In this document: positions 1 through 64,000 of the stretch, one piece after another
Layout of the letters: each line of letters starts with the position of its first letter
How positions within the stretch are numbered: the first letter of the stretch is position 1
From: an uncultured Elusimicrobia bacterium
GTDB lineage: Bacteria; Elusimicrobiota; Elusimicrobia; 2-01-FULL-59-12
Direction: 5' to 3'
Length of the DNA stretch: 64,000 nt
Assembly: GCA_963702895.1 (NCBI GenBank)
Contig: OY969767.1
Coordinates: 96,001 to 160,000, forward strand
Notes under the pieces: model-generated
Database searches by the model: none
Told to the model about the DNA's origin: nothing
Seen by the model: the letters and a program-made list of their open reading frames with translations, nothing else
Made by a program: the position numbers and the translations under genes

Positions 1-3000
1 AAGACAGCGGCTGCTCTGGCAGAGCACGACCAACTCATCCTCAGCCGGTCCTGTTCCCTGGCGCGGGTTTACATGAAGCAAAAGCAATGGACCTTGGCCA
101 AAGCGGCCTTGAAACGGGCACAGGCCGTCGACCCGGAAAACCCGGTGTATCTGGACGCCCGCCTCTCTTTTGCCAACCTGTACGTTTATGCTCTCTTAAC
201 GGCCGATCCCCGTTCCCTCGAGCGCGATCTTCAAGAGATTGAACACTTGCTCCTGGAAGCGGTGGCCTTATCCCAGGCGCTGCGGCTGCGAATTGAGACG
301 TCGCCTCCTTCCGCCCAAAAGGATGCCCTTTTAAAAAGATTTCTTGAAGACGAGATCTCGGCAAGAGCCGACCTGACGTTTCAAGTTCTGGAGCCGCAAC
401 ATCGGTATGCCGAAGTGGAACAGCAGGTCCGAAGTATATTGGCGATAAGCCAGGATGAAGAGCTCAAGCAGCAGTGCCGGAACGCGTTGGCATGGGGTGC
501 TTATTACCAGGAGGATTTGTGGGGGGCTTGGAAAGCCTTGCACCTGGAGGTGAACCACCTTCCGGTCGATTACCAGCCCGTGTTGCTGGAGAAGGACAAT
601 CTGAACCTCTGGACCCTCGACACCATGATCCGGCTGCGCCTGGCTCAGCACCAGGGCCAACAGAATGTGGAGGCTCAAGAGGTCGATAGGAAGCATCCCT
701 TGCCGTCTGATCCCGTTTCGCGGGGACTGGAAATCCGCTGGCGTCGCGAAGCGGCCTTCAGTGATGCTTTGGGCCCGGCCGGTACCGCCCTGTGGCGGCT
801 GGCGGAGATGGAGCGCGGCGGCGAGGCCGGCGCGGCCCCCGCGCTGAGGCCTTCGCCCTACGACCGAATCCGGCAGGGGCTGGACAAGCTGCGCTTTTCC
901 CGGGAGAAACTTGGGAAGCCCGACCAGGACATTGCCGAATTACTTATGGTGGTAGGCGAGATCGCGGTCGAAGCCCGCTGGCTGGACCTCGCCCAGGAGG
1001 CCTTCGATCTCGCCGTCGAATTTTACGATTCACCCCAGACCCGGCTCTACGCGGAGAGCATCCCCGCGCTCTGGTTGAAGGACGACAGGTCTCGAGACGA
1101 GAAGAAGACAGCGCGTGAAAGGTATGACTCCCATCGATTTCTCTTCCTTGAGAAAAGGGAAACCCCATCATGGGTCAGCGAGTCCCAAACAGCGCTTCAG
1201 GACCTGGGAGAGAATCCCACGGTGCCGCAATTGGAAAAATTCCTCACCGATCTGCGGGCCCGCACGCTCTTCTTTGAAGATTTCCAATTAGACCCGGATC
1301 CGTCGATCGCCAGGGCCGCTTTGGCGGGCCGACTCAATCAGGCGCGCTTGCGATCGGAGTGGCTTGATCATTTCGAAACAGACTTAGAGGCTTTCGGAGA
1401 TCAGGCCGATTCGATTAGAGCCCTGGTGTGGGATGTTTACAAGATCAAACTGGGGAACGGCCACCTGGGTGTGGACCTCGTGGATTGGCTGGGATCGATT
1501 CCGCCGGACCAAAGAGAGGTTTATGTCAAAGCCCTCTCTCTTGACAAACGCCAAAACCCCTTGATTAGCCTAGTAGAGGCGTGGCTTTCGCTTTACCTGA
1601 CCAGCGTCTCGTTTATTCTTCCGCCCAAGGCGCGCAACAAGCTGGCGTCCGTGGCGGTGACACGAGACTGCGCGCTGACCGTTCTCGAACAGATTGTCCT
1701 CCGGATGAGGAAGGCGAAGCTGCAGAATGTCGCCGCCAGCGAGGCCGCCGGAGAAATCGCCGATGCCATTCATTCTGACCGCACGGACGTGGAGGTGATG
1801 GCGGAGGTTGATAAGATCCTGGGCCTCCCGCAGACGGCTGGATCGGCGAAGGAGCGAACCGGCGAACCGGCGACAGAACCGCAAAATGTTTCGCCGAAAC
1901 GCCCCCTCGCCGATTCGCCCGCTCGACCGCCCAATCTGTCCCCCGTCGCCGCGTCGGATGTCGCGCGCGCGGCCGGGAATGGGAGTTCCTCCGGTGCCGT
2001 GGATGTGGTAATCCTCGCGTGCGTGGCCGCGTTGGCGGGAGTTCTTCGCTTTGCTCTGGGTGATGATTCTGGTGCTGCTGGGGTCATGGCTGCAGGTCTC
2101 ATCCCTTGGAAGTCCCTTCGGCCCGTGGTGATCTGGATACAGCGGCAATTCGAAGATCCTTTGGCTGAATTGGGGCGTGGACAGGAATCGGACACGCAAG
2201 GACCTGCCGCGCATTTGGGCGCAGAAACAGTTCAGAGAATGTGGGTCGAACTCTCCAAACTGTCGCCCCCTGCAGGATCGCAAGGACGGGGACCGCTTGA
2301 AGATGCGCTCCGTCGGGACTCTGGCCAGGATGACGAGGATCATGCCGAATTCAAGTCGAAGATCGAAAACCGGAAGCACATCCTGAATACGCTCATGGCC
2401 TTTTTGTCTGTCGAGGTGGTCTGTGAATCACTGGCCCATCAATTTACCAGGGCAGGGCACGCTGTCAGGCTATTGTCAGACCAGATCAAAGGACAACTTT
2501 CACTTCGCAAGCCAGGGGCATCCTATTTCATCAGTCCAGCCCTCGCCAGGACATTGGATCTTCATTGCGGGCCATCCGCCAAGGCCCTCGGGAAAGCACT
2601 CCTTCAGGAAGTTTGGCTGAAGGATCCTATCTCGACCGCGAAGCTCCTGATGACATTAAGCACCACAGGCGAGGAGCATTCTTTCCAATCGGTTGTGAGC
2701 GTCTTGGGGATCGAACGCCTGCGCCAGGCCCTGCTCCGCTCCCCTTCCATTTGTGCGCAAACAATCGAGAGACTGATGAGCCACCCTCACCGTTCGGGAC
2801 AGTGGGCCGAGTGGTGGCGCACCCAGACCTCCTTCCCGATGCCGTTGCCGTTTGGAGCATGGGAGTACCTGGCGCACAAAGACGTCTTTGGACCGAAGGT
2901 GCTGCAGGACAGCTTCGACCAGCATCCCGTCGAGCTGGGAATTCTGGTGATTGAAATTGAACGGCTCCCTGCCGCGTTCGAGGCCTTGGTTCAGGGCTTG

Positions 3001-4263
3001 CATGATTCGAAGCATCCGTCCGATCCCCTGTGGCGGCTCAAGGGTCTCGTCTCCTCCAACCCGGGGGTCCTGATCCCGCTGCTCCGTGTGTTGTCTGACC
3101 CGAAGAGTCAAAGGGCGTTTGCTCACCTGATCCGCAGGTGGGGGCCTGTGGATATCGCGGACTCTCTCGAGACCAGCCCCAGCGAATTGATCCGCGAGCT
3201 TGAACACGCGAGAAAGGAGGAGAAATTCAGTTTCATCGATAGCCTTCGCCACAAAATCCACAAACGCGTCTTTCGTTCGCTGCACAAGAATCTTACAGAT
3301 CTGCAGAAGTCCTTTATGCCCGAGCGTTGGAAATCAGAAGAGTTCAAAAAGAAGGCGACAGATGAGATCGAACGGTGGGTCAAAGAGCACCCGTTTGGAG
3401 TGAATTATATCCTGCCACGGGTCTTGAGAAGGCGGCTGCGAGGCCAAACGTATCAGTGGACATTTCTGGGGGGTGACTCCGCAGTGCTTATCTATGCGCA
3501 GGAATGGGCGCCCGGCTCCAGCGTGCTCGCTCCGCCGACTCAGTATACGGACCATATGAATGCAGTGATTCCTCTGGAGCACGGCCTCACTCTCAAGCGG
3601 TATATCATCCATCGCGCTCCCGAAGTGGGAGCCCAGGCGCTCTCCTCGAGCCGACACAAAGAGGTGGTTGACCTCACACTGGCGGACACGCGCCAGCCTG
3701 AGAAAGACCGCGTCCAATGGCTCTCCACCAAGACGAACGAAGTCGAGCAAATCGTCAACAACGCCGGGTCCAGGGTGTTCGTTTTGAACATCGTTTTCTA
3801 CGGCTACCCGCTCGTCACGACGTTCATCCCGGAAGGCTCCCAGCCAGACCGAAATCAAGTGAGATGCATTGCCCGGCGTCACGTGGCCGATGATCCGACC
3901 TTGCCGATCGGTGAGGCGCTGATCGGAGAGCGAGGAACGGTCAAGCTCAAAAAAGACCAGGTCGCGAAATTGAGACGTACGTTAGAGGCCTCTTTGGAAG
4001 GAAATGTTGACATGCCGGAAATCTATACAGCCGAAGGGACCGCACTCATCACGCCCATAGAGGCCTTGGACTATATGGATCAGCACCGCCTCACGATCTA
4101 TCGCACCAGAGATCATGCCTATGTTTTCAAGTCCTCCGGCTTCGCGGCATCGCAGGGCGGCGCGTCGGGGACCCCGTTGTCACCGAAACCCTCAAAAACA
4201 TCCCCCCCTGCGGACGCTTCTCCCTCCCCATCGCTGCTCCGACGCCTCGCCGCCGCCGCTTAA
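1..4263 (+). CDS. Very large hypothetical protein, likely 5'-truncated by the window; helical/TPR-like N-terminal part, one internal hydrophobic segment, C-terminus LLRRLAAAA
   Basis: Frame 1 is open from base 1 through the 73..4263 ORF; no catalytic motif recognised. Confidence 0.75.
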   Translation, partial: KTAAALAEHDQLILSRSCSLARVYMKQKQWTLAKAALKRAQAVDPENPVYLDARLSFANLYVYALLTADPRSLERDLQEIEHLLLEAVALSQALRLRIETSPPSAQKDALLKRFLEDEISARADLTFQVLEPQHRYAEVEQQVRSILAISQDEELKQQCRNALAWGAYYQEDLWGAWKALHLEVNHLPVDYQPVLLEKDNLNLWTLDTMIRLRLAQHQGQQNVEAQEVDRKHPLPSDPVSRGLEIRWRREAAFSDALGPAGTALWRLAEMERGGEAGAAPALRPSPYDRIRQGLDKLRFSREKLGKPDQDIAELLMVVGEIAVEARWLDLAQEAFDLAVEFYDSPQTRLYAESIPALWLKDDRSRDEKKTARERYDSHRFLFLEKRETPSWVSESQTALQDLGENPTVPQLEKFLTDLRARTLFFEDFQLDPDPSIARAALAGRLNQARLRSEWLDHFETDLEAFGDQADSIRALVWDVYKIKLGNGHLGVDLVDWLGSIPPDQREVYVKALSLDKRQNPLISLVEAWLSLYLTSVSFILPPKARNKLASVAVTRDCALTVLEQIVLRMRKAKLQNVAASEAAGEIADAIHSDRTDVEVMAEVDKILGLPQTAGSAKERTGEPATEPQNVSPKRPLADSPARPPNLSPVAASDVARAAGNGSSSGAVDVVILACVAALAGVLRFALGDDSGAAGVMAAGLIPWKSLRPVVIWIQRQFEDPLAELGRGQESDTQGPAAHLGAETVQRMWVELSKLSPPAGSQGRGPLEDALRRDSGQDDEDHAEFKSKIENRKHILNTLMAFLSVEVVCESLAHQFTRAGHAVRLLSDQIKGQLSLRKPGASYFISPALARTLDLHCGPSAKALGKALLQEVWLKDPISTAKLLMTLSTTGEEHSFQSVVSVLGIERLRQALLRSPSICAQTIERLMSHPHRSGQWAEWWRTQTSFPMPLPFGAWEYLAHKDVFGPKVLQDSFDQHPVELGILVIEIERLPAAFEALVQGLHDSKHPSDPLWRLKGLVSSNPGVLIPLLRVLSDPKSQRAFAHLIRRWGPVDIADSLETSPSELIRELEHARKEEKFSFIDSLRHKIHKRVFRSLHKNLTDLQKSFMPERWKSEEFKKKATDEIERWVKEHPFGVNYILPRVLRRRLRGQTYQWTFLGGDSAVLIYAQEWAPGSSVLAPPTQYTDHMNAVIPLEHGLTLKRYIIHRAPEVGAQALSSSRHKEVVDLTLADTRQPEKDRVQWLSTKTNEVEQIVNNAGSRVFVLNIVFYGYPLVTTFIPEGSQPDRNQVRCIARRHVADDPTLPIGEALIGERGTVKLKKDQVAKLRRTLEASLEGNVDMPEIYTAEGTALITPIEALDYMDQHRLTIYRTRDHAYVFKSSGFAASQGGASGTPLSPKPSKTSPPADASPSPSLLRRLAAAA

Positions 4264-5720
4264 GAACGGCTTGGCCGGGGGTTCTGGAAGTTCAGGCGGC
4301 GATTGAATTCGGAGGCGAGCCAGTCGGCCTGGCTTTTGTCGCGGAGCATCGCGAAGACGATGAGCGGCTTGCTGACTCTTCGTCGCAGCATGATCCCATA
4401 GGATGGATTCTGGTTGGTTTGCGCCATCACCGAGATGCCGGCCTCGAGAACCTCTCCCGGCGGCGCTTTCCAGGATTTCTGAAAACCCAGGAGCCGGTAC
4501 GTCAACACCACGCCGTCGGACCCCATGGTGAGGCGCACTTCGCCCGCCGCCGCCCACAGCAGCGCCAGCACCACGATCATCCCGAACAGGCCAGCCACCA
4601 GAGGAAAAATAAGCGGGGCTCCCGCTTTTGAGATCACCATGGCGACCGCGACCGTGAACGCCAACGACAGGAGGCATCCCAGGGCGCTGGCGGCCCCTCC
4701 CGGCGGAGCCAGGATGAACTGGGTGCCGCCCGGCACAGACACGATGCGGACCCGGGAAGGCGCTGGCGCCTCGCCCCGGCTGGCGGGCCGGATGAAGCCG
4801 TCGGGAAGCGTTTCACGCGGCTGGCTCGGGTCTTCCGGCAGGGTCCGGAAGACCGGCACCTCAAAGATCAGGTTGAGATCGGCGCCCGGCACGGCCGCCG
4901 ACACCCGCAGCCGCCAGATCACCTGGCGGTCCGCCGACTCGTCATTCCAGGGCTCGCACTCCGGCGGAATGGGGATCGACACGGGAACAGCCGTGAGCGC
5001 CTCCGGATAAGAAGGGACGGGGCCGGGCACGCGCGCGCCCGCTTCCCAGAGGATGTGCTCTTGCGTATCGTCGGAGCCGTGCGTGCGCCGCAGGCAGGAA
5101 AGTTTCACTTCAAAGCCGGCTGCCGGGTCAAGCCGCGGCGGGATCAGCACCACGCCCTTGAGGCTGCCGCCGATGGCCGCGGGCGCCGCGCTCATGTGAA
5201 AGACGCACCGGCGGAACCGGAGCCAGCGCAGCGTCTGCGCGAGCGCCCAATACAGCAGCCCCGCGCCAAAGAGCGGAAAAATAAGAATGAGCAAAATCCG
5301 CCAGTCGCCCTTTTGCGCATACTCCCGGACCGCCAGAACGGCTCCCGCCAGTGCGGCCGCATTCCAGAAGAGGGAAAACCCCGTGATGAACAACAGGCCG
5401 GCTTCTCCTTTGGCCGGAAGCACGCCGCGGGCAAAGTCATCCCGCCACAGCCAGGGGCGGCCGGGGTTGGCGGCGCGCTGTTCAGCGCGCCGGCGCTCCT
5501 CGCGCCGGCTGTAGAGGAGAAGCGCCGCCAACCCGCACGGAAAGGCGAGGAAGACGACGCCGAAAGCCGCAAGGGCCAGCCCCTGCGGCCACTGTCCCTT
5601 CACCGCCAGGCCTATGCCTATCACGACCGCCGCCAGGCCCGCCAGAAGAAAAGGGACAAGAAAAAAGGATAGGCCGATGGGGGCTCTCCGCCACCAACCC
5701 CGGACGCGATCGGTCGCCAT
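4260..5720 (-). CDS. Hypothetical multi-pass membrane protein
   Basis: 486-aa ORF with about 6 hydrophobic segments; its stop overlaps the stop of the convergent upstream gene (TTAA). Confidence 0.8.
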   Translation of the reverse strand: MATDRVRGWWRRAPIGLSFFLVPFLLAGLAAVVIGIGLAVKGQWPQGLALAAFGVVFLAFPCGLAALLLYSRREERRRAEQRAANPGRPWLWRDDFARGVLPAKGEAGLLFITGFSLFWNAAALAGAVLAVREYAQKGDWRILLILIFPLFGAGLLYWALAQTLRWLRFRRCVFHMSAAPAAIGGSLKGVVLIPPRLDPAAGFEVKLSCLRRTHGSDDTQEHILWEAGARVPGPVPSYPEALTAVPVSIPIPPECEPWNDESADRQVIWRLRVSAAVPGADLNLIFEVPVFRTLPEDPSQPRETLPDGFIRPASRGEAPAPSRVRIVSVPGGTQFILAPPGGAASALGCLLSLAFTVAVAMVISKAGAPLIFPLVAGLFGMIVVLALLWAAAGEVRLTMGSDGVVLTYRLLGFQKSWKAPPGEVLEAGISVMAQTNQNPSYGIMLRRRVSKPLIVFAMLRDKSQADWLASEFNRRLNFQNPRPSRS

Positions 5721-5782
5721 GGCCCAATCCTATACGGCATGGCTCATTTTGGCAATGGCGAATGGAGGAGGAATGGCCGCGC

Positions 5783-8700
5783 TTAGGCAGCCTGCAAGAG
5801 GCCGGGATGGGGCAAGGCGCCAGACGCGCTCGCCTGAGGCCTCCGGAGAAACCGGAACAACCCATACATGGCCACGGCGCTGATCGCCGAGATGAGGATC
5901 GGCCCGGGACCAGCCTGGAGAAGAATGGATCCGCCCAAGAGGTCTATCCGTTCGCCATACGAGCCGAGGCTCGCTGGATGGGCCGCCTCCACGCTTCGAT
6001 AGAGAAAGCTGGCGAAGTTCTTCATCAAGAAGGAATTGAGAAGCAGCAGCGGCAAGGCGCTGAAGGTGGTGCTTGTCCAGCTTCCTTGTCCAGCCTCCGG
6101 CAGGGTGTCCCACTCCACGTCAATGCCGTCCGGAGGCAGCTGCGTGAAGGTGATTCGAAATCCACCCTCGGGGACCTTAGACACCTTGAATTGAAAGTGC
6201 ATCGACGGGAGATCTCGATCCCCGTCAACGTTATCGTCCGCACCGGACGACCCGATGCTGACGACCTGGTCAAACTCAACCTTCACAGGCGATGTGCCTT
6301 CGACAAACCACAGCCGGCCTCCACGCTGATAGAGCCTGAAACGAAATCCTCGCGTGTCGATCCGGATATTATTTCCGAAATGAACCATGACGGGATCGAC
6401 GTTTTCGCCGGGCGGCGCTTGACGCGTTGGAGCGCCTAGACGCGCCAGGCAAATACCCTTCGCCCAATACAACCTCTTATGAGGACCCATCCCAAGATAT
6501 CCTGCACCCGCTGCCCTCAACGCCAAATCCTTCGGAATATGGTCAACATCCTGGGAGTGCATGGAGCGCCTTACGGGAACGGCGGCCCCCTGCGGCCCCG
6601 ATTCCAATCCGAGGATCAGTCGGTTCTGCTCCAAGAGATCCGTGAGAAAGCTCGGAGCGTGGACAAGCTCAAAGGACCCCGAGCTGACCCTTTCAACGGC
6701 CAGGGTGACCCGTCTGGAAAACGACAGCAATCTCGACGCTCGATCGTCAGAAGGCCAAAACCGGTTGACGTTTCGTGCGTCCGCGTCATCCGTCCCCTCG
6801 AAGAGGACCTTTTTTCCATCGGGCGTCATTTTCTCTATTTCTCGAAAGAGGCGCTCCGGAAGAATCGCCACCCTGTTTGAATCAGGCAATCTGACCGCGA
6901 CCGCGGAAGCAAGGGATTCTCCGTACAAAGCCAGCAGGTGATGCTGGCCAACCGGGATGTCCGTCATCTGAGGTAGGACCAGATGCTCCAGCCCTTCATG
7001 GATCAAACCGGCGAGACCGTTGTCGTGGATGAACAGTCGGATCGTCCCTGTTTCGCTGGGCGCGTCCGGTTCCGATTTCCAACAAAACGCCTCAACCCGT
7101 GTCTCATTCTCCTCAAACAGGAGGTCGGAAGGGAAAACAAGGACTTCAAACTGATACCGCTTTCCGTCGATCAAGAGCTCTGATGGATCGGACCTCAACA
7201 AGTCGGCCAATCTTCTTAACGGATCGATCAGCTCGGGCAGCTGCTCAAAAAGGATTTGGGTCGTGAAATCTTGTTGATCGATCCACTGATCAATCAGGCG
7301 AGCGGCATCTGACAATTGTGTTCTTGTGGCGACACGGCCCAAGTTAATCTGGCGCTTCCCAAAACCCTCCTGCTGGGCTTCGGTAAACCCATCGCCCAGC
7401 AGGCTGTGCTGGCCCTGGGTGGGCGTGCGCGGCGTCGGCGCTGTCGTCGGTTCCTCCTTGCCTTTTGGCGACGCCGGCTTGGACGGAGGTTTCTTCAATT
7501 GAATGACGAGTTGATCACCCTTTCTCAAGACCGTTTGATCTCTAACCGGAATCATCTGTCCATTATCTGAATGGGGGGCAGCGCCGGGTGACGGACGTTG
7601 CAGGTAGACCACGAACGAGGGGTTCACATTTCCCTGCAGTTTGAACAGGCCGTCCAAGAGGAGCGCGTGAGTTTCGGAAACCTCTCTGTGATCATGGAGC
7701 CAAGGCCAAAATTCTCTCCACCGGAGAGGCTGGTCGCCCTTCATGAATTCGCGCAAAAGTTTATCCGGCACGATGGAAGCGCCCTGATCCGCCGATTTCA
7801 CACGCTTTTTGAACTCGGCTCGCCGTTTGTTCCGCGAGGCCGCAAGAGACGTCTGTGCCGCCCCCGCGATCGCCAGCGCCGCCCGACGCTTCCTTGCAAG
7901 ATCCGCACGGATCTTCTTCTGCTTTCTGGAAATACCTTGGATGACTCGTCGCAGATGGGCCAGGTCCTTTGGGGAAATATCTTTATCACGTAGACGTTCG
8001 GACAAATCCCCTATGCCCGATTGCTCCTCCAAATAGCGTATGGGAATTTTCATATTCCTCATTGCTTTTAACAGTTCGAGCAGTTTCGACCGCCGGGCCT
8101 CCCTTTGTTGCTTTTCATCTGCTGTGAGGCGGTGCCCTCGCCCCTCCTTGACGGCTGGAGGCGTTAAGACTCTTGACTTCGGATCTCCATGCGGCCGTTC
8201 TTTTGTCGAGAGTCTTATTCGAAGCCTTTTAATCAGCAGACCGCCCATGGCTGGAGATTCCATTGAGAAATATTGCTTCAAGTCCTCGAAGCTCTGGAAT
8301 GGGTTCGCCCCTCCTGCGTCGGCAGCTCTCCTGGCGGAGAGCAGCGTCTCCCGTGTGGCAAGTGGAATTCCATAATTAATGAGGGATTGGATATCCCCGG
8401 AAATGTCATACAAGAATTGGAGTTCCTTGGCTTCGGCACGAGCGGCGGCTTCGTCTTTTGGTGGAAGGAAAACCGCGGCGATCACGCCTGCGATGCCGAG
8501 CGCTGTCGGCGCGGCCGCCCACAGCGCCTCCGGATTCCATCGCTCAGCCAGCCCGCTGACCCATAAGGCCGCCGGATGCGTCAGCGAACTCCCCGAGAAG
8601 TCCGACAGATGCGGCCAAACCAGCGGTAAGACCATCGCCAGCAAGACAATCAGGACGGATGCGCCCAGCAGCAGGACGGCATTCGAAAGGCCTCGATTCG

Positions 8701-10195
8701 ACGATGGACTCAGTTTGATGATGATTTTGTCGCCCGGCTGCAAGACCACAACTTCTCTGTTGTTGGAGATGGGAAGAGATAGCGCCTGGATGGCCCGGGG
8801 TTGGGGGCCTGGAATCGACCTTAGAAGCTTAACAGTAAACGCACGGTTGGTATTCCCCTCCGGTGTGAACAGGCCGTCCAAGAGGAGCGCGTGGGTGTTG
8901 GAATCCTCTCTGTGTTTTAGGAGCCAAGACCAAAATTCTCTCCACTCGTGAGTCCGGGGGTCCTGCATGAATGCGTTCAAAATGTAATCCGGCACGATGT
9001 AAGCACCCCGATTCGCCGAAGTCACGAGCTCTTTGAGCTTGGCTTTCTGATCGTCCCGCGAGGCCCTATGAGTCTTACGTGCCGCCACCGCGCTTGCTAG
9101 CGCAACCTGATGCTTCCTTGCAAGATACGCACGGATCCCCTTCTGATTTCTGGAAATAACTTCCACAATTCGTCGCAAACGGTCCAGTTGTTCTTCGGTA
9201 ATAGTATCTTTACGATCGGACAATTTCTTAAGACCTGCTATGGCCCCCAAATAGGGTATGGAAATGCCCATTTCCTCCATTGCGCCGAACAGGGCGGCCA
9301 GTTCCAACCGCCGGGCCTCCCTTTGTTTCGGTTGATCTGCTGTGAGGGGCTTTCCTGGCCTCTTCATGACGGCTGGAGGCGTTAAGACTCCCGCCTTCGG
9401 TTGCCCTGCTTCGCGGAAAGTCTCTAGAAGCCCAATAGTCAGCGGACTGGCCGTGTCTGGAAATTCCAATAAGAAATATTGATTCAAGTCATGGAAGCTG
9501 CGGAATGGGTTCGGATACCCCTCATCGGCAGCTTTCCTGGCCTTGAAAAGCAACTCCATCGTGGCCGGGGGAATTCCATGCTCAGCGAGGGATTTGATAT
9601 CCCCGGAAATGTCATACAAGAATTGGAGTTCCTTGGCTTCGGCACGAGCGGCGGCTTCGTCTTTTGGTGGAAGGAAAACCGCGGCGATCACGCCTGCGAT
9701 GCCGAGCGCTGTCGGCGCGGCCGCCCACAGCGCCTCCGGATTCCATCGCTCAGCCAGCCCGCTGACCCATAAGGCCGCCGGATGCGTCAGCGAACTCCCC
9801 GAGAAGTCCGACAGATGCGGCCAAACCAGCGGTAAGACCATCGCCAGCAAGACAATCAGGACGGATGCGCCCAGCAGCCGGTCGGCGTTCGGAAGGTCTT
9901 GATTCGACGAAGCCAAGAGTGTTTGTGCGGCAACCCGCGAGGCCGCTCGAGTCCGGTTTGCTTGTCGCCATCCCTCCACCCACTGGCGCATGTGCTGCCC
10001 GCTGGCGATGCCGTGCGTGAAGGGGACGGCCAGCGCGGCGAGGGCCTCCTGATCCAGGCGCGCCGCGTCCATTCGAGTCATCAGCGAAACCCTGCTTGTG
10101 GCGGGAGGACAAGAAAGGACGGAAGCCGTCGCCGGCTCGATGAGCAGGCCGGGAATCAAAAGGAGCGAAATCAAACGCCTGAGGGTATTGGGCAT
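5783..10195 (-). CDS. Very large hypothetical protein with signal-peptide-like N-terminus, tandem ~402-aa duplication and C-terminus GLLQAA
   Basis: 1480-aa ORF, likely ATG at 10195 (MPNTLRRLISLLLIPGLL); internal repeat is directly visible. Confidence 0.8.
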   Translation of the reverse strand: MPNTLRRLISLLLIPGLLIEPATASVLSCPPATSRVSLMTRMDAARLDQEALAALAVPFTHGIASGQHMRQWVEGWRQANRTRAASRVAAQTLLASSNQDLPNADRLLGASVLIVLLAMVLPLVWPHLSDFSGSSLTHPAALWVSGLAERWNPEALWAAAPTALGIAGVIAAVFLPPKDEAAARAEAKELQFLYDISGDIKSLAEHGIPPATMELLFKARKAADEGYPNPFRSFHDLNQYFLLEFPDTASPLTIGLLETFREAGQPKAGVLTPPAVMKRPGKPLTADQPKQREARRLELAALFGAMEEMGISIPYLGAIAGLKKLSDRKDTITEEQLDRLRRIVEVISRNQKGIRAYLARKHQVALASAVAARKTHRASRDDQKAKLKELVTSANRGAYIVPDYILNAFMQDPRTHEWREFWSWLLKHREDSNTHALLLDGLFTPEGNTNRAFTVKLLRSIPGPQPRAIQALSLPISNNREVVVLQPGDKIIIKLSPSSNRGLSNAVLLLGASVLIVLLAMVLPLVWPHLSDFSGSSLTHPAALWVSGLAERWNPEALWAAAPTALGIAGVIAAVFLPPKDEAAARAEAKELQFLYDISGDIQSLINYGIPLATRETLLSARRAADAGGANPFQSFEDLKQYFSMESPAMGGLLIKRLRIRLSTKERPHGDPKSRVLTPPAVKEGRGHRLTADEKQQREARRSKLLELLKAMRNMKIPIRYLEEQSGIGDLSERLRDKDISPKDLAHLRRVIQGISRKQKKIRADLARKRRAALAIAGAAQTSLAASRNKRRAEFKKRVKSADQGASIVPDKLLREFMKGDQPLRWREFWPWLHDHREVSETHALLLDGLFKLQGNVNPSFVVYLQRPSPGAAPHSDNGQMIPVRDQTVLRKGDQLVIQLKKPPSKPASPKGKEEPTTAPTPRTPTQGQHSLLGDGFTEAQQEGFGKRQINLGRVATRTQLSDAARLIDQWIDQQDFTTQILFEQLPELIDPLRRLADLLRSDPSELLIDGKRYQFEVLVFPSDLLFEENETRVEAFCWKSEPDAPSETGTIRLFIHDNGLAGLIHEGLEHLVLPQMTDIPVGQHHLLALYGESLASAVAVRLPDSNRVAILPERLFREIEKMTPDGKKVLFEGTDDADARNVNRFWPSDDRASRLLSFSRRVTLAVERVSSGSFELVHAPSFLTDLLEQNRLILGLESGPQGAAVPVRRSMHSQDVDHIPKDLALRAAGAGYLGMGPHKRLYWAKGICLARLGAPTRQAPPGENVDPVMVHFGNNIRIDTRGFRFRLYQRGGRLWFVEGTSPVKVEFDQVVSIGSSGADDNVDGDRDLPSMHFQFKVSKVPEGGFRITFTQLPPDGIDVEWDTLPEAGQGSWTSTTFSALPLLLLNSFLMKNFASFLYRSVEAAHPASLGSYGERIDLLGGSILLQAGPGPILISAISAVAMYGLFRFLRRPQASASGALPHPGLLQAA
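8390..9878. repeat. Direct repeat: 283-bp apparently identical blocks at 8390-8672 and 9596-9878 (offset 1206 bp)
   Basis: Sequence GATATCCCCGGAAATG...GCGCCCAGCAGC occurs twice; the flanking parts of the unit are homologous but diverged. Confidence 0.9.
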
Positions 10196-10384
10196 AGCCG
10201 ACGAGACGGCCCGAAGACGGGACACGAGATCCCTCGCCTTCCCGACGGGCCGCCTGACCCTACAATATTAAGGGTTTAGCGCCAGAGGTTCTATGGGGCG
10301 GAGGGCTAAAAATGCTGGGCCAAAGGGCCCAGACTTTGCAGTAGGACCCTGCCTCGCGGTGTACGCATGTGAAGTTCGCAGCGC

Positions 10385-10621
10385 CGAAGCCTGAAATCTT
10401 TGGGGGCCCTTGCTGTGGGGGAGGGAGGCGGCGAACGACTCGTGGACGGCGGCTGGGTGGTGAGCGCGTCCAGCCGAGGATGGTTGAGCCTCGACCTCTG
10501 ATGTACAGGGAGGAGGCGAGTTCCGGAGGCTGCGCGAAGCACCCAGCCGGGGTGTCCGGGAGCGCCGGAGTGAGCGGCCCCCCTCCCCCACAGCAAGGAC
10601 TCCTGAAGACTTCATGCTTCG
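10385..10621. repeat. Long rod-like inverted-repeat element R1
   Basis: ~40-bp imperfect terminal arms (perfect 18 bp at 10408-10425/10581-10598) plus nested stem GGCTGGGTG/CACCCAGCC. Confidence 0.75.
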
Positions 10622-10760
10622 CTTAGAATGTTCGCGGGTGGACGGGCCGTCTGAGAATAAGTAACATTCCTGTGCAGGGACGAGGGACGAGCGATGAGAG
10701 ATGAGGCTGTTCCCGTCCCTCCTCTCTCGTGGCTCATCTCTAAGATGGAAGGAGGCCGGT

Positions 10761-11186
10761 ATGAAAAAGAAAGCGGCGAAAGCCAAAGCGAAGTCCAAAG
10801 CCCCTAGGAAAGCCAAAGCGAAAAAGCCCGTCCCATCGAAGACGAAGGCGGCCAAAGCAAAAGCTAAAAAATCACCCTCACGCCGGACTCCCGCGAAAGC
10901 TGGCTCGACGCCCAAACCGGGCGTGATCGCCCCGCCGAAGAGCGTTCTCGTGGGCTATGTGGAGGATTATTTCGCTAAGATCGGCGTGATCGCCCTGACG
11001 CTCAAAGCCCCGCTCGCCGTTGGCCGGAAGATCCAAGTGCTGGGCCACACGACGAATTTTGAGCAACCCGTCGACTCCATGCAGATTGACCATGCCGCCG
11101 TCGAGAAAGCCCGTGCGAAAGACAGCATCGGCATCAAGGTCATCGATCGGGCCCGATGCGGGGACCACGTCTACTTGCTGAAATAA
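10761..11186 (+). CDS. Translation-elongation-factor-like beta-barrel protein with Lys/Ala-rich N-terminal tail
   Basis: GGAGG RBS before ATG 10761; VGYVEDYFAKIGV...GHTTNFEQPVDSMQID pattern. Confidence 0.7.
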   Translation: MKKKAAKAKAKSKAPRKAKAKKPVPSKTKAAKAKAKKSPSRRTPAKAGSTPKPGVIAPPKSVLVGYVEDYFAKIGVIALTLKAPLAVGRKIQVLGHTTNFEQPVDSMQIDHAAVEKARAKDSIGIKVIDRARCGDHVYLLK

Positions 11187-11864
11187 GTGTTGGTCCGTCC
11201 AGCCCCCTTTGTCCTGGCCCTTCTGGGAGGGATGCTTTCACTCTCTCCTGTTCTGGGCACCTCTCCTCGGTTATTGGAAGGCAAGGTGATCGTCCTTGAC
11301 CCTGGACATGCGGTCAAAAACGATGCCGGTAAGATCATTAATCCCGGGTCACAGGCCCGTCGTGGCGCGTTCGAACGAGACGTCACCCTCCAGGTCGCTG
11401 AAACCGTGGCGCCGCTCCTCGAGGCCCAAGGGGCCAAGGTCTTCTTGACGCGCACGAAGATGAACCCTTGGCGATACGGATATTCTCCGCAAGCCGACAA
11501 CCGCGGACGCGCGGTCCTGGCGAACCTTGTGGACGCGGACGCCTATGTCCGCCTTCATTGCGATTGGAACAGGGATAAACGATTCAAGGGCTTCACGACT
11601 TTTTATTACCGATGGGGCAGTCGGGCGCTGGCCGCGCGCATCCACGATTCTTTGGCGAAAGCCTTGGTGGGGCATCGCAATAACGGCCTGAAGCGCCGGA
11701 GCTTTGTGAGCATCTCTGCGCGAATGCCCGCGGTGCTCGTGGAACTGGGCGTCATGTCCCATCCTCAAGAAGGCAAGGACCTCGCCCAGGAAACGTACCA
11801 GGCCCATATGGCGATGGCCGTCGCAGAAGGCATCATCGATTATTTTCAGAATAGCGAATCTTAA
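11187..11864 (+). CDS. N-acetylmuramoyl-L-alanine amidase (Amidase_3)
   Basis: VIVLDPGH, ER, LHCD and MPAVLVELG motifs; signal peptide. Confidence 0.9.
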   Translation: MLVRPAPFVLALLGGMLSLSPVLGTSPRLLEGKVIVLDPGHAVKNDAGKIINPGSQARRGAFERDVTLQVAETVAPLLEAQGAKVFLTRTKMNPWRYGYSPQADNRGRAVLANLVDADAYVRLHCDWNRDKRFKGFTTFYYRWGSRALAARIHDSLAKALVGHRNNGLKRRSFVSISARMPAVLVELGVMSHPQEGKDLAQETYQAHMAMAVAEGIIDYFQNSES

Positions 11865-13802
11865 ATGTACGTCTACAGCAAAACCTATGACGTGATTGTT
11901 GTGGGGGCCGGCCACGCAGGATGCGAAGCGGCCCTGGCGGCTTCGCGGATGGGCCACGCGACGCTGCTTGTGACCATGAATCTGGACACGGTGGCGCAGA
12001 TGTCCTGCAACCCGTCCATTGGGGGACTGGCCAAAGGGCAAATCGTTCGAGAGCTTGACGCTCTGGGCGGCGAGATGGCGAAGAACACGGACCGCTCCGG
12101 TTTGCAGTTCCGGATGCTCAATTCCGCGCGCGGCCCGGCGGTGCAGTCGCCGCGCGCCCAGTGCGACAAGAAGCTCTACCAGTTCTCGATGAAGCACGTG
12201 CTGGAGCGCCAGCCGGGCCTCGACCTCAAGCAAGGGGAGACGGTCCGCGTCCTCACGGAGCACGGACGAGCGGTGGGGGTCGAGGTCAAGACGGGCACCG
12301 TCTATCATGGGAAAGCGGTCATTCTGACGACGGGCACGTTCCTGCGCGGGCTGATGCATGTGGGGCTGACCCAGCACCTGGGCGGCCGCGCCGGGGAACA
12401 TGCAGCGCAGCATCTGTCCGGGTCGCTCTTGGAACTCGGCTTTGAGATGGGACGTCTCAAGACCGGCACACCGCCTCGCTTGAACGCGCGAAGCATCGAC
12501 TTTTCTGTATGCGAGAAACAGCCGGGAGATGAGCCTCCCGTCCCTTTTTCCCATTTTACGGAGCGTCTCACGCAGGAGCAGCTCCCCTGCTGGATCACCC
12601 ACACCCGGGAGGAAACGCACCGCATCATCCGGGAGAACCTGGACCGCTCTCCGCTGTACTCGGGCGTGATCAAGTCCAAGGGCCCCCGCTATTGCCCGTC
12701 CATTGAGGACAAGGTTGTCAAATTCCCGGAGAAGACCCGGCACCACATCTTTCTTGAGCCTGAAGGCTACCACACGGAAGAGATCTATGTGAACGGAATC
12801 TCCACAAGCCTGCCGGAGGACGTGCAGATTCGTATTGTCCATTCGATCCCGGGCCTTGAGCGCGCCGAGTTGATGCGGCCGGGATATGCGGTCGAATATG
12901 ACTATTGTCCCCCCACACAGCTCAAGAGCACGCTGGAGACCAAGAAGGTCGAGTGCCTCTATTTCGCCGGGCAGATCAACGGAACGACGGGCTACGAGGA
13001 GGCCGCCGGGCAGGGTTTCCTGGCCGGCGTCAACGCGGTCCTTAAGGTTCGCGGCGAAGAACCGCTGGTCTTAAAGAGAGACGAAGCCTATCTTGGGGTT
13101 CTCATCGATGACCTGGTGACCAAAGGCGTGGATGAGCCCTACCGCATGTTCACGTCCCGCTCGGAATATCGCCTTCATCTGCGCACCGATAACGCGGACC
13201 TTCGGCTCATGGATTACGGTTATCGGCTGGGACTCCTTCAGGACGAGACCTACAGGGCCTTCTCGAATTACAAAGCTCTAGTGGAAAGAAACCTTCAGCA
13301 TTTGGAGCGTACCCGCAAAGCGGGGACCCAGGACACCCTGGCCAAACGGCTCCGACAGGGAGAGGCCCTGCCGATGAAGTGGATTGAAACTCCTTCTCCC
13401 GACCTTGTGTCGGGAGAAGGTCGGGATGAGGGCACGCCCAAGACTTTGCCCTCACCCGAGGCTACGCCTCGCCCTCTCCCGTCTCACGCCGGGAGAGGGG
13501 ATAGGCTCTACCCCTGGACACCGGAAAAGGTCCGTCAGCAAGTTGAAATACAGATCAAATATGACGGTTACCTGCGCCGCCAGCAGTCCGAGATCCAGCG
13601 GTTCGCCCGCATGGAACGTCGGCGCATCCCTCCTGAATTTGATTTCGACCGCGTCACCGGGCTTCTGACCGAAACACGGCAAAAGATGAATCACATTCGG
13701 CCTGCCTCGATTGGCCAGGCGAGCCGCATCCCGGGGGTGACCCCCTCCGACATCAGCCTGCTCCTCGTGCACCTCGAGCGCCAAAAAGAAGTGGCACGGT
13801 GA
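11865..13802 (+). CDS. mnmG: tRNA uridine-5-carboxymethylaminomethyl modification enzyme MnmG (GidA)
   Basis: [53 protein letters not shown]. Confidence 0.97.
13392..13500. repeat. Family A palindromic repeat (CCTTCTCCC..GGGAGAAGG..CCCTCACCC..CCCTCTCCC..GGGAGAGGG), in frame inside mnmG
   Basis: Near-identical to the reverse complement of 16497-16605. Confidence 0.88.
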
Positions 13803-16471
13803 TGAGCTTGTCTCGGTCCTCTTCATCCGACAAACTCGCCCCCCTGCGGCGTGATATCGATTTCCTGGCCCGCCTCCTGGGTGAAGCGATCCTCACGCAT
13901 GCCGGCGAGCCGGTCTACAAGGCGGTGGCGCATGTCCGCCGTGCCACGCTTGCCCTGCGCCGAAAATACAGTCCCGCCGCGGAGAAAAAGCTGCTGCATT
14001 ACATCCGCGCCCAAGATCTTTCGACCTCCACCCAGATCATTCGCGCCTTCGCGCTGTATTTCCAGCTGGTCAATCTCGCCGAAGAGGTCCATCGTGTCCG
14101 ACGCAAGCGCCATTATGAGAGCCTGCCCAACCACGCGCCCCAGAAAGGGTCGTTGGAGGAGGTGGTGCTCAAGCTTGGCGCTCGCGGCGTCACCCCTCCG
14201 GAAATCCAGAAAAGCCTTGAGCGCATGTCGATCGAAATCGTCCTCACCGCGCACCCCACGGAGGCCCAGCGCCAGACCATTTTGACCAAACTCCTGCGCA
14301 TCGCGGTCTTCATGATCGATCATGAGCGCGCGCGCGCCACGCCTCTGGAAGAGGAGGCCTTTGTCGCGCAGGTGCGCGGCGAAGTGGACGCGCTCTGGCA
14401 AACGGAAAGCATCCGCCGCCGGAAGGTCACCCCGCTCGACGAGGCGGAAAACGGTCTTTTTTATCTCGACCAGATGCTCTTTGAGCGCGTCCCCCGGACG
14501 CTGGAGAAGCTCGAATACCATTTGAATCAGGTCTATGGACGAAAGCTCCGCGTCGGAGACGTCCTGCATGTCGGCTCCTGGATGGGCGCGGACCGCGACG
14601 CCAATCCCTTCGTGACCCACTCGATCACGCGGAAAGTCGCGGAGATGTCCCGGCAGCTCGTTCTGCGCAAATATTTTTCGGCCGTGGATGAGCTGATTGG
14701 CCGCTGCAGCCTCTCCTCGGAGCTCGCGCCGCCCCTGCCGAGTCTGATGGCATCCCTCAAGCGGGACGTCGAGCGCTTGAGCAGACACGCGAAGACCCTC
14801 GAAGGGCGCTTTATGAATGAACCTTATCGCCAGAAGCTTTCCTTTATGAAGCACAAGTTGGGGATGATGATCGCGGGAGGCAAGGGGTACCCCAACGCCA
14901 GGTCCTTCCTCAGGGACGCCGAGCTGATCGAGGACGCCCTCCGTCACGCTCGTTCGGCCTTGGCGGGAGACGTGGCGTTTCTCTGCCGCCAGATCAGGAT
15001 CTTCGGATTTCATCTGGTTTCGCTTGACATCCGGGAGAATTCGCTGGCCATCCATGCCGCTTCCATCGCTAAACGATCGGGTACCCTGAGCGCCGATACC
15101 AAGGAAGTTCTTCAAACGATCCGCGCCATCAGGAAGATTCAGGACGAGGTTGACCCGAAAAGCCTCACGGCCTACGTGATCAGCTTGGCCCATGAGAAGG
15201 ATGATGTTCTGGAGCTCCTCGCTTTGCTTCAAAAAGAAGGCCTGGGCGGACGCGTGGACATCGTGCCGCTTTTTGAGAGCATCGCGGATTTGAGACATTC
15301 CGATGAGGTGATGTCCGAGCTCTACGAACATCCTGTCTACCGCCGGCATCTTAAAGAGCGCGGCAATGTCCAAGAAATTATGGTGGGCTATTCCGATTCC
15401 AACAAAGACGGCGGCTTCTTCACCTCGGGCTGGGAGCTCTATAAAGCGCAGCTGGAACTCACCGAGGCCGCCAAGCGCCACGGCGTTCGCCAGGTGCTCT
15501 TCCATGGTCGGGGCGGCGCGATCGGCCGCGGCGGTGGTCCGCTCAATCAGGCGATTCTGGCTCAGCCTCTCGAAACGGTGCAGGGCATGATCAAAATGAC
15601 CGAGCAGGGGGAGATGATCCATAACAAGTACGGCAACCCCTATCTCGCTGATCGAAACCTTGAGCTCATTCTTTCGGCCATGATCGAAAGTGATTTGCTG
15701 ACGGAGCCCTTGGCGCTGGAGGGAGCCTGGGTCAAAGCCGCGGAAGATCTTTCACAGCTTTCCTTTAAGGCTTACCGGGGCCTTGTGTACGATGATCCGG
15801 ATTTTGAGACCTTTTTTGACGAGTGCACACCCATCCGTGAGATCCAGGAACTGAATATCGGCTCGCGCCCCGCGCGCCGCGTGGCAGATTCCACGCGCAT
15901 CGAGGACCTGCGCGCCATTCCCTGGGTCTTTTCCTGGACCCAGTCCCGCTATACGCTGCCGGGTTGGTACGGGTTCGGCACCGCCCTGAAGTTCTGGCTG
16001 GAGGGCAGAGGAGTGAAGAATGAGAAGAAACACGGTTCCAGCCGCCCTTCCTCCCATGGCCATCGCCTCTCGGTCCTCCGGCAGATGTACCGGGACTGGC
16101 CTTTTTTCAAGTCCCAAGTCGATTTTATGGCCATGAGCGCGCAAAAGGCCGACATGCATATCGCCCGGCGCTACGCGGAGCTGGTGGAGGACAAGAGCAT
16201 GCGTGAGAGGATCTTCTCGCGCATCGAAGGGGAGCACCGGTGGCTGGTCGAGGGCATTCTCTCGATCACCGGAGAAAAGGCGACGCTGCAGTCCAATCCG
16301 ACGCTGCAGAGCTCGATCAAGCGGCGCAACCCTTACGTTGACGCGCTCAGCTATTTCCAGATCAGCCTTCTCCAGGCCTGGCGGGCTTCCGGTCGGACGC
16401 GGGATGATTTGAAGCATGCCGTTCTTTTATCCATCAATGGGGTCGCCAACGGCATGCGAAATACGGGATAA
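13799..16471 (+). CDS. ppc: Phosphoenolpyruvate carboxylase
   Basis: [34 protein letters not shown] and C-terminal GMRNTG. Confidence 0.96.
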
Positions 16472-16494
16472 TAGAACAGCCTATCCGAAAAACA

Positions 16495-16607
16495 CCCCCC
16501 TCTCCCGGCGTGAGACGGGAGAGGGCGAGGCGTAGCCTCGGGTGAGGGCAAAGGCTTGAGCGTGCCCTCATCCCGACCTTCTCCCATCCTGCGGACGGGA
16601 GAAGGGG
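16495..16607. repeat. Family A palindromic repeat, intergenic between ppc and purE
   Basis: Two terminal CTCCC/GGGAG hairpins and central GGGTGAGGGCA..TGCCCTCATCCC arms. Confidence 0.88.
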
Positions 16608-16650
16608 TTTCTGGAACCGCCTCTAAGGAAAGCAACAGAAAGGATCCGTT

Positions 16651-17133
16651 ATGTCCAAACCCTTGGTCATAGTCTTAATGGGCAGCAAATCCGATTGGGA
16701 GACGATGCAGCATGCCTGCGTGACACTGAATGAGTTCAAGGTGCCGCATGAAAGCCGGGTGCTTTCCGCACACCGGACCCCCAAAGAAACGGCGGAGTAT
16801 ATCACGAAAGCGGAAGGTCGAGGCGTCGAGGTCGTGATCGCGGCGGCAGGCGGCGCGGCGCACTTGGCCGGCGTTTGCGCGGCGCATACGGCCCTTCCCG
16901 TGCTGGGCGTGCCCATGACGAGCGCTTTGAATGGCCTGGACTCCTTGCTCTCCACCGTCCAAATGCCTGCTGGTATTCCCGTGGGAACTTTGGCGATCGG
17001 CAAAGCAGGAGCGACGAACGCCGCTCTCTTGGCGGTGTCGATCCTCTCGCTTTCACGGCCTGAGCTCAAGAAGAAGATCAAACAATACCGTCAAGCGCAG
17101 TCGAACAAAGTCTTAACGGAGAAGCTGTCCTAA
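16651..17133 (+). CDS. purE: N5-CAIR mutase PurE
   Basis: MGSKSD, SAHRTP, AGGAAHLAG, STVQMPAGIPV. Confidence 0.97.
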   Translation: MSKPLVIVLMGSKSDWETMQHACVTLNEFKVPHESRVLSAHRTPKETAEYITKAEGRGVEVVIAAAGGAAHLAGVCAAHTALPVLGVPMTSALNGLDSLLSTVQMPAGIPVGTLAIGKAGATNAALLAVSILSLSRPELKKKIKQYRQAQSNKVLTEKLS

Positions 17134-17146
17134 GCAGAAAGAATTC

Positions 17147-18217
17147 ATGAACCAACAACCGCTCACACGCGACGTCCTCATTCGCATTTTCTTCTTTAGT
17201 GCTTTTGCTTTGATCTTATACCAGCTCTTTCTTCTGGCGCGGCCTTTCTTGACCGCCATGTTGGGTGCTGCGATGCTGGCCTTGATCTTTTATCCCCTTC
17301 ACGTGCGAATCGTCAGAAAGCTTCGTAACCGGACCGCCGCCTCGCTCCTGAGCACCCTCGGCGTGCTGCTCTTGGGCGTGCTTCCTCTGGTGGGGATCAC
17401 ATGGTTCTTTATCCGTGAAGCCTCGGACCTGGCGCCGGTCATCAAAAGGTTCTTGGATGAGCTCCGGGCGCGCGACTGGCCGACACTCGAGGCGCGTCTC
17501 CCTTCCATTCTTCAACGCGCTGTTGGGTTTTTGTCCAATATCTTCACGCATATGAATGTTGATTTTAGAGAGGTCCTCTTGGACAATGCCCGCACGGTGG
17601 GAACGAAGGTCACCTTTTGGGCTTCACAGGCGCTTCGCAACATCGCGGTGACGCTGCTCAATATCTTGATCCTTTCCATCGCGCTCTTCTTCGCCTTCCT
17701 CGATGGGGAGCGCCTGCTGCAGTGGGCGATTTCCCTCATTCCGATGCGGGCTTCCCATAAACAAATTGTCGCCCAACGAGTCTATGAGACCTTCCGAGCT
17801 GTCGTTGTGGGTTCATTTTTGACCGCGACCGCTCAAGGGGCGCTCGCCATCATCGGCTTTCTGATCGCCGGCGTGAAGCTTCCCGTGGTGTTGGGGATCA
17901 CCACGAGCCTTGCGGCGATGCTGGGGGCTTCTATCCTCGTCACCATTCCCGTCGCTCTGTCGGTGATGCGGGAGAATGTCGGGTGGGGTTTCTTTCTTCT
18001 TGTCTGGGCGCTCGGCGTGGTGGGGGTCGTGGATAATTTTCTTAAACCCATTCTCATTGGCTCGCGCGCGAGGATGCCCATTATCCTGATTTTCTTCAGC
18101 ATTGTCGGGGGCGTCAAACTCTATGGGTTTCTCGGCTTTATCCTCGGCCCCCTCCTGATGGCCGGCTTTTTGTCCTTCGTTAAAATCTACCGCGAGGAAT
18201 ACGACACCAATTCATGA
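17147..18217 (+). CDS. AI-2E family transporter
   Basis: Multi-TM; DNFLKPILIG and GFILGP motifs. Confidence 0.88.
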   Translation: MNQQPLTRDVLIRIFFFSAFALILYQLFLLARPFLTAMLGAAMLALIFYPLHVRIVRKLRNRTAASLLSTLGVLLLGVLPLVGITWFFIREASDLAPVIKRFLDELRARDWPTLEARLPSILQRAVGFLSNIFTHMNVDFREVLLDNARTVGTKVTFWASQALRNIAVTLLNILILSIALFFAFLDGERLLQWAISLIPMRASHKQIVAQRVYETFRAVVVGSFLTATAQGALAIIGFLIAGVKLPVVLGITTSLAAMLGASILVTIPVALSVMRENVGWGFFLLVWALGVVGVVDNFLKPILIGSRARMPIILIFFSIVGGVKLYGFLGFILGPLLMAGFLSFVKIYREEYDTNS

Positions 18218-18984
18218 CGGACTCCGCCAAGAAGGCCCTGCAGGCAACCGCCTCTTTTTTCTGGGTGGTGGCCTTTGGGGTGGGGGTTGTCCGCGTCCGC
18301 TCCGCATTCGTGAAGTCTGCCGATGCCCTCCAAGAGACCCAGGCGCTCGTCACGCAAATCGCTCAAGAATCCCTCACCCTTGAGAACGCGACACGCCGTA
18401 TCCAGGAGGCCGACCAACAAACAGAGTTTTTAAGAGGGCTTGTCAGTTTATTGCCTGAGAGCAAGAGTTTCGTTCGCACGCAGCGCGCGATGTCGGACGA
18501 AGTCGAGGCCCTGCGCTACAAAGTCGGCCGCAAAGTCAAAAATGACCTGCATGTTCTGGTGGATACCCGCGCCAATAAACTTTATGTGAAACAGGGCCTG
18601 GTCCTCCTCTGGGAAGCGGACTGTTCCGTGGGCCGAGGCGGCATCCTCACGGATATGCTCACGGGACGCCGCTGGGAGTTTGTGACGCCCCGCGGGCAAT
18701 TTGAGATACGCGAGAAGATCGAAAACCCTTTATGGATTAAGCCTGACTGGGCGTTTGTCGAAGAGAAAAAACCGATTCCCCCTCCCGGAGATGCGAGCCG
18801 TCAAGCGGAGGGCGAATTGGGAGGCTATGTGCTTAATCTCGGAGATGGCTATCTCATTCACGGCACGAAGGATGAGTCCGCGTTGGGACGTCCGGTCTCT
18901 CATGGTTGCGTACGTCTCGGGGCCCAGGACCTCGAGCGCCTCTATGAAATCGCACCCAAGTGGACGAAGGTGTACATCTACTGA
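18214..18984 (+). CDS. L,D-transpeptidase (YkuD family) with N-terminal anchor and coiled coil
   Basis: TPRG, IHGT...SHGCVRL catalytic motif. Confidence 0.9.
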   Translation: MTDSAKKALQATASFFWVVAFGVGVVRVRSAFVKSADALQETQALVTQIAQESLTLENATRRIQEADQQTEFLRGLVSLLPESKSFVRTQRAMSDEVEALRYKVGRKVKNDLHVLVDTRANKLYVKQGLVLLWEADCSVGRGGILTDMLTGRRWEFVTPRGQFEIREKIENPLWIKPDWAFVEEKKPIPPPGDASRQAEGELGGYVLNLGDGYLIHGTKDESALGRPVSHGCVRLGAQDLERLYEIAPKWTKVYIY

Positions 18985-19808
18985 TGAGCTCCGATCAAAT
19001 TTTATCGAAACTGCTGGGCCAGGCCCGCCCGCTTTGGGTCATGCTTGTGGCGGTGGGGATCCTCATCGCGCTTTTCATCGCCCCGTGGACCCTGCACGAG
19101 ATCATGCTTCGTGAAAAGGCCCTCCAGGACGATCTTCGCGTTACGCTCGAGCAAAGCATTGCTGCGCGTGAGCGCGTGAGCGCCCATGATACCCTCAAGA
19201 CGCTCGATCTGGAGCAGCTCAAAGCGGGACTGAGCGGGAACGCGCAATCACAAAAATCACTCTTTGAGTCCGGATTGTCGCTTCAAGAAGAACGCCGGCT
19301 CCTGGAGAAGCAGCTGGAAATTATCACCACGAGCCTGTTTGTGAACCCTTCCCTTCAGCGTGTCTTCTTGATGCGTGCCGAACAGCCCCTGCAAAGCTAC
19401 TTGTTGTCCTATGTTCCCCTCAAAGCGTATGCCGGCGCACCCGTGACGCTTCCGGGCGTGGTCCGGATCACGTCCAAGGAACGCTTCGCGCATCCAGAGC
19501 GAGGCATGTCCGAACAGATTGAGGGTTTTCTGCAATGGGTACCGCCGCAAGTGGGCACTTCCCTGCGGTCTAAAGCTCTGGGGGAATTTGTGATGTTTAC
19601 CAACAGTGCCCTCATTCTGCATGGGGCCCCTGTGAATGCGGAAGACCACGAACGGTTTCAGCACGCGTGTTTAGGATTAGAAAGCGAAGCGGCGAGAAAA
19701 CTCTATCGTGCCAGCTTCATCGGGACCAAAATCTCACTCACCAACATCACGATCGAGGGAGTCCCTTTGCCGCTGCCCTCTGAGCTCACGCCCGGCACCA
19801 CACCTTAA
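18984..19808 (+). CDS. Membrane-anchored protein with divergent YkuD-like domain
   Basis: ATG overlaps the upstream TGA; LILHG...QHACLGL resembles the YkuD motif. Confidence 0.55.
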   Translation: MSSDQILSKLLGQARPLWVMLVAVGILIALFIAPWTLHEIMLREKALQDDLRVTLEQSIAARERVSAHDTLKTLDLEQLKAGLSGNAQSQKSLFESGLSLQEERRLLEKQLEIITTSLFVNPSLQRVFLMRAEQPLQSYLLSYVPLKAYAGAPVTLPGVVRITSKERFAHPERGMSEQIEGFLQWVPPQVGTSLRSKALGEFVMFTNSALILHGAPVNAEDHERFQHACLGLESEAARKLYRASFIGTKISLTNITIEGVPLPLPSELTPGTTP

Positions 19809-19814
19809 GATAGG

Positions 19815-21047
19815 TTACATAGAGCGCGATCGCCACGCTCGCTCGGAGGTCTTGGAATCCGGTTCCACACGAAAACGCACCGAACCAATCGTGCGGCCAT
19901 CTTCTGTTTCAATGAGCACCCGCCACCGCCCCGGTTCGTACCTCGATTTCGCGCCATAACCACGGTAACCTTCCCCCCGGCCCCCCACGATGGGAAGAGG
20001 GAAGCGGTCCGTCGTGATAAACGTGTTGTTCTCCCGATCCTCCTTCTCCCAGACCAAAAAGATCCGATGCGTGAACCGACGAGGCGCAAACACGCGCACA
20101 AAACAGAAAATGGCGTCCCCCGGTCGCGCGAGAAAGATGCGACTGTCGTGTTGCCAGAAGCGGTACCAAGGCGGCTTGGGCGAGGCGAGCTTGTAGCGGT
20201 CTCCTTCTCGGCTCACCTGATGATAGATCCCTCCATACTGCATGGACAATGGCACAGGAGGGATCCACTTCAACACATAGAGCGCGATCACAAGCAGCAA
20301 AAGCACAGCCGGAGGCCACCCTAAGGCGATAGCAGTGGCACGCTCGGAAACGACCGGGTCTTGTGTCGTCATCCCGGCGGAAGCCGGCCCTCCAAACTCC
20401 CGGCGGGCCGGGTCGCCGGCTGCTTGGAGACCCGGGATCCACGGTTCGCTTGTTTCTGGACCCCGGTTTTCACCGGGGTGACGTCTTATCTCGACAATTC
20501 GGGTCAACCGCGCCAGGTGCCGCACGAGATAATAGGAGCACAGCCCTGTGAGAAGGACCGCGAGCGCAAAGGTCCACCCACCCATCCGCCCTACGAGGAT
20601 GGGGATGAGGTAGTTGAGATAGGACACCAAGCAAAACGCGTGAAGCCCCAGGCGCATCTTGGAACCGGCGGCCTTCACCTGCGGCATTTCGTTCGCAAAC
20701 ATCAGGAGAAGCACGAGGAGCAGAAACACCATGGAACGCGGCCCGGTCGTGCTTTTGAAATAGAGGATCACATAAGCGCTCAGGAGTCCTCCGTAACAGA
20801 AGTGAATGGCTTCTGTTTCGAAGTGCCAGAGGCGTGCCACCCAGCCGGTCGGGCGCCATATCCCCAATTCATAGCGGAATTGGCGGACCAGGATGAGCGT
20901 GATCAGACCTAAGTAGGTGCTCTGGTAGATCAGATCAAGAAGGGAGTCAATTCGGACCAATGTGAAAACGTCAAAAAGGAACCCGCCCACAAAGAAGAGG
21001 ACGTTGCGATTTCGGGAGGCCCAGTCTTTGGCGATTCGATAATCCAC
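19815..21047 (-). CDS. DUF2914-like membrane protein carrying an in-frame repeat insertion
   Basis: N-terminal TM helices, IPPVPLS, GGRGEGYRGY, PGRWRV. Confidence 0.75.
   Translation of the reverse strand: MDYRIAKDWASRNRNVLFFVGGFLFDVFTLVRIDSLLDLIYQSTYLGLITLILVRQFRYELGIWRPTGWVARLWHFETEAIHFCYGGLLSAYVILYFKSTTGPRSMVFLLLVLLLMFANEMPQVKAAGSKMRLGLHAFCLVSYLNYLIPILVGRMGGWTFALAVLLTGLCSYYLVRHLARLTRIVEIRRHPGENRGPETSEPWIPGLQAAGDPARREFGGPASAGMTTQDPVVSERATAIALGWPPAVLLLLVIALYVLKWIPPVPLSMQYGGIYHQVSREGDRYKLASPKPPWYRFWQHDSRIFLARPGDAIFCFVRVFAPRRFTHRIFLVWEKEDRENNTFITTDRFPLPIVGGRGEGYRGYGAKSRYEPGRWRVLIETEDGRTIGSVRFRVEPDSKTSERAWRSRSM
20368..20482. repeat. Family B palindromic repeat (GTCATCCCGG..CCGGGATCCA..GACCCCGG..CCGGGGTGAC), in frame, with a nested insert
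   Basis: Same termini as copies at 38597, 48175, 52990, 54917, 56237 and 61201. Confidence 0.85.
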
Positions 21048-21086
21048 TCTGTGATATTCTACCTGTTAAACCAGTATGATAAAGGC

Positions 21087-21455
21087 ATGTCGAACCCCAG
21101 CGCTCATTCGCGAAAGCGGGCGCCCCGAAGAAATCTCGTCGCCATCGATGGGACGCTCGATGTTGTTTCCAAGCTCTCGATTGAGGTCCAGGAAAATGGT
21201 CTGAACGCGGAACCTTTTGAGCTGCGGATCATTCACCGGGACGGCGTGCGGGAGCATGTGGAGTGCAACAACCCTGCTTGCTTTGAGGGTGGCTTCTCGT
21301 TGGGACAAGTGCTGCGCGAGATGGTGGCCAACCGCCAGGGGGAGTTTATCGGTACGTGCTTCTGCACGGGCCAGGAAGGCCATCCCGATGAGGAAGGCCC
21401 CCACCCCTCCTGCTCCACCCGCTTTGAAGTAGAAGTCACCCTCCACTACCGCTGA
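21087..21455 (+). CDS. Small hypothetical protein with Cys motifs (possible Zn binding)
   Basis: ECNNPAC, CFCTGQEG, SCSTRF. Confidence 0.6.
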   Translation: MSNPSAHSRKRAPRRNLVAIDGTLDVVSKLSIEVQENGLNAEPFELRIIHRDGVREHVECNNPACFEGGFSLGQVLREMVANRQGEFIGTCFCTGQEGHPDEEGPHPSCSTRFEVEVTLHYR

Positions 21456-21462
21456 ACCATCC

Positions 21463-21765
21463 CGCGCCAACCGAGTGGTGGGCTGCTCGTTCCGTCGGCT
21501 TGTATCGCCAGACGTCTGGCGATCACGTCCCTCCGGCTCCGATTCCTCGTACAACTCCTCGCCCCCCGGACCCCCCATCTTAAGAGGACGGGGGGCTTCG
21601 TCGTCCCGCCCACTTTATAAGCGCCGGAGGCGCGGGTATAGTCGGGACAGCCCCGGCCTTCTAGTAATTCATGAGGAAGCGGGGCGAACAGTACTCGGAG
21701 AATCATCTCCGTCTTCGGGACTCAAGCCTCCAAGTCACTCGCTAGCCCACCACTCGGCTGGCGCG
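21463..21765 (-). repeat. Long rod-like inverted-repeat element R2
   Basis: Terminal arms 21463-21484/21744-21765 match 21/22. Confidence 0.8.
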
Positions 21766-21778
21766 AGTGAATAACAAA

Positions 21779-22008
21779 TGGTCAAAAGGGCTGATGGGGC
21801 TAGGTGAGCGACTCGGTGATTTCAGCCGGATCCCTGAGGACGCCTAGGCCGAACTGTTTGACGAAGTCCCCCATCCGCTAAAGATAGGGGGCCTGGGGGA
21901 CGAGGAGTTGTGAGGCCTGTCCGAAGGGAGACGGCGGTCCTCCGTAGCCATGGCGAAGGAGGAGAAATCACCGCGGAGCGAACGTAGCCCCATCAGCCCT
22001 TCTGACCA
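21779..22008 (+). repeat. Long rod-like inverted-repeat element R3
   Basis: Terminal arms 21779-21802/21985-22008 match 23/24; inner arm 21814-21823/21964-21973 is perfect. Confidence 0.8.
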
Positions 22009-22021
22009 GACGATGGCTTGC

Positions 22022-22603
22022 CTATTTATAGTAGTCGGGTTCGTTGCCCGGTTTCCATTTGATGTTGCAGCCGGTCGCGGGCCGCTGGTCCTGTGAAACG
22101 GGCTGGTCGCTCAGCACGGCGTCGATCGCCGCGCGCAGGTCCTTGCCGGTGACCGGCTTGCCGTTTCCGGGACGCGAATCATCGAGTTGTCCCCGGTACA
22201 CCAGTGTTCTTTCCTTATCAAATAAAAAGATATCAGGCGTACAGGCGGCCGTGTAGAGCTTGGCCACGTCCTGGGATTCGTCATAGAGAAGTGGGTAGGT
22301 GATGCCGGACTCTTTCACAAACTTCGCCAGCTCCTCCGGCGCGTCATCGGGGTACCGTTCGGTGTCATTGGAGCTGATCCCGACCATGCCAAGGTCTTTG
22401 CCCTTGTAATCTTTCCCGAGCCTGGCCAGCTCACCTTTGATGTGCTGGACGTAGGGGCAATGCTGGCAGATAAACATGACCAAGAGCCCCTTCTTCTTGG
22501 CGAAATCCTTGAGCGAATAGATTTTTCCGGATCTAACCTCCGGAAGCTTGAAATCGACCGCGGTCGTTCCCAGCGGCAGCATCGTTGACGGGGTAAGCGA
22601 CAT
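22022..22603 (-). CDS. Thioredoxin-fold redoxin (AhpC/TSA-like)
   Basis: FICQHCPYV, ACTPD, YRGQLDD, GCNIKW; AGGAGG RBS before 22603. Confidence 0.9.
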   Translation of the reverse strand: MSLTPSTMLPLGTTAVDFKLPEVRSGKIYSLKDFAKKKGLLVMFICQHCPYVQHIKGELARLGKDYKGKDLGMVGISSNDTERYPDDAPEELAKFVKESGITYPLLYDESQDVAKLYTAACTPDIFLFDKERTLVYRGQLDDSRPGNGKPVTGKDLRAAIDAVLSDQPVSQDQRPATGCNIKWKPGNEPDYYK

Positions 22604-22721
22604 ACGCATCCTCCTCCTGTCCATTGTTTTGACACTCACGCCTTACGGCGCTCGCCTGCTTCTCTTGCCTCATTCTACATGAGCGTGGGAACTCAATTTC
22701 AACCTCCCTGTTACATGCAGC

Positions 22722-23468
22722 ATGGTGAAAGTGATGGAGACCCCCTCAATGGATATACGGCGCAAACAGGATCACTTTCATACCAAAGCGGGTTGGTTGG
22801 ATTCGCGGCACGCCTTCAGTTTTAGCCACCATTACGATCCCTCCAACACGCATCACGGTTTGCTCCTGGTGAGCAATGAGGACTTGATCAAGCCCGGCAC
22901 GGGTTTTGAGACCCATCCGCATCGTGATATGGAGATTGTGACGTGGGTCATCCGTGGGGAGCTTGAACATAAGGATTCTCAAAAAAACAGAGGGATCATC
23001 TACCCAGGGCTTGCCCAGCGTATGAGCGCAGGGACAGGAATTTGGCATTCGGAAATGAATCCCAGCGGCGAAAAGGAAGTGCATTTGGTGCAGATGTGGG
23101 TGATTCCCGACACCGAAAGCATCGAGCCTTCCTATGAGCAGCTTGATATCAACCCTCAGTTGGACAAGGGAGGACTGGTCCCCATCGCATCGGGGAAGGG
23201 ACACCACACCGCGATCCGTATCCGTCAACAGGGTGCTGTCCTATGGGCTGGGCGCTTAAAGCCGGGAGAGACCGTTCGTATCCCGGAAGCGCGATGGGCT
23301 CATCTGCATGTCGCCACAGGCAGCGTGACCTTGGATCGAGCCGGCACTCTCGGTTCAGGCGACACAGCAAGGCTCATGGGTACGGACCGACATAAGCTTG
23401 TAGCCGATGACAAGATGGGAGCCGAAGTGCTAATCTGGCAGATGGACAAGGAGCTGTATGAGGCCTGA
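22722..23468 (+). CDS. Pirin family protein (YhhW-like)
   Basis: GFETHPHRDMEI, MSAGTGIWHSE; start may be 22749. Confidence 0.92.
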   Translation: MVKVMETPSMDIRRKQDHFHTKAGWLDSRHAFSFSHHYDPSNTHHGLLLVSNEDLIKPGTGFETHPHRDMEIVTWVIRGELEHKDSQKNRGIIYPGLAQRMSAGTGIWHSEMNPSGEKEVHLVQMWVIPDTESIEPSYEQLDINPQLDKGGLVPIASGKGHHTAIRIRQQGAVLWAGRLKPGETVRIPEARWAHLHVATGSVTLDRAGTLGSGDTARLMGTDRHKLVADDKMGAEVLIWQMDKELYEA

Positions 23469-23577
23469 GAAAGGGGTGATCCTGATGGGACCCAATAAAC
23501 CCTGCGGTTGCTAACATTTGTGAGCAGTGCACAGCAGACGTCGCACGCTCGGCGGTCTGCTGGACTCTTCCCATAAC

Positions 23578-24537
23578 ATGAAGTCTATCCGAGTTCATCA
23601 ATTCGGGGGTCCGGAGGTCTTGAAGCTCGAGGACGTTCCCCTCCCACAGCCCGGCCAGGGTGAAGTCCTGGTGCGGGTCAAAGCCGTTGGCGTCAACCCT
23701 GTCGATACCTACATCCGCGGCGGGCTCTACGGCCAGCGGGATTTCCCCTTCACGCCGGGGCTCGATGCCGCGGGCGTCGTGGAATCCGCAGGGCCTGGCG
23801 TGAGCCGTTGGAAACCGGGCGCGCGCGTCTATGTGTATGGTTCCTTGAGCGGAACTTACGCGGAGTATGTGCTGTGCCGGGAAAATCAGGTTCATCCTTT
23901 ACCCGAGCCGCTTTCATTTGCCCAAGGCGCCGCGGTCGGAGCTGCCTACGTCACCGCTTGCTTTGCGCTTCTCAACAGAGCCAAAGCGCTTCCCGGAGAG
24001 GTCGTTCTGATCCACGGGGCCTCCGGCGGAGTGGGAGTGGCGTCCATCCAAGTGGCGCGGATGCTTAAGCTCACGGTCATTGGAACGGCCGGCACCGATC
24101 GAGGGCGCGACCTGGTCAAGCATGAAGGGGCGCAGCATGTGCTGGATCACCACGCCGCCGGCCATCTTGATGAGGTCATGAAGCTCTCGGGCGGCAAGGG
24201 CGCCGATATCGTTCTCGAAATGCTCGCCAATGAGAACCTGGGGAAGGACCTGAAAGTCCTCGCTTCGCGCGGCCGCGTCATTGTCGTCGGAAGCCGTGGC
24301 CCTGTGACGATCGATCCCCGGGACACCATGGCCCGCCATGCCGACATACGGGGCATGGCCATCCTCACAGTCCCTGAAGCGGAATTGGCCTCCGTTCATG
24401 ATACGATCGCGGAAGGTCTGGCCCATGGCGCACTGCGTCCGGTTGTGGGAGCGGAATTCCCCCTCGCGCAGGCCGCTCGCGCTCAGGAGCGGGTGATGCA
24501 GTCCGGCGCCTACGGAAAAATTGTTTTAATACCTTAA
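23578..24537 (+). CDS. NADPH:quinone reductase (zeta-crystallin/MDR family)
   Basis: FGGPEVL, GVNPVD, HGASGGVG, GKIVL. Confidence 0.92.
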   Translation: MKSIRVHQFGGPEVLKLEDVPLPQPGQGEVLVRVKAVGVNPVDTYIRGGLYGQRDFPFTPGLDAAGVVESAGPGVSRWKPGARVYVYGSLSGTYAEYVLCRENQVHPLPEPLSFAQGAAVGAAYVTACFALLNRAKALPGEVVLIHGASGGVGVASIQVARMLKLTVIGTAGTDRGRDLVKHEGAQHVLDHHAAGHLDEVMKLSGGKGADIVLEMLANENLGKDLKVLASRGRVIVVGSRGPVTIDPRDTMARHADIRGMAILTVPEAELASVHDTIAEGLAHGALRPVVGAEFPLAQAARAQERVMQSGAYGKIVLIP

Positions 24538-24548
24538 AGGAGGTCGTC

Positions 24549-24788
24549 ATGGATAAAAAGGAAGAAAACGCGGGTCAAGAAGGTTGCTGCTCGGACGGAA
24601 AGGGAAGTTGCTGCACGGGTGGTAAATGTTGTCCTGGTAAGTGGGCGCTCGGGCTTGTGCTGCTCCTCATTGCCGGGATGATCGGTTACAGTTTTGGAAA
24701 ATGTAACTATTCTAAATGGTGCTGCAAAGGCGACATGTCGAAATGCCCGATAACTGGAGAGAAATCCCCCACTCCGGCTGCGAAATAG
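24549..24788 (+). CDS. Small Cys-rich single-pass membrane protein
   Basis: AGGAGG RBS; 10 Cys in 79 aa including four CC pairs; one TM segment. Confidence 0.65.
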   Translation: MDKKEENAGQEGCCSDGKGSCCTGGKCCPGKWALGLVLLLIAGMIGYSFGKCNYSKWCCKGDMSKCPITGEKSPTPAAK

Positions 24789-24801
24789 TTCGTTCTGAAC
24801 T

Positions 24802-24961
24802 CCCTCTCCCACGTTCCGTGGGAGACCCGCGCTTCCACAATTTCTTATAGCGCGCAGGTCCCGAGTCGTGTTCGGGAGGGCTGGGGTGAGGGCAAGTCAG
24901 AATCAGCGAGAGGGGTCTGTGCCCTCGCCCTGACTCTCTCCCGCCTAAGAGCGGGAGAGGG
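24802..24961. repeat. Family A palindromic repeat (composite) between convergent genes
   Basis: CCCTCTCCC..GGGAGA, GGGGTGAGGGCA..TGCCCTCGCCC, CTCTCTCCC..GGGAGAGGG. Confidence 0.75.
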
Positions 24962-24977
24962 AAGAATAGAACGCCGT

Positions 24978-25262
24978 CTATTCATCGTCCTTTTCCCCCT
25001 CTTCGTCGCCCTCTTCTTCGCCGTCTTCCTCGTCGTCCTCCTCTTCCAGGTCGTAGTCAGCGGCATCGCTCGCCAGTTCTTTGGCGTCCGCTCCCGCGTA
25101 GAGGACATACGTCGGGCGGGAAGGTTCGTCCCACACTTTCACACCCCAAACTTTCCCGTCTGATGAGGAACGGAGCTCGAAATCGTCCTCCGTGCCCTTG
25201 CGCACGATCTGGAGTGTTTCAAAAATCTCTTGCAGCGTCTTTTTGTCAGAAGACAGCGCCAT
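24978..25262 (-). CDS. Small protein with very acidic C-terminal tail
   Basis: AGGAGG RBS; tail DLEEEDDEEDGEEEGDEEGEKDDE. Confidence 0.65.
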   Translation of the reverse strand: MALSSDKKTLQEIFETLQIVRKGTEDDFELRSSSDGKVWGVKVWDEPSRPTYVLYAGADAKELASDAADYDLEEEDDEEDGEEEGDEEGEKDDE

Positions 25263-25515
25263 AGTCCCTCCTCTTTAGGCGACATTCTACACGATGAATT
25301 TGACGTGTGGCCTGAAATAGATAGAATGGTCTAGAAAATGAAGCACAGGTCACATCTTTTCCGCATGAACCCGCAAGCTGCGTACCGACCGCGAAGGCTT
25401 CCAAAACTTTCAACGCTCCTCTCCGCGATCTTCGTTCTTTCCGTTGCCGCGCTTTATTGGATCGGCAAGTTTTACGGCCGATAATCACGCAACTTAAAAA
25501 ATGATTTAATGGGCC

Positions 25516-25998
25516 GTGCCCGTCGACCCCCGTTTATCGTTTCGACCGGCGTCGATCGCGGACCGCAAGGCGGTGCTCGCGATGGTCGACGCCTTGGCGG
25601 ACTGTGACAACATGCCGCGCTTGGACGAAGAGGCCCAGCAGCGGCTCATTCGAGACGCTTTTGAGCGCAAGCGCGTCGAATTTGTTTTGGCGGACTGGGA
25701 AGGGAAAGCCATCGGCTATGCGGCCCTCTTTGAGACCTATTCGACCTTCGAGGCGCGCCCCACGCTTTTTATTGATGACCTTTTTGTGTTGCCCGAGTTC
25801 CGTGGGCGGCATGTGGCCTATGAGCTGTTCCGCTATTGTTTAAGGGAGGCCCAACGCCGCGATTGCGGCCGGATGGAATGGTTGGTCCTGGAGGGCAACC
25901 GCCCGGCGTTTGGTTTTTATGATCATCTCCAGGCCAAACGCCTTAAAAACTGGGTCCCTTTTCGTCTGAACCGCGACGATATCCAACGAATGGCGTAA
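25516..25998 (+). CDS. GNAT N-acetyltransferase (SSAT-like)
   Basis: LFIDDLFVLPEFRGR, RMEWLVL, FYDHL. Confidence 0.9.
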   Translation: MPVDPRLSFRPASIADRKAVLAMVDALADCDNMPRLDEEAQQRLIRDAFERKRVEFVLADWEGKAIGYAALFETYSTFEARPTLFIDDLFVLPEFRGRHVAYELFRYCLREAQRRDCGRMEWLVLEGNRPAFGFYDHLQAKRLKNWVPFRLNRDDIQRMA

Positions 25999-26109
25999 GC
26001 GCTCCTCGACTCAGATAAGAATGCCATGCCGCTAAGAAATCAGCACCGCCCTGCTGCTCCTCGAAGGATGTCGCGCGTCTGAGATGTCCCGCCTCAAGCT
26101 CCTCTTTGG

Positions 26110-27702
26110 CTAGTTGTTGAGGATAGCGAGCGCCTCCTCGCGGCTGCACTCCATCAGGTACGGGATCCCCGTCACTTTGGCGCACTCCTCCGAAAGGGAC
26201 ATCAGGTCGTGCCGGCTGATCACGCTTAGGTTAAAGGCGCGCGCCCCCGCCATGATTTGCTGTAAGCCCACGCGGAGCTTGTCGACGTAGCTGTAGATGC
26301 CGATCGCCCCGAGCGGGATCTTCTTGATCTCCTCTCGGCCGACGATATCCGCCACGCGCTCATAGCACACAAAGATTTCCTCGGGCGATGTGCCGTACTC
26401 CGCGACTGTTTTGGGCAGACTCTTTTCTTCGAGCCATTGGGCGATGTTTTTGCCGACCATCCCCGGGATCATGAGGGCCCGGCCCATGCAGATCGCCTTG
26501 ACGAACGGCGCTCCCAGAGCCAGCGCCTTGAAAATGCCGTCTTCGGAGCTAAAACCGCCCGCAAACGCCAAGTCCGGGACTCGCTCTTCTTTGTGGTGAA
26601 GCACGCGCGCGAACTCCGCCGCCGCGGAGTGGAGGTAGATCGAAGGCATTCCCCACTCTTCCATCATGCGCCACGGGCTCATGCCGGTCCCGCCGGATGC
26701 GCCGTCGATCGTCAGGAGGTCAATTTTGGCCCGCGATGCCCATTTGATCGCCATCGCCAGCTCGGGCAAACCGTAGGCGCCGGTTTTTAAGGTGATACGC
26801 TGGAATCCCAGCTTGCGCAGGCGCTCCACTTCCTTATAAAAGGCTTCCTCTTCGATAAAGCCAAGGCGGCTGTGCCGTTCAAATTCCTTCAAAGCACCGC
26901 TCTTAAAAGCAGCCTGCTGTACCGGCTCGTCAGGATCCGGCGTCACGATGTAGCCGCGGCGCTTGAGCTCCTGGGCGCGCTCGAGGGAATTCACCTTGAT
27001 CTCGCCGCCGATACATTTGGCGCCCTGTCCCCATTTAAGCTCAATCGTCTTAATGCCATGCTTTTCGATGATGTATTCCGCCACACCCAGCCTGGTGTCT
27101 TCGACGTTCATTTGGATGAGCATTTCGCCTTCATCCTTGTGATATTTGCGGTAGGCCTCGATGCGACGGGTCATCTCCGGGGACTTCTTGATTTTCTTTT
27201 TCTTGTCCAGCTCCAGACCCGGATCGATGCCGCAGACGTTTTCCCCACAGACGATGGTGACGCCTGACAGAGCGGCTCCCACGGCGAAGTGGTCCCAGTT
27301 TTTCCGAGCGATGTCCGTCGATCCCAGGGCCCCCGTGAAGATAGGCATGGACATCCGGACCTTCTTTTTCCAGCCGTATTGGGTGGTCGTGTCCACCATG
27401 GGGAAGCGCGCGGTGTCGGGGTTACCCTTAACGCCTGGCGGAAGACCGCGTGCGCCTAAAGCGTAACCCTGGATGTTGAGGTGGGAATAGTCGACGGGAT
27501 AATTCTTATCTCCTCCGGCGGTCACTTCTCCGAAGGGGCCCGGGTAAATCAGTTCTCGTCCGCGAAAGGTGGCCTTAAAGACCTCGCAGTTGCCACGGCA
27601 GCCGTCCACGCAGCGCGAGCATAGGCCGCTTGTGGGGACAACATTTTTCGACCGGTTAAAGGTGCTGGTGGCGTCGTTGGCGTTCGGGGGGCGCAGATTC
27701 AT
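26110..27702 (-). CDS. FMN-binding glutamate synthase family protein
   Basis: IELKWGQGAK, LTIDGASGGTG, FKALALGAP; N-terminal CxxCxxxCxxxC. Confidence 0.88.
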   Translation of the reverse strand: MNLRPPNANDATSTFNRSKNVVPTSGLCSRCVDGCRGNCEVFKATFRGRELIYPGPFGEVTAGGDKNYPVDYSHLNIQGYALGARGLPPGVKGNPDTARFPMVDTTTQYGWKKKVRMSMPIFTGALGSTDIARKNWDHFAVGAALSGVTIVCGENVCGIDPGLELDKKKKIKKSPEMTRRIEAYRKYHKDEGEMLIQMNVEDTRLGVAEYIIEKHGIKTIELKWGQGAKCIGGEIKVNSLERAQELKRRGYIVTPDPDEPVQQAAFKSGALKEFERHSRLGFIEEEAFYKEVERLRKLGFQRITLKTGAYGLPELAMAIKWASRAKIDLLTIDGASGGTGMSPWRMMEEWGMPSIYLHSAAAEFARVLHHKEERVPDLAFAGGFSSEDGIFKALALGAPFVKAICMGRALMIPGMVGKNIAQWLEEKSLPKTVAEYGTSPEEIFVCYERVADIVGREEIKKIPLGAIGIYSYVDKLRVGLQQIMAGARAFNLSVISRHDLMSLSEECAKVTGIPYLMECSREEALAILNN

Positions 27703-27719
27703 GGCAAGTTCTCCTTTTT

Positions 27720-27797
27720 CCTCTCCACATTGAGAGGAGTGCCTTAGGGTGATTTTCGATTTCGTGGGCTTGACTGCAGGAACGCCTCATTGCGTCC
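27720..27797 (-). promoter_or_regulatory. Two ANTAR-like hexaloop hairpins in the glutamate synthase leader
   Basis: Minus strand GGACGC-AATGAG-GCGTTC and CCTCTC-AATGTG-GAGAGG (loop A1, G4). Confidence 0.45.
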
Positions 27798-27951
27798 AAC
27801 AGAACATCCCGTAAGGATCCGGCGAATTCTAATAACCCACCGGAAAAATTGCAATGGAAAATAAATGACGCGAAAAGGCACAGCCCCAACTCACAAACGT
27901 AACGACGGCTGGCTTAAGCCTATTGCCCGGCCCTGTCTCAAAGGGCCCCCC

Positions 27952-28734
27952 CTACTTTATCGACGATAAATCCCGCAAACTCTTCTCTTCGCCGGGCTTG
28001 AAAGCTTCCATACGCGAGACAACGCCGAGGCGTTTCATTTCGCGCGCGAGGTCATCGGGCGTGCCGGTGAGGATGGGGAAGGTCCCGTAGTGCATCGGGA
28101 TCACGGTGCGCGCCTGCAGAGCCCTAGCAGCATAGGCTGCTTCGAAAGGCTTCATTGTGAAAACTCCGCCAATCGGCAAGATCACGACTTGCGGGCTATA
28201 GAGTTCGGCAATGAGGGACATGTCGGAGAAAACAGCCGTGTCGCCTGCGTGGTAAAAAGTCGCTGACCCCTCGTCAGAAATAATAAATCCCAAGGGGGCG
28301 CCCGCGTAGCGCATGGTTTTCCCCTCCCCGCAGCTCGAAGAGTGAATCGCGGGAACGGCCGTGATCGTGACGGTCTCAATTTTGGTGCTGCCATTGGGGT
28401 TGAGGGACACGACGCTCGAGACACCTTCCTCTTTACCGATCTCCGTCAGTTCGTAACTCGCGATCACGGGAGCTTTGAATTTTTTGGCCAGATCAAAAGC
28501 TCCTGTCACGTGATCGGAGTGACCATGCGTGAGAAGGATCCCCTCGATATGCGTAAAGGAAATCCCCTTCGGCGCTTTCGGGTTGGAGAGCCATGGGTCG
28601 ATCAAAAATATTTTCCCCCCTCTCGACGAGAATTGAAAGGACGAATGGCCAAGCCACTTTAATTTGGGCTCCGCGGCAGAGCTGACGGATGCCATCGAGA
28701 CTAAAGCAAGAAGACTCCAGAGATATCGTTTCAC
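27952..28734 (-). CDS. Metallo-beta-lactamase-fold hydrolase (UPF0173-like) with signal peptide
   Basis: WLGHS, THGHSDH, YHAGDT, IPMHYGTF. Confidence 0.9.
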   Translation of the reverse strand: MKRYLWSLLALVSMASVSSAAEPKLKWLGHSSFQFSSRGGKIFLIDPWLSNPKAPKGISFTHIEGILLTHGHSDHVTGAFDLAKKFKAPVIASYELTEIGKEEGVSSVVSLNPNGSTKIETVTITAVPAIHSSSCGEGKTMRYAGAPLGFIISDEGSATFYHAGDTAVFSDMSLIAELYSPQVVILPIGGVFTMKPFEAAYAARALQARTVIPMHYGTFPILTGTPDDLAREMKRLGVVSRMEAFKPGEEKSLRDLSSIK

Positions 28735-28781
28735 AGTGGGACCTCCGTATTTGATTTATCGCTACGTATTATAATCAGCGA

Positions 28782-29447
28782 ATGCTCACAGGCAAACAAC
28801 TCCTTGAGAAATACGCGCAGGCGGTGCTCGCCGCGCCGGAGTCGCTGCATCTCACGGCGACGCGTGAGCCGGGAGAGTTTTGGTCTCGCCATGTGCTCGA
28901 TGCGCTCAAGCTGGTGGAGCTTATCCCCCCCTCTGAGCAAAAAAGACCATTAAAGGTTCTTGATATCGGCAGCGGGAACGGTATTCCAGGGATTCCCATG
29001 GCCATTGCTGTCCCAATTTGGTCTATGGATTTGCTGGAGTCAAATTCGAAAAAGAGTGGATTTCTAGATATGTTTTGTAAGTCTACTGGAATCAAAAATG
29101 TGCGTGTTCTGACAGGGCGAGCCGAACTGCTGGGGAGGGGGGAGGGAAGGAATTCTTATGATTTCGTCTTTGCCAGGGCGCTAGGTAAGCTGCCGGTTGC
29201 TCTTGAGCTTGCTGCGCCGTTTGTAAGAGTGGGGGGGAGTCTCATTGTTCCACATGGAACATCTTGGAATTTGGAGGTTAAGCGATCAGCCAAGGCCTTG
29301 TCCGAGCTTCGGCTCATTCTAAAAGAGCCAATACCTTACTCCATAGGGAGGGGTGTCAATTTTGTGTCTCTCTTGTTTGAAAAGATCGGTTCTACGCCAG
29401 ATATCTATCCCAGAGCGGTGGGAATACCCAGCAAGAGGCCCCTGTGA
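28782..29447 (+). CDS. rsmG: 16S rRNA m7G527 methyltransferase RsmG (GidB)
   Basis: HVLDAL, LDIGSGNGIPG, GRAE, YPRAVGIPSKRPL. Confidence 0.92.
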   Translation: MLTGKQLLEKYAQAVLAAPESLHLTATREPGEFWSRHVLDALKLVELIPPSEQKRPLKVLDIGSGNGIPGIPMAIAVPIWSMDLLESNSKKSGFLDMFCKSTGIKNVRVLTGRAELLGRGEGRNSYDFVFARALGKLPVALELAAPFVRVGGSLIVPHGTSWNLEVKRSAKALSELRLILKEPIPYSIGRGVNFVSLLFEKIGSTPDIYPRAVGIPSKRPL

Positions 29448-30124
29448 TCCCTTTACGAGACAATATCCCATCCAGGATCACTCCTTTTATAACCTGGCTT
29501 CTGATTGCGGCCAATTGCTATGTGTTTTTTCTGCAGATTACGGCAGGAGGAGTAAAGGGGTTTGAAAAATTTGTCTACCAATGGGCAGTCATACCTTCAC
29601 ATTTATTCTCGAACCCATCCCAATACTGGTATACCCTGATCACAGCGACCTTTCTGCATGGGGGTTGGGGACATATTATTGGGAACATGGTGTTTCTCTA
29701 TATCTTTGGCGACAATGTTGAGGACCGAATGGGCCACTTTAAATATCTCATCTTCTACTTTCTGATAGGCATCGTCGCGAATTTCTCGCAAGCGCTTCTT
29801 TCTCAGACGAGTCAAATTCCACTTTTGGGGGCATCAGGCGCCATCGCCGGCGTTCTGGGCTCTTATTTCTTTTACTATCCTCACGCCCGAATCATGACTT
29901 TGGTCCCTCTCGGTTTTTTCTCACGCATCATCGAAGTACCGGCGTTTGTGTTTCTAGGGATTTGGTTTTTAATGCAGACGCTGAACACGACGGTCTCCAT
30001 CTCCGTCCAGATGGCAACCAAGCAGACGTCTGGAGGTGTTGCCTTTCTCGCCCATGCCGCTGGCTTTGTTGGTGGTCTCGTTCTGAGCCCCATCTTCGGC
30101 TCCAAACGCTCCCGCTTCAAATGA
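29444..30124 (+). CDS. Rhomboid family intramembrane serine protease
   Basis: FLHGGWGHIIGNM, GASGAIAG, AHAAGF. Confidence 0.93.
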   Translation: MIPLRDNIPSRITPFITWLLIAANCYVFFLQITAGGVKGFEKFVYQWAVIPSHLFSNPSQYWYTLITATFLHGGWGHIIGNMVFLYIFGDNVEDRMGHFKYLIFYFLIGIVANFSQALLSQTSQIPLLGASGAIAGVLGSYFFYYPHARIMTLVPLGFFSRIIEVPAFVFLGIWFLMQTLNTTVSISVQMATKQTSGGVAFLAHAAGFVGGLVLSPIFGSKRSRFK

Positions 30125-30130
30125 CGGCAC

Positions 30131-30202
30131 GGGGACGTTCTTCACAAATTCACAAAGTCCACACTGAATGACAGACTTTGTGAATTTGTGAAGAACGTCC
30201 CC
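30131..30202. repeat. Perfect 29-bp inverted repeat with 14-nt spacer
   Basis: GGGGACGTTCTTCACAAATTCACAAAGTC (30131-30159) and its exact reverse complement (30174-30202). Confidence 0.9.
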
Positions 30203-30214
30203 ATGTTGTATATT

Positions 30215-30230
30215 TGTTCCACGTGAAACA
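30215..30230. promoter_or_regulatory. parS centromere site
   Basis: TGTTCCACGTGAAACA matches consensus TGTTNCACGTGAAACA, directly upstream of parA. Confidence 0.92.
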
Positions 30231-30242
30231 ATTTATGGCAGG

Positions 30243-31118
30243 TTGCCTTTGAAAATCATCGTTATCGCCAATCAAAAGGGGGGAGTTGCAAAAACAACGA
30301 CCGTCGTCAATTTAGCTTCCTATCTCGGACTCGCTGGAAAACAAGTTCTCCTCATCGACCTCGACCCACAAGCCAACGCCACCTCCGGTATCGGTATCGA
30401 TAAGTCCAAAGTGGAGAAGAGCATTTACGATGTTCTCATCGGCAAGGGGGAAATCGAAGGCGTTGTGCTGCCAACTCCAGAGACGAATGTTTCGCTCGTA
30501 CCCGCCAACCTTGCCCTCGTAGGAGCAGAGGTGGAGCTCGTTCACGCCCCACGGCGCGAGTTCCGATTGGCGGATAGTATATTCAAAAACGATTCTATAA
30601 ATAGATATGATTATGCAATCATAGATACGCCACCTTCGCTTGGCCTGCTGACCATCAATGCGTTTACAGCGGCGGAGAGCGTGCTTATCCCGATGCAGTG
30701 CGAGTACTATGCCTTGGAAGGGCTGGCCCAACTATATAAGACAATTCAACTGGTGCGGCAGAACTCCAACCCAGCTCTTCGCATCGAAGGGCTGGTGTTT
30801 TCGATGGTGGACATGCGCGCCAACCTCACGGTGCAAGTGATGGAAGAAGTGAAGAAGATCTTGAAGGACAAAGTTTACGAAACGGTGGTGCCAAGAAATA
30901 TTCGCCTCGCGGAGGCCCCGAGTTTTGGTAAGGCGATTGCCTCCTATGACAAGCATTCCAAAGGCGCAGAAGCTTACCTGCGCCTCGCCAATGAATTTCT
31001 GCAGCGCAACAGTCCGACGGGAAGCGCAGAACCGCTAACGCCCACCCACGTCATTCAATCCGGAGATGTGGTTGAAACGGCCACTCCCGCCGAGATCCAG
31101 GAGGTTTCATCGATATGA
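30243..31118 (+). CDS. parA: Chromosome partitioning ATPase ParA (Soj)
   Basis: NQKGGVAKTTT, DLDPQANAT, IDTPPSLG, QCEYYALEG. Confidence 0.95.
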   Translation: MPLKIIVIANQKGGVAKTTTVVNLASYLGLAGKQVLLIDLDPQANATSGIGIDKSKVEKSIYDVLIGKGEIEGVVLPTPETNVSLVPANLALVGAEVELVHAPRREFRLADSIFKNDSINRYDYAIIDTPPSLGLLTINAFTAAESVLIPMQCEYYALEGLAQLYKTIQLVRQNSNPALRIEGLVFSMVDMRANLTVQVMEEVKKILKDKVYETVVPRNIRLAEAPSFGKAIASYDKHSKGAEAYLRLANEFLQRNSPTGSAEPLTPTHVIQSGDVVETATPAEIQEVSSI

Positions 31119-31996
31119 GATCTGCACTTGGTAAAGGTCTTGAGGCACTGATTTCAGAGGACACCGTCGCGGACGTCTCCGCCGCCAAAGCCAAGCCGTC
31201 GGGCGTCACCACCGTGGCGCTGGAGCTGATCTCGCCCAACAAGAAGCAACCACGACACTCGTTTTCTGATGAGACGCTCCAAGAACTTGCGGCGTCGATT
31301 AAGAAAAATGGAATTTTGCAGCCGCTGGTTGTCACCGAAAACGCAAGCGGTGGCTATGAGATTATCGCTGGCGAGCGAAGGTACCGCGCGGCGCACTTGG
31401 CCGGCCTCAAAGAAGTCCCCGTCGTGCTCCGCCAAGGGAGCGAACTCGAGCGCTTTGAAATGTCGCTTGTCGAAAATCTACAACGGGAAGATCTGAATCC
31501 CATGGACCTTGCTGAAGGCTTCAAGCGCCTTCAGGATGAGTTCGAGATGACGCAAGAAATGATCGCGCAAGCCGTCGGGAAAGCCCGTTCGGTGGTGGCC
31601 AATACGCTGCGCCTCTTAGACTTGTCGCTTCAGATCCAGAACGCGATACGGGCTGGACAAATCACGAGCGGCCATGCCAAAGCGTTGCTCGCCGTCGAGG
31701 ATGTCGCGGCGCGCGACGCGCTCTTCCAGGAGATTCTCTCCGAAGGCCTGACCGTCCGTCACGTCGAAAGCGCCGCGCGCGATCACAAACAGGGGATCAA
31801 AAGGGAACACCTGCGCGTGGCTGGCTACGAACAGAGATCTCCCGAGGTGCGCGCGCAGGAAGAAGCGCTGCAAGGGCACTTGGCGCGAAAAGTGGAAATC
31901 CATACCTCGAGCCCAACTTCTCACAAGGGCTGGATTAAGCTAGAATTTTACTCGCTCGATGATTTCGACGCGCTCTTCCAAAAACTCAAAAGCTAA
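31115..31996 (+). CDS. parB: Chromosome partitioning protein ParB (Spo0J)
   Basis: [27 protein letters not shown]. Confidence 0.95.
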
Positions 31997-33017
31997 GCCT
32001 CGATCCCGGTCCTTCCAGAGAGCGGTCCTGTATTTTGGGGCCACGCTCTGTTGCGCTCTGTGGGCCCGAGCGGCCGTGGAGCCGGTCTATCTCTCGGAGC
32101 TCCCGAACATCAACGACTACTCCCTCTTTGCCAATGGCGGCTGGGATGGAAATTGGTATGTCGGTTACAACAACGCTTGGATCAAGAAACTTCCCGCGGC
32201 GCCCAAAGGAAATTTCGTGCGCGCCTATGTCGGCGCGAAGCTCGGTCGCGCCAAAGCGCTTCCTCCCATCGGGCGACCGCCAGAATTTAATCCCATCCCC
32301 GGGGAAATCTGGATGGCCGTCTCCTCCGAACCGATCTGGAAGGCAAATCAGCAGTTCAAACTGAGTACGACCTCCGATATTCCGCTCGAACCAAGTCTCG
32401 AATACGCCCTGGAGGAGGTGGGGGAGTCTCAGTGGTTTTGGGTCGAAGTGCCGCTCACGTCCATCAACTTTAAGGCAGACAATTACTTGGCGCTCTGGTC
32501 TCCCACACCTGCCTTTGTGGGCGTGTCCTCTTCTCCGGTCCTTGCGGCCGGGTGGGGGGGGAAGAATATTTCAGGGTGGCTCGCGGAAAATCTTAAAGGT
32601 GAGCCGCCTCGACGACCTGAAGCTTATATGTCCAAGGGACTCTCGTACTTTGCGCCAGCCATCGCCATCAAGCTGATACCGGCTGATCGTCCCCGCCAGC
32701 CTGAGGTGCGGCTCAGAGCCTGGAAGAACGGCTCGGAGCAACATCCCAAGCCGGTTGTCATGGTCTCGGTGGAGGGAGACTCCATTGAACGGGTCTGGAT
32801 CGAGCGCAATGATCCCATCCGCCGCGGAGACGTGATCCGCGGAAACTGGGTTCAGGTGGGGCGCTCCCTCTGGCGGGCCCCTTATATCTTTTCTGTCGAT
32901 CACCGAAAAATCCCGAGAGGGCGCCTGTTACTGAGGGCCTGCGCGACCACGATCTGGGAAGACCTCGGTTGCTCCAATCCCTTTGAAATTGAGGTGAGCG
33001 AAATCCTTGCGAAGTAA
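31959..33017 (+). CDS. Hypothetical, probably exported protein (start uncertain)
   Basis: 352-aa ORF co-oriented in the operon, with a signal-like segment. Confidence 0.6.
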   Translation: MISTRSSKNSKAKPRSRSFQRAVLYFGATLCCALWARAAVEPVYLSELPNINDYSLFANGGWDGNWYVGYNNAWIKKLPAAPKGNFVRAYVGAKLGRAKALPPIGRPPEFNPIPGEIWMAVSSEPIWKANQQFKLSTTSDIPLEPSLEYALEEVGESQWFWVEVPLTSINFKADNYLALWSPTPAFVGVSSSPVLAAGWGGKNISGWLAENLKGEPPRRPEAYMSKGLSYFAPAIAIKLIPADRPRQPEVRLRAWKNGSEQHPKPVVMVSVEGDSIERVWIERNDPIRRGDVIRGNWVQVGRSLWRAPYIFSVDHRKIPRGRLLLRACATTIWEDLGCSNPFEIEVSEILAK

Positions 33018-33309
33018 GCCTGTCCTCAAGGCGGTCCTGCTTCTTTTGTTACTGGCCGGAGCGGTGGCTTTGTCTGCCGCAGATCCAGTTTCCAAACCTA
33101 AAAAGAAAATGACCCTCCACGATCTGCTCAAGGCCACCGGAACAAGCTCGCGAAGAGCCACGACCGTTGCAGGCGTGCGCGGTCTTGACGAAATGAGTGG
33201 GGATATCGATACGCAGGCCAGAGATTATGAGGCTGTGGACCGGCTTGAAAAAATGAAGATCCAAGATCAAGAACTCAAAGATTTTCTCTTCGAGGGGCTT
33301 CTGAAATGA
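33007..33309 (+). CDS. Small exported hypothetical protein, coupled to the M48 peptidase
   Basis: Signal peptide; TTVAGVRGLD; overlaps the next start. Confidence 0.65.
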   Translation: MRSKPVLKAVLLLLLLAGAVALSAADPVSKPKKKMTLHDLLKATGTSSRRATTVAGVRGLDEMSGDIDTQARDYEAVDRLEKMKIQDQELKDFLFEGLLK

Positions 33310-34151
33310 GGAATCGACTTCTTTGGGGTGGCGTCCCGGCTGCTCTCTGTTGGGTGGCTTTTCAAGCGCAGGCCTATGATTTTGGAAATCTCGACATGTC
33401 TAAAGTGGTTTCTGGCGGCACCAAGCTCGCCAAAGCGGCGGGTGGCATTTCGGATGCGGAGGAAATGCGGCTTGGACGAGATGTCGCGGCGAACTTCGCC
33501 GCGCGCTACGGGTTTGTGGAGGATGAAGCAACGGTCCGTTATGTCAATTTGGTCGGGCAAGCGCTGGTGCGACACTGTGACCGAAAAAAGATCCCCTATC
33601 ACTTTGCCGTCCTTCGGGTTTCTGAGATCAACGCCATGGCGGCCCCGGGCGGTTACGTTTTTATCACCCAGGGGCTTTTAGACTCTCTCCAGGACGAGGC
33701 GGAGCTCGCTGGAGTGCTCTCTCACGAGATCAGCCATGTCACCCGGCAACACATTGTCAAAGCGATCCGCCAGGCCAATCTGATCGAAGGGACGGAGGAC
33801 CTTGCCTCCGCGACCGGGCATGACATGGACCGGTACGGCAGGATGAGCGATTTCTCGATTAATTTATTGAGCAAAGGGCTTTCGCGGGAGGACGAGCTCG
33901 AGGCCGATAAGCAAGGGACGTGGCTCGCTTCACGAACAGGCTACGATCCGCGAGGCCTCAAACGATCCGTCGAAACACTCGCCGCGAAGGAACAAGCGAA
34001 CTTCTTGCTGGCCCGATTCAACAAGACACATCCACCCGCGTCCGCGCGCCTGGAAGTGATGGATCGCGCTCTGAAGCAGAACAAAGGCCCCACCGGCAAC
34101 CGTCAGAACCCTGAACGTTTCGCCAAGTACACCAAAGGGGCAAAGGGATAG
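33306..34151 (+). CDS. M48 family zinc metalloprotease
   Basis: INAMAAPGG, HEISH, ELEAD, THP. Confidence 0.9.
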   Translation: MRNRLLWGGVPAALCWVAFQAQAYDFGNLDMSKVVSGGTKLAKAAGGISDAEEMRLGRDVAANFAARYGFVEDEATVRYVNLVGQALVRHCDRKKIPYHFAVLRVSEINAMAAPGGYVFITQGLLDSLQDEAELAGVLSHEISHVTRQHIVKAIRQANLIEGTEDLASATGHDMDRYGRMSDFSINLLSKGLSREDELEADKQGTWLASRTGYDPRGLKRSVETLAAKEQANFLLARFNKTHPPASARLEVMDRALKQNKGPTGNRQNPERFAKYTKGAKG

Positions 34152-34155
34152 ATGA

Positions 34156-35415
<1,260 letters not shown>

Positions 35416-35522
35416 AAGACCCCTATTGACAACACAGTTGCTCTCCCACCTGGCGGCGGGAGAGGGGACTAAAAAGTGCAGCCGGCTTAGACGGACAGAG
35501 CCGCTTTGCTGAAGATTCCGGG

Positions 35523-35864
35523 TTAGCCGATAGCTTCCGAGCCGGTTTCACCTGTGCGGATCCGGATGACGTCCTTTAAGTCCAGCACAAAGATCTTCCC
35601 GTCACCGATCACGCCCGTATGGCCGCCTTTTTGGATGGCCTCGATCGCGGGTTTCACGAATTCCTGGTTAACGGCGATCTCCAGTTTCACTTTTTTGAGG
35701 AGACTGCCGGCTTCTTTGTGGCTCCGATACACCTCGCTGATGCCCTTCTGGCGGCCGCGTCCCATCACCTGCGAGACGGTCACCAGATGAATCTCCGCAT
35801 CTTCGAGTTTCTTTAAAACATCGTCTAAACGGTCAGGCTGGATGATCGCGATGATATATTTCAT
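35523..35864 (-). CDS. glnK: P-II nitrogen regulatory protein
   Basis: GRGRQKG, KVKLEIAV, GDGKIFV, IRIRTGE; adjacent to amtB. Confidence 0.92.
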   Translation of the reverse strand: MKYIIAIIQPDRLDDVLKKLEDAEIHLVTVSQVMGRGRQKGISEVYRSHKEAGSLLKKVKLEIAVNQEFVKPAIEAIQKGGHTGVIGDGKIFVLDLKDVIRIRTGETGSEAIG

Positions 35865-35876
35865 GGTGTTCTCCTC

Positions 35877-37139
35877 TTAGTCCAGAAGGGTATAGCCGGA
35901 TTCCCGGTGCTGCGTCAGGTCAAGGCCAATGCGCTCAGATTGCTCTGAGACGCGCAGACCGACGAGGTAATCGACGGCCTTCAGCAGGATCCATGTCATC
36001 GCCAGGGAATACAGGGCGGTCGCGAGCACCGCCTTGAGTTGAATGAGCACGAGGCCGGGGTTGCCATAAAAGAGTCCGTCATTGCCGGCAGAGTTCACGG
36101 CTTTGGTCGCCCAAAAGCCCGTCGCAAGCGCGCCCCACATCCCTCCAACGCCATGTACGCCAAAGGCGTCCAATGAGTCGTCATAGCCGAATTTGGATTT
36201 GACGACCGCGATGGAGACATAACAGATCGCGGAAACACCGATGCCGATGCCCAGCGCTCCCCAGATGTTCACAAAACCCGCGGCAGGCGTGATCGCGACA
36301 AGGCCCGCCACGATACCTGTAATCATGCCGAGCATCGTGGGATGCTTGTTGAAGATCCAGTCGAGGATTGCCCAGGTGAGTCCCGCCACGGCAGCGGCCG
36401 TGTGCGTGACCACAAAGGCGTTCGTCGCCAGGCCGCCTGAGGAGAGCGCGCTCCCCGCGTTAAAGCCAAACCATCCGAACCATAAGATTCCCGCGCCCAG
36501 GACCGCAAACGGCAGGTTATGAGGCGGAGACATGTGCGTCGGATAGCCCTGTCGCTTACCCAGAACAAGGGCCGTGACGAGGGCCGCGACCCCGGCATTG
36601 ACATGCACGACAGTGCCGCCCGCAAAGTCGAGGGCCCCGGAGTTGCGCAGGAATCCTCCCACGCCCCACACCCAGTGCGCGACCGGGTCATACACCAGGG
36701 TTGACCAGAGCAGCGTGAACAGGCAGTAAGCGCTGAATTTCATGCGCTCGGCGAAAGCGCCCAGGATCAAAGCCGGCGTGATGATAGCGAACATGGCTTG
36801 GTAGATCATGAAGGCTTGGTGGGGGATGGTCCCCGCGTAGTCGACATTCGGTTCCAGGCCGACATTCCGAAGACCTGCCCAGGCGAGCGTCCCAATCCAG
36901 CCGCCATGGTCGGGCCCAAACGAGAGGCTATAGCCCAACAAGACCCACTGCACCGACACGAGGCAGGCGGCCATCATGCACTGCATGAGGATCGATAGGA
37001 TGTTTTTCTTGCGTACAAGGCCGCCGTAGAAAAAGGCAAGGCCTGGCGTCATGAGAAAGACCAAGGCGGCACTCACCAAAATCCAGGCTGTGTCGCCGGC
37101 ATTCACCGTGATGTTCATCATGGGTTCAATTCCTTTCAT
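35877..37139 (-). CDS. amtB: Ammonium transporter
   Basis: DFAGGTVVH, WFGWFGFNAGS, DDSLDAFGVHG. Confidence 0.96.
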   Translation of the reverse strand: MKGIEPMMNITVNAGDTAWILVSAALVFLMTPGLAFFYGGLVRKKNILSILMQCMMAACLVSVQWVLLGYSLSFGPDHGGWIGTLAWAGLRNVGLEPNVDYAGTIPHQAFMIYQAMFAIITPALILGAFAERMKFSAYCLFTLLWSTLVYDPVAHWVWGVGGFLRNSGALDFAGGTVVHVNAGVAALVTALVLGKRQGYPTHMSPPHNLPFAVLGAGILWFGWFGFNAGSALSSGGLATNAFVVTHTAAAVAGLTWAILDWIFNKHPTMLGMITGIVAGLVAITPAAGFVNIWGALGIGIGVSAICYVSIAVVKSKFGYDDSLDAFGVHGVGGMWGALATGFWATKAVNSAGNDGLFYGNPGLVLIQLKAVLATALYSLAMTWILLKAVDYLVGLRVSEQSERIGLDLTQHRESGYTLLD

Positions 37140-37340
37140 AGCAGAAGTGTTGTGATGCGTTGAATATGGCAGCTGTTATTGGATGGACGCCTTCGTCCTC
37201 CCCATCTGAGGCGATGGGGGCCCAGCTCCAAGCGCATATCACGCTTGCCGGCACTTCGGTGTGCGCGCGTTCAAGTTATGTCAAATCGTCCTAAAGGATG
37301 TCAAATGGCGGCTTGGAATTTTGAACTTATCCGCAAACCT

Positions 37341-37486
37341 CCTTCTCCCGTCCGTAGGATGGGAGAAGGCTGGGATGAGGGTACGTGATCCAAGAAAGAT
37401 CGCCCCTCACCCCCCGCCTCGCCAGAAGTCCGGCGAGTCGCCGGCAGTCTTGGCGACCTCTCCCATGCTTCGCACGGGAGAGGGGG
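37341..37486. repeat. Family A palindromic repeat downstream of hypE, with nested insert
   Basis: CCTTCTCCC..GGGAGAAGG..GATGAGGG..CCCTCACCC..CCTCTCCC..GGGAGAGG. Confidence 0.8.
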
Positions 37487-37503
37487 GTTGTTTGGATAAC
37501 TTC

Positions 37504-38547
37504 CTAACAGATGCGGGGGAGAGGCTCGCCGCTGAGCATGTCCAGGATCCTGGTCGGTCCCAGGCTGGTCCGGAGCGTGACGCGACCCTGCCCAGAGACG
37601 CTTTCCGCCACACGGCCGATGAGAGCGGGCCGCGTGTCACCGGGGTGCTTGGCGAGCACCTTGAGCGCACGCTCGGTATCTTTGGAAGCGACAAAAGCGC
37701 AAAAGCGGCCTTCGTTGGCGACATAAAACGGATCAATTCCCAGAATCTCGCAAGCGCCGCGCACGTCTTCCCGCAGTGGAATATCGGATTCCACCAACTG
37801 AATTTCCATATGGGCGTCACCGGCAATCTCGTTGAGCGCGCTGCTCAGGCCCCCGCGGGTCAAATCGCGCAGGCAATGGACCTCCACCCCGGCGGCCAAA
37901 AGGGCTTCGACCGGTTTCCAGAGCGGCGCGCAGTCGCTCTTGATCTGGCTTTCGAACGCCAGGCCTTCCCGGACCGCCATGATCGCCATGCCATGGCGCC
38001 CCAGATCGCCGTTCACAAGAACCCCGTCGCCGGGGCGGATGCGCGAGGGGAGAATCGGGGACTTTGGATCGAGCACGAGCCCAATTCCAGCCGTGTTGAT
38101 GTAGAGCCCATCGCCTTTGCCGCGGTTGACCACTTTGGTGTCGCCGGTCACGAGCCTGACCCCGGCCTCTTCCGCCGCTTGCTTCATGGACTGGATCACC
38201 TTCCAGAGCGTGTCCATGTCGAGGCCCTCTTCCAGAATGAACCCGCAGGAGAGATACAAAGGCCTGGCCCCGCACATGGCCAGGTCGTTGACCGTTCCGT
38301 TGACCGCCAGCGTCCCGATATCGCCACCCGGGAAAAAGAGCGGGCTTACGACAAACGAATCGGTGGTAAAGGCCAGGCTCTCCTTACCAAAGGTCAAAAC
38401 GGCCCCATCGTGGAGTTTCTTGAGGGTACCGGTTTGGAAGGCCGGGACAATCATCTTGTCGATGAGCTGCCGCATGAGCGTCCCGCCGCCGCCGTGGGCC
38501 AGGAGCACCTTGGGATAATTTTGAATGGGCAAAGGGCATTGGATCAT
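37504..38547 (-). CDS. hypE: Hydrogenase maturation protein HypE
   Basis: [21 protein letters not shown]-terminal PRIC. Confidence 0.96.
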
Positions 38548-38596
38548 GACTAACTCCTCACGTGTGCTACTAGGGACTGTGTATGTACTACTTGTC

Positions 38597-38679
38597 GTCA
38601 CCCCGGCGGATTGTTAGCCGGGGTCTATCATCGACGTGAAAGAAATGATGGATCCCGGCTAACGACATGCCGGGATGAC
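38597..38679. repeat. Family B palindromic repeat between hypD and hypE
   Basis: GTCACCCCGGC..GCCGGGGTC..GATCCCGGC..GCCGGGATGAC. Confidence 0.85.
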
Positions 38680-38697
38680 GTCGACAATAGACTAACT

Positions 38698-39807
38698 TCA
38701 TACTCCCGCGACTTTCTGGGGCCCATGGCGCCGGTATCGGTAATAGGCCGCGCAGGCGCCTTCGGACGAGACCATCGTGGCCCCGAGGGGTTTGTCCGGC
38801 GTGCAGCGCGTTCCGAAGGCAGGGCATTCTGCCGGTTTCTTGAGACCCTGCAGCACAAGACCGCTAATACATTCGGGGGATTCCTCGGCCGTCACGCTCT
38901 GCACGGCAAAGCGCTCCTCGGCGTCATACGAGCGATAGGCTTCCGTCAGCCCGAGGCCGCTTTGGGGAATCTCGCCGATGCCGCGCCACTTGCGGGGGAC
39001 GATCCGGAAGACCTCGCGGAGCACCTGCAGCGCCTTTTCGTTTCCTTCGCGCCGGACCGCTCGGCTGTACTGATTTTCGACCTCGGCGCGCCCCTCTTCC
39101 AATTGTTGGACGCACATCAGGACGCCTTGAAGGATATCCATCGGCTCAAATCCCGTGACGACGATGGGGACGTGATACTTCTTCGCCAGCGGCTCATACT
39201 CCGTATAACCCATGATCGTGCAGACGTGGCCCGCGGCCAGGAACCCCTGCACGCGGTTGTTGGGGGACGAAAGAATAGCCTCCATCGCGGGCGGCACGAT
39301 GACGTGGGAAACCAGAACGGAAAAATTGCGAATCCCTTCGCGCTTCGCCTGAAGCACCGCCATGGCATTGGCCGGCGCCGTGGTTTCAAAACCCACCGCG
39401 AAGAACACGACCTCCCGGTCCGGGTGCTGCCTGGCCAGAGCCAGCGCGTCGAGCGGCGAATAGACGATCCTCACGTCGCCCCCGGCCGCCGAAACAGAGA
39501 AAAGATCCGATTGCGATCCCGGCACGCGCAGCATGTCTCCATAGGAACAGAAGATGACCTTCGGCTTGGAGGCGATGGCGATGGCTTTGTCGATCAGCTC
39601 CAAGGAGGTCACACAGACAGGACATCCGGGTCCGTGAACGAGCGAGAGCGTCTTGGGCAGGAGTTCATCGATGCCGAACTTGACGATGGCGTGCGTCTGT
39701 CCCCCGCAGATTTCCATGAGCGTCCAGGGCCGCTTCGCGACGCGCTGGATTTCACGCGCCAGGAGCCGGGCGCCGGCGGCGTCACGGTATTCGTCGAGAT
39801 ATTTCAT
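38698..39807 (-). CDS. hypD: Hydrogenase maturation protein HypD
   Basis: [33 protein letters not shown]. Confidence 0.96.
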
Positions 39808-40058
39808 GAGCCTCCTGCTTCGAGCTCGCGCAGCTCTTCCATCTGCCTTAAATACTCAAAAACCTGGGCGGCTTCCTTTTCATCCACCGTGCTGATCGCG
39901 AACCCCACATGGACAATGACGTAATCGCCGAGCTTCGCCTGGGGCGCGTAGGCGAGGTTCACGTCCTTGACGATTCCGCCAAAGCTGACGCGCGCCTGGC
40001 GCGTCAGGGGATCATCGCCGTCAATACTGAGGATCTTTCCGGGGATGCCGAGGCACAT
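39804..40058 (-). CDS. hypC: Hydrogenase chaperone HypC
   Basis: MCLGIPG, VHVGFAI. Confidence 0.96.
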
Positions 40059-42367
40059 CAGTCTCTCCTTTTCTCACGCAGGGCCGCCATCACCTGGCCC
40101 AGGGAAATCCCGCCATCGTTGGGCGGTATCCGCTGGTGCCAGTAGGGCTGAAAATTCTCGTCCTGGAGCCGCGTGACGGCGCGTTCGGTCAAAAGGCGGT
40201 TTTGAAAACAACCGCCGCTCAGCGCCACTCTCGGTTCACCGCAGCGCCGGGCAACCGCCACGATCGCTTCCACGAGTGTATGATGAAATTGCCCCGCAAT
40301 GCGAGCCGCCGGGACCCCCGCACGAAGTTCATCTAAAATCGTCCGGACCATCGGCTCCCAATCCACGATGAGCCCGTCGCCAGGCGCCTCCCTCACTTCA
40401 AAGGGATAGACCCCCTGGGCCTCCGAGTTGGCAGCGGCAAACTCAAGCGCCATGGCCGCCTGAGCTTCAAACCGGTTTTCCTGCGCGAGGTTTAAGAGCG
40501 ACGCGATTGCGTCAAAGAGCCGCCCGGCGCTGGAGGTCCGGGGACTGTTGATGTTCTGCTTGAGCATCGTCCGCAGGATGGCCTTTTCATGCTCAGAAAT
40601 CGAGCGGAAAGGCGCAAGATCCATCCGGCTGAACACATGGTCACCGTCCATTTCATAGAGCAGTCCTATCGCGGAACGAGCTGTTTTTTCAATCGCTTTT
40701 TCACCGCCAGGGAGGGGGAATTCGCGGAAATGAGCGAAACGCTCAAATCCCTGTTCCTTTATAAGGAGAAATTCGCCGCCCCAAATCCCCTGATCGAGCC
40801 CGCATCCTGTTCCATCCCAGGCAATCCCAAGGGCGGGCGCTTCCACCTCGTTTTCCGCCATGCAGGACAGGACATGAGCATAGTGATGCTGGACATGAAC
40901 CACCGGCAGCCCGGAGGATTCGGCGTAACTCGTGGAAAGGTAATCGGGGTGCAGATCACAGGCCACCGCTTCCGGGACCACCTCATAGAGGGCCTTCAAA
41001 TCCCGGATGGCTTTTTCGAACGCGTCATAGGCGGCTGTTGTCTGCAGATCGCCAAGATGAGGGCTCAAAACCACCGAAGCGCCGGCGGTCACGGCGACCG
41101 TGTTCTTCAAATGAGCCCCGACGGCCAGCAGCGGGCGTGCGTTCACCCGAAGCGGCACCGGAAGGGGGGCATAGCCGCGCGCGCGGCGGAGGATGCTTTC
41201 GCGCTCCAACAGAACACGCGCCACCGAATCGTCCACATAACGCTGGATCGGACGGTTGTTGACGAGAAACAGATCGGCGATGCCGCCCAGACGCTCGAGA
41301 GCTTCCGGCGGCGAGATGCAGATCGGTTCTTCAGAGACATTGCCGCTCGTCGCGACGACCGTGAACTGAAGCTCGGCCATCAAGAGATGGTGGAGGGGGG
41401 AATACGGAAGCATGACGCCCAAACAGGGATTGCGGGGGGCCGCGTGGCTGGCGATATCGATCCCGGGGTGGGCGTCCAACAACACAATCGGCGCCTCCGG
41501 CGACAGAAGAAGCTGCTCCTCCAGCGAGGATATCGCGCATAAGGAGCGCGCCTCCTCCAGCGATGGGCACATGACGGCAAAAGGTTTTTCATCGCGGCGC
41601 TTGCGTCGCCGGAGTTCCTGGACCGCGCCGGGGTTTCGCGCGTCCACCAGCAGCTGAAATCCGCCGATCCCCTGGAGCGCGATGATCTTCCCGGTCCGAA
41701 GAGCCTCGGCGGCCGCCAAAAGGGCATCGTGTTCCCGCGCCAACACCCGGCCCTCCCGGTTCCAGGCGGCCAGACGAGGGCCACAGGAGGGGCAGGCATT
41801 AGGCTGCGCGTGAAACCGGCGATCCTGGGGGGTGTCGTACTCCTCCTGGCATGGTCGGCACATCACGAATGTCTTCATCGTTGTGCGCGACCGGTCGTAC
41901 GGCAGGGATTCAAGAATCGAATAACGCGGACCGCAGTGGGTGCAGTTGATAAACGGGTACCGGAATCGGCGGTTCTTCGGATCCAACAGCTCTGTCAAGC
42001 AGTCTGAGCAGGTGGCGATGTCCGGCAGCGCCCAGGCGGTCTTGTGACCCTCCGGTTCGCTTTCCCGGATTTCAAAGCGCCGATAGCCTTGGGGGTCCAG
42101 ATAAACCGATTCCGTTCCCTGGACGTGTGCCCGGGGAGGCTTTTCGGCGAGCAGGCGCTCGCGAAAGAGCTGGAGCGCCTGGAGGGGGCCTTCCACTTCC
42201 AGGCGAACGCCGTCCGCTCCGTTGGAGACCCACCCGCAGAGGTTCAGTTCCTGGGCCAATCGATAGACAAAAGGGCGAAAACCCACGCCCTGCACGGCCC
42301 CGCGGACCTGGAGACGAAGCCGCTGCTCGTCATGCTGGCCGGACTTGGATGAAGCGCTTGGAATCAT
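40058..42367 (-). CDS. hypF: Carbamoyltransferase HypF
   Basis: GAVQGVGFRP, zinc fingers, QHHYAH, PPNDGGISLGQ. Confidence 0.96.
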   Translation of the reverse strand: MIPSASSKSGQHDEQRLRLQVRGAVQGVGFRPFVYRLAQELNLCGWVSNGADGVRLEVEGPLQALQLFRERLLAEKPPRAHVQGTESVYLDPQGYRRFEIRESEPEGHKTAWALPDIATCSDCLTELLDPKNRRFRYPFINCTHCGPRYSILESLPYDRSRTTMKTFVMCRPCQEEYDTPQDRRFHAQPNACPSCGPRLAAWNREGRVLAREHDALLAAAEALRTGKIIALQGIGGFQLLVDARNPGAVQELRRRKRRDEKPFAVMCPSLEEARSLCAISSLEEQLLLSPEAPIVLLDAHPGIDIASHAAPRNPCLGVMLPYSPLHHLLMAELQFTVVATSGNVSEEPICISPPEALERLGGIADLFLVNNRPIQRYVDDSVARVLLERESILRRARGYAPLPVPLRVNARPLLAVGAHLKNTVAVTAGASVVLSPHLGDLQTTAAYDAFEKAIRDLKALYEVVPEAVACDLHPDYLSTSYAESSGLPVVHVQHHYAHVLSCMAENEVEAPALGIAWDGTGCGLDQGIWGGEFLLIKEQGFERFAHFREFPLPGGEKAIEKTARSAIGLLYEMDGDHVFSRMDLAPFRSISEHEKAILRTMLKQNINSPRTSSAGRLFDAIASLLNLAQENRFEAQAAMALEFAAANSEAQGVYPFEVREAPGDGLIVDWEPMVRTILDELRAGVPAARIAGQFHHTLVEAIVAVARRCGEPRVALSGGCFQNRLLTERAVTRLQDENFQPYWHQRIPPNDGGISLGQVMAALREKRRD

Positions 42368-42485
42368 GGCCTTGTCTCAACAAATGAAAGTCAGTACTTA
42401 GGATATCAGACACACGGCTGATTTCTGATATCATGATGAAGCTTCTTGGCAACAACCCCAGCGGCTCATGGTGGAGCCGCTTTCC

Positions 42486-42509
42486 AATTTATGATGTGCA
42501 TCATAAATT
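42486..42509. promoter_or_regulatory. Palindromic operator candidate in the divergent hyp/hox promoter
   Basis: AATTTATGATG-TG-CATCATAAATT, perfect 11-bp arms. Confidence 0.6.
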
Positions 42510-42553
42510 AAAATCGTAGGCCTCTGGTACGATCCGGCAAAAGGAGAGTCAGG

Positions 42554-43051
42554 ATGGTTTCATTTTTAACAAAGCCCGCGGCACCCAGCCAGGACGTTCG
42601 CTGGAAGCTCGTTGAGGCCACGATGCGGCGTCATGGGAACCAGTCGGACGCCCTCATCGAGACCCTCCATGCGGTTCAAGAATCGTTTGGCTATCTTGAT
42701 GAGGTGTCGCTCAAGTTTGCGGCCGAGAGCCTGCATGTCCCGTTGAGCCGCGTCTATGGCGTGGCGACCTTTTACCACCTTTTTACCATGCGCCCTCCCG
42801 GCAAACACACCTGCGTGGTGTGCCTGGGGACGGCCTGTTATATTCGCGGCGCTCAGGCCATCATCGATCGCGTTGGCCAAGCCTATCAGGTCAAGCCTGG
42901 AGAAACCACGGATGATAAAGCGCTCTCCTTTTTAACGGCCCGCTGTCTTGGCTCCTGCGGGCTGGCCCCCGCCGTTGTGTTTGACGGGGCTGTGGCCGGC
43001 AAGCTCACGCCCGAAAGCGTCCAAGAACGCGTCCAAAAGATGATCTCATGA
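42554..43051 (+). CDS. hoxE: Bidirectional hydrogenase diaphorase subunit HoxE
   Basis: [23 protein letters not shown] (NuoE-like). Confidence 0.92.
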
Positions 43052-44679
43052 CGCCCGAAGAACTCCAAGAAATCGCTTCAAAAGAGAAGACCGTTTCCAC
43101 GGACGGGGGCTCGACTTTGCATGTCTGCATGGCCGCGAGCTGCATCTCGTCCGATGCTGATAAAGTCAAGGATGCCCTCACGAAATCGGCGTCGGCCAAG
43201 CCCTGTCGCGTAAAAGGTGTCGGCTGTATGGGGCTGTGCGAAGCCGGACCGCTCGTTCGCCAAGGGACCGATGGCCCCCTCTACAAGAACGTCAAGCCAG
43301 AGGATGTGCCTGATCTCCTGAAATCGATCGGCGGAAAAGCCCCCGAGCGTCTCTTCTGCCCGACCGACATGCCCTTTTTTACCCGGCAGAGGAAGATTGT
43401 TCTTGAAAATTGCGGCACCGTCGACCCGGAGCGGGTCGAAGATTATGTCGCCCATGAGGGATACAAGGCGCTCCTTTCCGTCGTCACACAGATGACCCCC
43501 GCTCAGGTCATCCAGGAGGTGACGACCAGCGGCCTTCGTGGTCGCGGAGGGGCCGGCTTCCCCACGGGCCTCAAATGGAACACGGTCGCCAAAGCCCAAA
43601 GCAGTTTGAAGTATGTGGTGTGCAATGCCGACGAGGGTGACCCGGGAGCCTTTATGGACCGGAGCGTCCTGGAGAGCGATCCACACCGGGTGATCGAAGG
43701 CATGGCCATCGCTGGATACGCGGTGGGCGCTTCAAAGGCCTTCATTTATGTCCGCGCGGAGTATCCTCTGGCGGTCAAACGCCTCCAGATCGCTATCCGC
43801 CAGGCCGAACGATTAGGCCTCTTGGGTCAAAACATCATGGGGACCCCTTTCGATTTTAGTATTCAGCTCCGCATGGGAGCCGGCGCTTTTGTCTGCGGCG
43901 AAGAAACAGCGCTCATGGCCTCCATTGAAGGGAAGCGCGGCACCCCGCGCCCGCGTCCGCCGTTCCCGGCGCAATCCGGACTTTGGGGGAAACCCACGCT
44001 CATCAACAATGTGGAGACCCTCGCCAACATTCCGCCCATTCTCCGCAACGGAGGGGCTTGGTACGCGGCGATCGGCACCGAAAAGAGCAAAGGGACCAAG
44101 GTGTTCGCTCTGGCGGGCAAGATCAACAACACGGGCTTGATCGAAGTGCCCATGGGAATCACGCTCCGGGAAATCATTTTTGACATCGGTGGCGGAATTC
44201 CGAACGGCAAAAAGTTTAAAGCGGTCCAGACCGGAGGACCTTCGGGCGGCTGCATCCCCGAAGAGCACCTGGATATGCCGCTCGATTATGACTCCCTGGC
44301 CAAGGTGGGCTCCATCATGGGCTCCGGCGGCATGATCGTGATGGATGAAACCTCCTGCATGGTGGATGTCGCCCGCTACTTCATGGACTTCTGCATGACG
44401 GAATCCTGCGGCAAGTGCGTCCCTTGCCGCGTCGGGACCGCGCAAATGCTCAAGCTCCTTGTGAGCATCACCGAAGGCGAGGCCACGCCGGCGCATCTGG
44501 CTCAACTCGAAGAGCTCTGCGACATGGTCAAGAACACCAGTCTTTGCGGGCTCGGGCAGACCGCGCCCAACCCCGTCCTGAGCACGCTCCGCTATTTCCG
44601 ACATGAATACGAAGCGCACATCCGTGAGAAGCGCTGTCCCGCGGGCTTGTGCCGGATGAAGGAGGTCGCGCGCGCATGA
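43048..44679 (+). CDS. hoxF: Diaphorase subunit HoxF
   Basis: [40 protein letters not shown]. Confidence 0.93.
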
Positions 44680-45401
44680 GCCCCACGCCTGTTCGTGTCT
44701 GCACCTTCGTGATGGACGGCAAAGATGTGAGCGCTCAGGAGAACCAGACGCTTCTCCAGGTCGCGCGCGAGAACAATATCCCCATCCCGACGCTGTGTTC
44801 CCTGGAAGGCTTGTCGAATGTCGGCGCCTGCCGGCTCTGTATCGTCGAGGTCGAAGGGTCCAACAAGCTGTTGCCCGCCTGCGTGACGCAGGTGACAGAA
44901 GGGATGAAAGTCACGACACAATCCGAGCGCTTGAGCAAATACCGGAAGATGATTGTGGAGCTCCTGCTGTCCGAGCGCAATCACATCTGTTCGGTCTGTG
45001 TCTCCAACGGGCACTGCGACCTTCAGTGGCAAGCCCAGCAGTTGGGGGTTGACCACGTGCGGTTCCCTTACCTCTATCCGGTGCTCCCCTTCGACGGCTC
45101 TCATACGCGCTTTCGAGCGGACCACAACCGGTGCATCTTGTGTTCCCGCTGCGTGCGCGTGTGTGATGAGATTGAAGGAGCGCACACCTGGGACATCATG
45201 GGGCGCGGGATCAACGCCCGCGTCATCACGGACCTCAACCAGCCCTGGGGCGAGGCGGATTCCTGCACCAGCTGCGGCAAGTGCGTGCAGGTTTGTCCGA
45301 CCGGGGCGCTTTCGGCCAAAGGCCGGGCGGTGGGGGAGATGAGCAAGGAACGTCAATTTCTTCCGTACCTTAAGTTGATGAGAGAAGAACGTCTTGACTA
45401 A
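44676..45401 (+). CDS. hoxU: Diaphorase subunit HoxU
   Basis: GACRLC, HICSVC, CILCSRC, CTSCGKC. Confidence 0.92.
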
Positions 45402-45924
45402 AGTAAAACTCGCCACCGTTTGGCTCGACGGATGTTCCGGATGTCACATGTCGTTTCTCGATATGGATGAGCGGCTGCTCGACATCGCCGGCCAGATCGA
45501 GCTCGTCTACAGTCCCCTCGTCGATTTTAAGGTCTTTCCCGACATGGTTGACGTGACCATCGTGGAAGGCGCGGTGAGCAGCGTCGAAGATGAGGAAAAG
45601 ATCCGCCACATCCGCAGCCGCACCAAAGTCCTGGTGGCCCTGGGCGATTGCGCCGTGACCTCGAACGTCCCCTCCATGCGCAACGGGGTGGGACGGGACA
45701 AAATTCTTTCGCGCGCCTACATCGAAAACGTCCAGCTCCAGCCGCAGGTTCCAAACCAGGTCATCCCCGCCTTGCTGCCGCACGCGCGGCCGATTCACGA
45801 AATCGTCACGGTTGACGCCTTTGTTCCGGGGTGTCCTCCGTCCGCCAACACCATCTTTACAGCTGTGAGCGCTCTCCTGTCGGGGAAAACACCCGATTTT
45901 GGTCAGACGCCCCGCTTCGGATAG
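45394..45924 (+). CDS. hoxY: NiFe hydrogenase small subunit HoxY
   Basis: [20 protein letters not shown]. Confidence 0.93.
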
Positions 45925-45940
45925 TTCCAAAGGAGTTCCC

Positions 45941-47368
45941 ATGAGTTCAAAGATCGAAATCAACCCCGTTACCCGCATTGAAGGCCATGCGAAAATCACG
46001 CTGCAGCTCACGGACCAAGGCGAGGTCTCGGAGGCGCGGCTTCATATCACCCAATTCCGCGGTTTTGAAAAGTTCTGCGAGGGCCGTCCCCACCACGAGA
46101 TGCCGTCCTTGATGGCGCGCATCTGCGGGATTTGCCCGGTGAGCCACCTGATGGCCTCCGCCAAAGCCTGCGACGCCTTGATGGCCGTGCGGATTCCGCC
46201 GACCGCCGTCATGCTGCGGCGCGTGATGAACCTCGCCCAGATCGTGCAGTCCCACGCGCTCAGTTTCTTCCATCTCTCCAGCCCCGATTTCTTGCTCGGG
46301 ATGGACGCTGATCCAGCCCAGCGCCATATCTTCGGTGTGGCCGCCGTGAACCCCGCGGTCGCCCGCGATGGGATTCGCCTGCGGCAATTCGGCCAGCAGA
46401 TCATCGAGATCCTGGGAGGCAAGCGCGTCCATCCCGAATGGGTGGTGCCCGGCGGCGTGAGCGATGCGCTTACGCCAGAAAATAAGGAAAAGATCCTGGC
46501 CATGCTTCCACCCAGCTTCGACATCATTTTGCGCACGCTCGACTGGTTCCGTCCGCTTCTCCCGAAGTTTAAGGAAGAAATCCGTATGTTTGGCAAATTC
46601 CCTTCTCTCTATATCGGCTTGGTGGGCAAAGACGGCACCTGGGAGCATTACGACGGGACGCTCTCCGTGATGGACGCTTCCGGCCTCGTGCTTCAGGAGG
46701 GGATTGATCCCGCGCGTTACGCGGAGATCATCGGCGAAGCGGTGGAGGACTGGTCGTATCTGAAATTCCCCTATTACAAGCCGATGGGCTATCCGGCGGG
46801 GATTTACCGGGTTGGGCCCCTGGCCCGGCTCAATCTCGCGCGGCTCTTCGGCACGCCGCGCGCCGATCACGCGCTCGGGGAATTCAAGGCCCTTGAGAAA
46901 GGCCCCGTGTCGAGCTCCTTTCATCAGCATTACGCGCGGCTCGTGGAAATTCTTGGCGCCCTCGAACAGCTGGATAAGCTGCTCCATGACCCTCAAATCC
47001 TGGACCCTCATGTGCGCGCGCATGCCGGGCCGAACGCCCGGGAAGGCGTCGGCGTTTCCGAAGCCCCGCGAGGGACGCTCATGCATCACTACAAGATCGA
47101 CCAAAACGGCGTCATCACCTGGGCCAATCTCATCATCGCAACGGGCCATAACAATCTGGCGATGAACAAGGGCATTCTGCAGGCCGCCAAACACTTTGTG
47201 AAGGGAACACGCTTACAGGAAGGTATGCTCAACCGCGTGGAAGCCGTCATTCGCACCTACGACCCTTGCTTGAGCTGTTCGACGCACGCCGCGGGGAAGA
47301 TGCCCCTGGTGGTTCAACTGCTATCGCCGCAGGGGGACGTGCTGGACCAGATGCGGCGTGATGGATGA
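45941..47368 (+). CDS. hoxH: NiFe hydrogenase large subunit HoxH (group 3d-type)
   Basis: [25 protein letters not shown] plus C-terminal extension. Confidence 0.95.
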
Positions 47369-47850
47369 TCCCCGTTCTCATCATCGGCTATGGCAATCCC
47401 CTGAGATCGGACGACGGTATCGGATGGCACACGGCCCGGGCGCTCATCGGGCACTGGCCCGCCGATCAAGTTCGCGTGGAAACGTCTCATCAGCTCTTGC
47501 CTGAGATGGCGGACTGGCTCTCGGAAGCGGAGTATGTCTTTTTTGTCGACGCAAGCTGGGACACACGGCCCGGCGTCATCCGCGCGCGCCCGGTGAGCGC
47601 CCAAGAAGGCAAGAAAAGCACGATGACTCATCAATTTACGCCTCAAGGACTTCTGGCGGACGCGGCCTCGCTCTACCAGAAGACGCCCAAAGCGGTGCTC
47701 GTCACGCTGGGGGCGGAATCGTTTGAGCATGGGGAAAGTCTGTCGCCATCCCTGGCGGCGATCTTCCCTCAATTTCTTGAGCGGATCAAAGTGCTGGTCC
47801 AGCAGAAGCTGGCCATCGCCGCCCCTGAGCGGGAGAGCGCCTATGCATGA
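47365..47850 (+). CDS. hoxW: Hydrogenase maturation protease
   Basis: [18 protein letters not shown]; follows hoxH. Confidence 0.85.
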
Positions 47851-48217
47851 GTTCGGAATGGTCGACGACTTCATTCACCATCTCGTGGACGAGTGGAAAG
47901 ACAAAGAGCCGAACGCAGCGGCTGTCTTTCGGATTCTCTACGGGCCCGGCCTCCAAGAGGACGCGCTGCGCCAGGCTTTCGAGGTTCATACGGCGGGAAC
48001 GCCTTTGGAACGCGCGCGTTTTGAGTTTGTGCCGAAACCCGTCACGCTGTCCTGTGCTTGCGGAACCGTGATACGGCCGGTTCTGGGAGAGGCGGAAATC
48101 CCTTATACTGTGTGTTCAAGCTGCGATGCGGTTGTGCCTGTTCCCGGATTTAACGTCATCGAGCTTCTGATGCCGTCATCCCGGCATGATGTAAGCCGGG
48201 ATCCATCATTTACGTAG
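47843..48217 (+). CDS. hypA: Nickel metallochaperone HypA-like; C-terminus runs into a family B repeat
   Basis: MHE start; CAC...CSSC. Confidence 0.75.
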   Translation: MHEFGMVDDFIHHLVDEWKDKEPNAAAVFRILYGPGLQEDALRQAFEVHTAGTPLERARFEFVPKPVTLSCACGTVIRPVLGEAEIPYTVCSSCDAVVPVPGFNVIELLMPSSRHDVSRDPSFT

Positions 48218-48291
48218 AAACACGATAGACCCCGGTTTTCACCGGGGTGACGTCAACGGAAGATTCCCGGCTAACGATCCGCCGGGGTGAC
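48175..48291. repeat. Family B palindromic repeat (three hairpin units)
   Basis: GTCATCCCGGC..GCCGGGATCC..GACCCCGGTTTTCACCGGGGTGAC..CCCGGC..GCCGGGGTGAC. Confidence 0.85.
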
Positions 48292-48335
48292 GTCTTTACT
48301 TTATCTTCTAAAAGAATCGACATAGAGGTGTCTGG

Positions 48336-51300
48336 ATGAACAAGCGTTTTGTCATGTTGGACGGCAGTCAGGCGGTGGCGGAAGTCGCTTACCGTCTCAA
48401 TGAGGTCATCGCCATTTATCCCATTACCCCTTCCTCCAACATGGCGGAATGGGCCGACGCTTGGATGTCGGAAGGGCGCACGAACCTCTGGGGAGCCGTT
48501 CCTCAGGTCTACGAGATGCAAAGCGAAGCCGGCGTGGCCGGCGCCGTGCATGGGGCGCTCCAGACCGGGGCCCTCGCCACCACCTTTACCGCCTCCCAGG
48601 GTCTGTTGCTCATGATCCCCAACATGTACAAGATCGCTGGCGAGCTCACGCCAGCCGTCTTTCATGTGGCCGCAAGGTCCTTGGCCACTCAGGGGCTCTC
48701 CATCTTTGGCGATCACTCCGATGTGATGGCGGCTCGGCAGACGGGGTGGGGCATGCTCGCCTCAGCCTCCGTTCAAGAAACCATGGACTTTGCGCTCCTC
48801 AGCCAGGCGATCTCTTTGCGAAGTCGCATTCCCTTCATCCATTTCTTCGATGGATTCCGGACCTCGCATGAAGTTTCCAAAGTGATAGGGCTGGAAGATG
48901 ACGTCATCAAAGCCTTGATCGACGAAAAAGCGATTCAAAACCACCGCGCCCGCGCGCTCTCGCCCGATCATCCCTTCATTCGAGGGACCGCCCAGAACCC
49001 CGACGTCTATTTTCAGGCGCGTGAAACGGTGAACCCTTTTTATGTCGAGTGTCCGAAGATCGCCGAAAGCCTCTTTTCGGAGTTCTCTCGTCTGACCGGC
49101 CGGACTTATGGTCTCTACGAGTATCATGGTGCCCCAGACGCCGAGCGTGTGGTCATTCTGATGGGGTCGGGTTGTGAGACCGCGCAAGAAACCGCTGAAG
49201 CCCTGCGCCAAAAAGGGGAAAAAGTGGGTCTCATCAAAGTTCGGCTTTATCGTCCTTTGGATGCGGCGCGCTTGGTCGCGGCACTTCCGGCCAGCGTGAA
49301 ATCCATTGCGGTCCTCGACAGGACCAAAGAACCCGGAGGGGCCGGCGAGCCGCTGTACCAGGATGTGATCACGGCCATTCATGAAGTCATGGCCGCAGGG
49401 AAAGCGCCGTTCCAGAAGCTTCCGAGGATTGTGGGCGGGCGCTACGGCCTGTCGTCCAAAGAATTCACGCCCGCCATGGTCAAGGCCGTTTTCGATAACC
49501 TGAGCGCGCCGCAACCCAAGAATCACTTCACGGTGGGCATTCAGGATGATGTGTCCCACACGAGCCTTGCCTTCGACAAAGCATGGTCCATTGAGCCCAA
49601 CGATGTCATCCGGGCTCTCTTTTACGGTCTGGGGTCGGACGGCACGGTGAGCGCGAACAAGAACTCCATCAAGATCATTGGCGAAAACACGGACGGATAC
49701 GCCCAAGGTTATTTTGTTTACGACTCCAAGAAATCGGGGTCTATGACCATCTCCCACTTGCGGTTTGGACCACGTCCGATCCGGTCGCCCTACCTCATCA
49801 CGGAAGCGAACTTCATTGGTGTGCACCAGCCGATGTTTTTGGACCGCTTTGACCTCCTTCAATCCATGGCGCCCGGCGGCACCTTGCTCCTCAATAGCGC
49901 GATCGGCGCGGATAACATCTGGGACACTTTGCCGCGGTCCTACCAGGAGCAGGTCCTCAAGAAGAACATCCGGATTTTTGTGATCGATGCCTATAAGGTT
50001 GCCGATGAGGTGGGCATGGGGGGCTTGATCAACACCATCATGCAGGTTTGTTTCTTTGCCATTTCAGGCGTGCTTCCCCGCGAGAAGGCCATTGAGGCCA
50101 TCAAAGATTCCATTCAAAAGACCTACGGCAAAAAGGGGGAAGATATCGTCGCGATGAACCTCAAGGCCATCGATCGCACCCTCGAACGTCTCTTTGAGGT
50201 CAAACACCCCGGCAAACTGACCAGTTCCAAGCAGCTCCGGCCCCCGGTGGTGAGCGGCGCACCTGTCTTTGTGAACGATGTCCTCGGGCGCATGATCCAG
50301 AACCAGGGAGACGAGCTGCCCGTGAGCGCCCTTCCCAACGACGGGACCTATCCTTCGGCTACGGCACAATGGGAAAAGCGGCGGCTGGCACAGGAAATCC
50401 CTGTGTGGGACATTAATGTCTGTATTCAGTGCAGCAAGTGCGTCATGATTTGCCCGCATGGCGTCATCCGGGCCAAGGTGGTGGAGCCTGAGCTTCTCGC
50501 CCAAGCGCCCGCTTCCTTCAAATCGCGCAACGCGATCGACCGTGACTGGGCAGGCAAGAAGTATGTCCTCCAGGTTTCTCCGGACGACTGTACCGGTTGT
50601 ACCCTCTGCGTGGAAATCTGTCCGGCGCGCAATAAATCCGAAACGCGCCTCAAAGCCCTGAACATGGCGCCGATCGATCCTTTGCTGCAGCAGGAAATCG
50701 ACCATTGGAATTTCTTCCTGAATCTTCCGGATATGGACCGGCGTAAGATCAATGTGAACAAGACCAATCAGCAGCAGATCCAGCGGCCGCTCTTTGAGTT
50801 TTCGGGCGCTTGTTCGGGCTGCGGTGAGACCCCTTATCTGAAACTCCTCTCCCAGCTTTTCGGTGACCGATCCTTAATTGCCAACGCCACCGGATGCTCT
50901 TCGATTTACGGAGGTAATCTTCCCACCACCCCCTGGGCGAAGGACGCGTTGGGACGGGGGCCGGCGTGGAGCAATTCGCTTTTTGAAGATAACGCGGAGT
51001 TTGGTTTGGGTCTGCGCCTCTCGATCGACCAACAAAACGCGATGGCACGAGGGCTCCTCAAGACCCTCTCCGGTTCCCTGGGAGACGACTTGGTCGGGGC
51101 CCTCCTGGCTGCTCAGCAGCACGACGAGGCTGGCCTCTATGAACAGCGTGAGCGCGTGAAGGTCCTCGTCGAGAAGCTCAAAGCCATTCATCAGCCGGAA
51201 GCCCGGACGCTGGAAAGCCTCGCGGGCTATTTGGTCCGCAAGAGCGTCTGGATCGTAGGAGGCGACGGTTGGGCTTTTGACATCGGGTTTGGCGGCCTCG

Positions 51301-51905
51301 ATCATGTGATGGCCAGCGGCATGGATGTGAACTGCTTGGTTCTCGATACAGGCGTCTATTCCAACACGGGAGGGCAGCGCTCCAAGGCCACCCCGCGCGG
51401 CGCCGTAGCGAAGTTTGCGGCCGGCGGCAAGGAATCGGCGCGAAAAGACCTCGGATGGATGGCCATGAGTTATGGCAACGTCTATGTGGCCCAGGTCGCG
51501 ATGGGCGCCCGCGATGAGCAAACACTTCGATCTTTCTTGGAAGCAGAGTCGTTCAACGGCCCGTCGCTCATTATCGCCTACAGCCACTGTATTGCCCATG
51601 GCATCCGAATGGAGTCGGGCCTCGACAGCCAGAAGGCGGCGGTCGCTTCCGGACAGTGGCTGCTCTATCGATACGACCCGCGGCGTCTTTTGCGGGAGGA
51701 AAAACCGCTGGTGATCGATTCCCAGCCGCCGACGCTCAAGATTCAAGATTATCTTTTGCGCGAGAACCGCTTCAAAATGCTCACCAAAAGCCATCCGGAG
51801 CAAGCCAAGATCTTCTGGGACCAGGCGCAAAAGGACGCGGATTCGCGGCGGGCTTTCTACCAGTATTTGGCGGACCGGCCACCGGCCAAGAAAGTTGAGG
51901 ACTAA
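48336..51905 (+). CDS. nifJ: Pyruvate:ferredoxin/flavodoxin oxidoreductase
   Basis: YPITPSS, MQSEAG, two ferredoxin motifs, EFSGACSGCGE, GGDGWAFDIG. Confidence 0.96.
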   Translation: MNKRFVMLDGSQAVAEVAYRLNEVIAIYPITPSSNMAEWADAWMSEGRTNLWGAVPQVYEMQSEAGVAGAVHGALQTGALATTFTASQGLLLMIPNMYKIAGELTPAVFHVAARSLATQGLSIFGDHSDVMAARQTGWGMLASASVQETMDFALLSQAISLRSRIPFIHFFDGFRTSHEVSKVIGLEDDVIKALIDEKAIQNHRARALSPDHPFIRGTAQNPDVYFQARETVNPFYVECPKIAESLFSEFSRLTGRTYGLYEYHGAPDAERVVILMGSGCETAQETAEALRQKGEKVGLIKVRLYRPLDAARLVAALPASVKSIAVLDRTKEPGGAGEPLYQDVITAIHEVMAAGKAPFQKLPRIVGGRYGLSSKEFTPAMVKAVFDNLSAPQPKNHFTVGIQDDVSHTSLAFDKAWSIEPNDVIRALFYGLGSDGTVSANKNSIKIIGENTDGYAQGYFVYDSKKSGSMTISHLRFGPRPIRSPYLITEANFIGVHQPMFLDRFDLLQSMAPGGTLLLNSAIGADNIWDTLPRSYQEQVLKKNIRIFVIDAYKVADEVGMGGLINTIMQVCFFAISGVLPREKAIEAIKDSIQKTYGKKGEDIVAMNLKAIDRTLERLFEVKHPGKLTSSKQLRPPVVSGAPVFVNDVLGRMIQNQGDELPVSALPNDGTYPSATAQWEKRRLAQEIPVWDINVCIQCSKCVMICPHGVIRAKVVEPELLAQAPASFKSRNAIDRDWAGKKYVLQVSPDDCTGCTLCVEICPARNKSETRLKALNMAPIDPLLQQEIDHWNFFLNLPDMDRRKINVNKTNQQQIQRPLFEFSGACSGCGETPYLKLLSQLFGDRSLIANATGCSSIYGGNLPTTPWAKDALGRGPAWSNSLFEDNAEFGLGLRLSIDQQNAMARGLLKTLSGSLGDDLVGALLAAQQHDEAGLYEQRERVKVLVEKLKAIHQPEARTLESLAGYLVRKSVWIVGGDGWAFDIGFGGLDHVMASGMDVNCLVLDTGVYSNTGGQRSKATPRGAVAKFAAGGKESARKDLGWMAMSYGNVYVAQVAMGARDEQTLRSFLEAESFNGPSLIIAYSHCIAHGIRMESGLDSQKAAVASGQWLLYRYDPRRLLREEKPLVIDSQPPTLKIQDYLLRENRFKMLTKSHPEQAKIFWDQAQKDADSRRAFYQYLADRPPAKKVED

Positions 51906-52913
51906 ATGGACCTCTCTACTTCCTTCCTTGGATTTAAACTCAAAAGCCCTCTCATCCCTTCGGCCTCGACGCTTTCGGAAAATCTCGGAAACCTGAAATT
52001 GATGGAGGATTCCGGCGCCGGAGCGGTGGTGCTGCACTCGCTCTTTGAGGAGCAGCTGCGCCGCGACCGGTCCGACCTCTTTTATTCGCTTACGCAGGGG
52101 ACGGAGAGTTACGCCGAGGCGCTCAGCTATTTTCCGGAGCCCTCCACCTTTCATCTGGGCCCGGAGGAATATCTGGAGCATATCCGCAAAGCCAAAGCGG
52201 CGCTCAAGATCCCTGTGATCGCGAGCTTGAACGGCAGCTCCAAGGGCGGATGGACCGACTATGCCAAGCGTATCCAGCAGGCCGGGGCCGATGCGCTCGA
52301 GCTCAATATCTACTTTATCCCCACCGAGCTCTCCATGAGCGGGTCCGCTGTCGAAGCCCGGATCCTGGACATTGTGCAAGCGGTCCGGGGCGTCGTGTCG
52401 TTTCCTGTCGCCGTCAAGTGCAGCCCTTTTTTCAGCAACATGGCCAACATGGCCTTTCAATTGGACCGCGCGGGCGTGGACGCGCTTGTGCTCTTCAACC
52501 GTTTTTACCAGCCGGACATCGATCTGGAGTCTCTCGAGGTCCATCCGAACGTCCTCCTGAGCACCCCGCAGGCGGCGCGGCTGCCGCTGACCTGGATCGG
52601 CATTCTTTACGGCCGACTCAAAGCGCAGTTGGCGGCGACGAGCGGCGTTCACACCGCCGCGGATGTTCTCAAGATGCTGATGGTGGGCGCGGATGTCACG
52701 ATGCTCGCCTCGGTCCTCTACCGCCGGGGCATCAAGCACTTAGCGGTCATCGAAGGCGAGATGCGCGAGTGGATGGAATCCCATGAGTACGAATCGGTCA
52801 AACAGATGCGCGGCAGCATGAGCCAGAAGAACTGCGCCAGCCCCGAAGCTTTCGAACGGGCGCAGTACATGCGCGCCATCCAAAGCCCCCCCGCCCAGCG
52901 CCCCGAAAAATAG
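51906..52913 (+). CDS. Dihydroorotate dehydrogenase-like protein (nifJ-associated)
   Basis: SLFEEQL, ALELNIY, LFNRFYQPD, FERAQY. Confidence 0.9.
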   Translation: MDLSTSFLGFKLKSPLIPSASTLSENLGNLKLMEDSGAGAVVLHSLFEEQLRRDRSDLFYSLTQGTESYAEALSYFPEPSTFHLGPEEYLEHIRKAKAALKIPVIASLNGSSKGGWTDYAKRIQQAGADALELNIYFIPTELSMSGSAVEARILDIVQAVRGVVSFPVAVKCSPFFSNMANMAFQLDRAGVDALVLFNRFYQPDIDLESLEVHPNVLLSTPQAARLPLTWIGILYGRLKAQLAATSGVHTAADVLKMLMVGADVTMLASVLYRRGIKHLAVIEGEMREWMESHEYESVKQMRGSMSQKNCASPEAFERAQYMRAIQSPPAQRPEK

Positions 52914-52989
52914 CGCCTCAGGTCCTTTCCGAATCGGCGAACCGGGGAACCGGCGAGCCGGCGACTGACAGATGCGGCGACATTCTTTG

Positions 52990-53118
52990 GTCATCCCCCG
53001 CAGCCGTAAGCGGGGGATCCATCATTTTTCTATTGCTTGATGGACCCCGTCCGCCACACGGCAGGGCGGACGGCCCGCCAGGTGTGTGGAGGGCCGGCTT
53101 ACAGCTTGCCGGGGTGAC
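52990..53118. repeat. Family B palindromic repeat with nested hairpins
   Basis: GTCATCCCCCGC..GCGGGGGATCCA..TGGACCCCG[insert]GCCGGGGTGAC. Confidence 0.75.
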
Positions 53119-53305
53119 GTCAATGCAAGCTCCGCATCCCCGCGTCCCCGTGTCTCCGCGTCAGCCTCTCGCCCCCTCCTGTCCCTAGGGTCTGGCCCAA
53201 GGAACGTCCCCTAGCCGTAACCTCCGCCACTGGCGTGCAGCCTTTCCGACGATGTCGTGAATATTTTCCCGCGCTTTGCATCTAAGGGAGTGAAGGGAGA
53301 ATGAT

Positions 53306-53776
53306 ATGGACCAAAGCAACTCGATCGGGCTCATCCAGCATCACATTTACCAAGTCCGCGGTCAGAGGGTCATGATGGACGAGGACCTTGCTCCGATTTA
53401 TGGCGTTACGACCAAGCGCCTGAATGAACAAACCAAACGAAATCGGCTGCGATTCCCCGCTGACTTTATGTTCCGATTGACCGAAGCAGAAACGGCTGAA
53501 ATCATGCGCTTGAGAAACGGGAAGGCACACTTGAAGTCGCAAATTGCGACTTCAAGTCTGCCTCAATGGGGCGGCCGGCGGAAACTTCCCTATGCATTCA
53601 CTGAACACGGCGCCGTGATGCTTGCATGTGTGTTGAGAAGTCCGACCCAACGTTTTGTGGCAGACGTGGAATCAGAAAGGATGGCCTATGAGCGACATGA
53701 TCGTAATTCAAGCGTTGGGCAGCGGCGTATGGGTTGTTCGGGTCTTGCTCCGGAAGGGGCGCAACGAGCTGATTGA
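53306..53776 (+). pseudogene. ORF6N / KilA-N-like DNA-binding domain gene, apparently truncated
   Basis: VRGQRVMMDEDLA, RFPADFMFRL, PYAFTEHGAVML; resemblance to the family stops after VLRSP (~53645). Confidence 0.6.
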
Positions 53777-53788
53777 AAGGGGGAAGGT

Positions 53789-53962
53789 ATGCAAAATCTG
53801 AGGCGAAAAGACGGTCAGGGGCTGATCGAATACATCCTGATCGTGGGACTGATGGGCGTCCTGGCGATCGCGGCGATCAACGCCTTGAGCGCTAAAACGC
53901 AAGCCGGTTACCGTGCGGCGACACGAGAGCTTGGCGATGAATTCTCCAAGATGGGGAGTTAG
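53789..53962 (+). CDS. Flp family type IVb pilin (57 aa; below the ORF-track cutoff)
   Basis: My translation: MQNLRRKDGQGLIEYILIVGLMGVLAIAAINALSAK...; G|xxxxEY motif; purine-rich RBS. Confidence 0.88.
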   Translation: MQNLRRKDGQGLIEYILIVGLMGVLAIAAINALSAKTQAGYRAATRELGDEFSKMGS

Positions 53963-53966
53963 GATC

Positions 53967-54899
53967 ATGGCCCGGGTCGCCGCAAAGCGGCGAACCTCGC
54001 CTTTCGGGCGGGCCGCGGCCGGCATGTGCTTATGGATGTGCTGCTGCGTTCCGGCGGCCCGCCCAGCCTATGGCGAGCTCAGCCCTCCGGCGGCCCGGGT
54101 CGCCGCGCTTGAGCGAACCTCGCCCTCCCGGCGGGCCGCGTCTGCGCCTCTGCCGCTCATTCAAATCAGCGTTGAGGTGGTGGAAGTGGACGAGCAAAAG
54201 GCGAGTCACTTAGGTATTGAGTGGCTGAGCCAGCTCCGCGTGGAGGAAACGTCGATTCCCTCCTTTCTTGGTGTTGGGACGTGGCAAAGAGGCAAGCTCT
54301 ATGCGGACCTCCACTTTCTGGAAGAAGCCGGAGCCGCGGACCTCTTGGCGAACCCCAAACTCGTGGCGCGGGATGGCGCGAGCGCGACCTTTCATGCCGG
54401 CGGCGAGATACCTTACGCCACCTCCTCCTCCGACAAGGCGGTGAGCGTCGAATTTAAACCGTATGGCGTCGCACTCCAAGTGAAGCCGCACGTCAACGAG
54501 GCGTCTCTCATCGAGCTCGCGGTGGAGGCCGAAGTCAGCAGTCCCGACACGCAAAGCGGCGTGAGCCTCTCCGGAAATGTCGTTCCTGGAATCCGTTCCC
54601 GTAAAGCCAGCACGCAACTGACGCTAGCCCCCGACACCACCCTCACCATGGCCGGGCTCCTCCAGAACGACAGGGAATGGAAAAGGGAAGGGGTGCCGGT
54701 GCTCATGCACATTCCCCTCCTCAAATATTTCTTCAGCCACAAAGTCAAAATCATGCGCAAGACGTCCATCGTGATTTTCGTGACCCCCAGGATTTTAGAT
54801 GGGCCCAAAGCTCCTGTGGCGTTACAGCAGCCGCAGGATCAGGAGTCGGACCTCTTGCGCATCGAACATGAGAAAGATATGGGGACCTTCCGTGGTTAA
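53967..54899 (+). CDS. Secretin (RcpA/CpaC-like) of the Tad pilus
   Basis: LLANPKLV, FHAGGEIPY, GVPVLMHIPLL, IFVTP. Confidence 0.85.
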   Translation: MARVAAKRRTSPFGRAAAGMCLWMCCCVPAARPAYGELSPPAARVAALERTSPSRRAASAPLPLIQISVEVVEVDEQKASHLGIEWLSQLRVEETSIPSFLGVGTWQRGKLYADLHFLEEAGAADLLANPKLVARDGASATFHAGGEIPYATSSSDKAVSVEFKPYGVALQVKPHVNEASLIELAVEAEVSSPDTQSGVSLSGNVVPGIRSRKASTQLTLAPDTTLTMAGLLQNDREWKREGVPVLMHIPLLKYFFSHKVKIMRKTSIVIFVTPRILDGPKAPVALQQPQDQESDLLRIEHEKDMGTFRG

Positions 54900-55434
54900 C
54901 CGAAATTCAAAAAGTCGTCATCCCGGCGCGTCGTTAGCCGGGATCCATCATGATAGACCCCGGCTAACAATCCGCCGGGGTGACGGCCATGAGACTTGCG
55001 GAAGAGACACTCGGTTATCTTCGGGGCAGGCACTGGTCGAGGTCGCCCTCGTCTTGCCCTGCGTCTGCCTGGGGATCTTTATGGCACTGCAGCTTATCCT
55101 TTACTGCCACAACATGATCGAACTCCAGAGAATGGCCCAGGTCATGTCAGACCGACAAAGCTATAGCGCGACAAAGTCTGTGCGGGACTACTCGAGGTTC
55201 CACGCGCTTTGGGGAAAGGTGGGATTGGGAAAGCTGAGAGTCGAACATTGGCAGCCCCGTCCCTGGAGGCCGTTCCGGGGGATCTCCACCGTCCAGCATC
55301 CCGGCCTGTTTTACCGTGTTCAGGTAGGAGCGACGCTTTTCCCCGGCCATGGTTTCAGCCGGGTCTTGGGATGGGCCAGCAAGACAGGATACGCCGAGGG
55401 CTATCTTGAGCCTCCCCTGCCCCAAGAGAGCTGA
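54892..55434 (+). CDS. TadE-like pseudopilin (start uncertain; family B repeat in N-terminal region)
   Basis: GQALVEVALVLP followed by a hydrophobic helix. Confidence 0.75.
   Translation: MVNRNSKSRHPGASLAGIHHDRPRLTIRRGDGHETCGRDTRLSSGQALVEVALVLPCVCLGIFMALQLILYCHNMIELQRMAQVMSDRQSYSATKSVRDYSRFHALWGKVGLGKLRVEHWQPRPWRPFRGISTVQHPGLFYRVQVGATLFPGHGFSRVLGWASKTGYAEGYLEPPLPQES
54917..54984. repeat. Family B palindromic repeat
   Basis: Nearly the reverse complement of 38597-38679. Confidence 0.85.
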
Positions 55435-55436
55435 CC

Positions 55437-56174
55437 ATGCGTTACGGGAATGATCGCGGGCAGCTCCTCTTTCCGGTTCTGGGTGTTCTTTTCTTCTTTG
55501 GCATGTTCTGGGTGGCCTATGTTCTTTGGTGCAGGCAGCTCTACATCAAAATGCGCGTGGACGCGGTGGCTGATCTGGTCGCCTTGAGCGCCGCCAGGCA
55601 ACAAGCCCAGATGCTCAATGAGATCGGCACCCTCCAAATGCTGGAGAACATGCTTCTTCCGGAGATCAAGGGGTACGGGATCATGCCAATCAATTCGAAA
55701 TCGAGCTTTGAGGGGCTCAATGGAGTCCTCCGGTACACCAAAAAGAGCTACGGGCCGCGCGTGCTGGCCGTCGCGAACAGCATCGCGCGGCACAATGGAG
55801 GCGCTCGCGCTCTGCCTTCTCCCTATGGGGCGTCGCTCGCCGAGCTCGTCGATCCACGCCTGGGCCCGGAGCCCGTGATCGTGGTTTATTTCGCGGGCAG
55901 CTGGCCTGTGGAGGCGAAATATTATGAGGAAGCCTTCTATGCCCGGCAGTGGTCCCCCGGCAAGCTCAAGGCACAGCCGGATCATAAGAGCGACTGGCTG
56001 GTTTGTCTGGACAAGATCTGCAGCGAGGCTCGGGCGCGCTTGTGGCTCGACGTGGATGAACGCTCGGCGCTTCATAACGGCGGGTTCCCAAGCCGGCAAG
56101 CTTCCTGGCTGAGGAAGATCGGAATCCAGTGCTTTTACCCCCAATTCAACGCGCGGTTATGGCCAAAGCGATGA
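55437..56174 (+). CDS. Tad (TadG-like) pilus-associated protein
   Basis: RGQ + hydrophobic N-terminus; DAVADLVALSAA. Confidence 0.7.
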   Translation: MRYGNDRGQLLFPVLGVLFFFGMFWVAYVLWCRQLYIKMRVDAVADLVALSAARQQAQMLNEIGTLQMLENMLLPEIKGYGIMPINSKSSFEGLNGVLRYTKKSYGPRVLAVANSIARHNGGARALPSPYGASLAELVDPRLGPEPVIVVYFAGSWPVEAKYYEEAFYARQWSPGKLKAQPDHKSDWLVCLDKICSEARARLWLDVDERSALHNGGFPSRQASWLRKIGIQCFYPQFNARLWPKR

Positions 56175-56236
56175 TGAACCGGGAGTCTTCTGTCGGGCCG
56201 GTTTTGTCGTCTGTGGTCAGTGTTCTAGTTTGTGCC

Positions 56237-56300
56237 GTCATCCCGGCGGACGCCGGGATCCATCATTTTTGTCGAACAATGATAGACCCCGGCTTTCGCC
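56237..56300. repeat. Left part of a family B repeat interrupted by IS110 element 2 (right part 57549-57556)
   Basis: GACCCCGGCTTTCGCC + GGGGTGAC restores the hairpin. Confidence 0.88.
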
Positions 56301-56309
56301 TATTAGACT

Positions 56310-56490
56310 TTTCTCGAGTCTTTGTAGACTCTAGAAGAAGACACCGACAAGAATGGAATAAGTCTAACTTTCGCCAAGGTGAAAACCATACCCCGGTAAA
56401 GACCCCATTCTTTCGTGATCCAAAGCTAGATAGAAGTGATGTCATAAAAACCCTTAATAGGCAAAGCTCGCATCACGAATGTCGGCACTT
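56310..56490 (+). ncRNA. Predicted bridge RNA of IS110 element 2 (ends approximate)
   Basis: 5' hairpin GAGTCT/AGACTC; target loop with CTTTCGCC and ACCCCGG; donor loop with ATAGAAGT and TAATAGG. Confidence 0.85.
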
Positions 56491-56505
56491 ACAAAAAGGA
56501 GCCTT

Positions 56506-57531
56506 ATGAACCCACCTCTCCATTACATAGGCGTTGATATCGCCGATCAAACCTTCAGCGCAACACATTACAGCTCAGCCGAACAAAAGTATTCCAAACA
56601 TCAGACGCTCGCCAATACACCCGCCGGCTTTGAGGAATTCGAAGCCTGGTTTAAGAAACGCGGAGTCGATTCCACCAATACCGTGGTCTGCATGGAAGCC
56701 ACCGGTGTTTATGCGGAGCAGCTCTGCTACTGGCTCTGTGCCAAAGGCTATCCGGTGTCGGTGGAGGCGCCGCATAAAACCAAACGCGCCTTTCACCCCC
56801 TGGGAGCCAAAAGCGACCCCATCGATAGCCGCCAGCTCGCCGAATATGCCTGGCGCTTTTTCGATCAACTCGCGTTCTGGAAACCCTCGGAAGCCTTGAT
56901 CGAACAAGTCCGTGTTCTTCTGACGACGCGCGAGCAGCTGACCGGCCAGATGACCGCCAATCAAAATGCCTTGTCGGCCATCAGCCGGAAAGTCGTTCGC
57001 ACGATCCTCGCCGAACAAAGCTTCCTGGACACCATCCGCCATCTCAAAGAACAGATCAAAAAAATCGATCAGGCCTTGGATCAACTGATCTCAAACCACC
57101 CCACCATTGGCCCCATGGTGAGCTTGCTGCTCACCATCCCTGGGGTGGGCCGACTCTTGACGGCCCATTTGATGGTCATCAGCCAAGGCTTTACGCGATC
57201 CCTGGAACCCCGCCGCATCGCCTCGTATTTGGGCATGTGCCCACTCGAACACTCCAGCGGAACTTCCGTGCGCAAGAATGCAAGCTCTCGCGGGATCGGT
57301 CCGGACATCATCCGCAAGCTATTGCACCTGGCAGCCCGATCCCTTCGCACACATCATCAGCAGTTCAGGCACTACTTTGAAAGAAAAGTACAAGCCGGAA
57401 AAGCCAAACGCTTGGCGCTCAACAACATTGCCAACAAACTCTTGCGCATTATCTGTGCCGTACTGCGCACAAAGTCACCGTATCTTGCTGACTATAGGTC
57501 AGTCAATCCTCGGATCCTAAAAAATGCTTGA
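56506..57531 (+). CDS. IS110 family DEDD recombinase/transposase
   Basis: IGVDIA, MEATGVY, AKSDPIDS, TIPGVG, EHSSG; AAGGAG RBS. Confidence 0.95.
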   Translation: MNPPLHYIGVDIADQTFSATHYSSAEQKYSKHQTLANTPAGFEEFEAWFKKRGVDSTNTVVCMEATGVYAEQLCYWLCAKGYPVSVEAPHKTKRAFHPLGAKSDPIDSRQLAEYAWRFFDQLAFWKPSEALIEQVRVLLTTREQLTGQMTANQNALSAISRKVVRTILAEQSFLDTIRHLKEQIKKIDQALDQLISNHPTIGPMVSLLLTIPGVGRLLTAHLMVISQGFTRSLEPRRIASYLGMCPLEHSSGTSVRKNASSRGIGPDIIRKLLHLAARSLRTHHQQFRHYFERKVQAGKAKRLALNNIANKLLRIICAVLRTKSPYLADYRSVNPRILKNA

Positions 57532-57574
57532 CCGAGGTCATAGAAATCGGGGTGACGTCAATAGAAGATTTCGG

Positions 57575-58018
57575 ATGAATGCTCGCGGGCAGGCGCTTAT
57601 CGAAGCCGCGGCCTTGTTCCTGGCGCTGTCGGTCCTCTTGGGCGGGCTTGCCGGCTTCACTCAGTGGTTTGCCATCAGGCAAAAGCTGCTCCTGGCGGCC
57701 AAAGAGGGAGCCCTGCTCTACAGCTCCGGACATTGGCGGAGAACGGAAGTGGAAGCGCGCATGCGTAATTTTTTGGTCACGGGCGCCCCTGCCTTGAACC
57801 CGCGGGGGATCACCGTTTCGCTGCGCCCCTTGTCCGGTTTCATGGCCTGGCTCGGGCAATTTGACGAGTGCGTCGTGACCTACGCTCCTCCTGGGGGCTG
57901 GCACGCCCTGCTTGGCGCCGGCCGCTCCGTGTCCGAACGTTTTGTGGTGAAGCACGCGCCTCCCTATTGGTCCTCCCACGCGTCACGGGCAGGCCCGGCG
58001 GTCCGCTATGGCGAATAA
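57575..58018 (+). CDS. TadE-like pseudopilin
   Basis: MNARGQALIEAA, AAKEGA. Confidence 0.8.
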   Translation: MNARGQALIEAAALFLALSVLLGGLAGFTQWFAIRQKLLLAAKEGALLYSSGHWRRTEVEARMRNFLVTGAPALNPRGITVSLRPLSGFMAWLGQFDECVVTYAPPGGWHALLGAGRSVSERFVVKHAPPYWSSHASRAGPAVRYGE

Positions 58019-58772
58019 ACGGCTTCTCGTGCGTATCGGTCTGGCGACAGCGATACTCGTCGCGGGCGCCAGTCTCATGAGGGATGCCGTTCCTCGCTTC
58101 TGGCGCCCCTCAAGCTCTGATCCGGGAGACATCACCTTGGTCCTGGTGGCAGACCATTACATCCCCGCCTTCACCCCGCTTCGCACGGTCCATGTCCGTG
58201 CCCAGGAATACCCTAAGGCACTTGTGCCGCCGGGCGCGCTGCGCGACCGGCAGGAACTTCACAATGAAAATGGTCAGACGCGTTTCACGTCGGCCATCGC
58301 GATACCGGAGCATCACCCCATCACCCGGGCGATGCTCTCGGACGCCTCCAGGGAAGACGGCTTGGGATCATTTCTCTGGCCGGGCAAAGTCGCCGTATCT
58401 TTTGAAATCGACCGTGCCCACGGGGTGGGCGGCTGGATCAGGCCCGGGGACACGGTCGCCCTGTTCAGGTCGAGCCGCGTGCTCCTGGACGGGGCTCGAC
58501 CTGTGAAAGAGGGCTCACGGCTTCTCTTTCCTTCATTATTTGTGATTGCCGTGGACCGCGAGCGCGTGGGACAGAACCGGGAGAAGGCGCCGGAGGCCTC
58601 CGCGGAACCGTTCGGCGCCTCCATGGGAGCTCTCCCGCAAGAGTCCAGTGTCCTGACGGTTCTGGCCAACCCCGCGGAGGCCTCCGGCCTTATCGCGGCG
58701 CGCGAGGAGGGGGCGATCAGCGTGGCGCTGCGGGCGCCCGGAGATGAGGTGCCATGGCGCGAGGGAAGATAA
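58008..58772 (+). CDS. cpaB: Flp pilus assembly protein CpaB
   Basis: SAF-like region, GVGGWIRPGDTV, C-terminal VALR. Confidence 0.85.
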   Translation: MANKRLLVRIGLATAILVAGASLMRDAVPRFWRPSSSDPGDITLVLVADHYIPAFTPLRTVHVRAQEYPKALVPPGALRDRQELHNENGQTRFTSAIAIPEHHPITRAMLSDASREDGLGSFLWPGKVAVSFEIDRAHGVGGWIRPGDTVALFRSSRVLLDGARPVKEGSRLLFPSLFVIAVDRERVGQNREKAPEASAEPFGASMGALPQESSVLTVLANPAEASGLIAAREEGAISVALRAPGDEVPWREGR

Positions 58773-60535
58773 TACCGATATGGTCAGACCTCCCGGACCA
58801 GGAGCGACGAAACTTCGCTCAGGCGCTCGCGGGTGTTTTCCATGAAGAGCATCAGGACGTTCTGCTCGTGGACTGTGGGCATCCCGAACCACATCCCGAT
58901 CCGGCGGAGTGGGCACCTAAGTTCAAGGCCCTTGCGCCGGCACTCCTGCGCAACTATCTGGAAGCCGGGGACCACAAGGGAGGCTGCTTAAAGCTGTCAC
59001 ACCTTCCGGGGAAAGTTCAAGGCCTTGAACTTTTTGAGCTTCTGGCGCGCGCCTACGACTGGGTGTTGGTCTTGGCGCCTGCGGGTGCGGCCTCCCAGGC
59101 GGGCCCGCTTTTTGAGGCTGCCAGCTTTGTGGTCTGGCTCGGACAGGCCGGTCCTGACCTCGCCTCGCGCTATGAAGCGTTTCTGGGCCGTCTATCGCCC
59201 TCGCATTTCCCCCATGCGTACGTTCTTCCCGTGGAAGGGCCTGACCGGAGCATAGGCTCTCATCCAAATGAAGCGTGCCTTAAGGAGTTGGCCCGAAGAC
59301 TGGAAGATCAGCCTGGTGTCGCCAGGCCCAAAGGGGATTCGCCCTTGACCGGCGCGCCCTCGCCGGACCAGGCTGTGGATCAACTCAAAGCGCGAGCGCA
59401 GCCGGAGCTCATGAAGACCCTCGAGGATACAACAACCCTGGAAGCTGACACGGCACGGAAGACCATCGAGCTCTGCCTTGCCAGGGACGCCTCCCTGCCG
59501 GCTTCGCCCGCTCAAAGGGGGATGATCCTCGAACTCGTCATGCAGGACGTCCTGGGTCTTGGGCCGCTCGATCCCTTGCTCAAGGACCCGGAGGTTTCCG
59601 AGGTGATGGTGAATGGCCCGGAGCGCGTCTACGTTGAAAAGAAAGGGAGGCTTGTGCCGACCGATGCCCGCTTCTCATCGGACAAGCAGCTGCGCACGGT
59701 GATTGACCGGATTGTGGCTCCCATCGGGCGCCGCGTGGATGAGAGCATGCCGCTCTGCGACGCGCGGCTCGCGGACGGCTCCCGGGTGAACATCGTTCTT
59801 CCGCCGCTCTCACTCGACGGGCCGACCTTGACCATCCGGAAGTTCTCGGCGCGCGCGCTGGGCCTCGCGGAGCTCGAGCGCCTGGGATCGCTGAGCCCCG
59901 CGATGGCCGATTTCCTTTTGCGCGCGGTGCGCGCGCGCCGCAACATCGTGGTCTCGGGCGGAACCGGCAGCGGAAAGACCACGCTCCTGAATGCCCTCTC
60001 GGGTGCCATCCCGGACGAGGAGCGGATCGTCACCATCGAAGACGCCGCCGAGCTCAAGCTCCAGAAGCCCCATGTGGTGCGTCTGGAGAGCCGGCCTCCC
60101 AACGCCGAAGGGGAAGGCGCGATTCCCATCCGGCGCCTTGTGATCAACGCCCTGCGCATGCGGCCGGACCGGATTGTCGTGGGGGAATGCCGCGGCGGGG
60201 AGGCGCTCGATATGCTGCAGGCCATGAACACGGGGCACGACGGCTCCATGACCACCCTGCACGCCAATTCGCCCCGGGACGCTCTGGGGCGGCTCGAGAC
60301 CCTCGTGCTCATGGCCGGGCTTGACTTGCCGGTCCGGGTCGTGCGCGAACAGATCCGGAGTGCCATCCACCTCCTTGTCCAGCAGGCCAGGCTTGCGGAT
60401 GGCTCACGGAAGGTCACCTCGATCACGGAAGTTACGGGCATGGAAGGGGAGGTGCTCACCACCCAGGAGCTCTACGGCTTCAAGTCGGGCTGCTTTGAGG
60501 CGACGGGCGTCGTCTCCGGAATGGTGCCGTCATGA
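58754..60535 (+). CDS. cpaF: Tad pilus ATPase CpaF/TadA with N-terminal extension
   Basis: GGTGSGKTT, TIED, LRMRPDR, AMNTGHDG. Confidence 0.93.
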   Translation: MARGKIIPIWSDLPDQERRNFAQALAGVFHEEHQDVLLVDCGHPEPHPDPAEWAPKFKALAPALLRNYLEAGDHKGGCLKLSHLPGKVQGLELFELLARAYDWVLVLAPAGAASQAGPLFEAASFVVWLGQAGPDLASRYEAFLGRLSPSHFPHAYVLPVEGPDRSIGSHPNEACLKELARRLEDQPGVARPKGDSPLTGAPSPDQAVDQLKARAQPELMKTLEDTTTLEADTARKTIELCLARDASLPASPAQRGMILELVMQDVLGLGPLDPLLKDPEVSEVMVNGPERVYVEKKGRLVPTDARFSSDKQLRTVIDRIVAPIGRRVDESMPLCDARLADGSRVNIVLPPLSLDGPTLTIRKFSARALGLAELERLGSLSPAMADFLLRAVRARRNIVVSGGTGSGKTTLLNALSGAIPDEERIVTIEDAAELKLQKPHVVRLESRPPNAEGEGAIPIRRLVINALRMRPDRIVVGECRGGEALDMLQAMNTGHDGSMTTLHANSPRDALGRLETLVLMAGLDLPVRVVREQIRSAIHLLVQQARLADGSRKVTSITEVTGMEGEVLTTQELYGFKSGCFEATGVVSGMVPS

Positions 60536-61155
60536 TCATTTTGGCCGCGCTCGGAATGATCAGTCTCCTGATTCCATCCCTATTGAAGAAGATGCGGACA
60601 GAACAGCGGCGGCTCCTCCTGGCGAGCCAGCTCCACCAGGCGCTGGAGAACATGGTCCACGCGCTGCGCACAGGCCTCGGGCTCCAGCAGGCGCTCGAAG
60701 CCGCGGCGAGGGAGGGCGACCAGCCGCTTGCCGGCGAGTGGCAATCTCTGCTGAAGTCCGTCCGGCTGGGCGCGCCCTGGCCGGAAGCGCTGGATCAACT
60801 GGGCAAGCGGGTCGATCTTGCGGAGATGAAGTGGTTTGTGACCGCCGTTGGGATCACGCGCCAGACCGGAGGGCCGCTCACCCAGGTCCTTGAGACTTTG
60901 GCGGACACCCTGGAGGAGCGGCTCGTGCTGCGAGAGAAGATCAAGGCCCTGACCGCTCAAGGGAAAGCGTCCGGGGCCGTGCTCGCCGCGCTACCCTTCC
61001 TGATTCTGGGCGCCTTGCGGCTGCTTGTGCCGGAGCTCGTCCGCCCGATGTTCATGACCGCTACGGGACAGCTTCTGGTCGCCGGCGTCATCGTGTCGGT
61101 GGCGGTGGGGGGGCTGATCATGTGGAAAATCGTTCACATCCGGGTAGAGTCATGA
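60532..61155 (+). CDS. tadB: TadB (T2SS F family)
   Basis: T2SSF-like, QTGG, ALTAQG; follows cpaF. Confidence 0.88.
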   Translation: MIILAALGMISLLIPSLLKKMRTEQRRLLLASQLHQALENMVHALRTGLGLQQALEAAAREGDQPLAGEWQSLLKSVRLGAPWPEALDQLGKRVDLAEMKWFVTAVGITRQTGGPLTQVLETLADTLEERLVLREKIKALTAQGKASGAVLAALPFLILGALRLLVPELVRPMFMTATGQLLVAGVIVSVAVGGLIMWKIVHIRVES

Positions 61156-61817
61156 AGCATTTGTGGGATCTAGCGCTAATCCGAATCGCTCAATTGAGAC
61201 GTCACCCCGGTGAAAACCGGGGTCCAGAAGCCGACAGATCATGGATCCCGGCTTTCGCCGGGATGACGGAACGAAAAAATCCCGAAATTTCAGTCGACAA
61301 GCCACGTTTAGCTACACTTTTTCGGCTGTGCGTGTGCCGGAAATGGAGAGAGAAGAAAAGAAACGAGGATATCCTCGTGATGCTTCCGGAGGCGCTCGAC
61401 CTCATGACTGTGGTGATCCAGGCGGGGCTCGACTTCCAGGTGGCCCTGGCGAGGTATCTCGAGTTCTCAGCGGGAGGCGCACTGCGCGAGGAATTCGCGA
61501 AGGTCCAGCGGGCGCTCCAAACGGGCTCCTCACGCGCTGACGCCCTGCGGGCCCTGGCGGCCGGCGCCTCGTGCCCGGAGTTGCGGCAAACCGCCAAAGC
61601 CGTGCTCCAGGCCATGGAGTTGGGGTCCGGCCTCACGCCCATCCTTCGGGCACAGTCGCGGCTTCTTCGAAAGAAGCGGGCCCTGGCGGCCGAAAAGACG
61701 GCGGCCCTGGCGCCGCTCAAGCTCCTGTTCCCCTTGTTTGTCTTTATCTTCCCGACGATCTTTGTGGTGCTCTTCGGGCCCGTCGTGCTTGCCGTGATGA
61801 AGGGAAGCACGGGATGA
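61152..61817 (+). CDS. tadC: TadC (T2SS F family) with family B repeat in frame at the N-terminus
   Basis: LPEALDLM, AGL, KLLFPL..IFP. Confidence 0.82.
   Translation: MKHLWDLALIRIAQLRRHPGENRGPEADRSWIPAFAGMTERKNPEISVDKPRLATLFRLCVCRKWREKKRNEDILVMLPEALDLMTVVIQAGLDFQVALARYLEFSAGGALREEFAKVQRALQTGSSRADALRALAAGASCPELRQTAKAVLQAMELGSGLTPILRAQSRLLRKKRALAAEKTAALAPLKLLFPLFVFIFPTIFVVLFGPVVLAVMKGSTG
61201..61267. repeat. Family B palindromic repeat in frame in tadC
   Basis: GTCACCCCGGTGAAAACCGGGGTCCA..TGGATCCCGGCTTTCGCCGGGATGAC. Confidence 0.88.
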
Positions 61818-62668
61818 AAGCCGGCCGGAGCATCCGTCTTGGCGTCTTCATCTGTCTGGGCGTCGCGTTCCTGGTTGTTCTTCACCTTTCCCAGGTGAAG
61901 GCGGGGCTCCTGCAGCTGGAACAGGCGGCCGCGAGGCAGCTGGCGGGAGGCTTCATGCCGCTCCTCACGAAAGCGCATCAGAATCAGGACGACCTTTCGA
62001 TCACGGAACTGCTGAATGCTCTTTCAAAGGCGCCTGGTGTTCAAAGCGCTCGTGTCCTGGAGGGAGGGGCAAAGATCATAAGGGATCCTCCCCGCTACGC
62101 CTTTGCGCTCAAAGGCCGTGACCGGACCTGGGGAAACCTCGAGCTTTGCATATCGGCCCACACCCGAAAAAAGATGGTGCAAAAGCAGCTCCTCGTGAGC
62201 CTCATCCTCTATGGGCTTCTGGGGGGAGCCCTTTATGGGTATCTCGAGCGATCGGACATCCATCGATCGCGATGGGAGGGCAAACGGACGGAGCTCGAGG
62301 CTCAGCGGGCGAAGGAGACGCGCCTTCGAGAAGCCGCGGAAGGCCTGGCCAGGCAGGCAAGCCTGCGCACGAGCGCTGTCCTGCGGGACGTCGTGGCGTT
62401 GATCGAAAAGCCCGTGATCCTTCTGGATGAGCGGCAACGCGTGGCGGCAATGAGCCGCCCGGCTCTTGAGCTCATGCGCCAAGCTTCACTTGAGTCCATG
62501 TTGAACAAGTCCTGGCTTGAGGCGCCACTCCTCGGCGAATGCGGGAAAGCGATTGAGGACGCCCTACGGGACCCGCGCAGCACACAGTCGGTCCCCGTGA
62601 TGCCGGGAGGCTTGACGCTCAGGCTGAGGGCCATCGGTGATGATTGGGTGGAAATAAGGATAGAATAG
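61814..62668 (+). CDS. Membrane protein with two TM segments, coiled coil and PAS-like C-terminus
   Basis: ATG overlaps tadC stop; PVILLDERQRVAAMS..A. Confidence 0.6.
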   Translation: MKAGRSIRLGVFICLGVAFLVVLHLSQVKAGLLQLEQAAARQLAGGFMPLLTKAHQNQDDLSITELLNALSKAPGVQSARVLEGGAKIIRDPPRYAFALKGRDRTWGNLELCISAHTRKKMVQKQLLVSLILYGLLGGALYGYLERSDIHRSRWEGKRTELEAQRAKETRLREAAEGLARQASLRTSAVLRDVVALIEKPVILLDERQRVAAMSRPALELMRQASLESMLNKSWLEAPLLGECGKAIEDALRDPRSTQSVPVMPGGLTLRLRAIGDDWVEIRIE

Positions 62669-62699
62669 AGCCATTCGTTATCTTTTGAAGGAGGCTGCG

Positions 62700-63314
62700 A
62701 TGAATCATTCATGGAGAACTCTTGGGGTTGTGATGGTCTTGACTGCGGTATCCGTGGTGTCTGTCCGGGCCGAAATCGCGATCGGCAAACCGGCGCCTGA
62801 TTTTACGGCCAGAGGGAGTGACGGGAAGTCCTATCAGCTGGCTGACTTGAAGGGGAAGTTCGTGGTCCTGCAGTGGTACAACCGGGATTGTCCCTTTATC
62901 GTGAAGCACTACGAACCGGGGAATATGCAGATGCTCCAGGGGAAGTACGCCAAGCTAGGCGTGATTTGGTTTGAAGTTGTCTCCAGCGCACCGGACAAAC
63001 AGGGGTATTTGACAGCGCAGGAAGCCCAGAAAAACCGCGCGCAGGTGGGTTCCAAGGCCCTTGCAACGCTCCTGGATCCGGAAGGCGAAATCGGTCGTCT
63101 TTTCAAGGCGAAAACGACGCCGCATATGTTCATCATCGACCCCAAGGGGATCCTCATCTACAACGGGGCGATCGATGACCACAACTCCGTCTCTTCCGAT
63201 GATATCCCGATGTCCAAAAATTATGTCGCGGCGGCCCTCGATGAGGCGCTCGCGGGCAAACCCGTCACGACGCCGTTCACCAAGCCCTACGGCTGCAGCG
63301 TCAAGTACAAATAA
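62700..63314 (+). CDS. Exported thioredoxin-fold redoxin
   Basis: GKPAPDF, DCPF, KTTPHMF, GAIDD, YGCSVKY. Confidence 0.88.
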   Translation: MNHSWRTLGVVMVLTAVSVVSVRAEIAIGKPAPDFTARGSDGKSYQLADLKGKFVVLQWYNRDCPFIVKHYEPGNMQMLQGKYAKLGVIWFEVVSSAPDKQGYLTAQEAQKNRAQVGSKALATLLDPEGEIGRLFKAKTTPHMFIIDPKGILIYNGAIDDHNSVSSDDIPMSKNYVAAALDEALAGKPVTTPFTKPYGCSVKYK

Positions 63315-63403
63315 TTACGGCAAACATCGTGAATCGTAAATCGTGAATGGTAAATTGTCCAAACCCTTCACTATTTAGAATTCACCATTCACGAAGTTTG
63401 CCG

Positions 63404-63715
63404 TTCTTGGCTCGTTGGGTCAGGCACCCGCTCCTCTTCTCTGTGCGAGCGCCGGGCGGCTACCAAGATCAAGGTGCGTGTCACGCGCGCCGAAATGGGA
63501 AACTTTGGCGATCATCGGACCGTTGGCCCTTAAGCCGATGCCGCAGGCGGCTTAGACTGGGTGTCGCTTCGACTTGTCGAGCCGGTAAGTAATCCGATCC
63601 GTTCGCATTTTCCAAAAATTGCTTTCCGCACGACTCGCATCTGCTTTACAAGTCGATTTCGATAGGTCAAACACAGCCTGGCAGCTCGTCGGCCCCGGTT
63701 CCACTCCTTATTTAT
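63404..63715 (-). ncRNA. Candidate large structured ncRNA (possible OLE-like 5' motif)
   Basis: ~310 nt without a credible ORF; several stems with G-U pairs on the minus strand; similarity to OLE is from memory only. Confidence 0.4.
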
Positions 63716-63875
63716 TTTCCGTCGGAGTTTGCCCTCTTTAGCTGCTTCTGATTTGCCCGTTTCGCTGTAGTTAGCCCTTCCTTGCTATATCGAGTTGTGG
63801 ACCCGATCAGAGATCCGATCACTAGAAGTTCCCCTGAGGTTGATGATGCTGTAGCGCCGTCATATACTGGTGATC

Positions 63876-64000
63876 ATGCGCCTGATTCTGAACATATTCT
63901 GGTTTGTCTTGGGCGGTTTCATGATGGGTCTCGGTTGGTGGCTTGCCGGAATCCTGATGGCCATCTCGATCATCGGTATCCCATGGTCGCGTTCCTGCTT
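63876..64000 (+). CDS. YccF domain membrane protein (3'-truncated by the window)
   Basis: MRLILNIFWFVLGGF...ISIIGIPW. Confidence 0.85.
   Translation, partial: MRLILNIFWFVLGGFMMGLGWWLAGILMAISIIGIPWSRSC

What the first reader, a model, noticed from the sequence alone, without database searches (positions are those of the whole stretch)
13392..61267. Two orthogonal RNA-guided recombinases divide the genome's two palindromic repeat families
Seen: family A (5 loci) and family B (7 loci) are unrelated in sequence, and each has one copy occupied by its own IS110 with matching guides. Neither insertion breaks a gene, even inside the Tad operon. Empty near-cognate sites remain: CTTTCGCC|GGGAT in tadC (61252-64) and TTTTCACC|GGGGT at ~20467 and ~48236. 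Inference: repeats act as safe-harbour landing pads for a mutually orthogonal pair, useful for multiplexed editing. Copies lying inside genes would be lethal or selected-against targets.
Basis: partly seen in the sequence, partly recalled or inferred. Interest (0 to 1): 0.8.

Follow-up and report, generated by a model that had tools for sequence, protein, structure and literature searches.

The report
Repeat-targeting RNA-guided jumping genes (IS110)
Two small jumping genes of the known IS110 kind each carry a guide RNA that steers them into a fixed spot in one of the genome's two main palindromic repeat families; this is a clean new example of a known behaviour, and the repeats are not entirely safe landing pads because some copies lie inside genes.

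Summary
The window has 5 family-A and 7 family-B repeat loci. One locus of each family is split by its own IS110-family element: IS_A body 34281-35440, IS_B body 56301-57547. Genome-wide, 3 of 3 IS_A and 5 of 5 IS_B copies sit at the same point of their own family.

Both transposases align with IS621 and keep the DEDD and serine residues. Both have a long 5' non-coding end that folds into stem-loops whose loops match the flanks and the element's own ends. In five metagenomic relatives of IS_A these loops change together with the flanks.

- A third IS110/IS1111 lineage (5 copies) targets the end of a MITE that itself carries family-B hairpins.
- 37 perfect IS_B sites are empty.
- The "tadC" site is intergenic, whereas the ~20467 site lies in frame inside a conserved gene.
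- Family-B hairpins are translated inside dnaE, mnmE and other genes, and two of these carry perfect IS_B sites.
- Orthogonality is untested.

REP-targeting IS110 elements are well known (IS621, ISPpu9/10), so this is a new member of a known kind.

The parts
34281..35440 (+). IS_A, an IS110-group insertion sequence (body 1160 bp), flanked by the core dinucleotide CT at 34279-34280 and 35441-35442
   Evidence: Three genomic copies are 99.8-100% identical. Junctions come from copies compared with empty sites and coordinates from reading.
34462..35415 (+). IS_A transposase (317 aa)
   Evidence: Pfam PF01548 and PF02371. phmmer to ISCro4 9t56 (E 4e-42) and IS621 8wt6 (E 9e-42), with the D, E, D..D and S motifs aligned.
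34281..34461 (+). IS_A left end, the candidate bridge RNA. Target loop: LTG 34315-34323 (contiguous match ACCCT at 34319-34323), RTG GGAGAG 34348-34353, then CA 34354-34355. Donor loop: LDG ACAGTTGC 34389-34396, RDG ATGCAAG 34426-34432.
   Evidence: Fold with z -3.1. Guide matches. Covariation with flanks in five relatives. Consensus fold with 12 of 23 pairs showing compensatory change.
34195..34280 (.). Left part of the family-A repeat split by IS_A (hairpins 1 and 2); the right part (hairpin 3) is 35441-35468
   Evidence: An intact counterpart lies at genome 689827.
56301..57547 (+). IS_B, an IS110-group insertion sequence (body 1247 bp). The left junction reads CC (56299-56300); the right junction reads T57547-C57548.
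   Evidence: Five genomic copies are 99.9-100% identical with identical 12-nt and 10-nt flanks.
56506..57531 (+). IS_B transposase (341 aa)
   Evidence: Pfam PF01548 and PF02371. phmmer to IS621 8wt6 (E 3.5e-28), with the catalytic motifs aligned.
56301..56505 (+). IS_B left end, the candidate bridge RNA: a 5' hairpin, then a target loop (LTG CTTTCGCC 56368-56375, RTG ACCCCGG 56390-56396) and a donor loop (LDG CATAAAAACC 56443-56452, RDG TAATAGG 56455-56461)
   Evidence: Fold with z -3.95 and 0 of 200 shuffles as stable. Anchored guide test 0 of 5000.
56229..56300 (.). Left part of the family-B doublet split by IS_B; the right part is 57548-57570
20361..20502 (.). Family-B doublet translated in frame inside the DUF2914 gene (19815-21047, minus strand). 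It holds the 2-mismatch IS_B sites 20467-20479 (+) and 20371-20383 (-).
   Evidence: Orthologues lack the insert.
48174..48297 (.). Family-B locus with an empty 2-mismatch IS_B site at 48236-48248
61181..61275 (.). Family-B doublet in the tadB-tadC spacer, with a 1-mismatch site at 61252-61264 (+) and a 2-mismatch site at 61204-61216 (-)
13386..13500 (.). Family-A copy (empty); an inverted partner lies at 16497-16611
   Evidence: (I1: 115 nt, 91% complementary).
24802..24963 (.). Family-A locus (empty)
37336..37440 (.). Family-A copy (empty, partial)
38592..38693 (.). Family-B doublet (empty). Further family-B loci lie at 53071-53132 and 54911-54987.

Best explanation
IS_A and IS_B are two unrelated members of the IS110 group of the IS110 family, the group in which the bridge RNA is encoded in a long left end upstream of the transposase gene.

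Proposed mechanism, by analogy with IS621. Each element excises as a circle. The junction of its right and left ends would then carry the donor site and probably a promoter. For IS_A, TTGACA at 35426-35431 and CAAAAT at 34288-34293 would lie 18 nt apart in a circle. The left-end RNA has two internal loops. The first pairs with both strands of a short target around a core. The second pairs with the joined ends of the element itself. The DEDD/serine recombinase then swaps strands at the core.

Targets.
- IS_A is aimed at ...ACC-CT-CTCC, between the second and third hairpins of family A.
- IS_B is aimed at CTTTCG-CC-GGGGT, which is the loop and 3' arm of the family-B hairpin.

The targets are repeats that lie mostly between genes, so most insertions are harmless and the elements can persist. 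A third, IS1111-type relative does the same at a MITE end.

Shown here: the element boundaries, the copy numbers, the empty sites, the conservation of the catalytic residues, the guide-flank matches, and guide-flank covariation in the IS_A lineage.

Inferred, not shown: expression of the RNA, circle formation, the strand-exchange chemistry, and lack of cross-talk between the systems.
For: Family membership. Pfam finds both family domains. Both proteins align end to end with IS621 and ISCro4, with the D, E, D..D and S motifs conserved. The residue identities D11, E60, D102, D105 and S241 come from passages of PMC11208158.

Element architecture. The left ends are long and the right ends short: 181 against 25 nt for IS_A and 205 against 16 nt for IS_B (read). 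This is the IS110-group pattern described in PMC11208160 (passages).

RNA folds. Each left end folds into stem-loops with internal loops.

IS_B guides. An 8-nt stretch identical to the left target plus core, and a 7-nt stretch complementary to core plus right target, lie 14 nt apart on opposite sides of one loop. No shuffle of 5000 reached this. In the second loop, TAATAGG is complementary to CC plus the first five bases of the element.

IS_A guides. GGAGAG plus CA is complementary to the right junction. ACAGTTGC equals the right end plus the first core base (5 of 1000 shuffles reach it).

Covariation. Five metagenomic relatives (42-51% identical transposases) keep the CT core and the end sequences but sit in different flanks. 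The match of each element's own right-target guide to its own right flank is 6, 8, 7, 8, 7 and 7 nt, against at most 6 for any foreign pair. For the left-target guide the figures are 5, 6, 7, 8, 5 and 4, against at most 5. The donor guide follows the right end in L030, where TT has become CC in both.

Genome census. All 8 copies are at the family-specific point. Empty sites exist: 37 perfect for IS_B and 4 for IS_A under the gapped model. The near-identity of copies points to recent activity.
Against: IS_A left-target guide. It fits its three real sites poorly: only 5 contiguous nt, and 3-4 mismatches in the 7 nt before the core. Thirty-five other CTCTCC sites fit better, with 2 mismatches, and are empty. 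The fit is rescued only by a model made after the fact, with a 1-2 nt bulge (CCT-N0-2-ACC). That model picks out 7 sites genome-wide, 3 of them occupied.

IS_B junctions. The two junction dinucleotides differ in all 5 copies, CC on the left and TC on the right, so only one base is shared. A simple 2-nt core duplication would not give this. The donor guide matches the real right end at only 8 of 10 positions.

IS_B relatives. None could be found to test covariation: 1 distant hit in genome contigs and 0 of 300 other genomes of the phylum at E<=1e-30.

A contrary contig. A sediment-metagenome contig (X2) carries an IS_B-like left end with a 5-base block change exactly over the distal part of the left-target guide (56367-56371). 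At most one change can lie in the 12 aligned flank bases.

Promoters. No sigma-70-like promoter is found inside either integrated copy.
Confidence: 0.88

Rival explanations
1. Target choice is set mainly by the DNA hairpin structure of the repeats, or by the protein, and RNA pairing plays only a minor part.
For: Only 5 contiguous bases of the IS_A left-target guide fit its sites, and better-matching sites outside the sub-family are empty. All three IS_A sites share flanking hairpins. The X2 variant has a changed guide but the same flank. A preprint on ISPpu10 reports that a target-encoded stem-loop adds specificity (10.64898/2026.03.19.712850; abstract and section 7 read).
Against: In six IS_A-lineage elements the right-target guides follow entirely different flanks. 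The IS_B guides match 15 nt around the core. IS621 is experimentally reprogrammable through the RNA alone (PMC11208160, passages).
Confidence: 0.2
2. The flanking repeat halves belong to the elements (terminal sequences carried along) and are not pre-existing targets.
For: All copies of an element have identical bases next to their ends.
Against: Intact, uninterrupted repeats with the two halves adjacent are common: 37 perfect for IS_B, and genome 689827 for IS_A. Beyond 10-20 nt the flanks differ between copies and belong to different repeat sub-types.
Confidence: 0.02
3. The systems are not orthogonal: one recombinase can use another's RNA or ends, so the partition reflects only the guide sequences.
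For: Nothing here tests this. All three lineages share the same fold family.
Against: The proteins are 25% identical. I saw no shared scaffold motif between the IS_A-clade RNA (AGATCG...GATC, CCCGAACAG...CAAGG..GGG) and the IS_B left end. The cores also differ.
Confidence: 0.25

Closest known systems
IS621 of E. coli (IS110 group; bridge RNA; Durrant et al. 2024, PMC11208160; Hiraizumi et al. 2024, PMC11208158)
   Same: DEDD plus serine recombinase. A left-end RNA with a target loop and a donor loop. [quoted passage not shown] Natural targets are REP elements. IS_A also has the CT core and two bases after its right-target guide that can pair with the donor, in the manner of a handshake guide.
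   Different: The transposases are distant (E 1e-28 to 1e-42). The targets are different repeats in another phylum. IS_B has a CC/TC junction instead of CT at both ends. The IS_A left-target guide fits its sites only with a bulge.
ISPpu9 and ISPpu10 of Pseudomonas putida KT2440 (Tobes and Pareja 2006, PMC1525189; section 4 read)
   Same: Two dissimilar IS110-family elements live in one genome, and every copy of each is inside a REP at a fixed point with a 2-bp repeat.
   Different: In P. putida both elements use the same position of the same REP. Here each element has its own repeat family or its own position.
IS1111-group elements with a 3' seekRNA (Siddiquee et al. 2024, PMC11187229; only the search listing and the start of the abstract seen)
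   Same: The third lineage in this genome, outside the window, has subterminal inverted repeats (GAAAGCGGGC / GCCCGCTTTC) and a fixed site at a MITE end.
   Different: IS_A and IS_B have the long non-coding end on the 5' side and no long subterminal repeats.
Rickettsia palindromic elements inserted in frame in genes (recalled; not looked up)
   Same: Family-B hairpins are read through in frame inside housekeeping genes.
   Different: The sequence family and the phylum differ. Here the same hairpins are also landing pads for an IS110 element.

Membership tests
IS110 family, IS110 group (bridge-RNA recombinase elements) | [quoted passage not shown] | tested here: met
   IS_A scores 69.6 and 63.2 bits. 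IS_B scores 78.6 and 61.9 bits. All are above the curated cut-offs.
IS110 family, IS110 group (bridge-RNA recombinase elements) | Catalytic D, E, D, D and serine conserved (D11, E60, D102, D105 and S241 in IS621) | tested here: met
   In the phmmer alignments to 8wt6 and 9t56, the motifs GxD, EATG, DxxD and (E/D/S)SG line up in both proteins. Residue numbers are from PMC11208158.
IS110 family, IS110 group (bridge-RNA recombinase elements) | Long left non-coding end and short right end | tested here: met
   IS_A has 181 against 25 nt and IS_B has 205 against 16 nt. The criterion is from PMC11208160.
IS110 family, IS110 group (bridge-RNA recombinase elements) | The same short core present in the target and at both junctions | tested here: inconclusive
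   IS_A has CT at both junctions and in the empty sites, so the feature is met. IS_B has CC on the left and TC on the right in 5 of 5 copies, so only one base is shared.
IS110 family, IS110 group (bridge-RNA recombinase elements) | Left-end RNA with two internal loops whose sides match the target and the donor around the core | tested here: met
   IS_B has 8 + 7 nt for the target and 7 nt plus 8 of 10 for the donor. IS_A has 5 + 6 nt for the target and 8 + 7 nt (one G-T pair) for the donor, with covariation in 5 relatives.
IS110 family, IS110 group (bridge-RNA recombinase elements) | The RNA is made, binds the recombinase and directs recombination | not testable with these tools
   No run listed as RNA holds the stretch.
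REP/REPIN elements with a RAYT transposase | Short palindromic units, often in inverted doublets, in many copies | tested here: met
   Family B has 258 hairpins in 174 loci by a strict pattern. Family A has 108 hairpin hits in 49 loci.
REP/REPIN elements with a RAYT transposase | Mostly between genes | tested here: met
   Nine of 174 family-B loci are classed as genic by a codon rule, against 935 of 2000 random spots. The rule misses some cases that Pfam proves.
REP/REPIN elements with a RAYT transposase | A single-copy Y1 (RAYT) transposase gene in the genome | tested here: inconclusive
   The only PF01797 match has 23.3 bits and lies in an 89-aa open frame. Part of family B instead lies inside a 141-nt MITE with terminal inverted repeats. 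I therefore call the families REP-like and do not file them as REP/RAYT systems.

The most novel reading that the evidence does not exclude
This 2.7-Mb genome holds a natural set of three mutually non-cross-reacting RNA-guided recombinases whose landing pads are nested in one repeat network; IS_B and the third lineage share the same 141-nt MITE. The same pads are also translated inside essential genes with perfect IS_B sites, so some gate beyond base pairing may keep the element out of those copies, for example hairpin extrusion or the transcription state of the DNA. In addition, IS_A would use a bulged, discontiguous left-target pairing, and IS_B a crossover in which donor and target share only one core base.
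Probability: 0.2. Interest if true: 0.6.

Novelty: new member of a known kind. Interest (0 to 1): 0.3.

Why it matters
The finding adds two sequence-distant IS110-group elements from an uncultured lineage, with boundaries, guides, targets and empty sites all readable from one closed genome. The phylum was given as Elusimicrobiota by earlier notes of this scan; I did not check it.

These elements could serve as further candidates for bridge-recombinase engineering. They also offer a natural case for asking how several such systems coexist in one genome.

The principle itself has been in print for years: IS110 elements are steered by their own RNA into REP-type repeats. A genome-wide census of targets by coding status has already been done for ISPpu10. 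The most useful new points are the corrections:
- the landing pads are not uniformly safe;
- a third system shares one of them;
- for IS_A, guide-target fit alone does not explain which sites are used.

Tried and rejected
- Rfam. Searches at E<=1 over both elements gave no relevant family. The one hit, mir-H20 at 24.7 bits against a 99-bit cut-off, is one of the repeat's own hairpins.
- Empty alleles in relatives. A DNA search of 20 relatives for an empty Tad-cluster site found them too distant for synteny at the DNA level.
- Relatives of the IS_B transposase. Genome contigs gave one 30%-identical hit. None of 300 other genomes of the phylum matched at E<=1e-30. IS_B covariation therefore could not be tested.
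- Unanchored longest-match tests were mostly not significant, because long probes allow many placements. I replaced them with core-anchored paired tests. The anchored donor-loop test fails for IS_A because its donor guide mismatches the second core base.
- Sequencing runs. No RNA holder was listed.
- A contig joint in run X1 from 56297 to 57548 looked like an empty site. It has 6 mismatches, only 23 nt on one side and 2 extra letters, so it is another repeat copy, not an excision product.
- Promoter scans inside the integrated copies found none. I could not scan a circle junction because I did not build joined sequences.
- RAYT search. Only a borderline hit.
- One search failed because my coordinates spanned two frames. 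I corrected them.

Full report
**What is in the window.** The window is bases 96001-160000 of a closed 2,724,539-bp genome with 57% G+C. The repeat search and inspection of the copies confirm two unrelated palindromic families. Family A is a composite of three hairpins: CTCCTTCTCCCG...CGGGAGAAGG, GGGTGAGGGCA...TGCCCTCACCC and CCCTCTCCCG...CGGGAGAGGG. It has 5 loci in the window. Family B is a CCCGG-type hairpin, usually in inverted doublets, with 7 loci. Pfam finds exactly two IS110-type transposases in the window, one inside a family-A locus and one inside a family-B locus.

**Boundaries and copies.** blastn against the genome gives 3 copies of IS_A (99.8-100% identical) and 5 of IS_B (99.9-100%). 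I compared their flanks with uninterrupted repeats.
- IS_A sits at ...CACC-CT-CTCCC, with CT on both sides: left CT at 34279-34280, body 34281-35440, right CT at 35441-35442.
- IS_B sits at CTTTCG-CC-GGGGT: CC at 56299-56300, body 56301-57547, then C at 57548 and GGGGT.

All 3 and all 5 copies are at the same point of their own family, in different repeat sub-types and different surroundings, so they are separate insertions. In IS_B the junction dinucleotides are CC on the left and TC on the right in 5 of 5 copies. I cannot explain this with a simple duplicated 2-nt core.

**Family membership.** Both proteins align over nearly their whole length with the solved IS621 and ISCro4 transposases: IS_B at E 3.5e-28, IS_A at E 4e-42 and 9e-42. 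The aspartate, glutamate, two aspartates and the serine line up; passages of PMC11208158 name these as D11, E60, D102, D105 and S241. Both elements have a long left and a short right non-coding end (181 against 25 nt, and 205 against 16 nt). This is the IS110-group arrangement described in PMC11208160 (passages).

**The guide RNAs.**

IS_B. The left end folds well (z -3.95) into a 5' hairpin and two stem-loops with internal loops.
- First loop: the 5' side holds CTTTCGCC, identical to the left target plus CC. The 3' side holds ACCCCGG, complementary to CC plus GGGGT. This core-anchored pair was reached by 0 of 5000 dinucleotide shuffles.
- Second loop: TAATAGG is complementary to CC plus the first five bases of the element. 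CATAAAAACC matches the right end at 8 of 10 positions.

IS_A. The fold has z -3.1.
- First loop...CCTACCCT on the 5' side, of which only ACCCT fits the real left flanks. GGAGAG on the 3' side fits CT plus CTCC, and the next two bases, CA, can pair with the last bases of the right end. That is the place of the handshake guide in IS621. The anchored pair was reached by 51 of 5000 shuffles.
- Second loop: ACAGTTGC equals the right end plus the first core base (5 of 1000 shuffles). ATGCAAG pairs with CT plus TGTAT through one G-T pair.

Rfam has no model that hits either element.

**Independent support from relatives.** A metagenome scan with the IS_A transposase returned 5 loci with 42-51% identical proteins. 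All keep the CT core, a left end that starts TGTATG or TGTGTC, and a right end of the form AC(A/G)G(T/C)(T/C)(G/T). Their flanks, however, are unrelated. I scored each left end against each element's flanks.
- Right-target guide: own match 6, 8, 7, 8, 7 and 7 nt; foreign matches at most 6.
- Left-target guide: own match 5, 6, 7, 8, 5 and 4 nt; foreign matches at most 5.
- Donor guide: in L030 it reads ACAGCCGC where the right end reads ACAGCCG.

A consensus fold of the six RNAs has 23 pairs, and 12 of them show a compensatory change in at least one sequence. The MAFFT alignment in the variable loops is rough.

For IS_B no such test was possible. I found one distant hit in genome contigs and no match in 300 other genomes of the phylum at E<=1e-30.

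IS_B. The 13-mer CTTTCGCCGGGGT occurs 37 times uninterrupted (36 in repeat context), against 5 occupied sites. A further 58 sites have one mismatch (46 in repeat context) and 160 have two (36 in repeat context). These counts exclude the 5 guide copies inside the elements. The window holds no perfect empty site.

IS_A. No site in the genome has fewer than 2 mismatches to the 7 nt predicted by the left-target guide followed by CTCTCC. The occupied sites have 3-4 mismatches, and 35 sites with 2 mismatches are empty. A model made after the fact, with a 1-2 nt bulge (CCT-N0-2-ACC-CT-CTCC), picks out only 7 sites, all in family A: 3 occupied and 4 empty. Either the pairing is discontiguous or the flanking hairpins matter. 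The second possibility is what a preprint proposes for ISPpu10 (10.64898/2026.03.19.712850; abstract and section 7 read).

**Genic or intergenic.** By a codon-usage rule trained on 955 long ORFs, none of the 8 IS copies has coding-like sequence on both flanks. The repeats themselves are not always between genes.
- Open frames run through family-B hairpins in mnmE, dnaE, a VitK2_biosynth gene, a radical-SAM gene, a FAD_binding_2 gene, polX and an MFS-acyltransferase-AMP-binding gene. Pfam domains lie on both sides of the insert, or are stretched by it.
- Two of the 37 perfect IS_B sites are in such genes: mnmE and the FAD_binding_2 gene.
- In the window, the doublet at 20361-20502 encodes residues 183-233 of the DUF2914 protein (19815-21047, minus strand). 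In 7 of the relatives searched the two halves of that protein lie next to each other in one open frame of 360-400 aa (an eighth shows them as partial matches).
TadC orthologues in 12 relatives start aligning no earlier than residue 72 of the long ORF; the six best of those listed begin at 72-88, five of them (72-73) in open frames of 174-190 aa. The tadB stop is at 61155.
- By a strict pattern, 9 of 174 family-B loci are classed as genic, against 935 of 2000 random spots. The family is therefore strongly, but not completely, excluded from genes.

**More than two systems.** A search of the genome with PF02371 gives 13 matches: 3 IS_A, 5 IS_B and 5 of a third lineage. Within the third lineage, three copies are nearly identical and two are 81-83% identical to them. 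This lineage has subterminal inverted repeats and sits near the right end of a 141-nt MITE. The MITE has terminal repeats TAACCGGAAAT...ATTCCCGGTTA and itself contains a family-B doublet with a perfect IS_B site. Two IS_B copies sit in MITEs of this type. At least one further minor inverted-repeat family exists, with 8 loci.

**Public reads.** No RNA holder was listed. Contigs of a freshwater-sediment run (X1) carry IS_B pieces without differences. An apparent joint across the element is another repeat copy, not an empty allele. A sediment contig (X2) has an IS_B-like left end in which 5 of 7 differences fall in one block at 56367-56371, the distal half of the proposed left-target guide, while the 12 aligned flank bases can hold at most one change. 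Change concentrated in a guide is what a programmable loop would show. The unchanged flank is not what it would show. With one short, low-depth contig I leave this unexplained.

**Comparison with what is known.** IS621 inserts into E. coli REPs, and its RNA-guided mechanism is established (PMC11208160, passages read). Tobes and Pareja (PMC1525189; abstract and Results read) showed in 2006 that all copies of two dissimilar IS110-family elements of P. putida lie in REPs, both at the same position. A census of ISPpu10 targets by coding status exists, with 97.1% outside coding regions. The present case differs in two ways: each element has its own repeat family or position, and some landing pads are translated. 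It is a new member of a known kind. My literature basis is the two searches. I did not search for in-frame palindromic elements in print, and the comparison with Rickettsia palindromic elements is from recall.

**Verdict.** Interest is modest at 0.3. The mechanism and the habit of targeting repeats are textbook since 2024 and 2006. The window's value lies in a clean natural example and in the corrections listed above.

Noticed in passing
window 20361-20502 (in gene 19815-21047, minus strand). Outside the window, in genome coordinates: 82798-84387, 218205-221918, 974652-975797, 1434730-1436205, 1680081-1681856, 1902773-1904770 and 2310453-2313962.: Family-B hairpin doublets are read through in frame inside conserved genes: DUF2914, mnmE, dnaE, VitK2_biosynth, radical SAM, FAD_binding_2, polX and an MFS-acyltransferase-AMP-binding fusion. 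They add roughly 40-50 residues. Pfam domains flank the insert or are stretched by it, and for DUF2914 the orthologues lack the insert.
   Followed up: partly
genome 671409-672770, 2232107-2233468, 2427394-2428755, about 416563-417923 and about 646010-647229 (outside the window): A third IS110-family lineage of IS1111 type, with subterminal inverted repeats, in 5 copies. It is inserted near the right end of a 141-nt MITE that contains a family-B doublet with a perfect IS_B site.
   Followed up: partly
window 56299-56300 and 57547-57548, and the other four IS_B copies: The left junction reads CC and the right junction reads TC in 5 of 5 copies, so donor and target share only one base at the crossover. 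Both donor guides in the RNA imply CC.
   Followed up: partly
window 56367-56371, as seen in a contig of coded run X2: An IS_B-like left end in a sediment metagenome has a 5-base block substitution exactly over the distal part of the proposed left-target guide, with an essentially unchanged flank.
   Followed up: no
window 35426-35431 and 34288-34293: TTGACA near the right end of IS_A and CAAAAT near its left end would lie 18 nt apart in a circular form. This would be a sigma-70-like promoter that exists only after excision. No promoter-like site is found in the integrated copy.
   Followed up: no
window 57577-58018: The Tad-cluster ORF downstream of IS_B probably starts at the ATG at 57577, only about 28 nt after the element. 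The insertion may therefore affect expression of the downstream pilus genes even though no gene is broken.
   Followed up: no
window 10385-10621 and 21779-22008: Two pairs of 45-48-nt inverted repeats lie about 140 nt apart. The first type has 8 loci in the genome, which makes it a further minor repeat family.
   Followed up: no
window 51063-51071: The minimal 9-mer ACCCTCTCC that fits the contiguous IS_A guides also occurs inside the pyruvate:ferredoxin oxidoreductase gene. It is one of 52 such 9-mers genome-wide, about half of them outside repeats and none of those occupied.
   Followed up: partly

Follow-up and report, generated by a model that had tools for sequence, protein, structure and literature searches.

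In the window under study (the whole stretch of DNA analysed, 64,000 nucleotides in length), a REP-like palindrome is interrupted by 1248 bp of intervening sequence, and the question raised by this locus is what that insertion is, how it came to enter a repeated palindrome, and whether its behavior corresponds to a mechanism that has already been described. An initial annotation of the same DNA had read the insertion as an IS110-type element that carries a two-loop guide RNA, and all of the motifs on which that reading was built were found where it had placed them. The analysis described here indicates, with a probability that we place at about 0.88, that positions 56301-57548 represent a recently active insertion sequence of the IS110 group that works like IS621. 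The element adds a clear new case to a mechanism that was reported in 2024, and the mechanism itself is not new. The features of the locus are collected in Table 1.

Table 1. Features of the element and its insertion site (window coordinates)
Feature	Position	Strand	Basis or remark
IS110-group insertion sequence, 1248 bp	56301..57548	+	5 identical copies; boundaries by flank comparison
Left target arm GCTTTCG (positions 1-7) and core CC (positions 8-9)	56292..56300	+	identical in 5/5 copies
Right target arm GGGGT, then GAC, in flank	57549..57556	+	5/5 copies
Right donor arm TATTA, then GAC; one half of short sub-terminal inverted repeat	56301..56308	+	relatives: CATTA/TATTA/TGTTA, then GAC
GTC (other half of sub-terminal repeat), left donor arm ATAGAAA and core TC	57537..57548	+	relatives' junctions
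TAGACT, -10-like hexamer	56304..56309	+	promoter would form only at circle junction
TTGACC, -35-like hexamer in right end, overlapping stop codon	57528..57533	+	
Recombinase gene, 341 aa, intact frame	56506..57531	+	Pfam, NCBIfam, structure match, invariant residues
5' stem-loop of predicted RNA	56309..56338	+	-12.9 kcal/mol, z = -3.42, 0/200 shuffles as good
Stem around both loops, CCGACA with TGTCGG	56344..56349 with 56480..56485	+	helix 1: both-side changes in 6/6 pairs, in an alignment with the window row shifted by one column
Target-binding loop (TBL)	56349..56412	+	basal stem AAGAATGG/CCATTCTT, inner stem GUCU/AGAC, internal loop
Left target guide (LTG) ACTTTCGCC	56367..56375	+	positions 1-9 of the target's top strand, in the same sense
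Right target guide (RTG) ACCCCGG	56390..56396	+	reverse complement of CC+GGGGT
TBL handshake dinucleotide UA	56397..56398	+	U predicted to pair with donor position 7 (A); model of PMC11208158
Donor-binding loop (DBL)	56412..56479	+	basal stem TTCGTGAT/ATCACGAA, inner stem AGCU/AGCU, internal loop
Left donor guide (LDG) ATAGAAGT	56430..56437	+	matches right end ATAGAAAT (57540-57547), 7/8
Right donor guide (RDG) TAATAGG	56455..56461	+	reverse complement of CC+TATTA
DBL handshake dinucleotide CA	56462..56463	+	C predicted to pair with target position 7 (G)

Removal of 56301-57548 in silico restores the palindrome at the insertion site, GCTTTCGCCGGGGT, and the same 1248-bp sequence is present in the genome in five copies that are 100% identical over their entire length, each flanked by CCGGCTTTCGCC on the left and by GGGGTGACG on the right. 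A single base (C) is common to both junctions, and neither a long target duplication nor long terminal inverted repeats accompany the insertion, an anatomy that is typical of the IS110 group. The non-coding ends comprise 205 nt on the left and 17 nt beyond the stop codon on the right; in 29 of 38 relatives, the left donor arm is preceded by the GTC half of the short sub-terminal repeat. The element is an intact mobile element of the IS110 type with its own putative two-loop guide (bridge) RNA. Contigs from four DNA runs were also compared with the element, with parts left uncovered by those contigs carrying no meaning. One contig joint that skips 56298-57547 was considered as an empty site and rejected, as it displays two extra letters and six mismatches on its 23-nt side; it is read as a paralogous palindrome (a TTTTCACC variant).

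The open reading frame, which is preceded by a ribosome-binding site (AAGGAG, 56496-56501), is assigned to the DEDD/Tnp recombinases of the IS110 family by matches to PF01548 (78.7 bits, 5.2e-22), to PF02371 (62 bits, 7.4e-17) and to the NCBIfam model NF033542, which bears the name ‘IS110 family RNA-guided transposase’ (193.5 bits; cut-off, 140). The protein contains the N-terminal DEDD RuvC-like domain and the C-terminal Tnp domain with a catalytic serine that define the family; its nearest solved structures are those of IS621 (8wt6, E = 3.5e-28) and ISCro4 (E = 1.7e-26), the serine of its SSG motif aligns with the serine of the IS621 ESG motif, and 45 homologues all retain residues D11, E64, D104, D107 and S251. 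The closest protein relatives (P0002-P0004) are 87%, 85% and 65% identical; the element itself belongs to a mostly metagenomic clade that is distinct from IS621 and ISCro4. Across 401 genomes of the phylum, only one relative was found outside the element's own genome, and it is 31% identical and broken; a search of genome contigs with the recombinase as the single query returned one distant cyanobacterial match and none that was usable.

The target of the element is a 14-nt site, GCTTTCG-CC|GGGGT, followed by GAC, with the left arm and core located in the loop and 3' arm of the REP-like palindrome. All five copies occupy this same site, in answer to a check that had been suggested on other copies of the element. 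An additional 37 intact and unoccupied copies of the 14-mer are found elsewhere in the genome (versus 0.04 expected from base composition), and all 42 exact sites lie inside REP-like palindromes. The element accounts for five interruptions of one repeat family in this genome and directs attention to 37 further exact sites. Insertions are present at 5 of the 42 exact sites versus none of the 143 sites that contain one or two mismatches, and the earlier description of the element as ‘programmed against the palindrome’ agrees with that distribution. IS621 itself inserts in REPs. The references of the IS621 papers include work on REPs as targets of insertion sequences (PMC11208160, PMC11208158).

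The 205-nt left end is predicted to fold with an energy of -52.4 kcal/mol (z = -3.95), a value that none of 200 shuffled sequences equaled, and the two loops, when folded singly, give the closing stems that had been proposed for them: GAATGG (56351-56356) paired with CCATTC (56405-56410) for the TBL, and the halves at 56412-56419 and 56472-56479 for the DBL. Conservation of that structure was assessed in an alignment of 51 sequences, five helices and 28 pairs, each sequence of which has the covarying RNA upstream of the gene. Paired cells amounted to 91.0%, versus 78.0% in shuffled alignments and 30-49% when the partners were slid; cells with changes on both sides numbered 210, versus 65 and 25-44, respectively. 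Such changes are distributed over 21 of the 28 pairs, and on each of the measures all 500 shuffles fell short of the real alignment. The TBL's basal stem was recovered by RNAalifold, is paired in 98.3% of its cells and displays compensatory changes in eight of its nine pairs, and helices 4 and 5, in the DBL, also covary. The stems of the left end are thus supported by covariation, as is the two-loop architecture of IS110/IS621 bridge RNAs to which the initial annotation had assigned them. A scan of 55800-58000 against Rfam, with E values up to 10, matched no family.

The distal hairpins of the two loops are less uniform than their basal stems. The TBL hairpin GGT-GAAA-ACC (56378-56387), which is represented by at least three pairs in 40 of the 51 sequences, had been annotated without qualification; it forms when that segment is folded alone and is missing from the minimum-energy folds of longer pieces, in which the LTG pairs with GGUGAAA and would therefore be partly sequestered. 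The DBL hairpin has at least three pairs in 48 of the 51 sequences and is missing in the window element.

That these loops act as guides is supported by the covariation of their internal segments with the DNA that they are predicted to read. In the window, the LTG is identical to its flank at eight of nine positions (CTTTCGCC at 56368-56375 corresponding to 56293-56300 without exception, 8/8), and the RTG matches the restored site CC+GGGGT at 7/7 positions and the present right junction TC+GGGGT at 6/7. At its one odd position the LDG sets a G against a T of the bottom strand (a wobble). The RDG pairs with TC|TATTA at six of seven positions plus one G-T wobble at position 8. The suggestion that guides and flanks should covary in other copies was followed in 44 metagenomic relatives, a number that overstates their independence, as many of them are kin and 25 of the 44 share the target TCGCAAT. 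An exact copy of the RTG 7-mer occurs in the cognate right flank at 37 of 44 loci versus 52 of 1274 non-cognate pairs, with 14 distinct RTGs represented; the window is one of the seven loci that lack an exact match, because position 8 differs. For the LTG, the mean cognate score is 5.82 of 9 versus 4.43 for non-cognate flanks (0 of 5000 permutations being as high), with imperfect matches that include 13 of 45 scores of 5/9 or less, five of which are scores of 3. For the LDG the corresponding means are 6.13 of 7 and 4.74, and the RDG changes in concert with the right donor arm (TCCAT/CATTA, TCTAT/TATTA, TCTGT/TGTTA). This concerted variation confirms the predicted guide assignments as originally proposed. 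One contig, from metagenome run X2, contains the same left flank with five consecutive letters of the LTG changed, at a depth of 2.4; it was rejected as a refutation of the guide reading, as a short-k contig may join two variants across 66 identical bases.

The nucleotides that follow the right guides also vary as the published model of the handshake (PMC11208158) would lead one to expect, in that each base appears matched to the other DNA partner and not to its own. Watson-Crick complementarity links the first handshake base of the TBL to donor position 7 in 35 of 38 cases, versus 3 of 33 for its own target; the first handshake base of the DBL is likewise complementary to target position 7 in 39 of 45 cases, versus none of 38 for its own donor. 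The window element provides the single C:G combination at the DBL handshake among 38 that are G:C, which corresponds to a compensatory change.

The core dinucleotide of the element departs from that of IS621, in which both target and donor contain CT. The window element has CC as its target core and TC as its donor core; in the clade the core is TC, which is found at 38 of 38 right junctions, and position 9 is C at all 38 right junctions and all 45 left junctions. A CT core, read as C|T at the left junction, was considered and rejected: the right junction is C|G, and the relatives fix a 7+2+5 register with TC. The initial annotation's ‘non-CT specificity’ is correct at the level of sequence, and CT characterizes IS621 with its near relatives, not the family as a whole. 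GT, AT and TT cores are also described as functional in IS621 (PMC11208160). A text search of a small set of papers did not return the phrase ‘TC core’; the supplements of Durrant et al., which cover thousands of elements, lay outside that search, and such cores may be described. A second regularity is the trinucleotide GAC, which follows the right arm at 35 of 38 loci, in 10 of 11 distinct right arms and at 36 of 37 empty sites, and which is complementary to no guide segment. It may tentatively be proposed that the clade constitutes a distinct specificity class of bridge recombinases, defined by an obligatory C, rather than T, at core position 9 and by a protein-read, PAM-like GAC that adjoins the right arm in target and donor alike.

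Core position 8, with a target C and a donor T, also makes the window element a natural case of donor/target mismatch; it is read by C in the LTG, G in the RTG, U in the LDG and G (as a wobble) in the RDG. An exchange of both strands with a 2-nt stagger, after which the mismatch would segregate at random, was considered and rejected, the top-strand base being kept in ten of ten junctions. As part of the distinct-class proposal, and with equal reserve, the retention of the top-strand base might be taken to fit a top-strand-only, copy-out/paste-in transfer, as put forward in preprints of 2025-2026, more closely than a symmetric exchange of both strands. Every relative displays this pattern at positions 6-7 as well, and the 10/10 result adds little beyond published models.

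The GAC motif and the repeated nature of the target also bear on the foremost alternative to a purely guide-directed specificity, which is that the recombinase itself reads the target as well, from the shape of the palindromic hairpin, from GAC, or from both, which would make the element less freely programmable. We consider this possible but doubtful. All 42 exact sites lie in palindromes; the right arm of the relatives' targets, judged by eye, tends to sit in the 3' arm of a hairpin (ATTGC...GCAAT, GTCTTCG...CGAAGAC); GAC recurs in the absence of a complementary guide segment; and for ISPpu10, a 2026 preprint (10.64898/2026.03.19.712850) describes a stem-loop in the target as a second determinant of specificity. 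Hairpins may, however, simply typify abundant and harmless repeats, such that a guide drifting onto one of them is retained, and GAC could come from related repeat families in related hosts; moreover, Durrant et al. (PMC11208160) report no covariation signal in the target flanks of IS621-like elements, and the present case for direct reading consists of counts.

Far less probable is the view that the element is a fossil, with guide matches that are relics and five copies that were spread by recombination between repeats or by duplication. The missing distal hairpin of the DBL could be so interpreted, as could the near-identity of three of the five left flanks over about 45 nt; the other two left flanks differ, however, and all five right flanks diverge past 9 nt. 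The five copies are identical over 1248 bp with the 341-aa frame intact, the catalytic residues are all kept, and near-identical pieces of the element occur with other flanks in metagenome contigs from other studies. The remaining alternative is that the gene is followed by a guide RNA of the IS1111/seekRNA type and that the matches in the left end are incidental. It draws on the presence in the same genome of IS1111-like elements (types B and D), whose left ends are short and which have sub-terminal inverted repeats, and is refuted by the anatomy of the element: only 17 nt follow the stop codon, where that type has a long right end; the sub-terminal repeat is only GTC/GAC, where that type has inverted repeats of 7-17 bp; and the covarying RNA is located upstream of the gene in 51 of 51 sequences.

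The mechanism that we favor, that of a recently active and IS621-like element, draws its individual steps from the IS621 literature (PMC11208160, PMC11208158 and PMC13626964), and left-end transcription, the circular intermediate and the catalytic steps are assigned to the element by analogy with those papers. Excision would join the right end to the left end, generating the predicted circle junction ...ATAGAAATC|TATTAGAC... and, with it, a promoter of the form TTGACC-N18-TAGACT. The coordinates agree with the earlier proposal that circularisation would bring the two hexamers to 18 nt of one another; the resemblance to a sigma-70 promoter is one of consensus match only, and the linear (integrated) copy yielded no sigma-70-like site. 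TAGACT is present in all 35 relatives in which the left end was found, and TTGACN lies 17-18 nt from it across the junction in 36 of 38. The circle junction is absent from the assembled genome, which is to be expected and hence uninformative. Among the sequencing runs listed as containing the stretch, none is recorded as RNA. Transcription from the junction promoter would yield a bridge RNA of about 180 nt and would probably continue into the recombinase gene. The DBL would then read the element's own junction, ATAGAAA-TC-TATTA; the DEDD/serine recombinase would cut the top strands after position 9 and exchange them; and the first handshake bases (U after the RTG and C after the RDG) would pair with the other DNA at its position 7, drawing the reaction forward.

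The implications of these observations for engineering are twofold: (i) an orthologue with a natural YC core and a 7-nt RTG could, if active, widen the range of sites that bridge recombinases can address; and (ii) a fixed GAC, if it is read by the protein, would represent a design constraint worth knowing. The description of the element as a ‘new programmable recombinase’ stands only in part: the claim of novelty does not hold, given that the logic is that published for IS621 and that bridge RNAs are predicted in 85.7% of IS110-group elements (PMC11208160), and ‘programmable recombinase’, an inference, was an overstatement.

Among systems that have been characterized, the closest in logic is IS621 from Escherichia coli (PDB 8wt6; Durrant et al. 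2024, PMC11208160; Hiraizumi et al. 2024, PMC11208158), with which the element shares its protein family, a long left end that contains the RNA, a pair of internal loops each furnished with a left and a right guide, 14-nt sites that are read as 7+2+5, handshake bases, and a predicted promoter at the circle junction. The two proteins are only distantly similar (102 bits), and the elements differ in the core (CT in IS621 versus TC/CC, with a near-invariant T versus an invariant C as its second base) and in the sub-terminal repeat (ATA...TAT versus GTC...GAC); unlike IS621, the element also has GAC after the right arm of its target, a natural RTG of 7 nt, and a DBL that lacks the distal hairpin. 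ISCro4/IS622 (bioRxiv 10.1101/2025.05.14.653916; PDB 9t56) belongs to the same family and shares the same architecture (E = 1.7e-26), but is close to IS621 and has a CT core, while the element belongs to a different, mostly metagenomic clade. ISPpu10 and ISPpu9 from Pseudomonas putida, IS110-family elements all copies of which lie in one repeated, palindromic intergenic sequence (10.64898/2026.03.19.712850; PMC12288879), resemble the element by description. The IS1111-type elements of the same genome (types B and D) share its protein family and are also aimed at small repeats, but differ in their short left end, long right end, long sub-terminal inverted repeats and a guide RNA downstream of the gene. 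Set beside these systems, the element preserves the logic of IS621 intact in an uncultured bacterium, with guides, handshake bases, a putative junction promoter and a short sub-terminal repeat all present.

The element under study, an IS110-group insertion sequence, is, on the evidence of sequence, well preserved and probably active, a bridge-RNA-guided IS110 directed at a REP-like repeat. The protein product of its only gene contains both IS110 domains (PF01548, 5.2e-22; PF02371, 7.4e-17), scores 193.5 bits against the NCBI model NF033542 ('IS110 family RNA-guided transposase'; cut-off 140), and has as its only solved relatives the recombinases of IS621 (E = 3.5e-28) and ISCro4 (E = 1.7e-26). 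Residues D11, E64, D104, D107 and S251 are invariant across an alignment of 45 homologues and are the counterparts of S241 and the DEDD residues of IS621 (PMC11208158); the serine of the protein's SSG motif is aligned with the ESG serine of IS621. The non-coding ends comprise 205 nt before the start codon and 17 nt after the stop codon, and this arrangement of a long left end and a short right end is that of the IS110 group, not of IS1111.

Window coordinates of the element and its gene
Feature	Position	Remark
IS110-group element, 1248 bp	56301-57548	
Recombinase gene, 341 aa, sole gene of the element	56506-57531	preceded by AAGGAG

The genome, a single contig of 2.72 Mb, harbors five copies of the element that are 100% identical across their full length. 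All five share the left flank CCGGCTTTCGCC and the right flank GGGGTGACG; beyond 9 nt every right flank diverges, while the left flanks of three copies are near-identical over about 45 nt and those of the remaining two differ. Removal of the element restores GCTTTCGCCGGGGT within a REP-like palindrome, and this 14-mer is found at 37 further genomic positions (0.04 expected from composition), 36 of which are followed directly by GAC. At one mismatch there are 49 near sites and at two mismatches 94, and the element therefore occupies 5 of 42 exact sites versus 0 of 143 near sites, as would be expected from the proposal, made in the initial annotation, that it is aimed at this palindrome. The palindrome itself is one member of a large family of repeats, whose stem and loop variants are numerous across the whole genome and include GCTTCCGCC (18 occurrences), forms ending in GGGAT (18) and GGAAT (19), and GTTTTCACC (9); the element was found in none of these variants genome-wide.

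The motifs listed in the initial annotation are all present at their reported positions, and folding of the left end gives an energy of -52.4 kcal/mol (z = -3.95). When the two loops, target-binding (TBL) and donor-binding (DBL), were each folded alone, the proposed closing stems were recovered (AAGAAUGG/CCAUUCUU and UUCGUGAU/AUCACGAA), together with inner stems GUCU/AGAC and AGCU/AGCU. A proposed GGU-GAAA-ACC hairpin was likewise formed by its segment in isolation, but longer minimum-energy folds instead pair the left target guide (LTG) with GGUGAAA.

Homologues of the protein number 1885 at E <= 1e-10 (the best being 87%, 85% and 65% identical), nearly all on short metagenome contigs, and 80 loci of relatives with 38-59% protein identity were fetched. 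The region upstream of the gene can be aligned end to end among them, with invariant blocks AAGTCTA, AGACCC and the CT inside a conserved AAGCTA, and each distal hairpin is flanked on both sides by variable windows, two in number. The RNA alignment comprised 51 sequences: loci short of upstream sequence and 8 skipped by an anchor rule were omitted, a further 8 that passed the rule were dropped by eye, and one locus (L035) was removed as a duplicate of another (L027). Across these sequences a five-helix structure displayed 91.0% paired cells, as compared with 78.0% after shuffling and 30-49% with partners slid, and 210 cells with changes on both sides, as compared with 65 and 25-44; none of 500 shuffles reached the observed value on any measure. 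RNAalifold, unaided, recovered the TBL basal stem with 8 compensatory pairs. The DBL distal hairpin, present in 48 of 51 sequences, is absent from the window element, a departure from IS621.

Guides and flanks were found to covary. Downstream sequence sufficed at 44 loci to look for the reverse complement of the 7-nt right target guide (RTG) in the right flank; it was exact in 37 cognate flanks, versus 52 of the 1274 non-cognate pairs whose guides differ. The RTGs comprise 14 distinct sequences, although 25 of the 44 loci share the target TCGCAAT; the window, among the 7 loci lacking an exact match, displays 6/7 at its present junction and 7/7 on the restored site. The LTG, compared with the 9 nt preceding the element, matched at a mean of 5.82/9 in cognate and 4.43 in non-cognate pairs (permutations as high, 0/5000), scoring 8/9 in the window and 5 or less in 13 of 45 loci; the left donor guide (LDG) matched the right end at means of 6.13/7 and 4.74, respectively, and the right donor guide (RDG) tracks the left end (TCCAT/CATTA, TCTAT/TATTA, TCTGT/TGTTA). 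The observation of the initial annotation is confirmed, and its bridge-RNA interpretation is supported.

For the base after the RTG, Watson-Crick pairing is seen with donor position 7 in 35/38 loci, as against 3/33 with its own target; for the base after the RDG, it is seen with target position 7 in 39/45, as against 0/38 with its own donor; the window provides the sole C:G at the latter pair, against 38 G:C. This pairing corresponds to the handshake rule set out by Hiraizumi et al. (PMC11208158) and in a 2026 excision paper (PMC13626964). The closest fetched relatives, L013 and L029 (55-59% identity), share the left donor arm ATAGAAA with the window, and have the right donor arm TGTTA and the target TC-GCAAT. 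At several positions the guides of L029 do not match the flank of that locus, and it may therefore be an off-target or decaying copy.

None of the sequencing runs listed as containing this stretch is recorded as RNA. In one DNA run, contigs match the element at >=99% identity and show the flank of one genomic copy; two further runs, from other studies, contain near-identical pieces with other flanks. A near-identical copy on a contig from the metagenome run coded X2 displays five consecutive substitutions exactly in the LTG (56367-56371) and another at 56332, whereas CCGGCTTTCGCC is unchanged in its left flank. Two variants may have been joined into a chimera in that contig (depth is 2.4, with 66 identical bases between) or, alternatively, it may show a reprogrammed guide on a copy inserted by a sibling's RNA.

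By coordinates, TTGACC (57528-33) and TAGACT (56304-09) would lie 18 nt apart in the circle, as the two hexamers of a predicted promoter; TTGACN at 17-18 nt is found in 36/38 relatives, and TAGACT in 35/35 with a left end found. No sigma-70-like site was found in the integrated copy. Just upstream of the element lies a second, terminator-like palindrome (56240-56259; ATCCCGGCGGACGCCGGGAT followed by a T-rich run, 56240-56268), which could keep read-through transcripts from entering the left end.

IS110-family genes in the genome number 13 and fall into four types; two of the types resemble IS1111 elements. A second IS110-group element of about 1198 bp, presumably 'element 1' of the initial annotation, is present in three copies (window about 34,280-35,480, in the C1:130480 region, and two more); its left end measures about 200 nt, and its left flanks share GTGCCCTCACCCT. 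Five IS1111-like elements of two types lie outside the window (C1:416661, 646697, 671508, 2232926 and 2427493). They have sub-terminal inverted repeats (GCGTAATATGAAAGCG/CGCTTTCAGAAAAAG), their left ends are short and their right ends measure about 180 nt; several adjoin palindromes of the same repeat families.

In a register of 7+2+5 (left arm, core, right arm) set by the relatives, the core is TC at 38/38 right and 44/45 left junctions, the sole exception being CC at the window's left junction, in keeping with the non-CT specificity originally suggested. The second base (position 9) is therefore an invariant C in this clade, whereas it is a near-invariant T in IS621 (PMC11208158). Position 8 in the window is C in the target and T in the donor, and is read by LTG C, RTG G, LDG U and RDG G, the last of which wobbles with donor T and would make a full base pair with the incoming strand of the target. 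The top-strand base is retained at 10/10 junctions of the five copies, as predicted by the published cleavage pattern with repair and also by the top-strand-only models of two preprints (10.1101/2025.10.25.684509, 10.64898/2026.08.31.748434); these junctions add little information because every relative has this pattern at positions 6-7.

In 29/38 loci the left donor arm is preceded by GTC, and the right donor arm is followed by GAC (window 56306-56308); the two form a short sub-terminal repeat whose counterpart in IS621-like elements is the ATA/TAT described by Durrant et al. (PMC11208160). GAC also follows the target's 5-nt right arm in 35/38 loci and beside 10/11 distinct right arms (window 57554-57556); no complementary guide was found among the guide segments, and this GAC may be a motif that the protein recognizes. 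Only two traits, the YC core and the GAC next to the right arm, might prove worthwhile for bench work; a GAC in the target is a point of difference from the analysis of Durrant et al. (PMC11208160).
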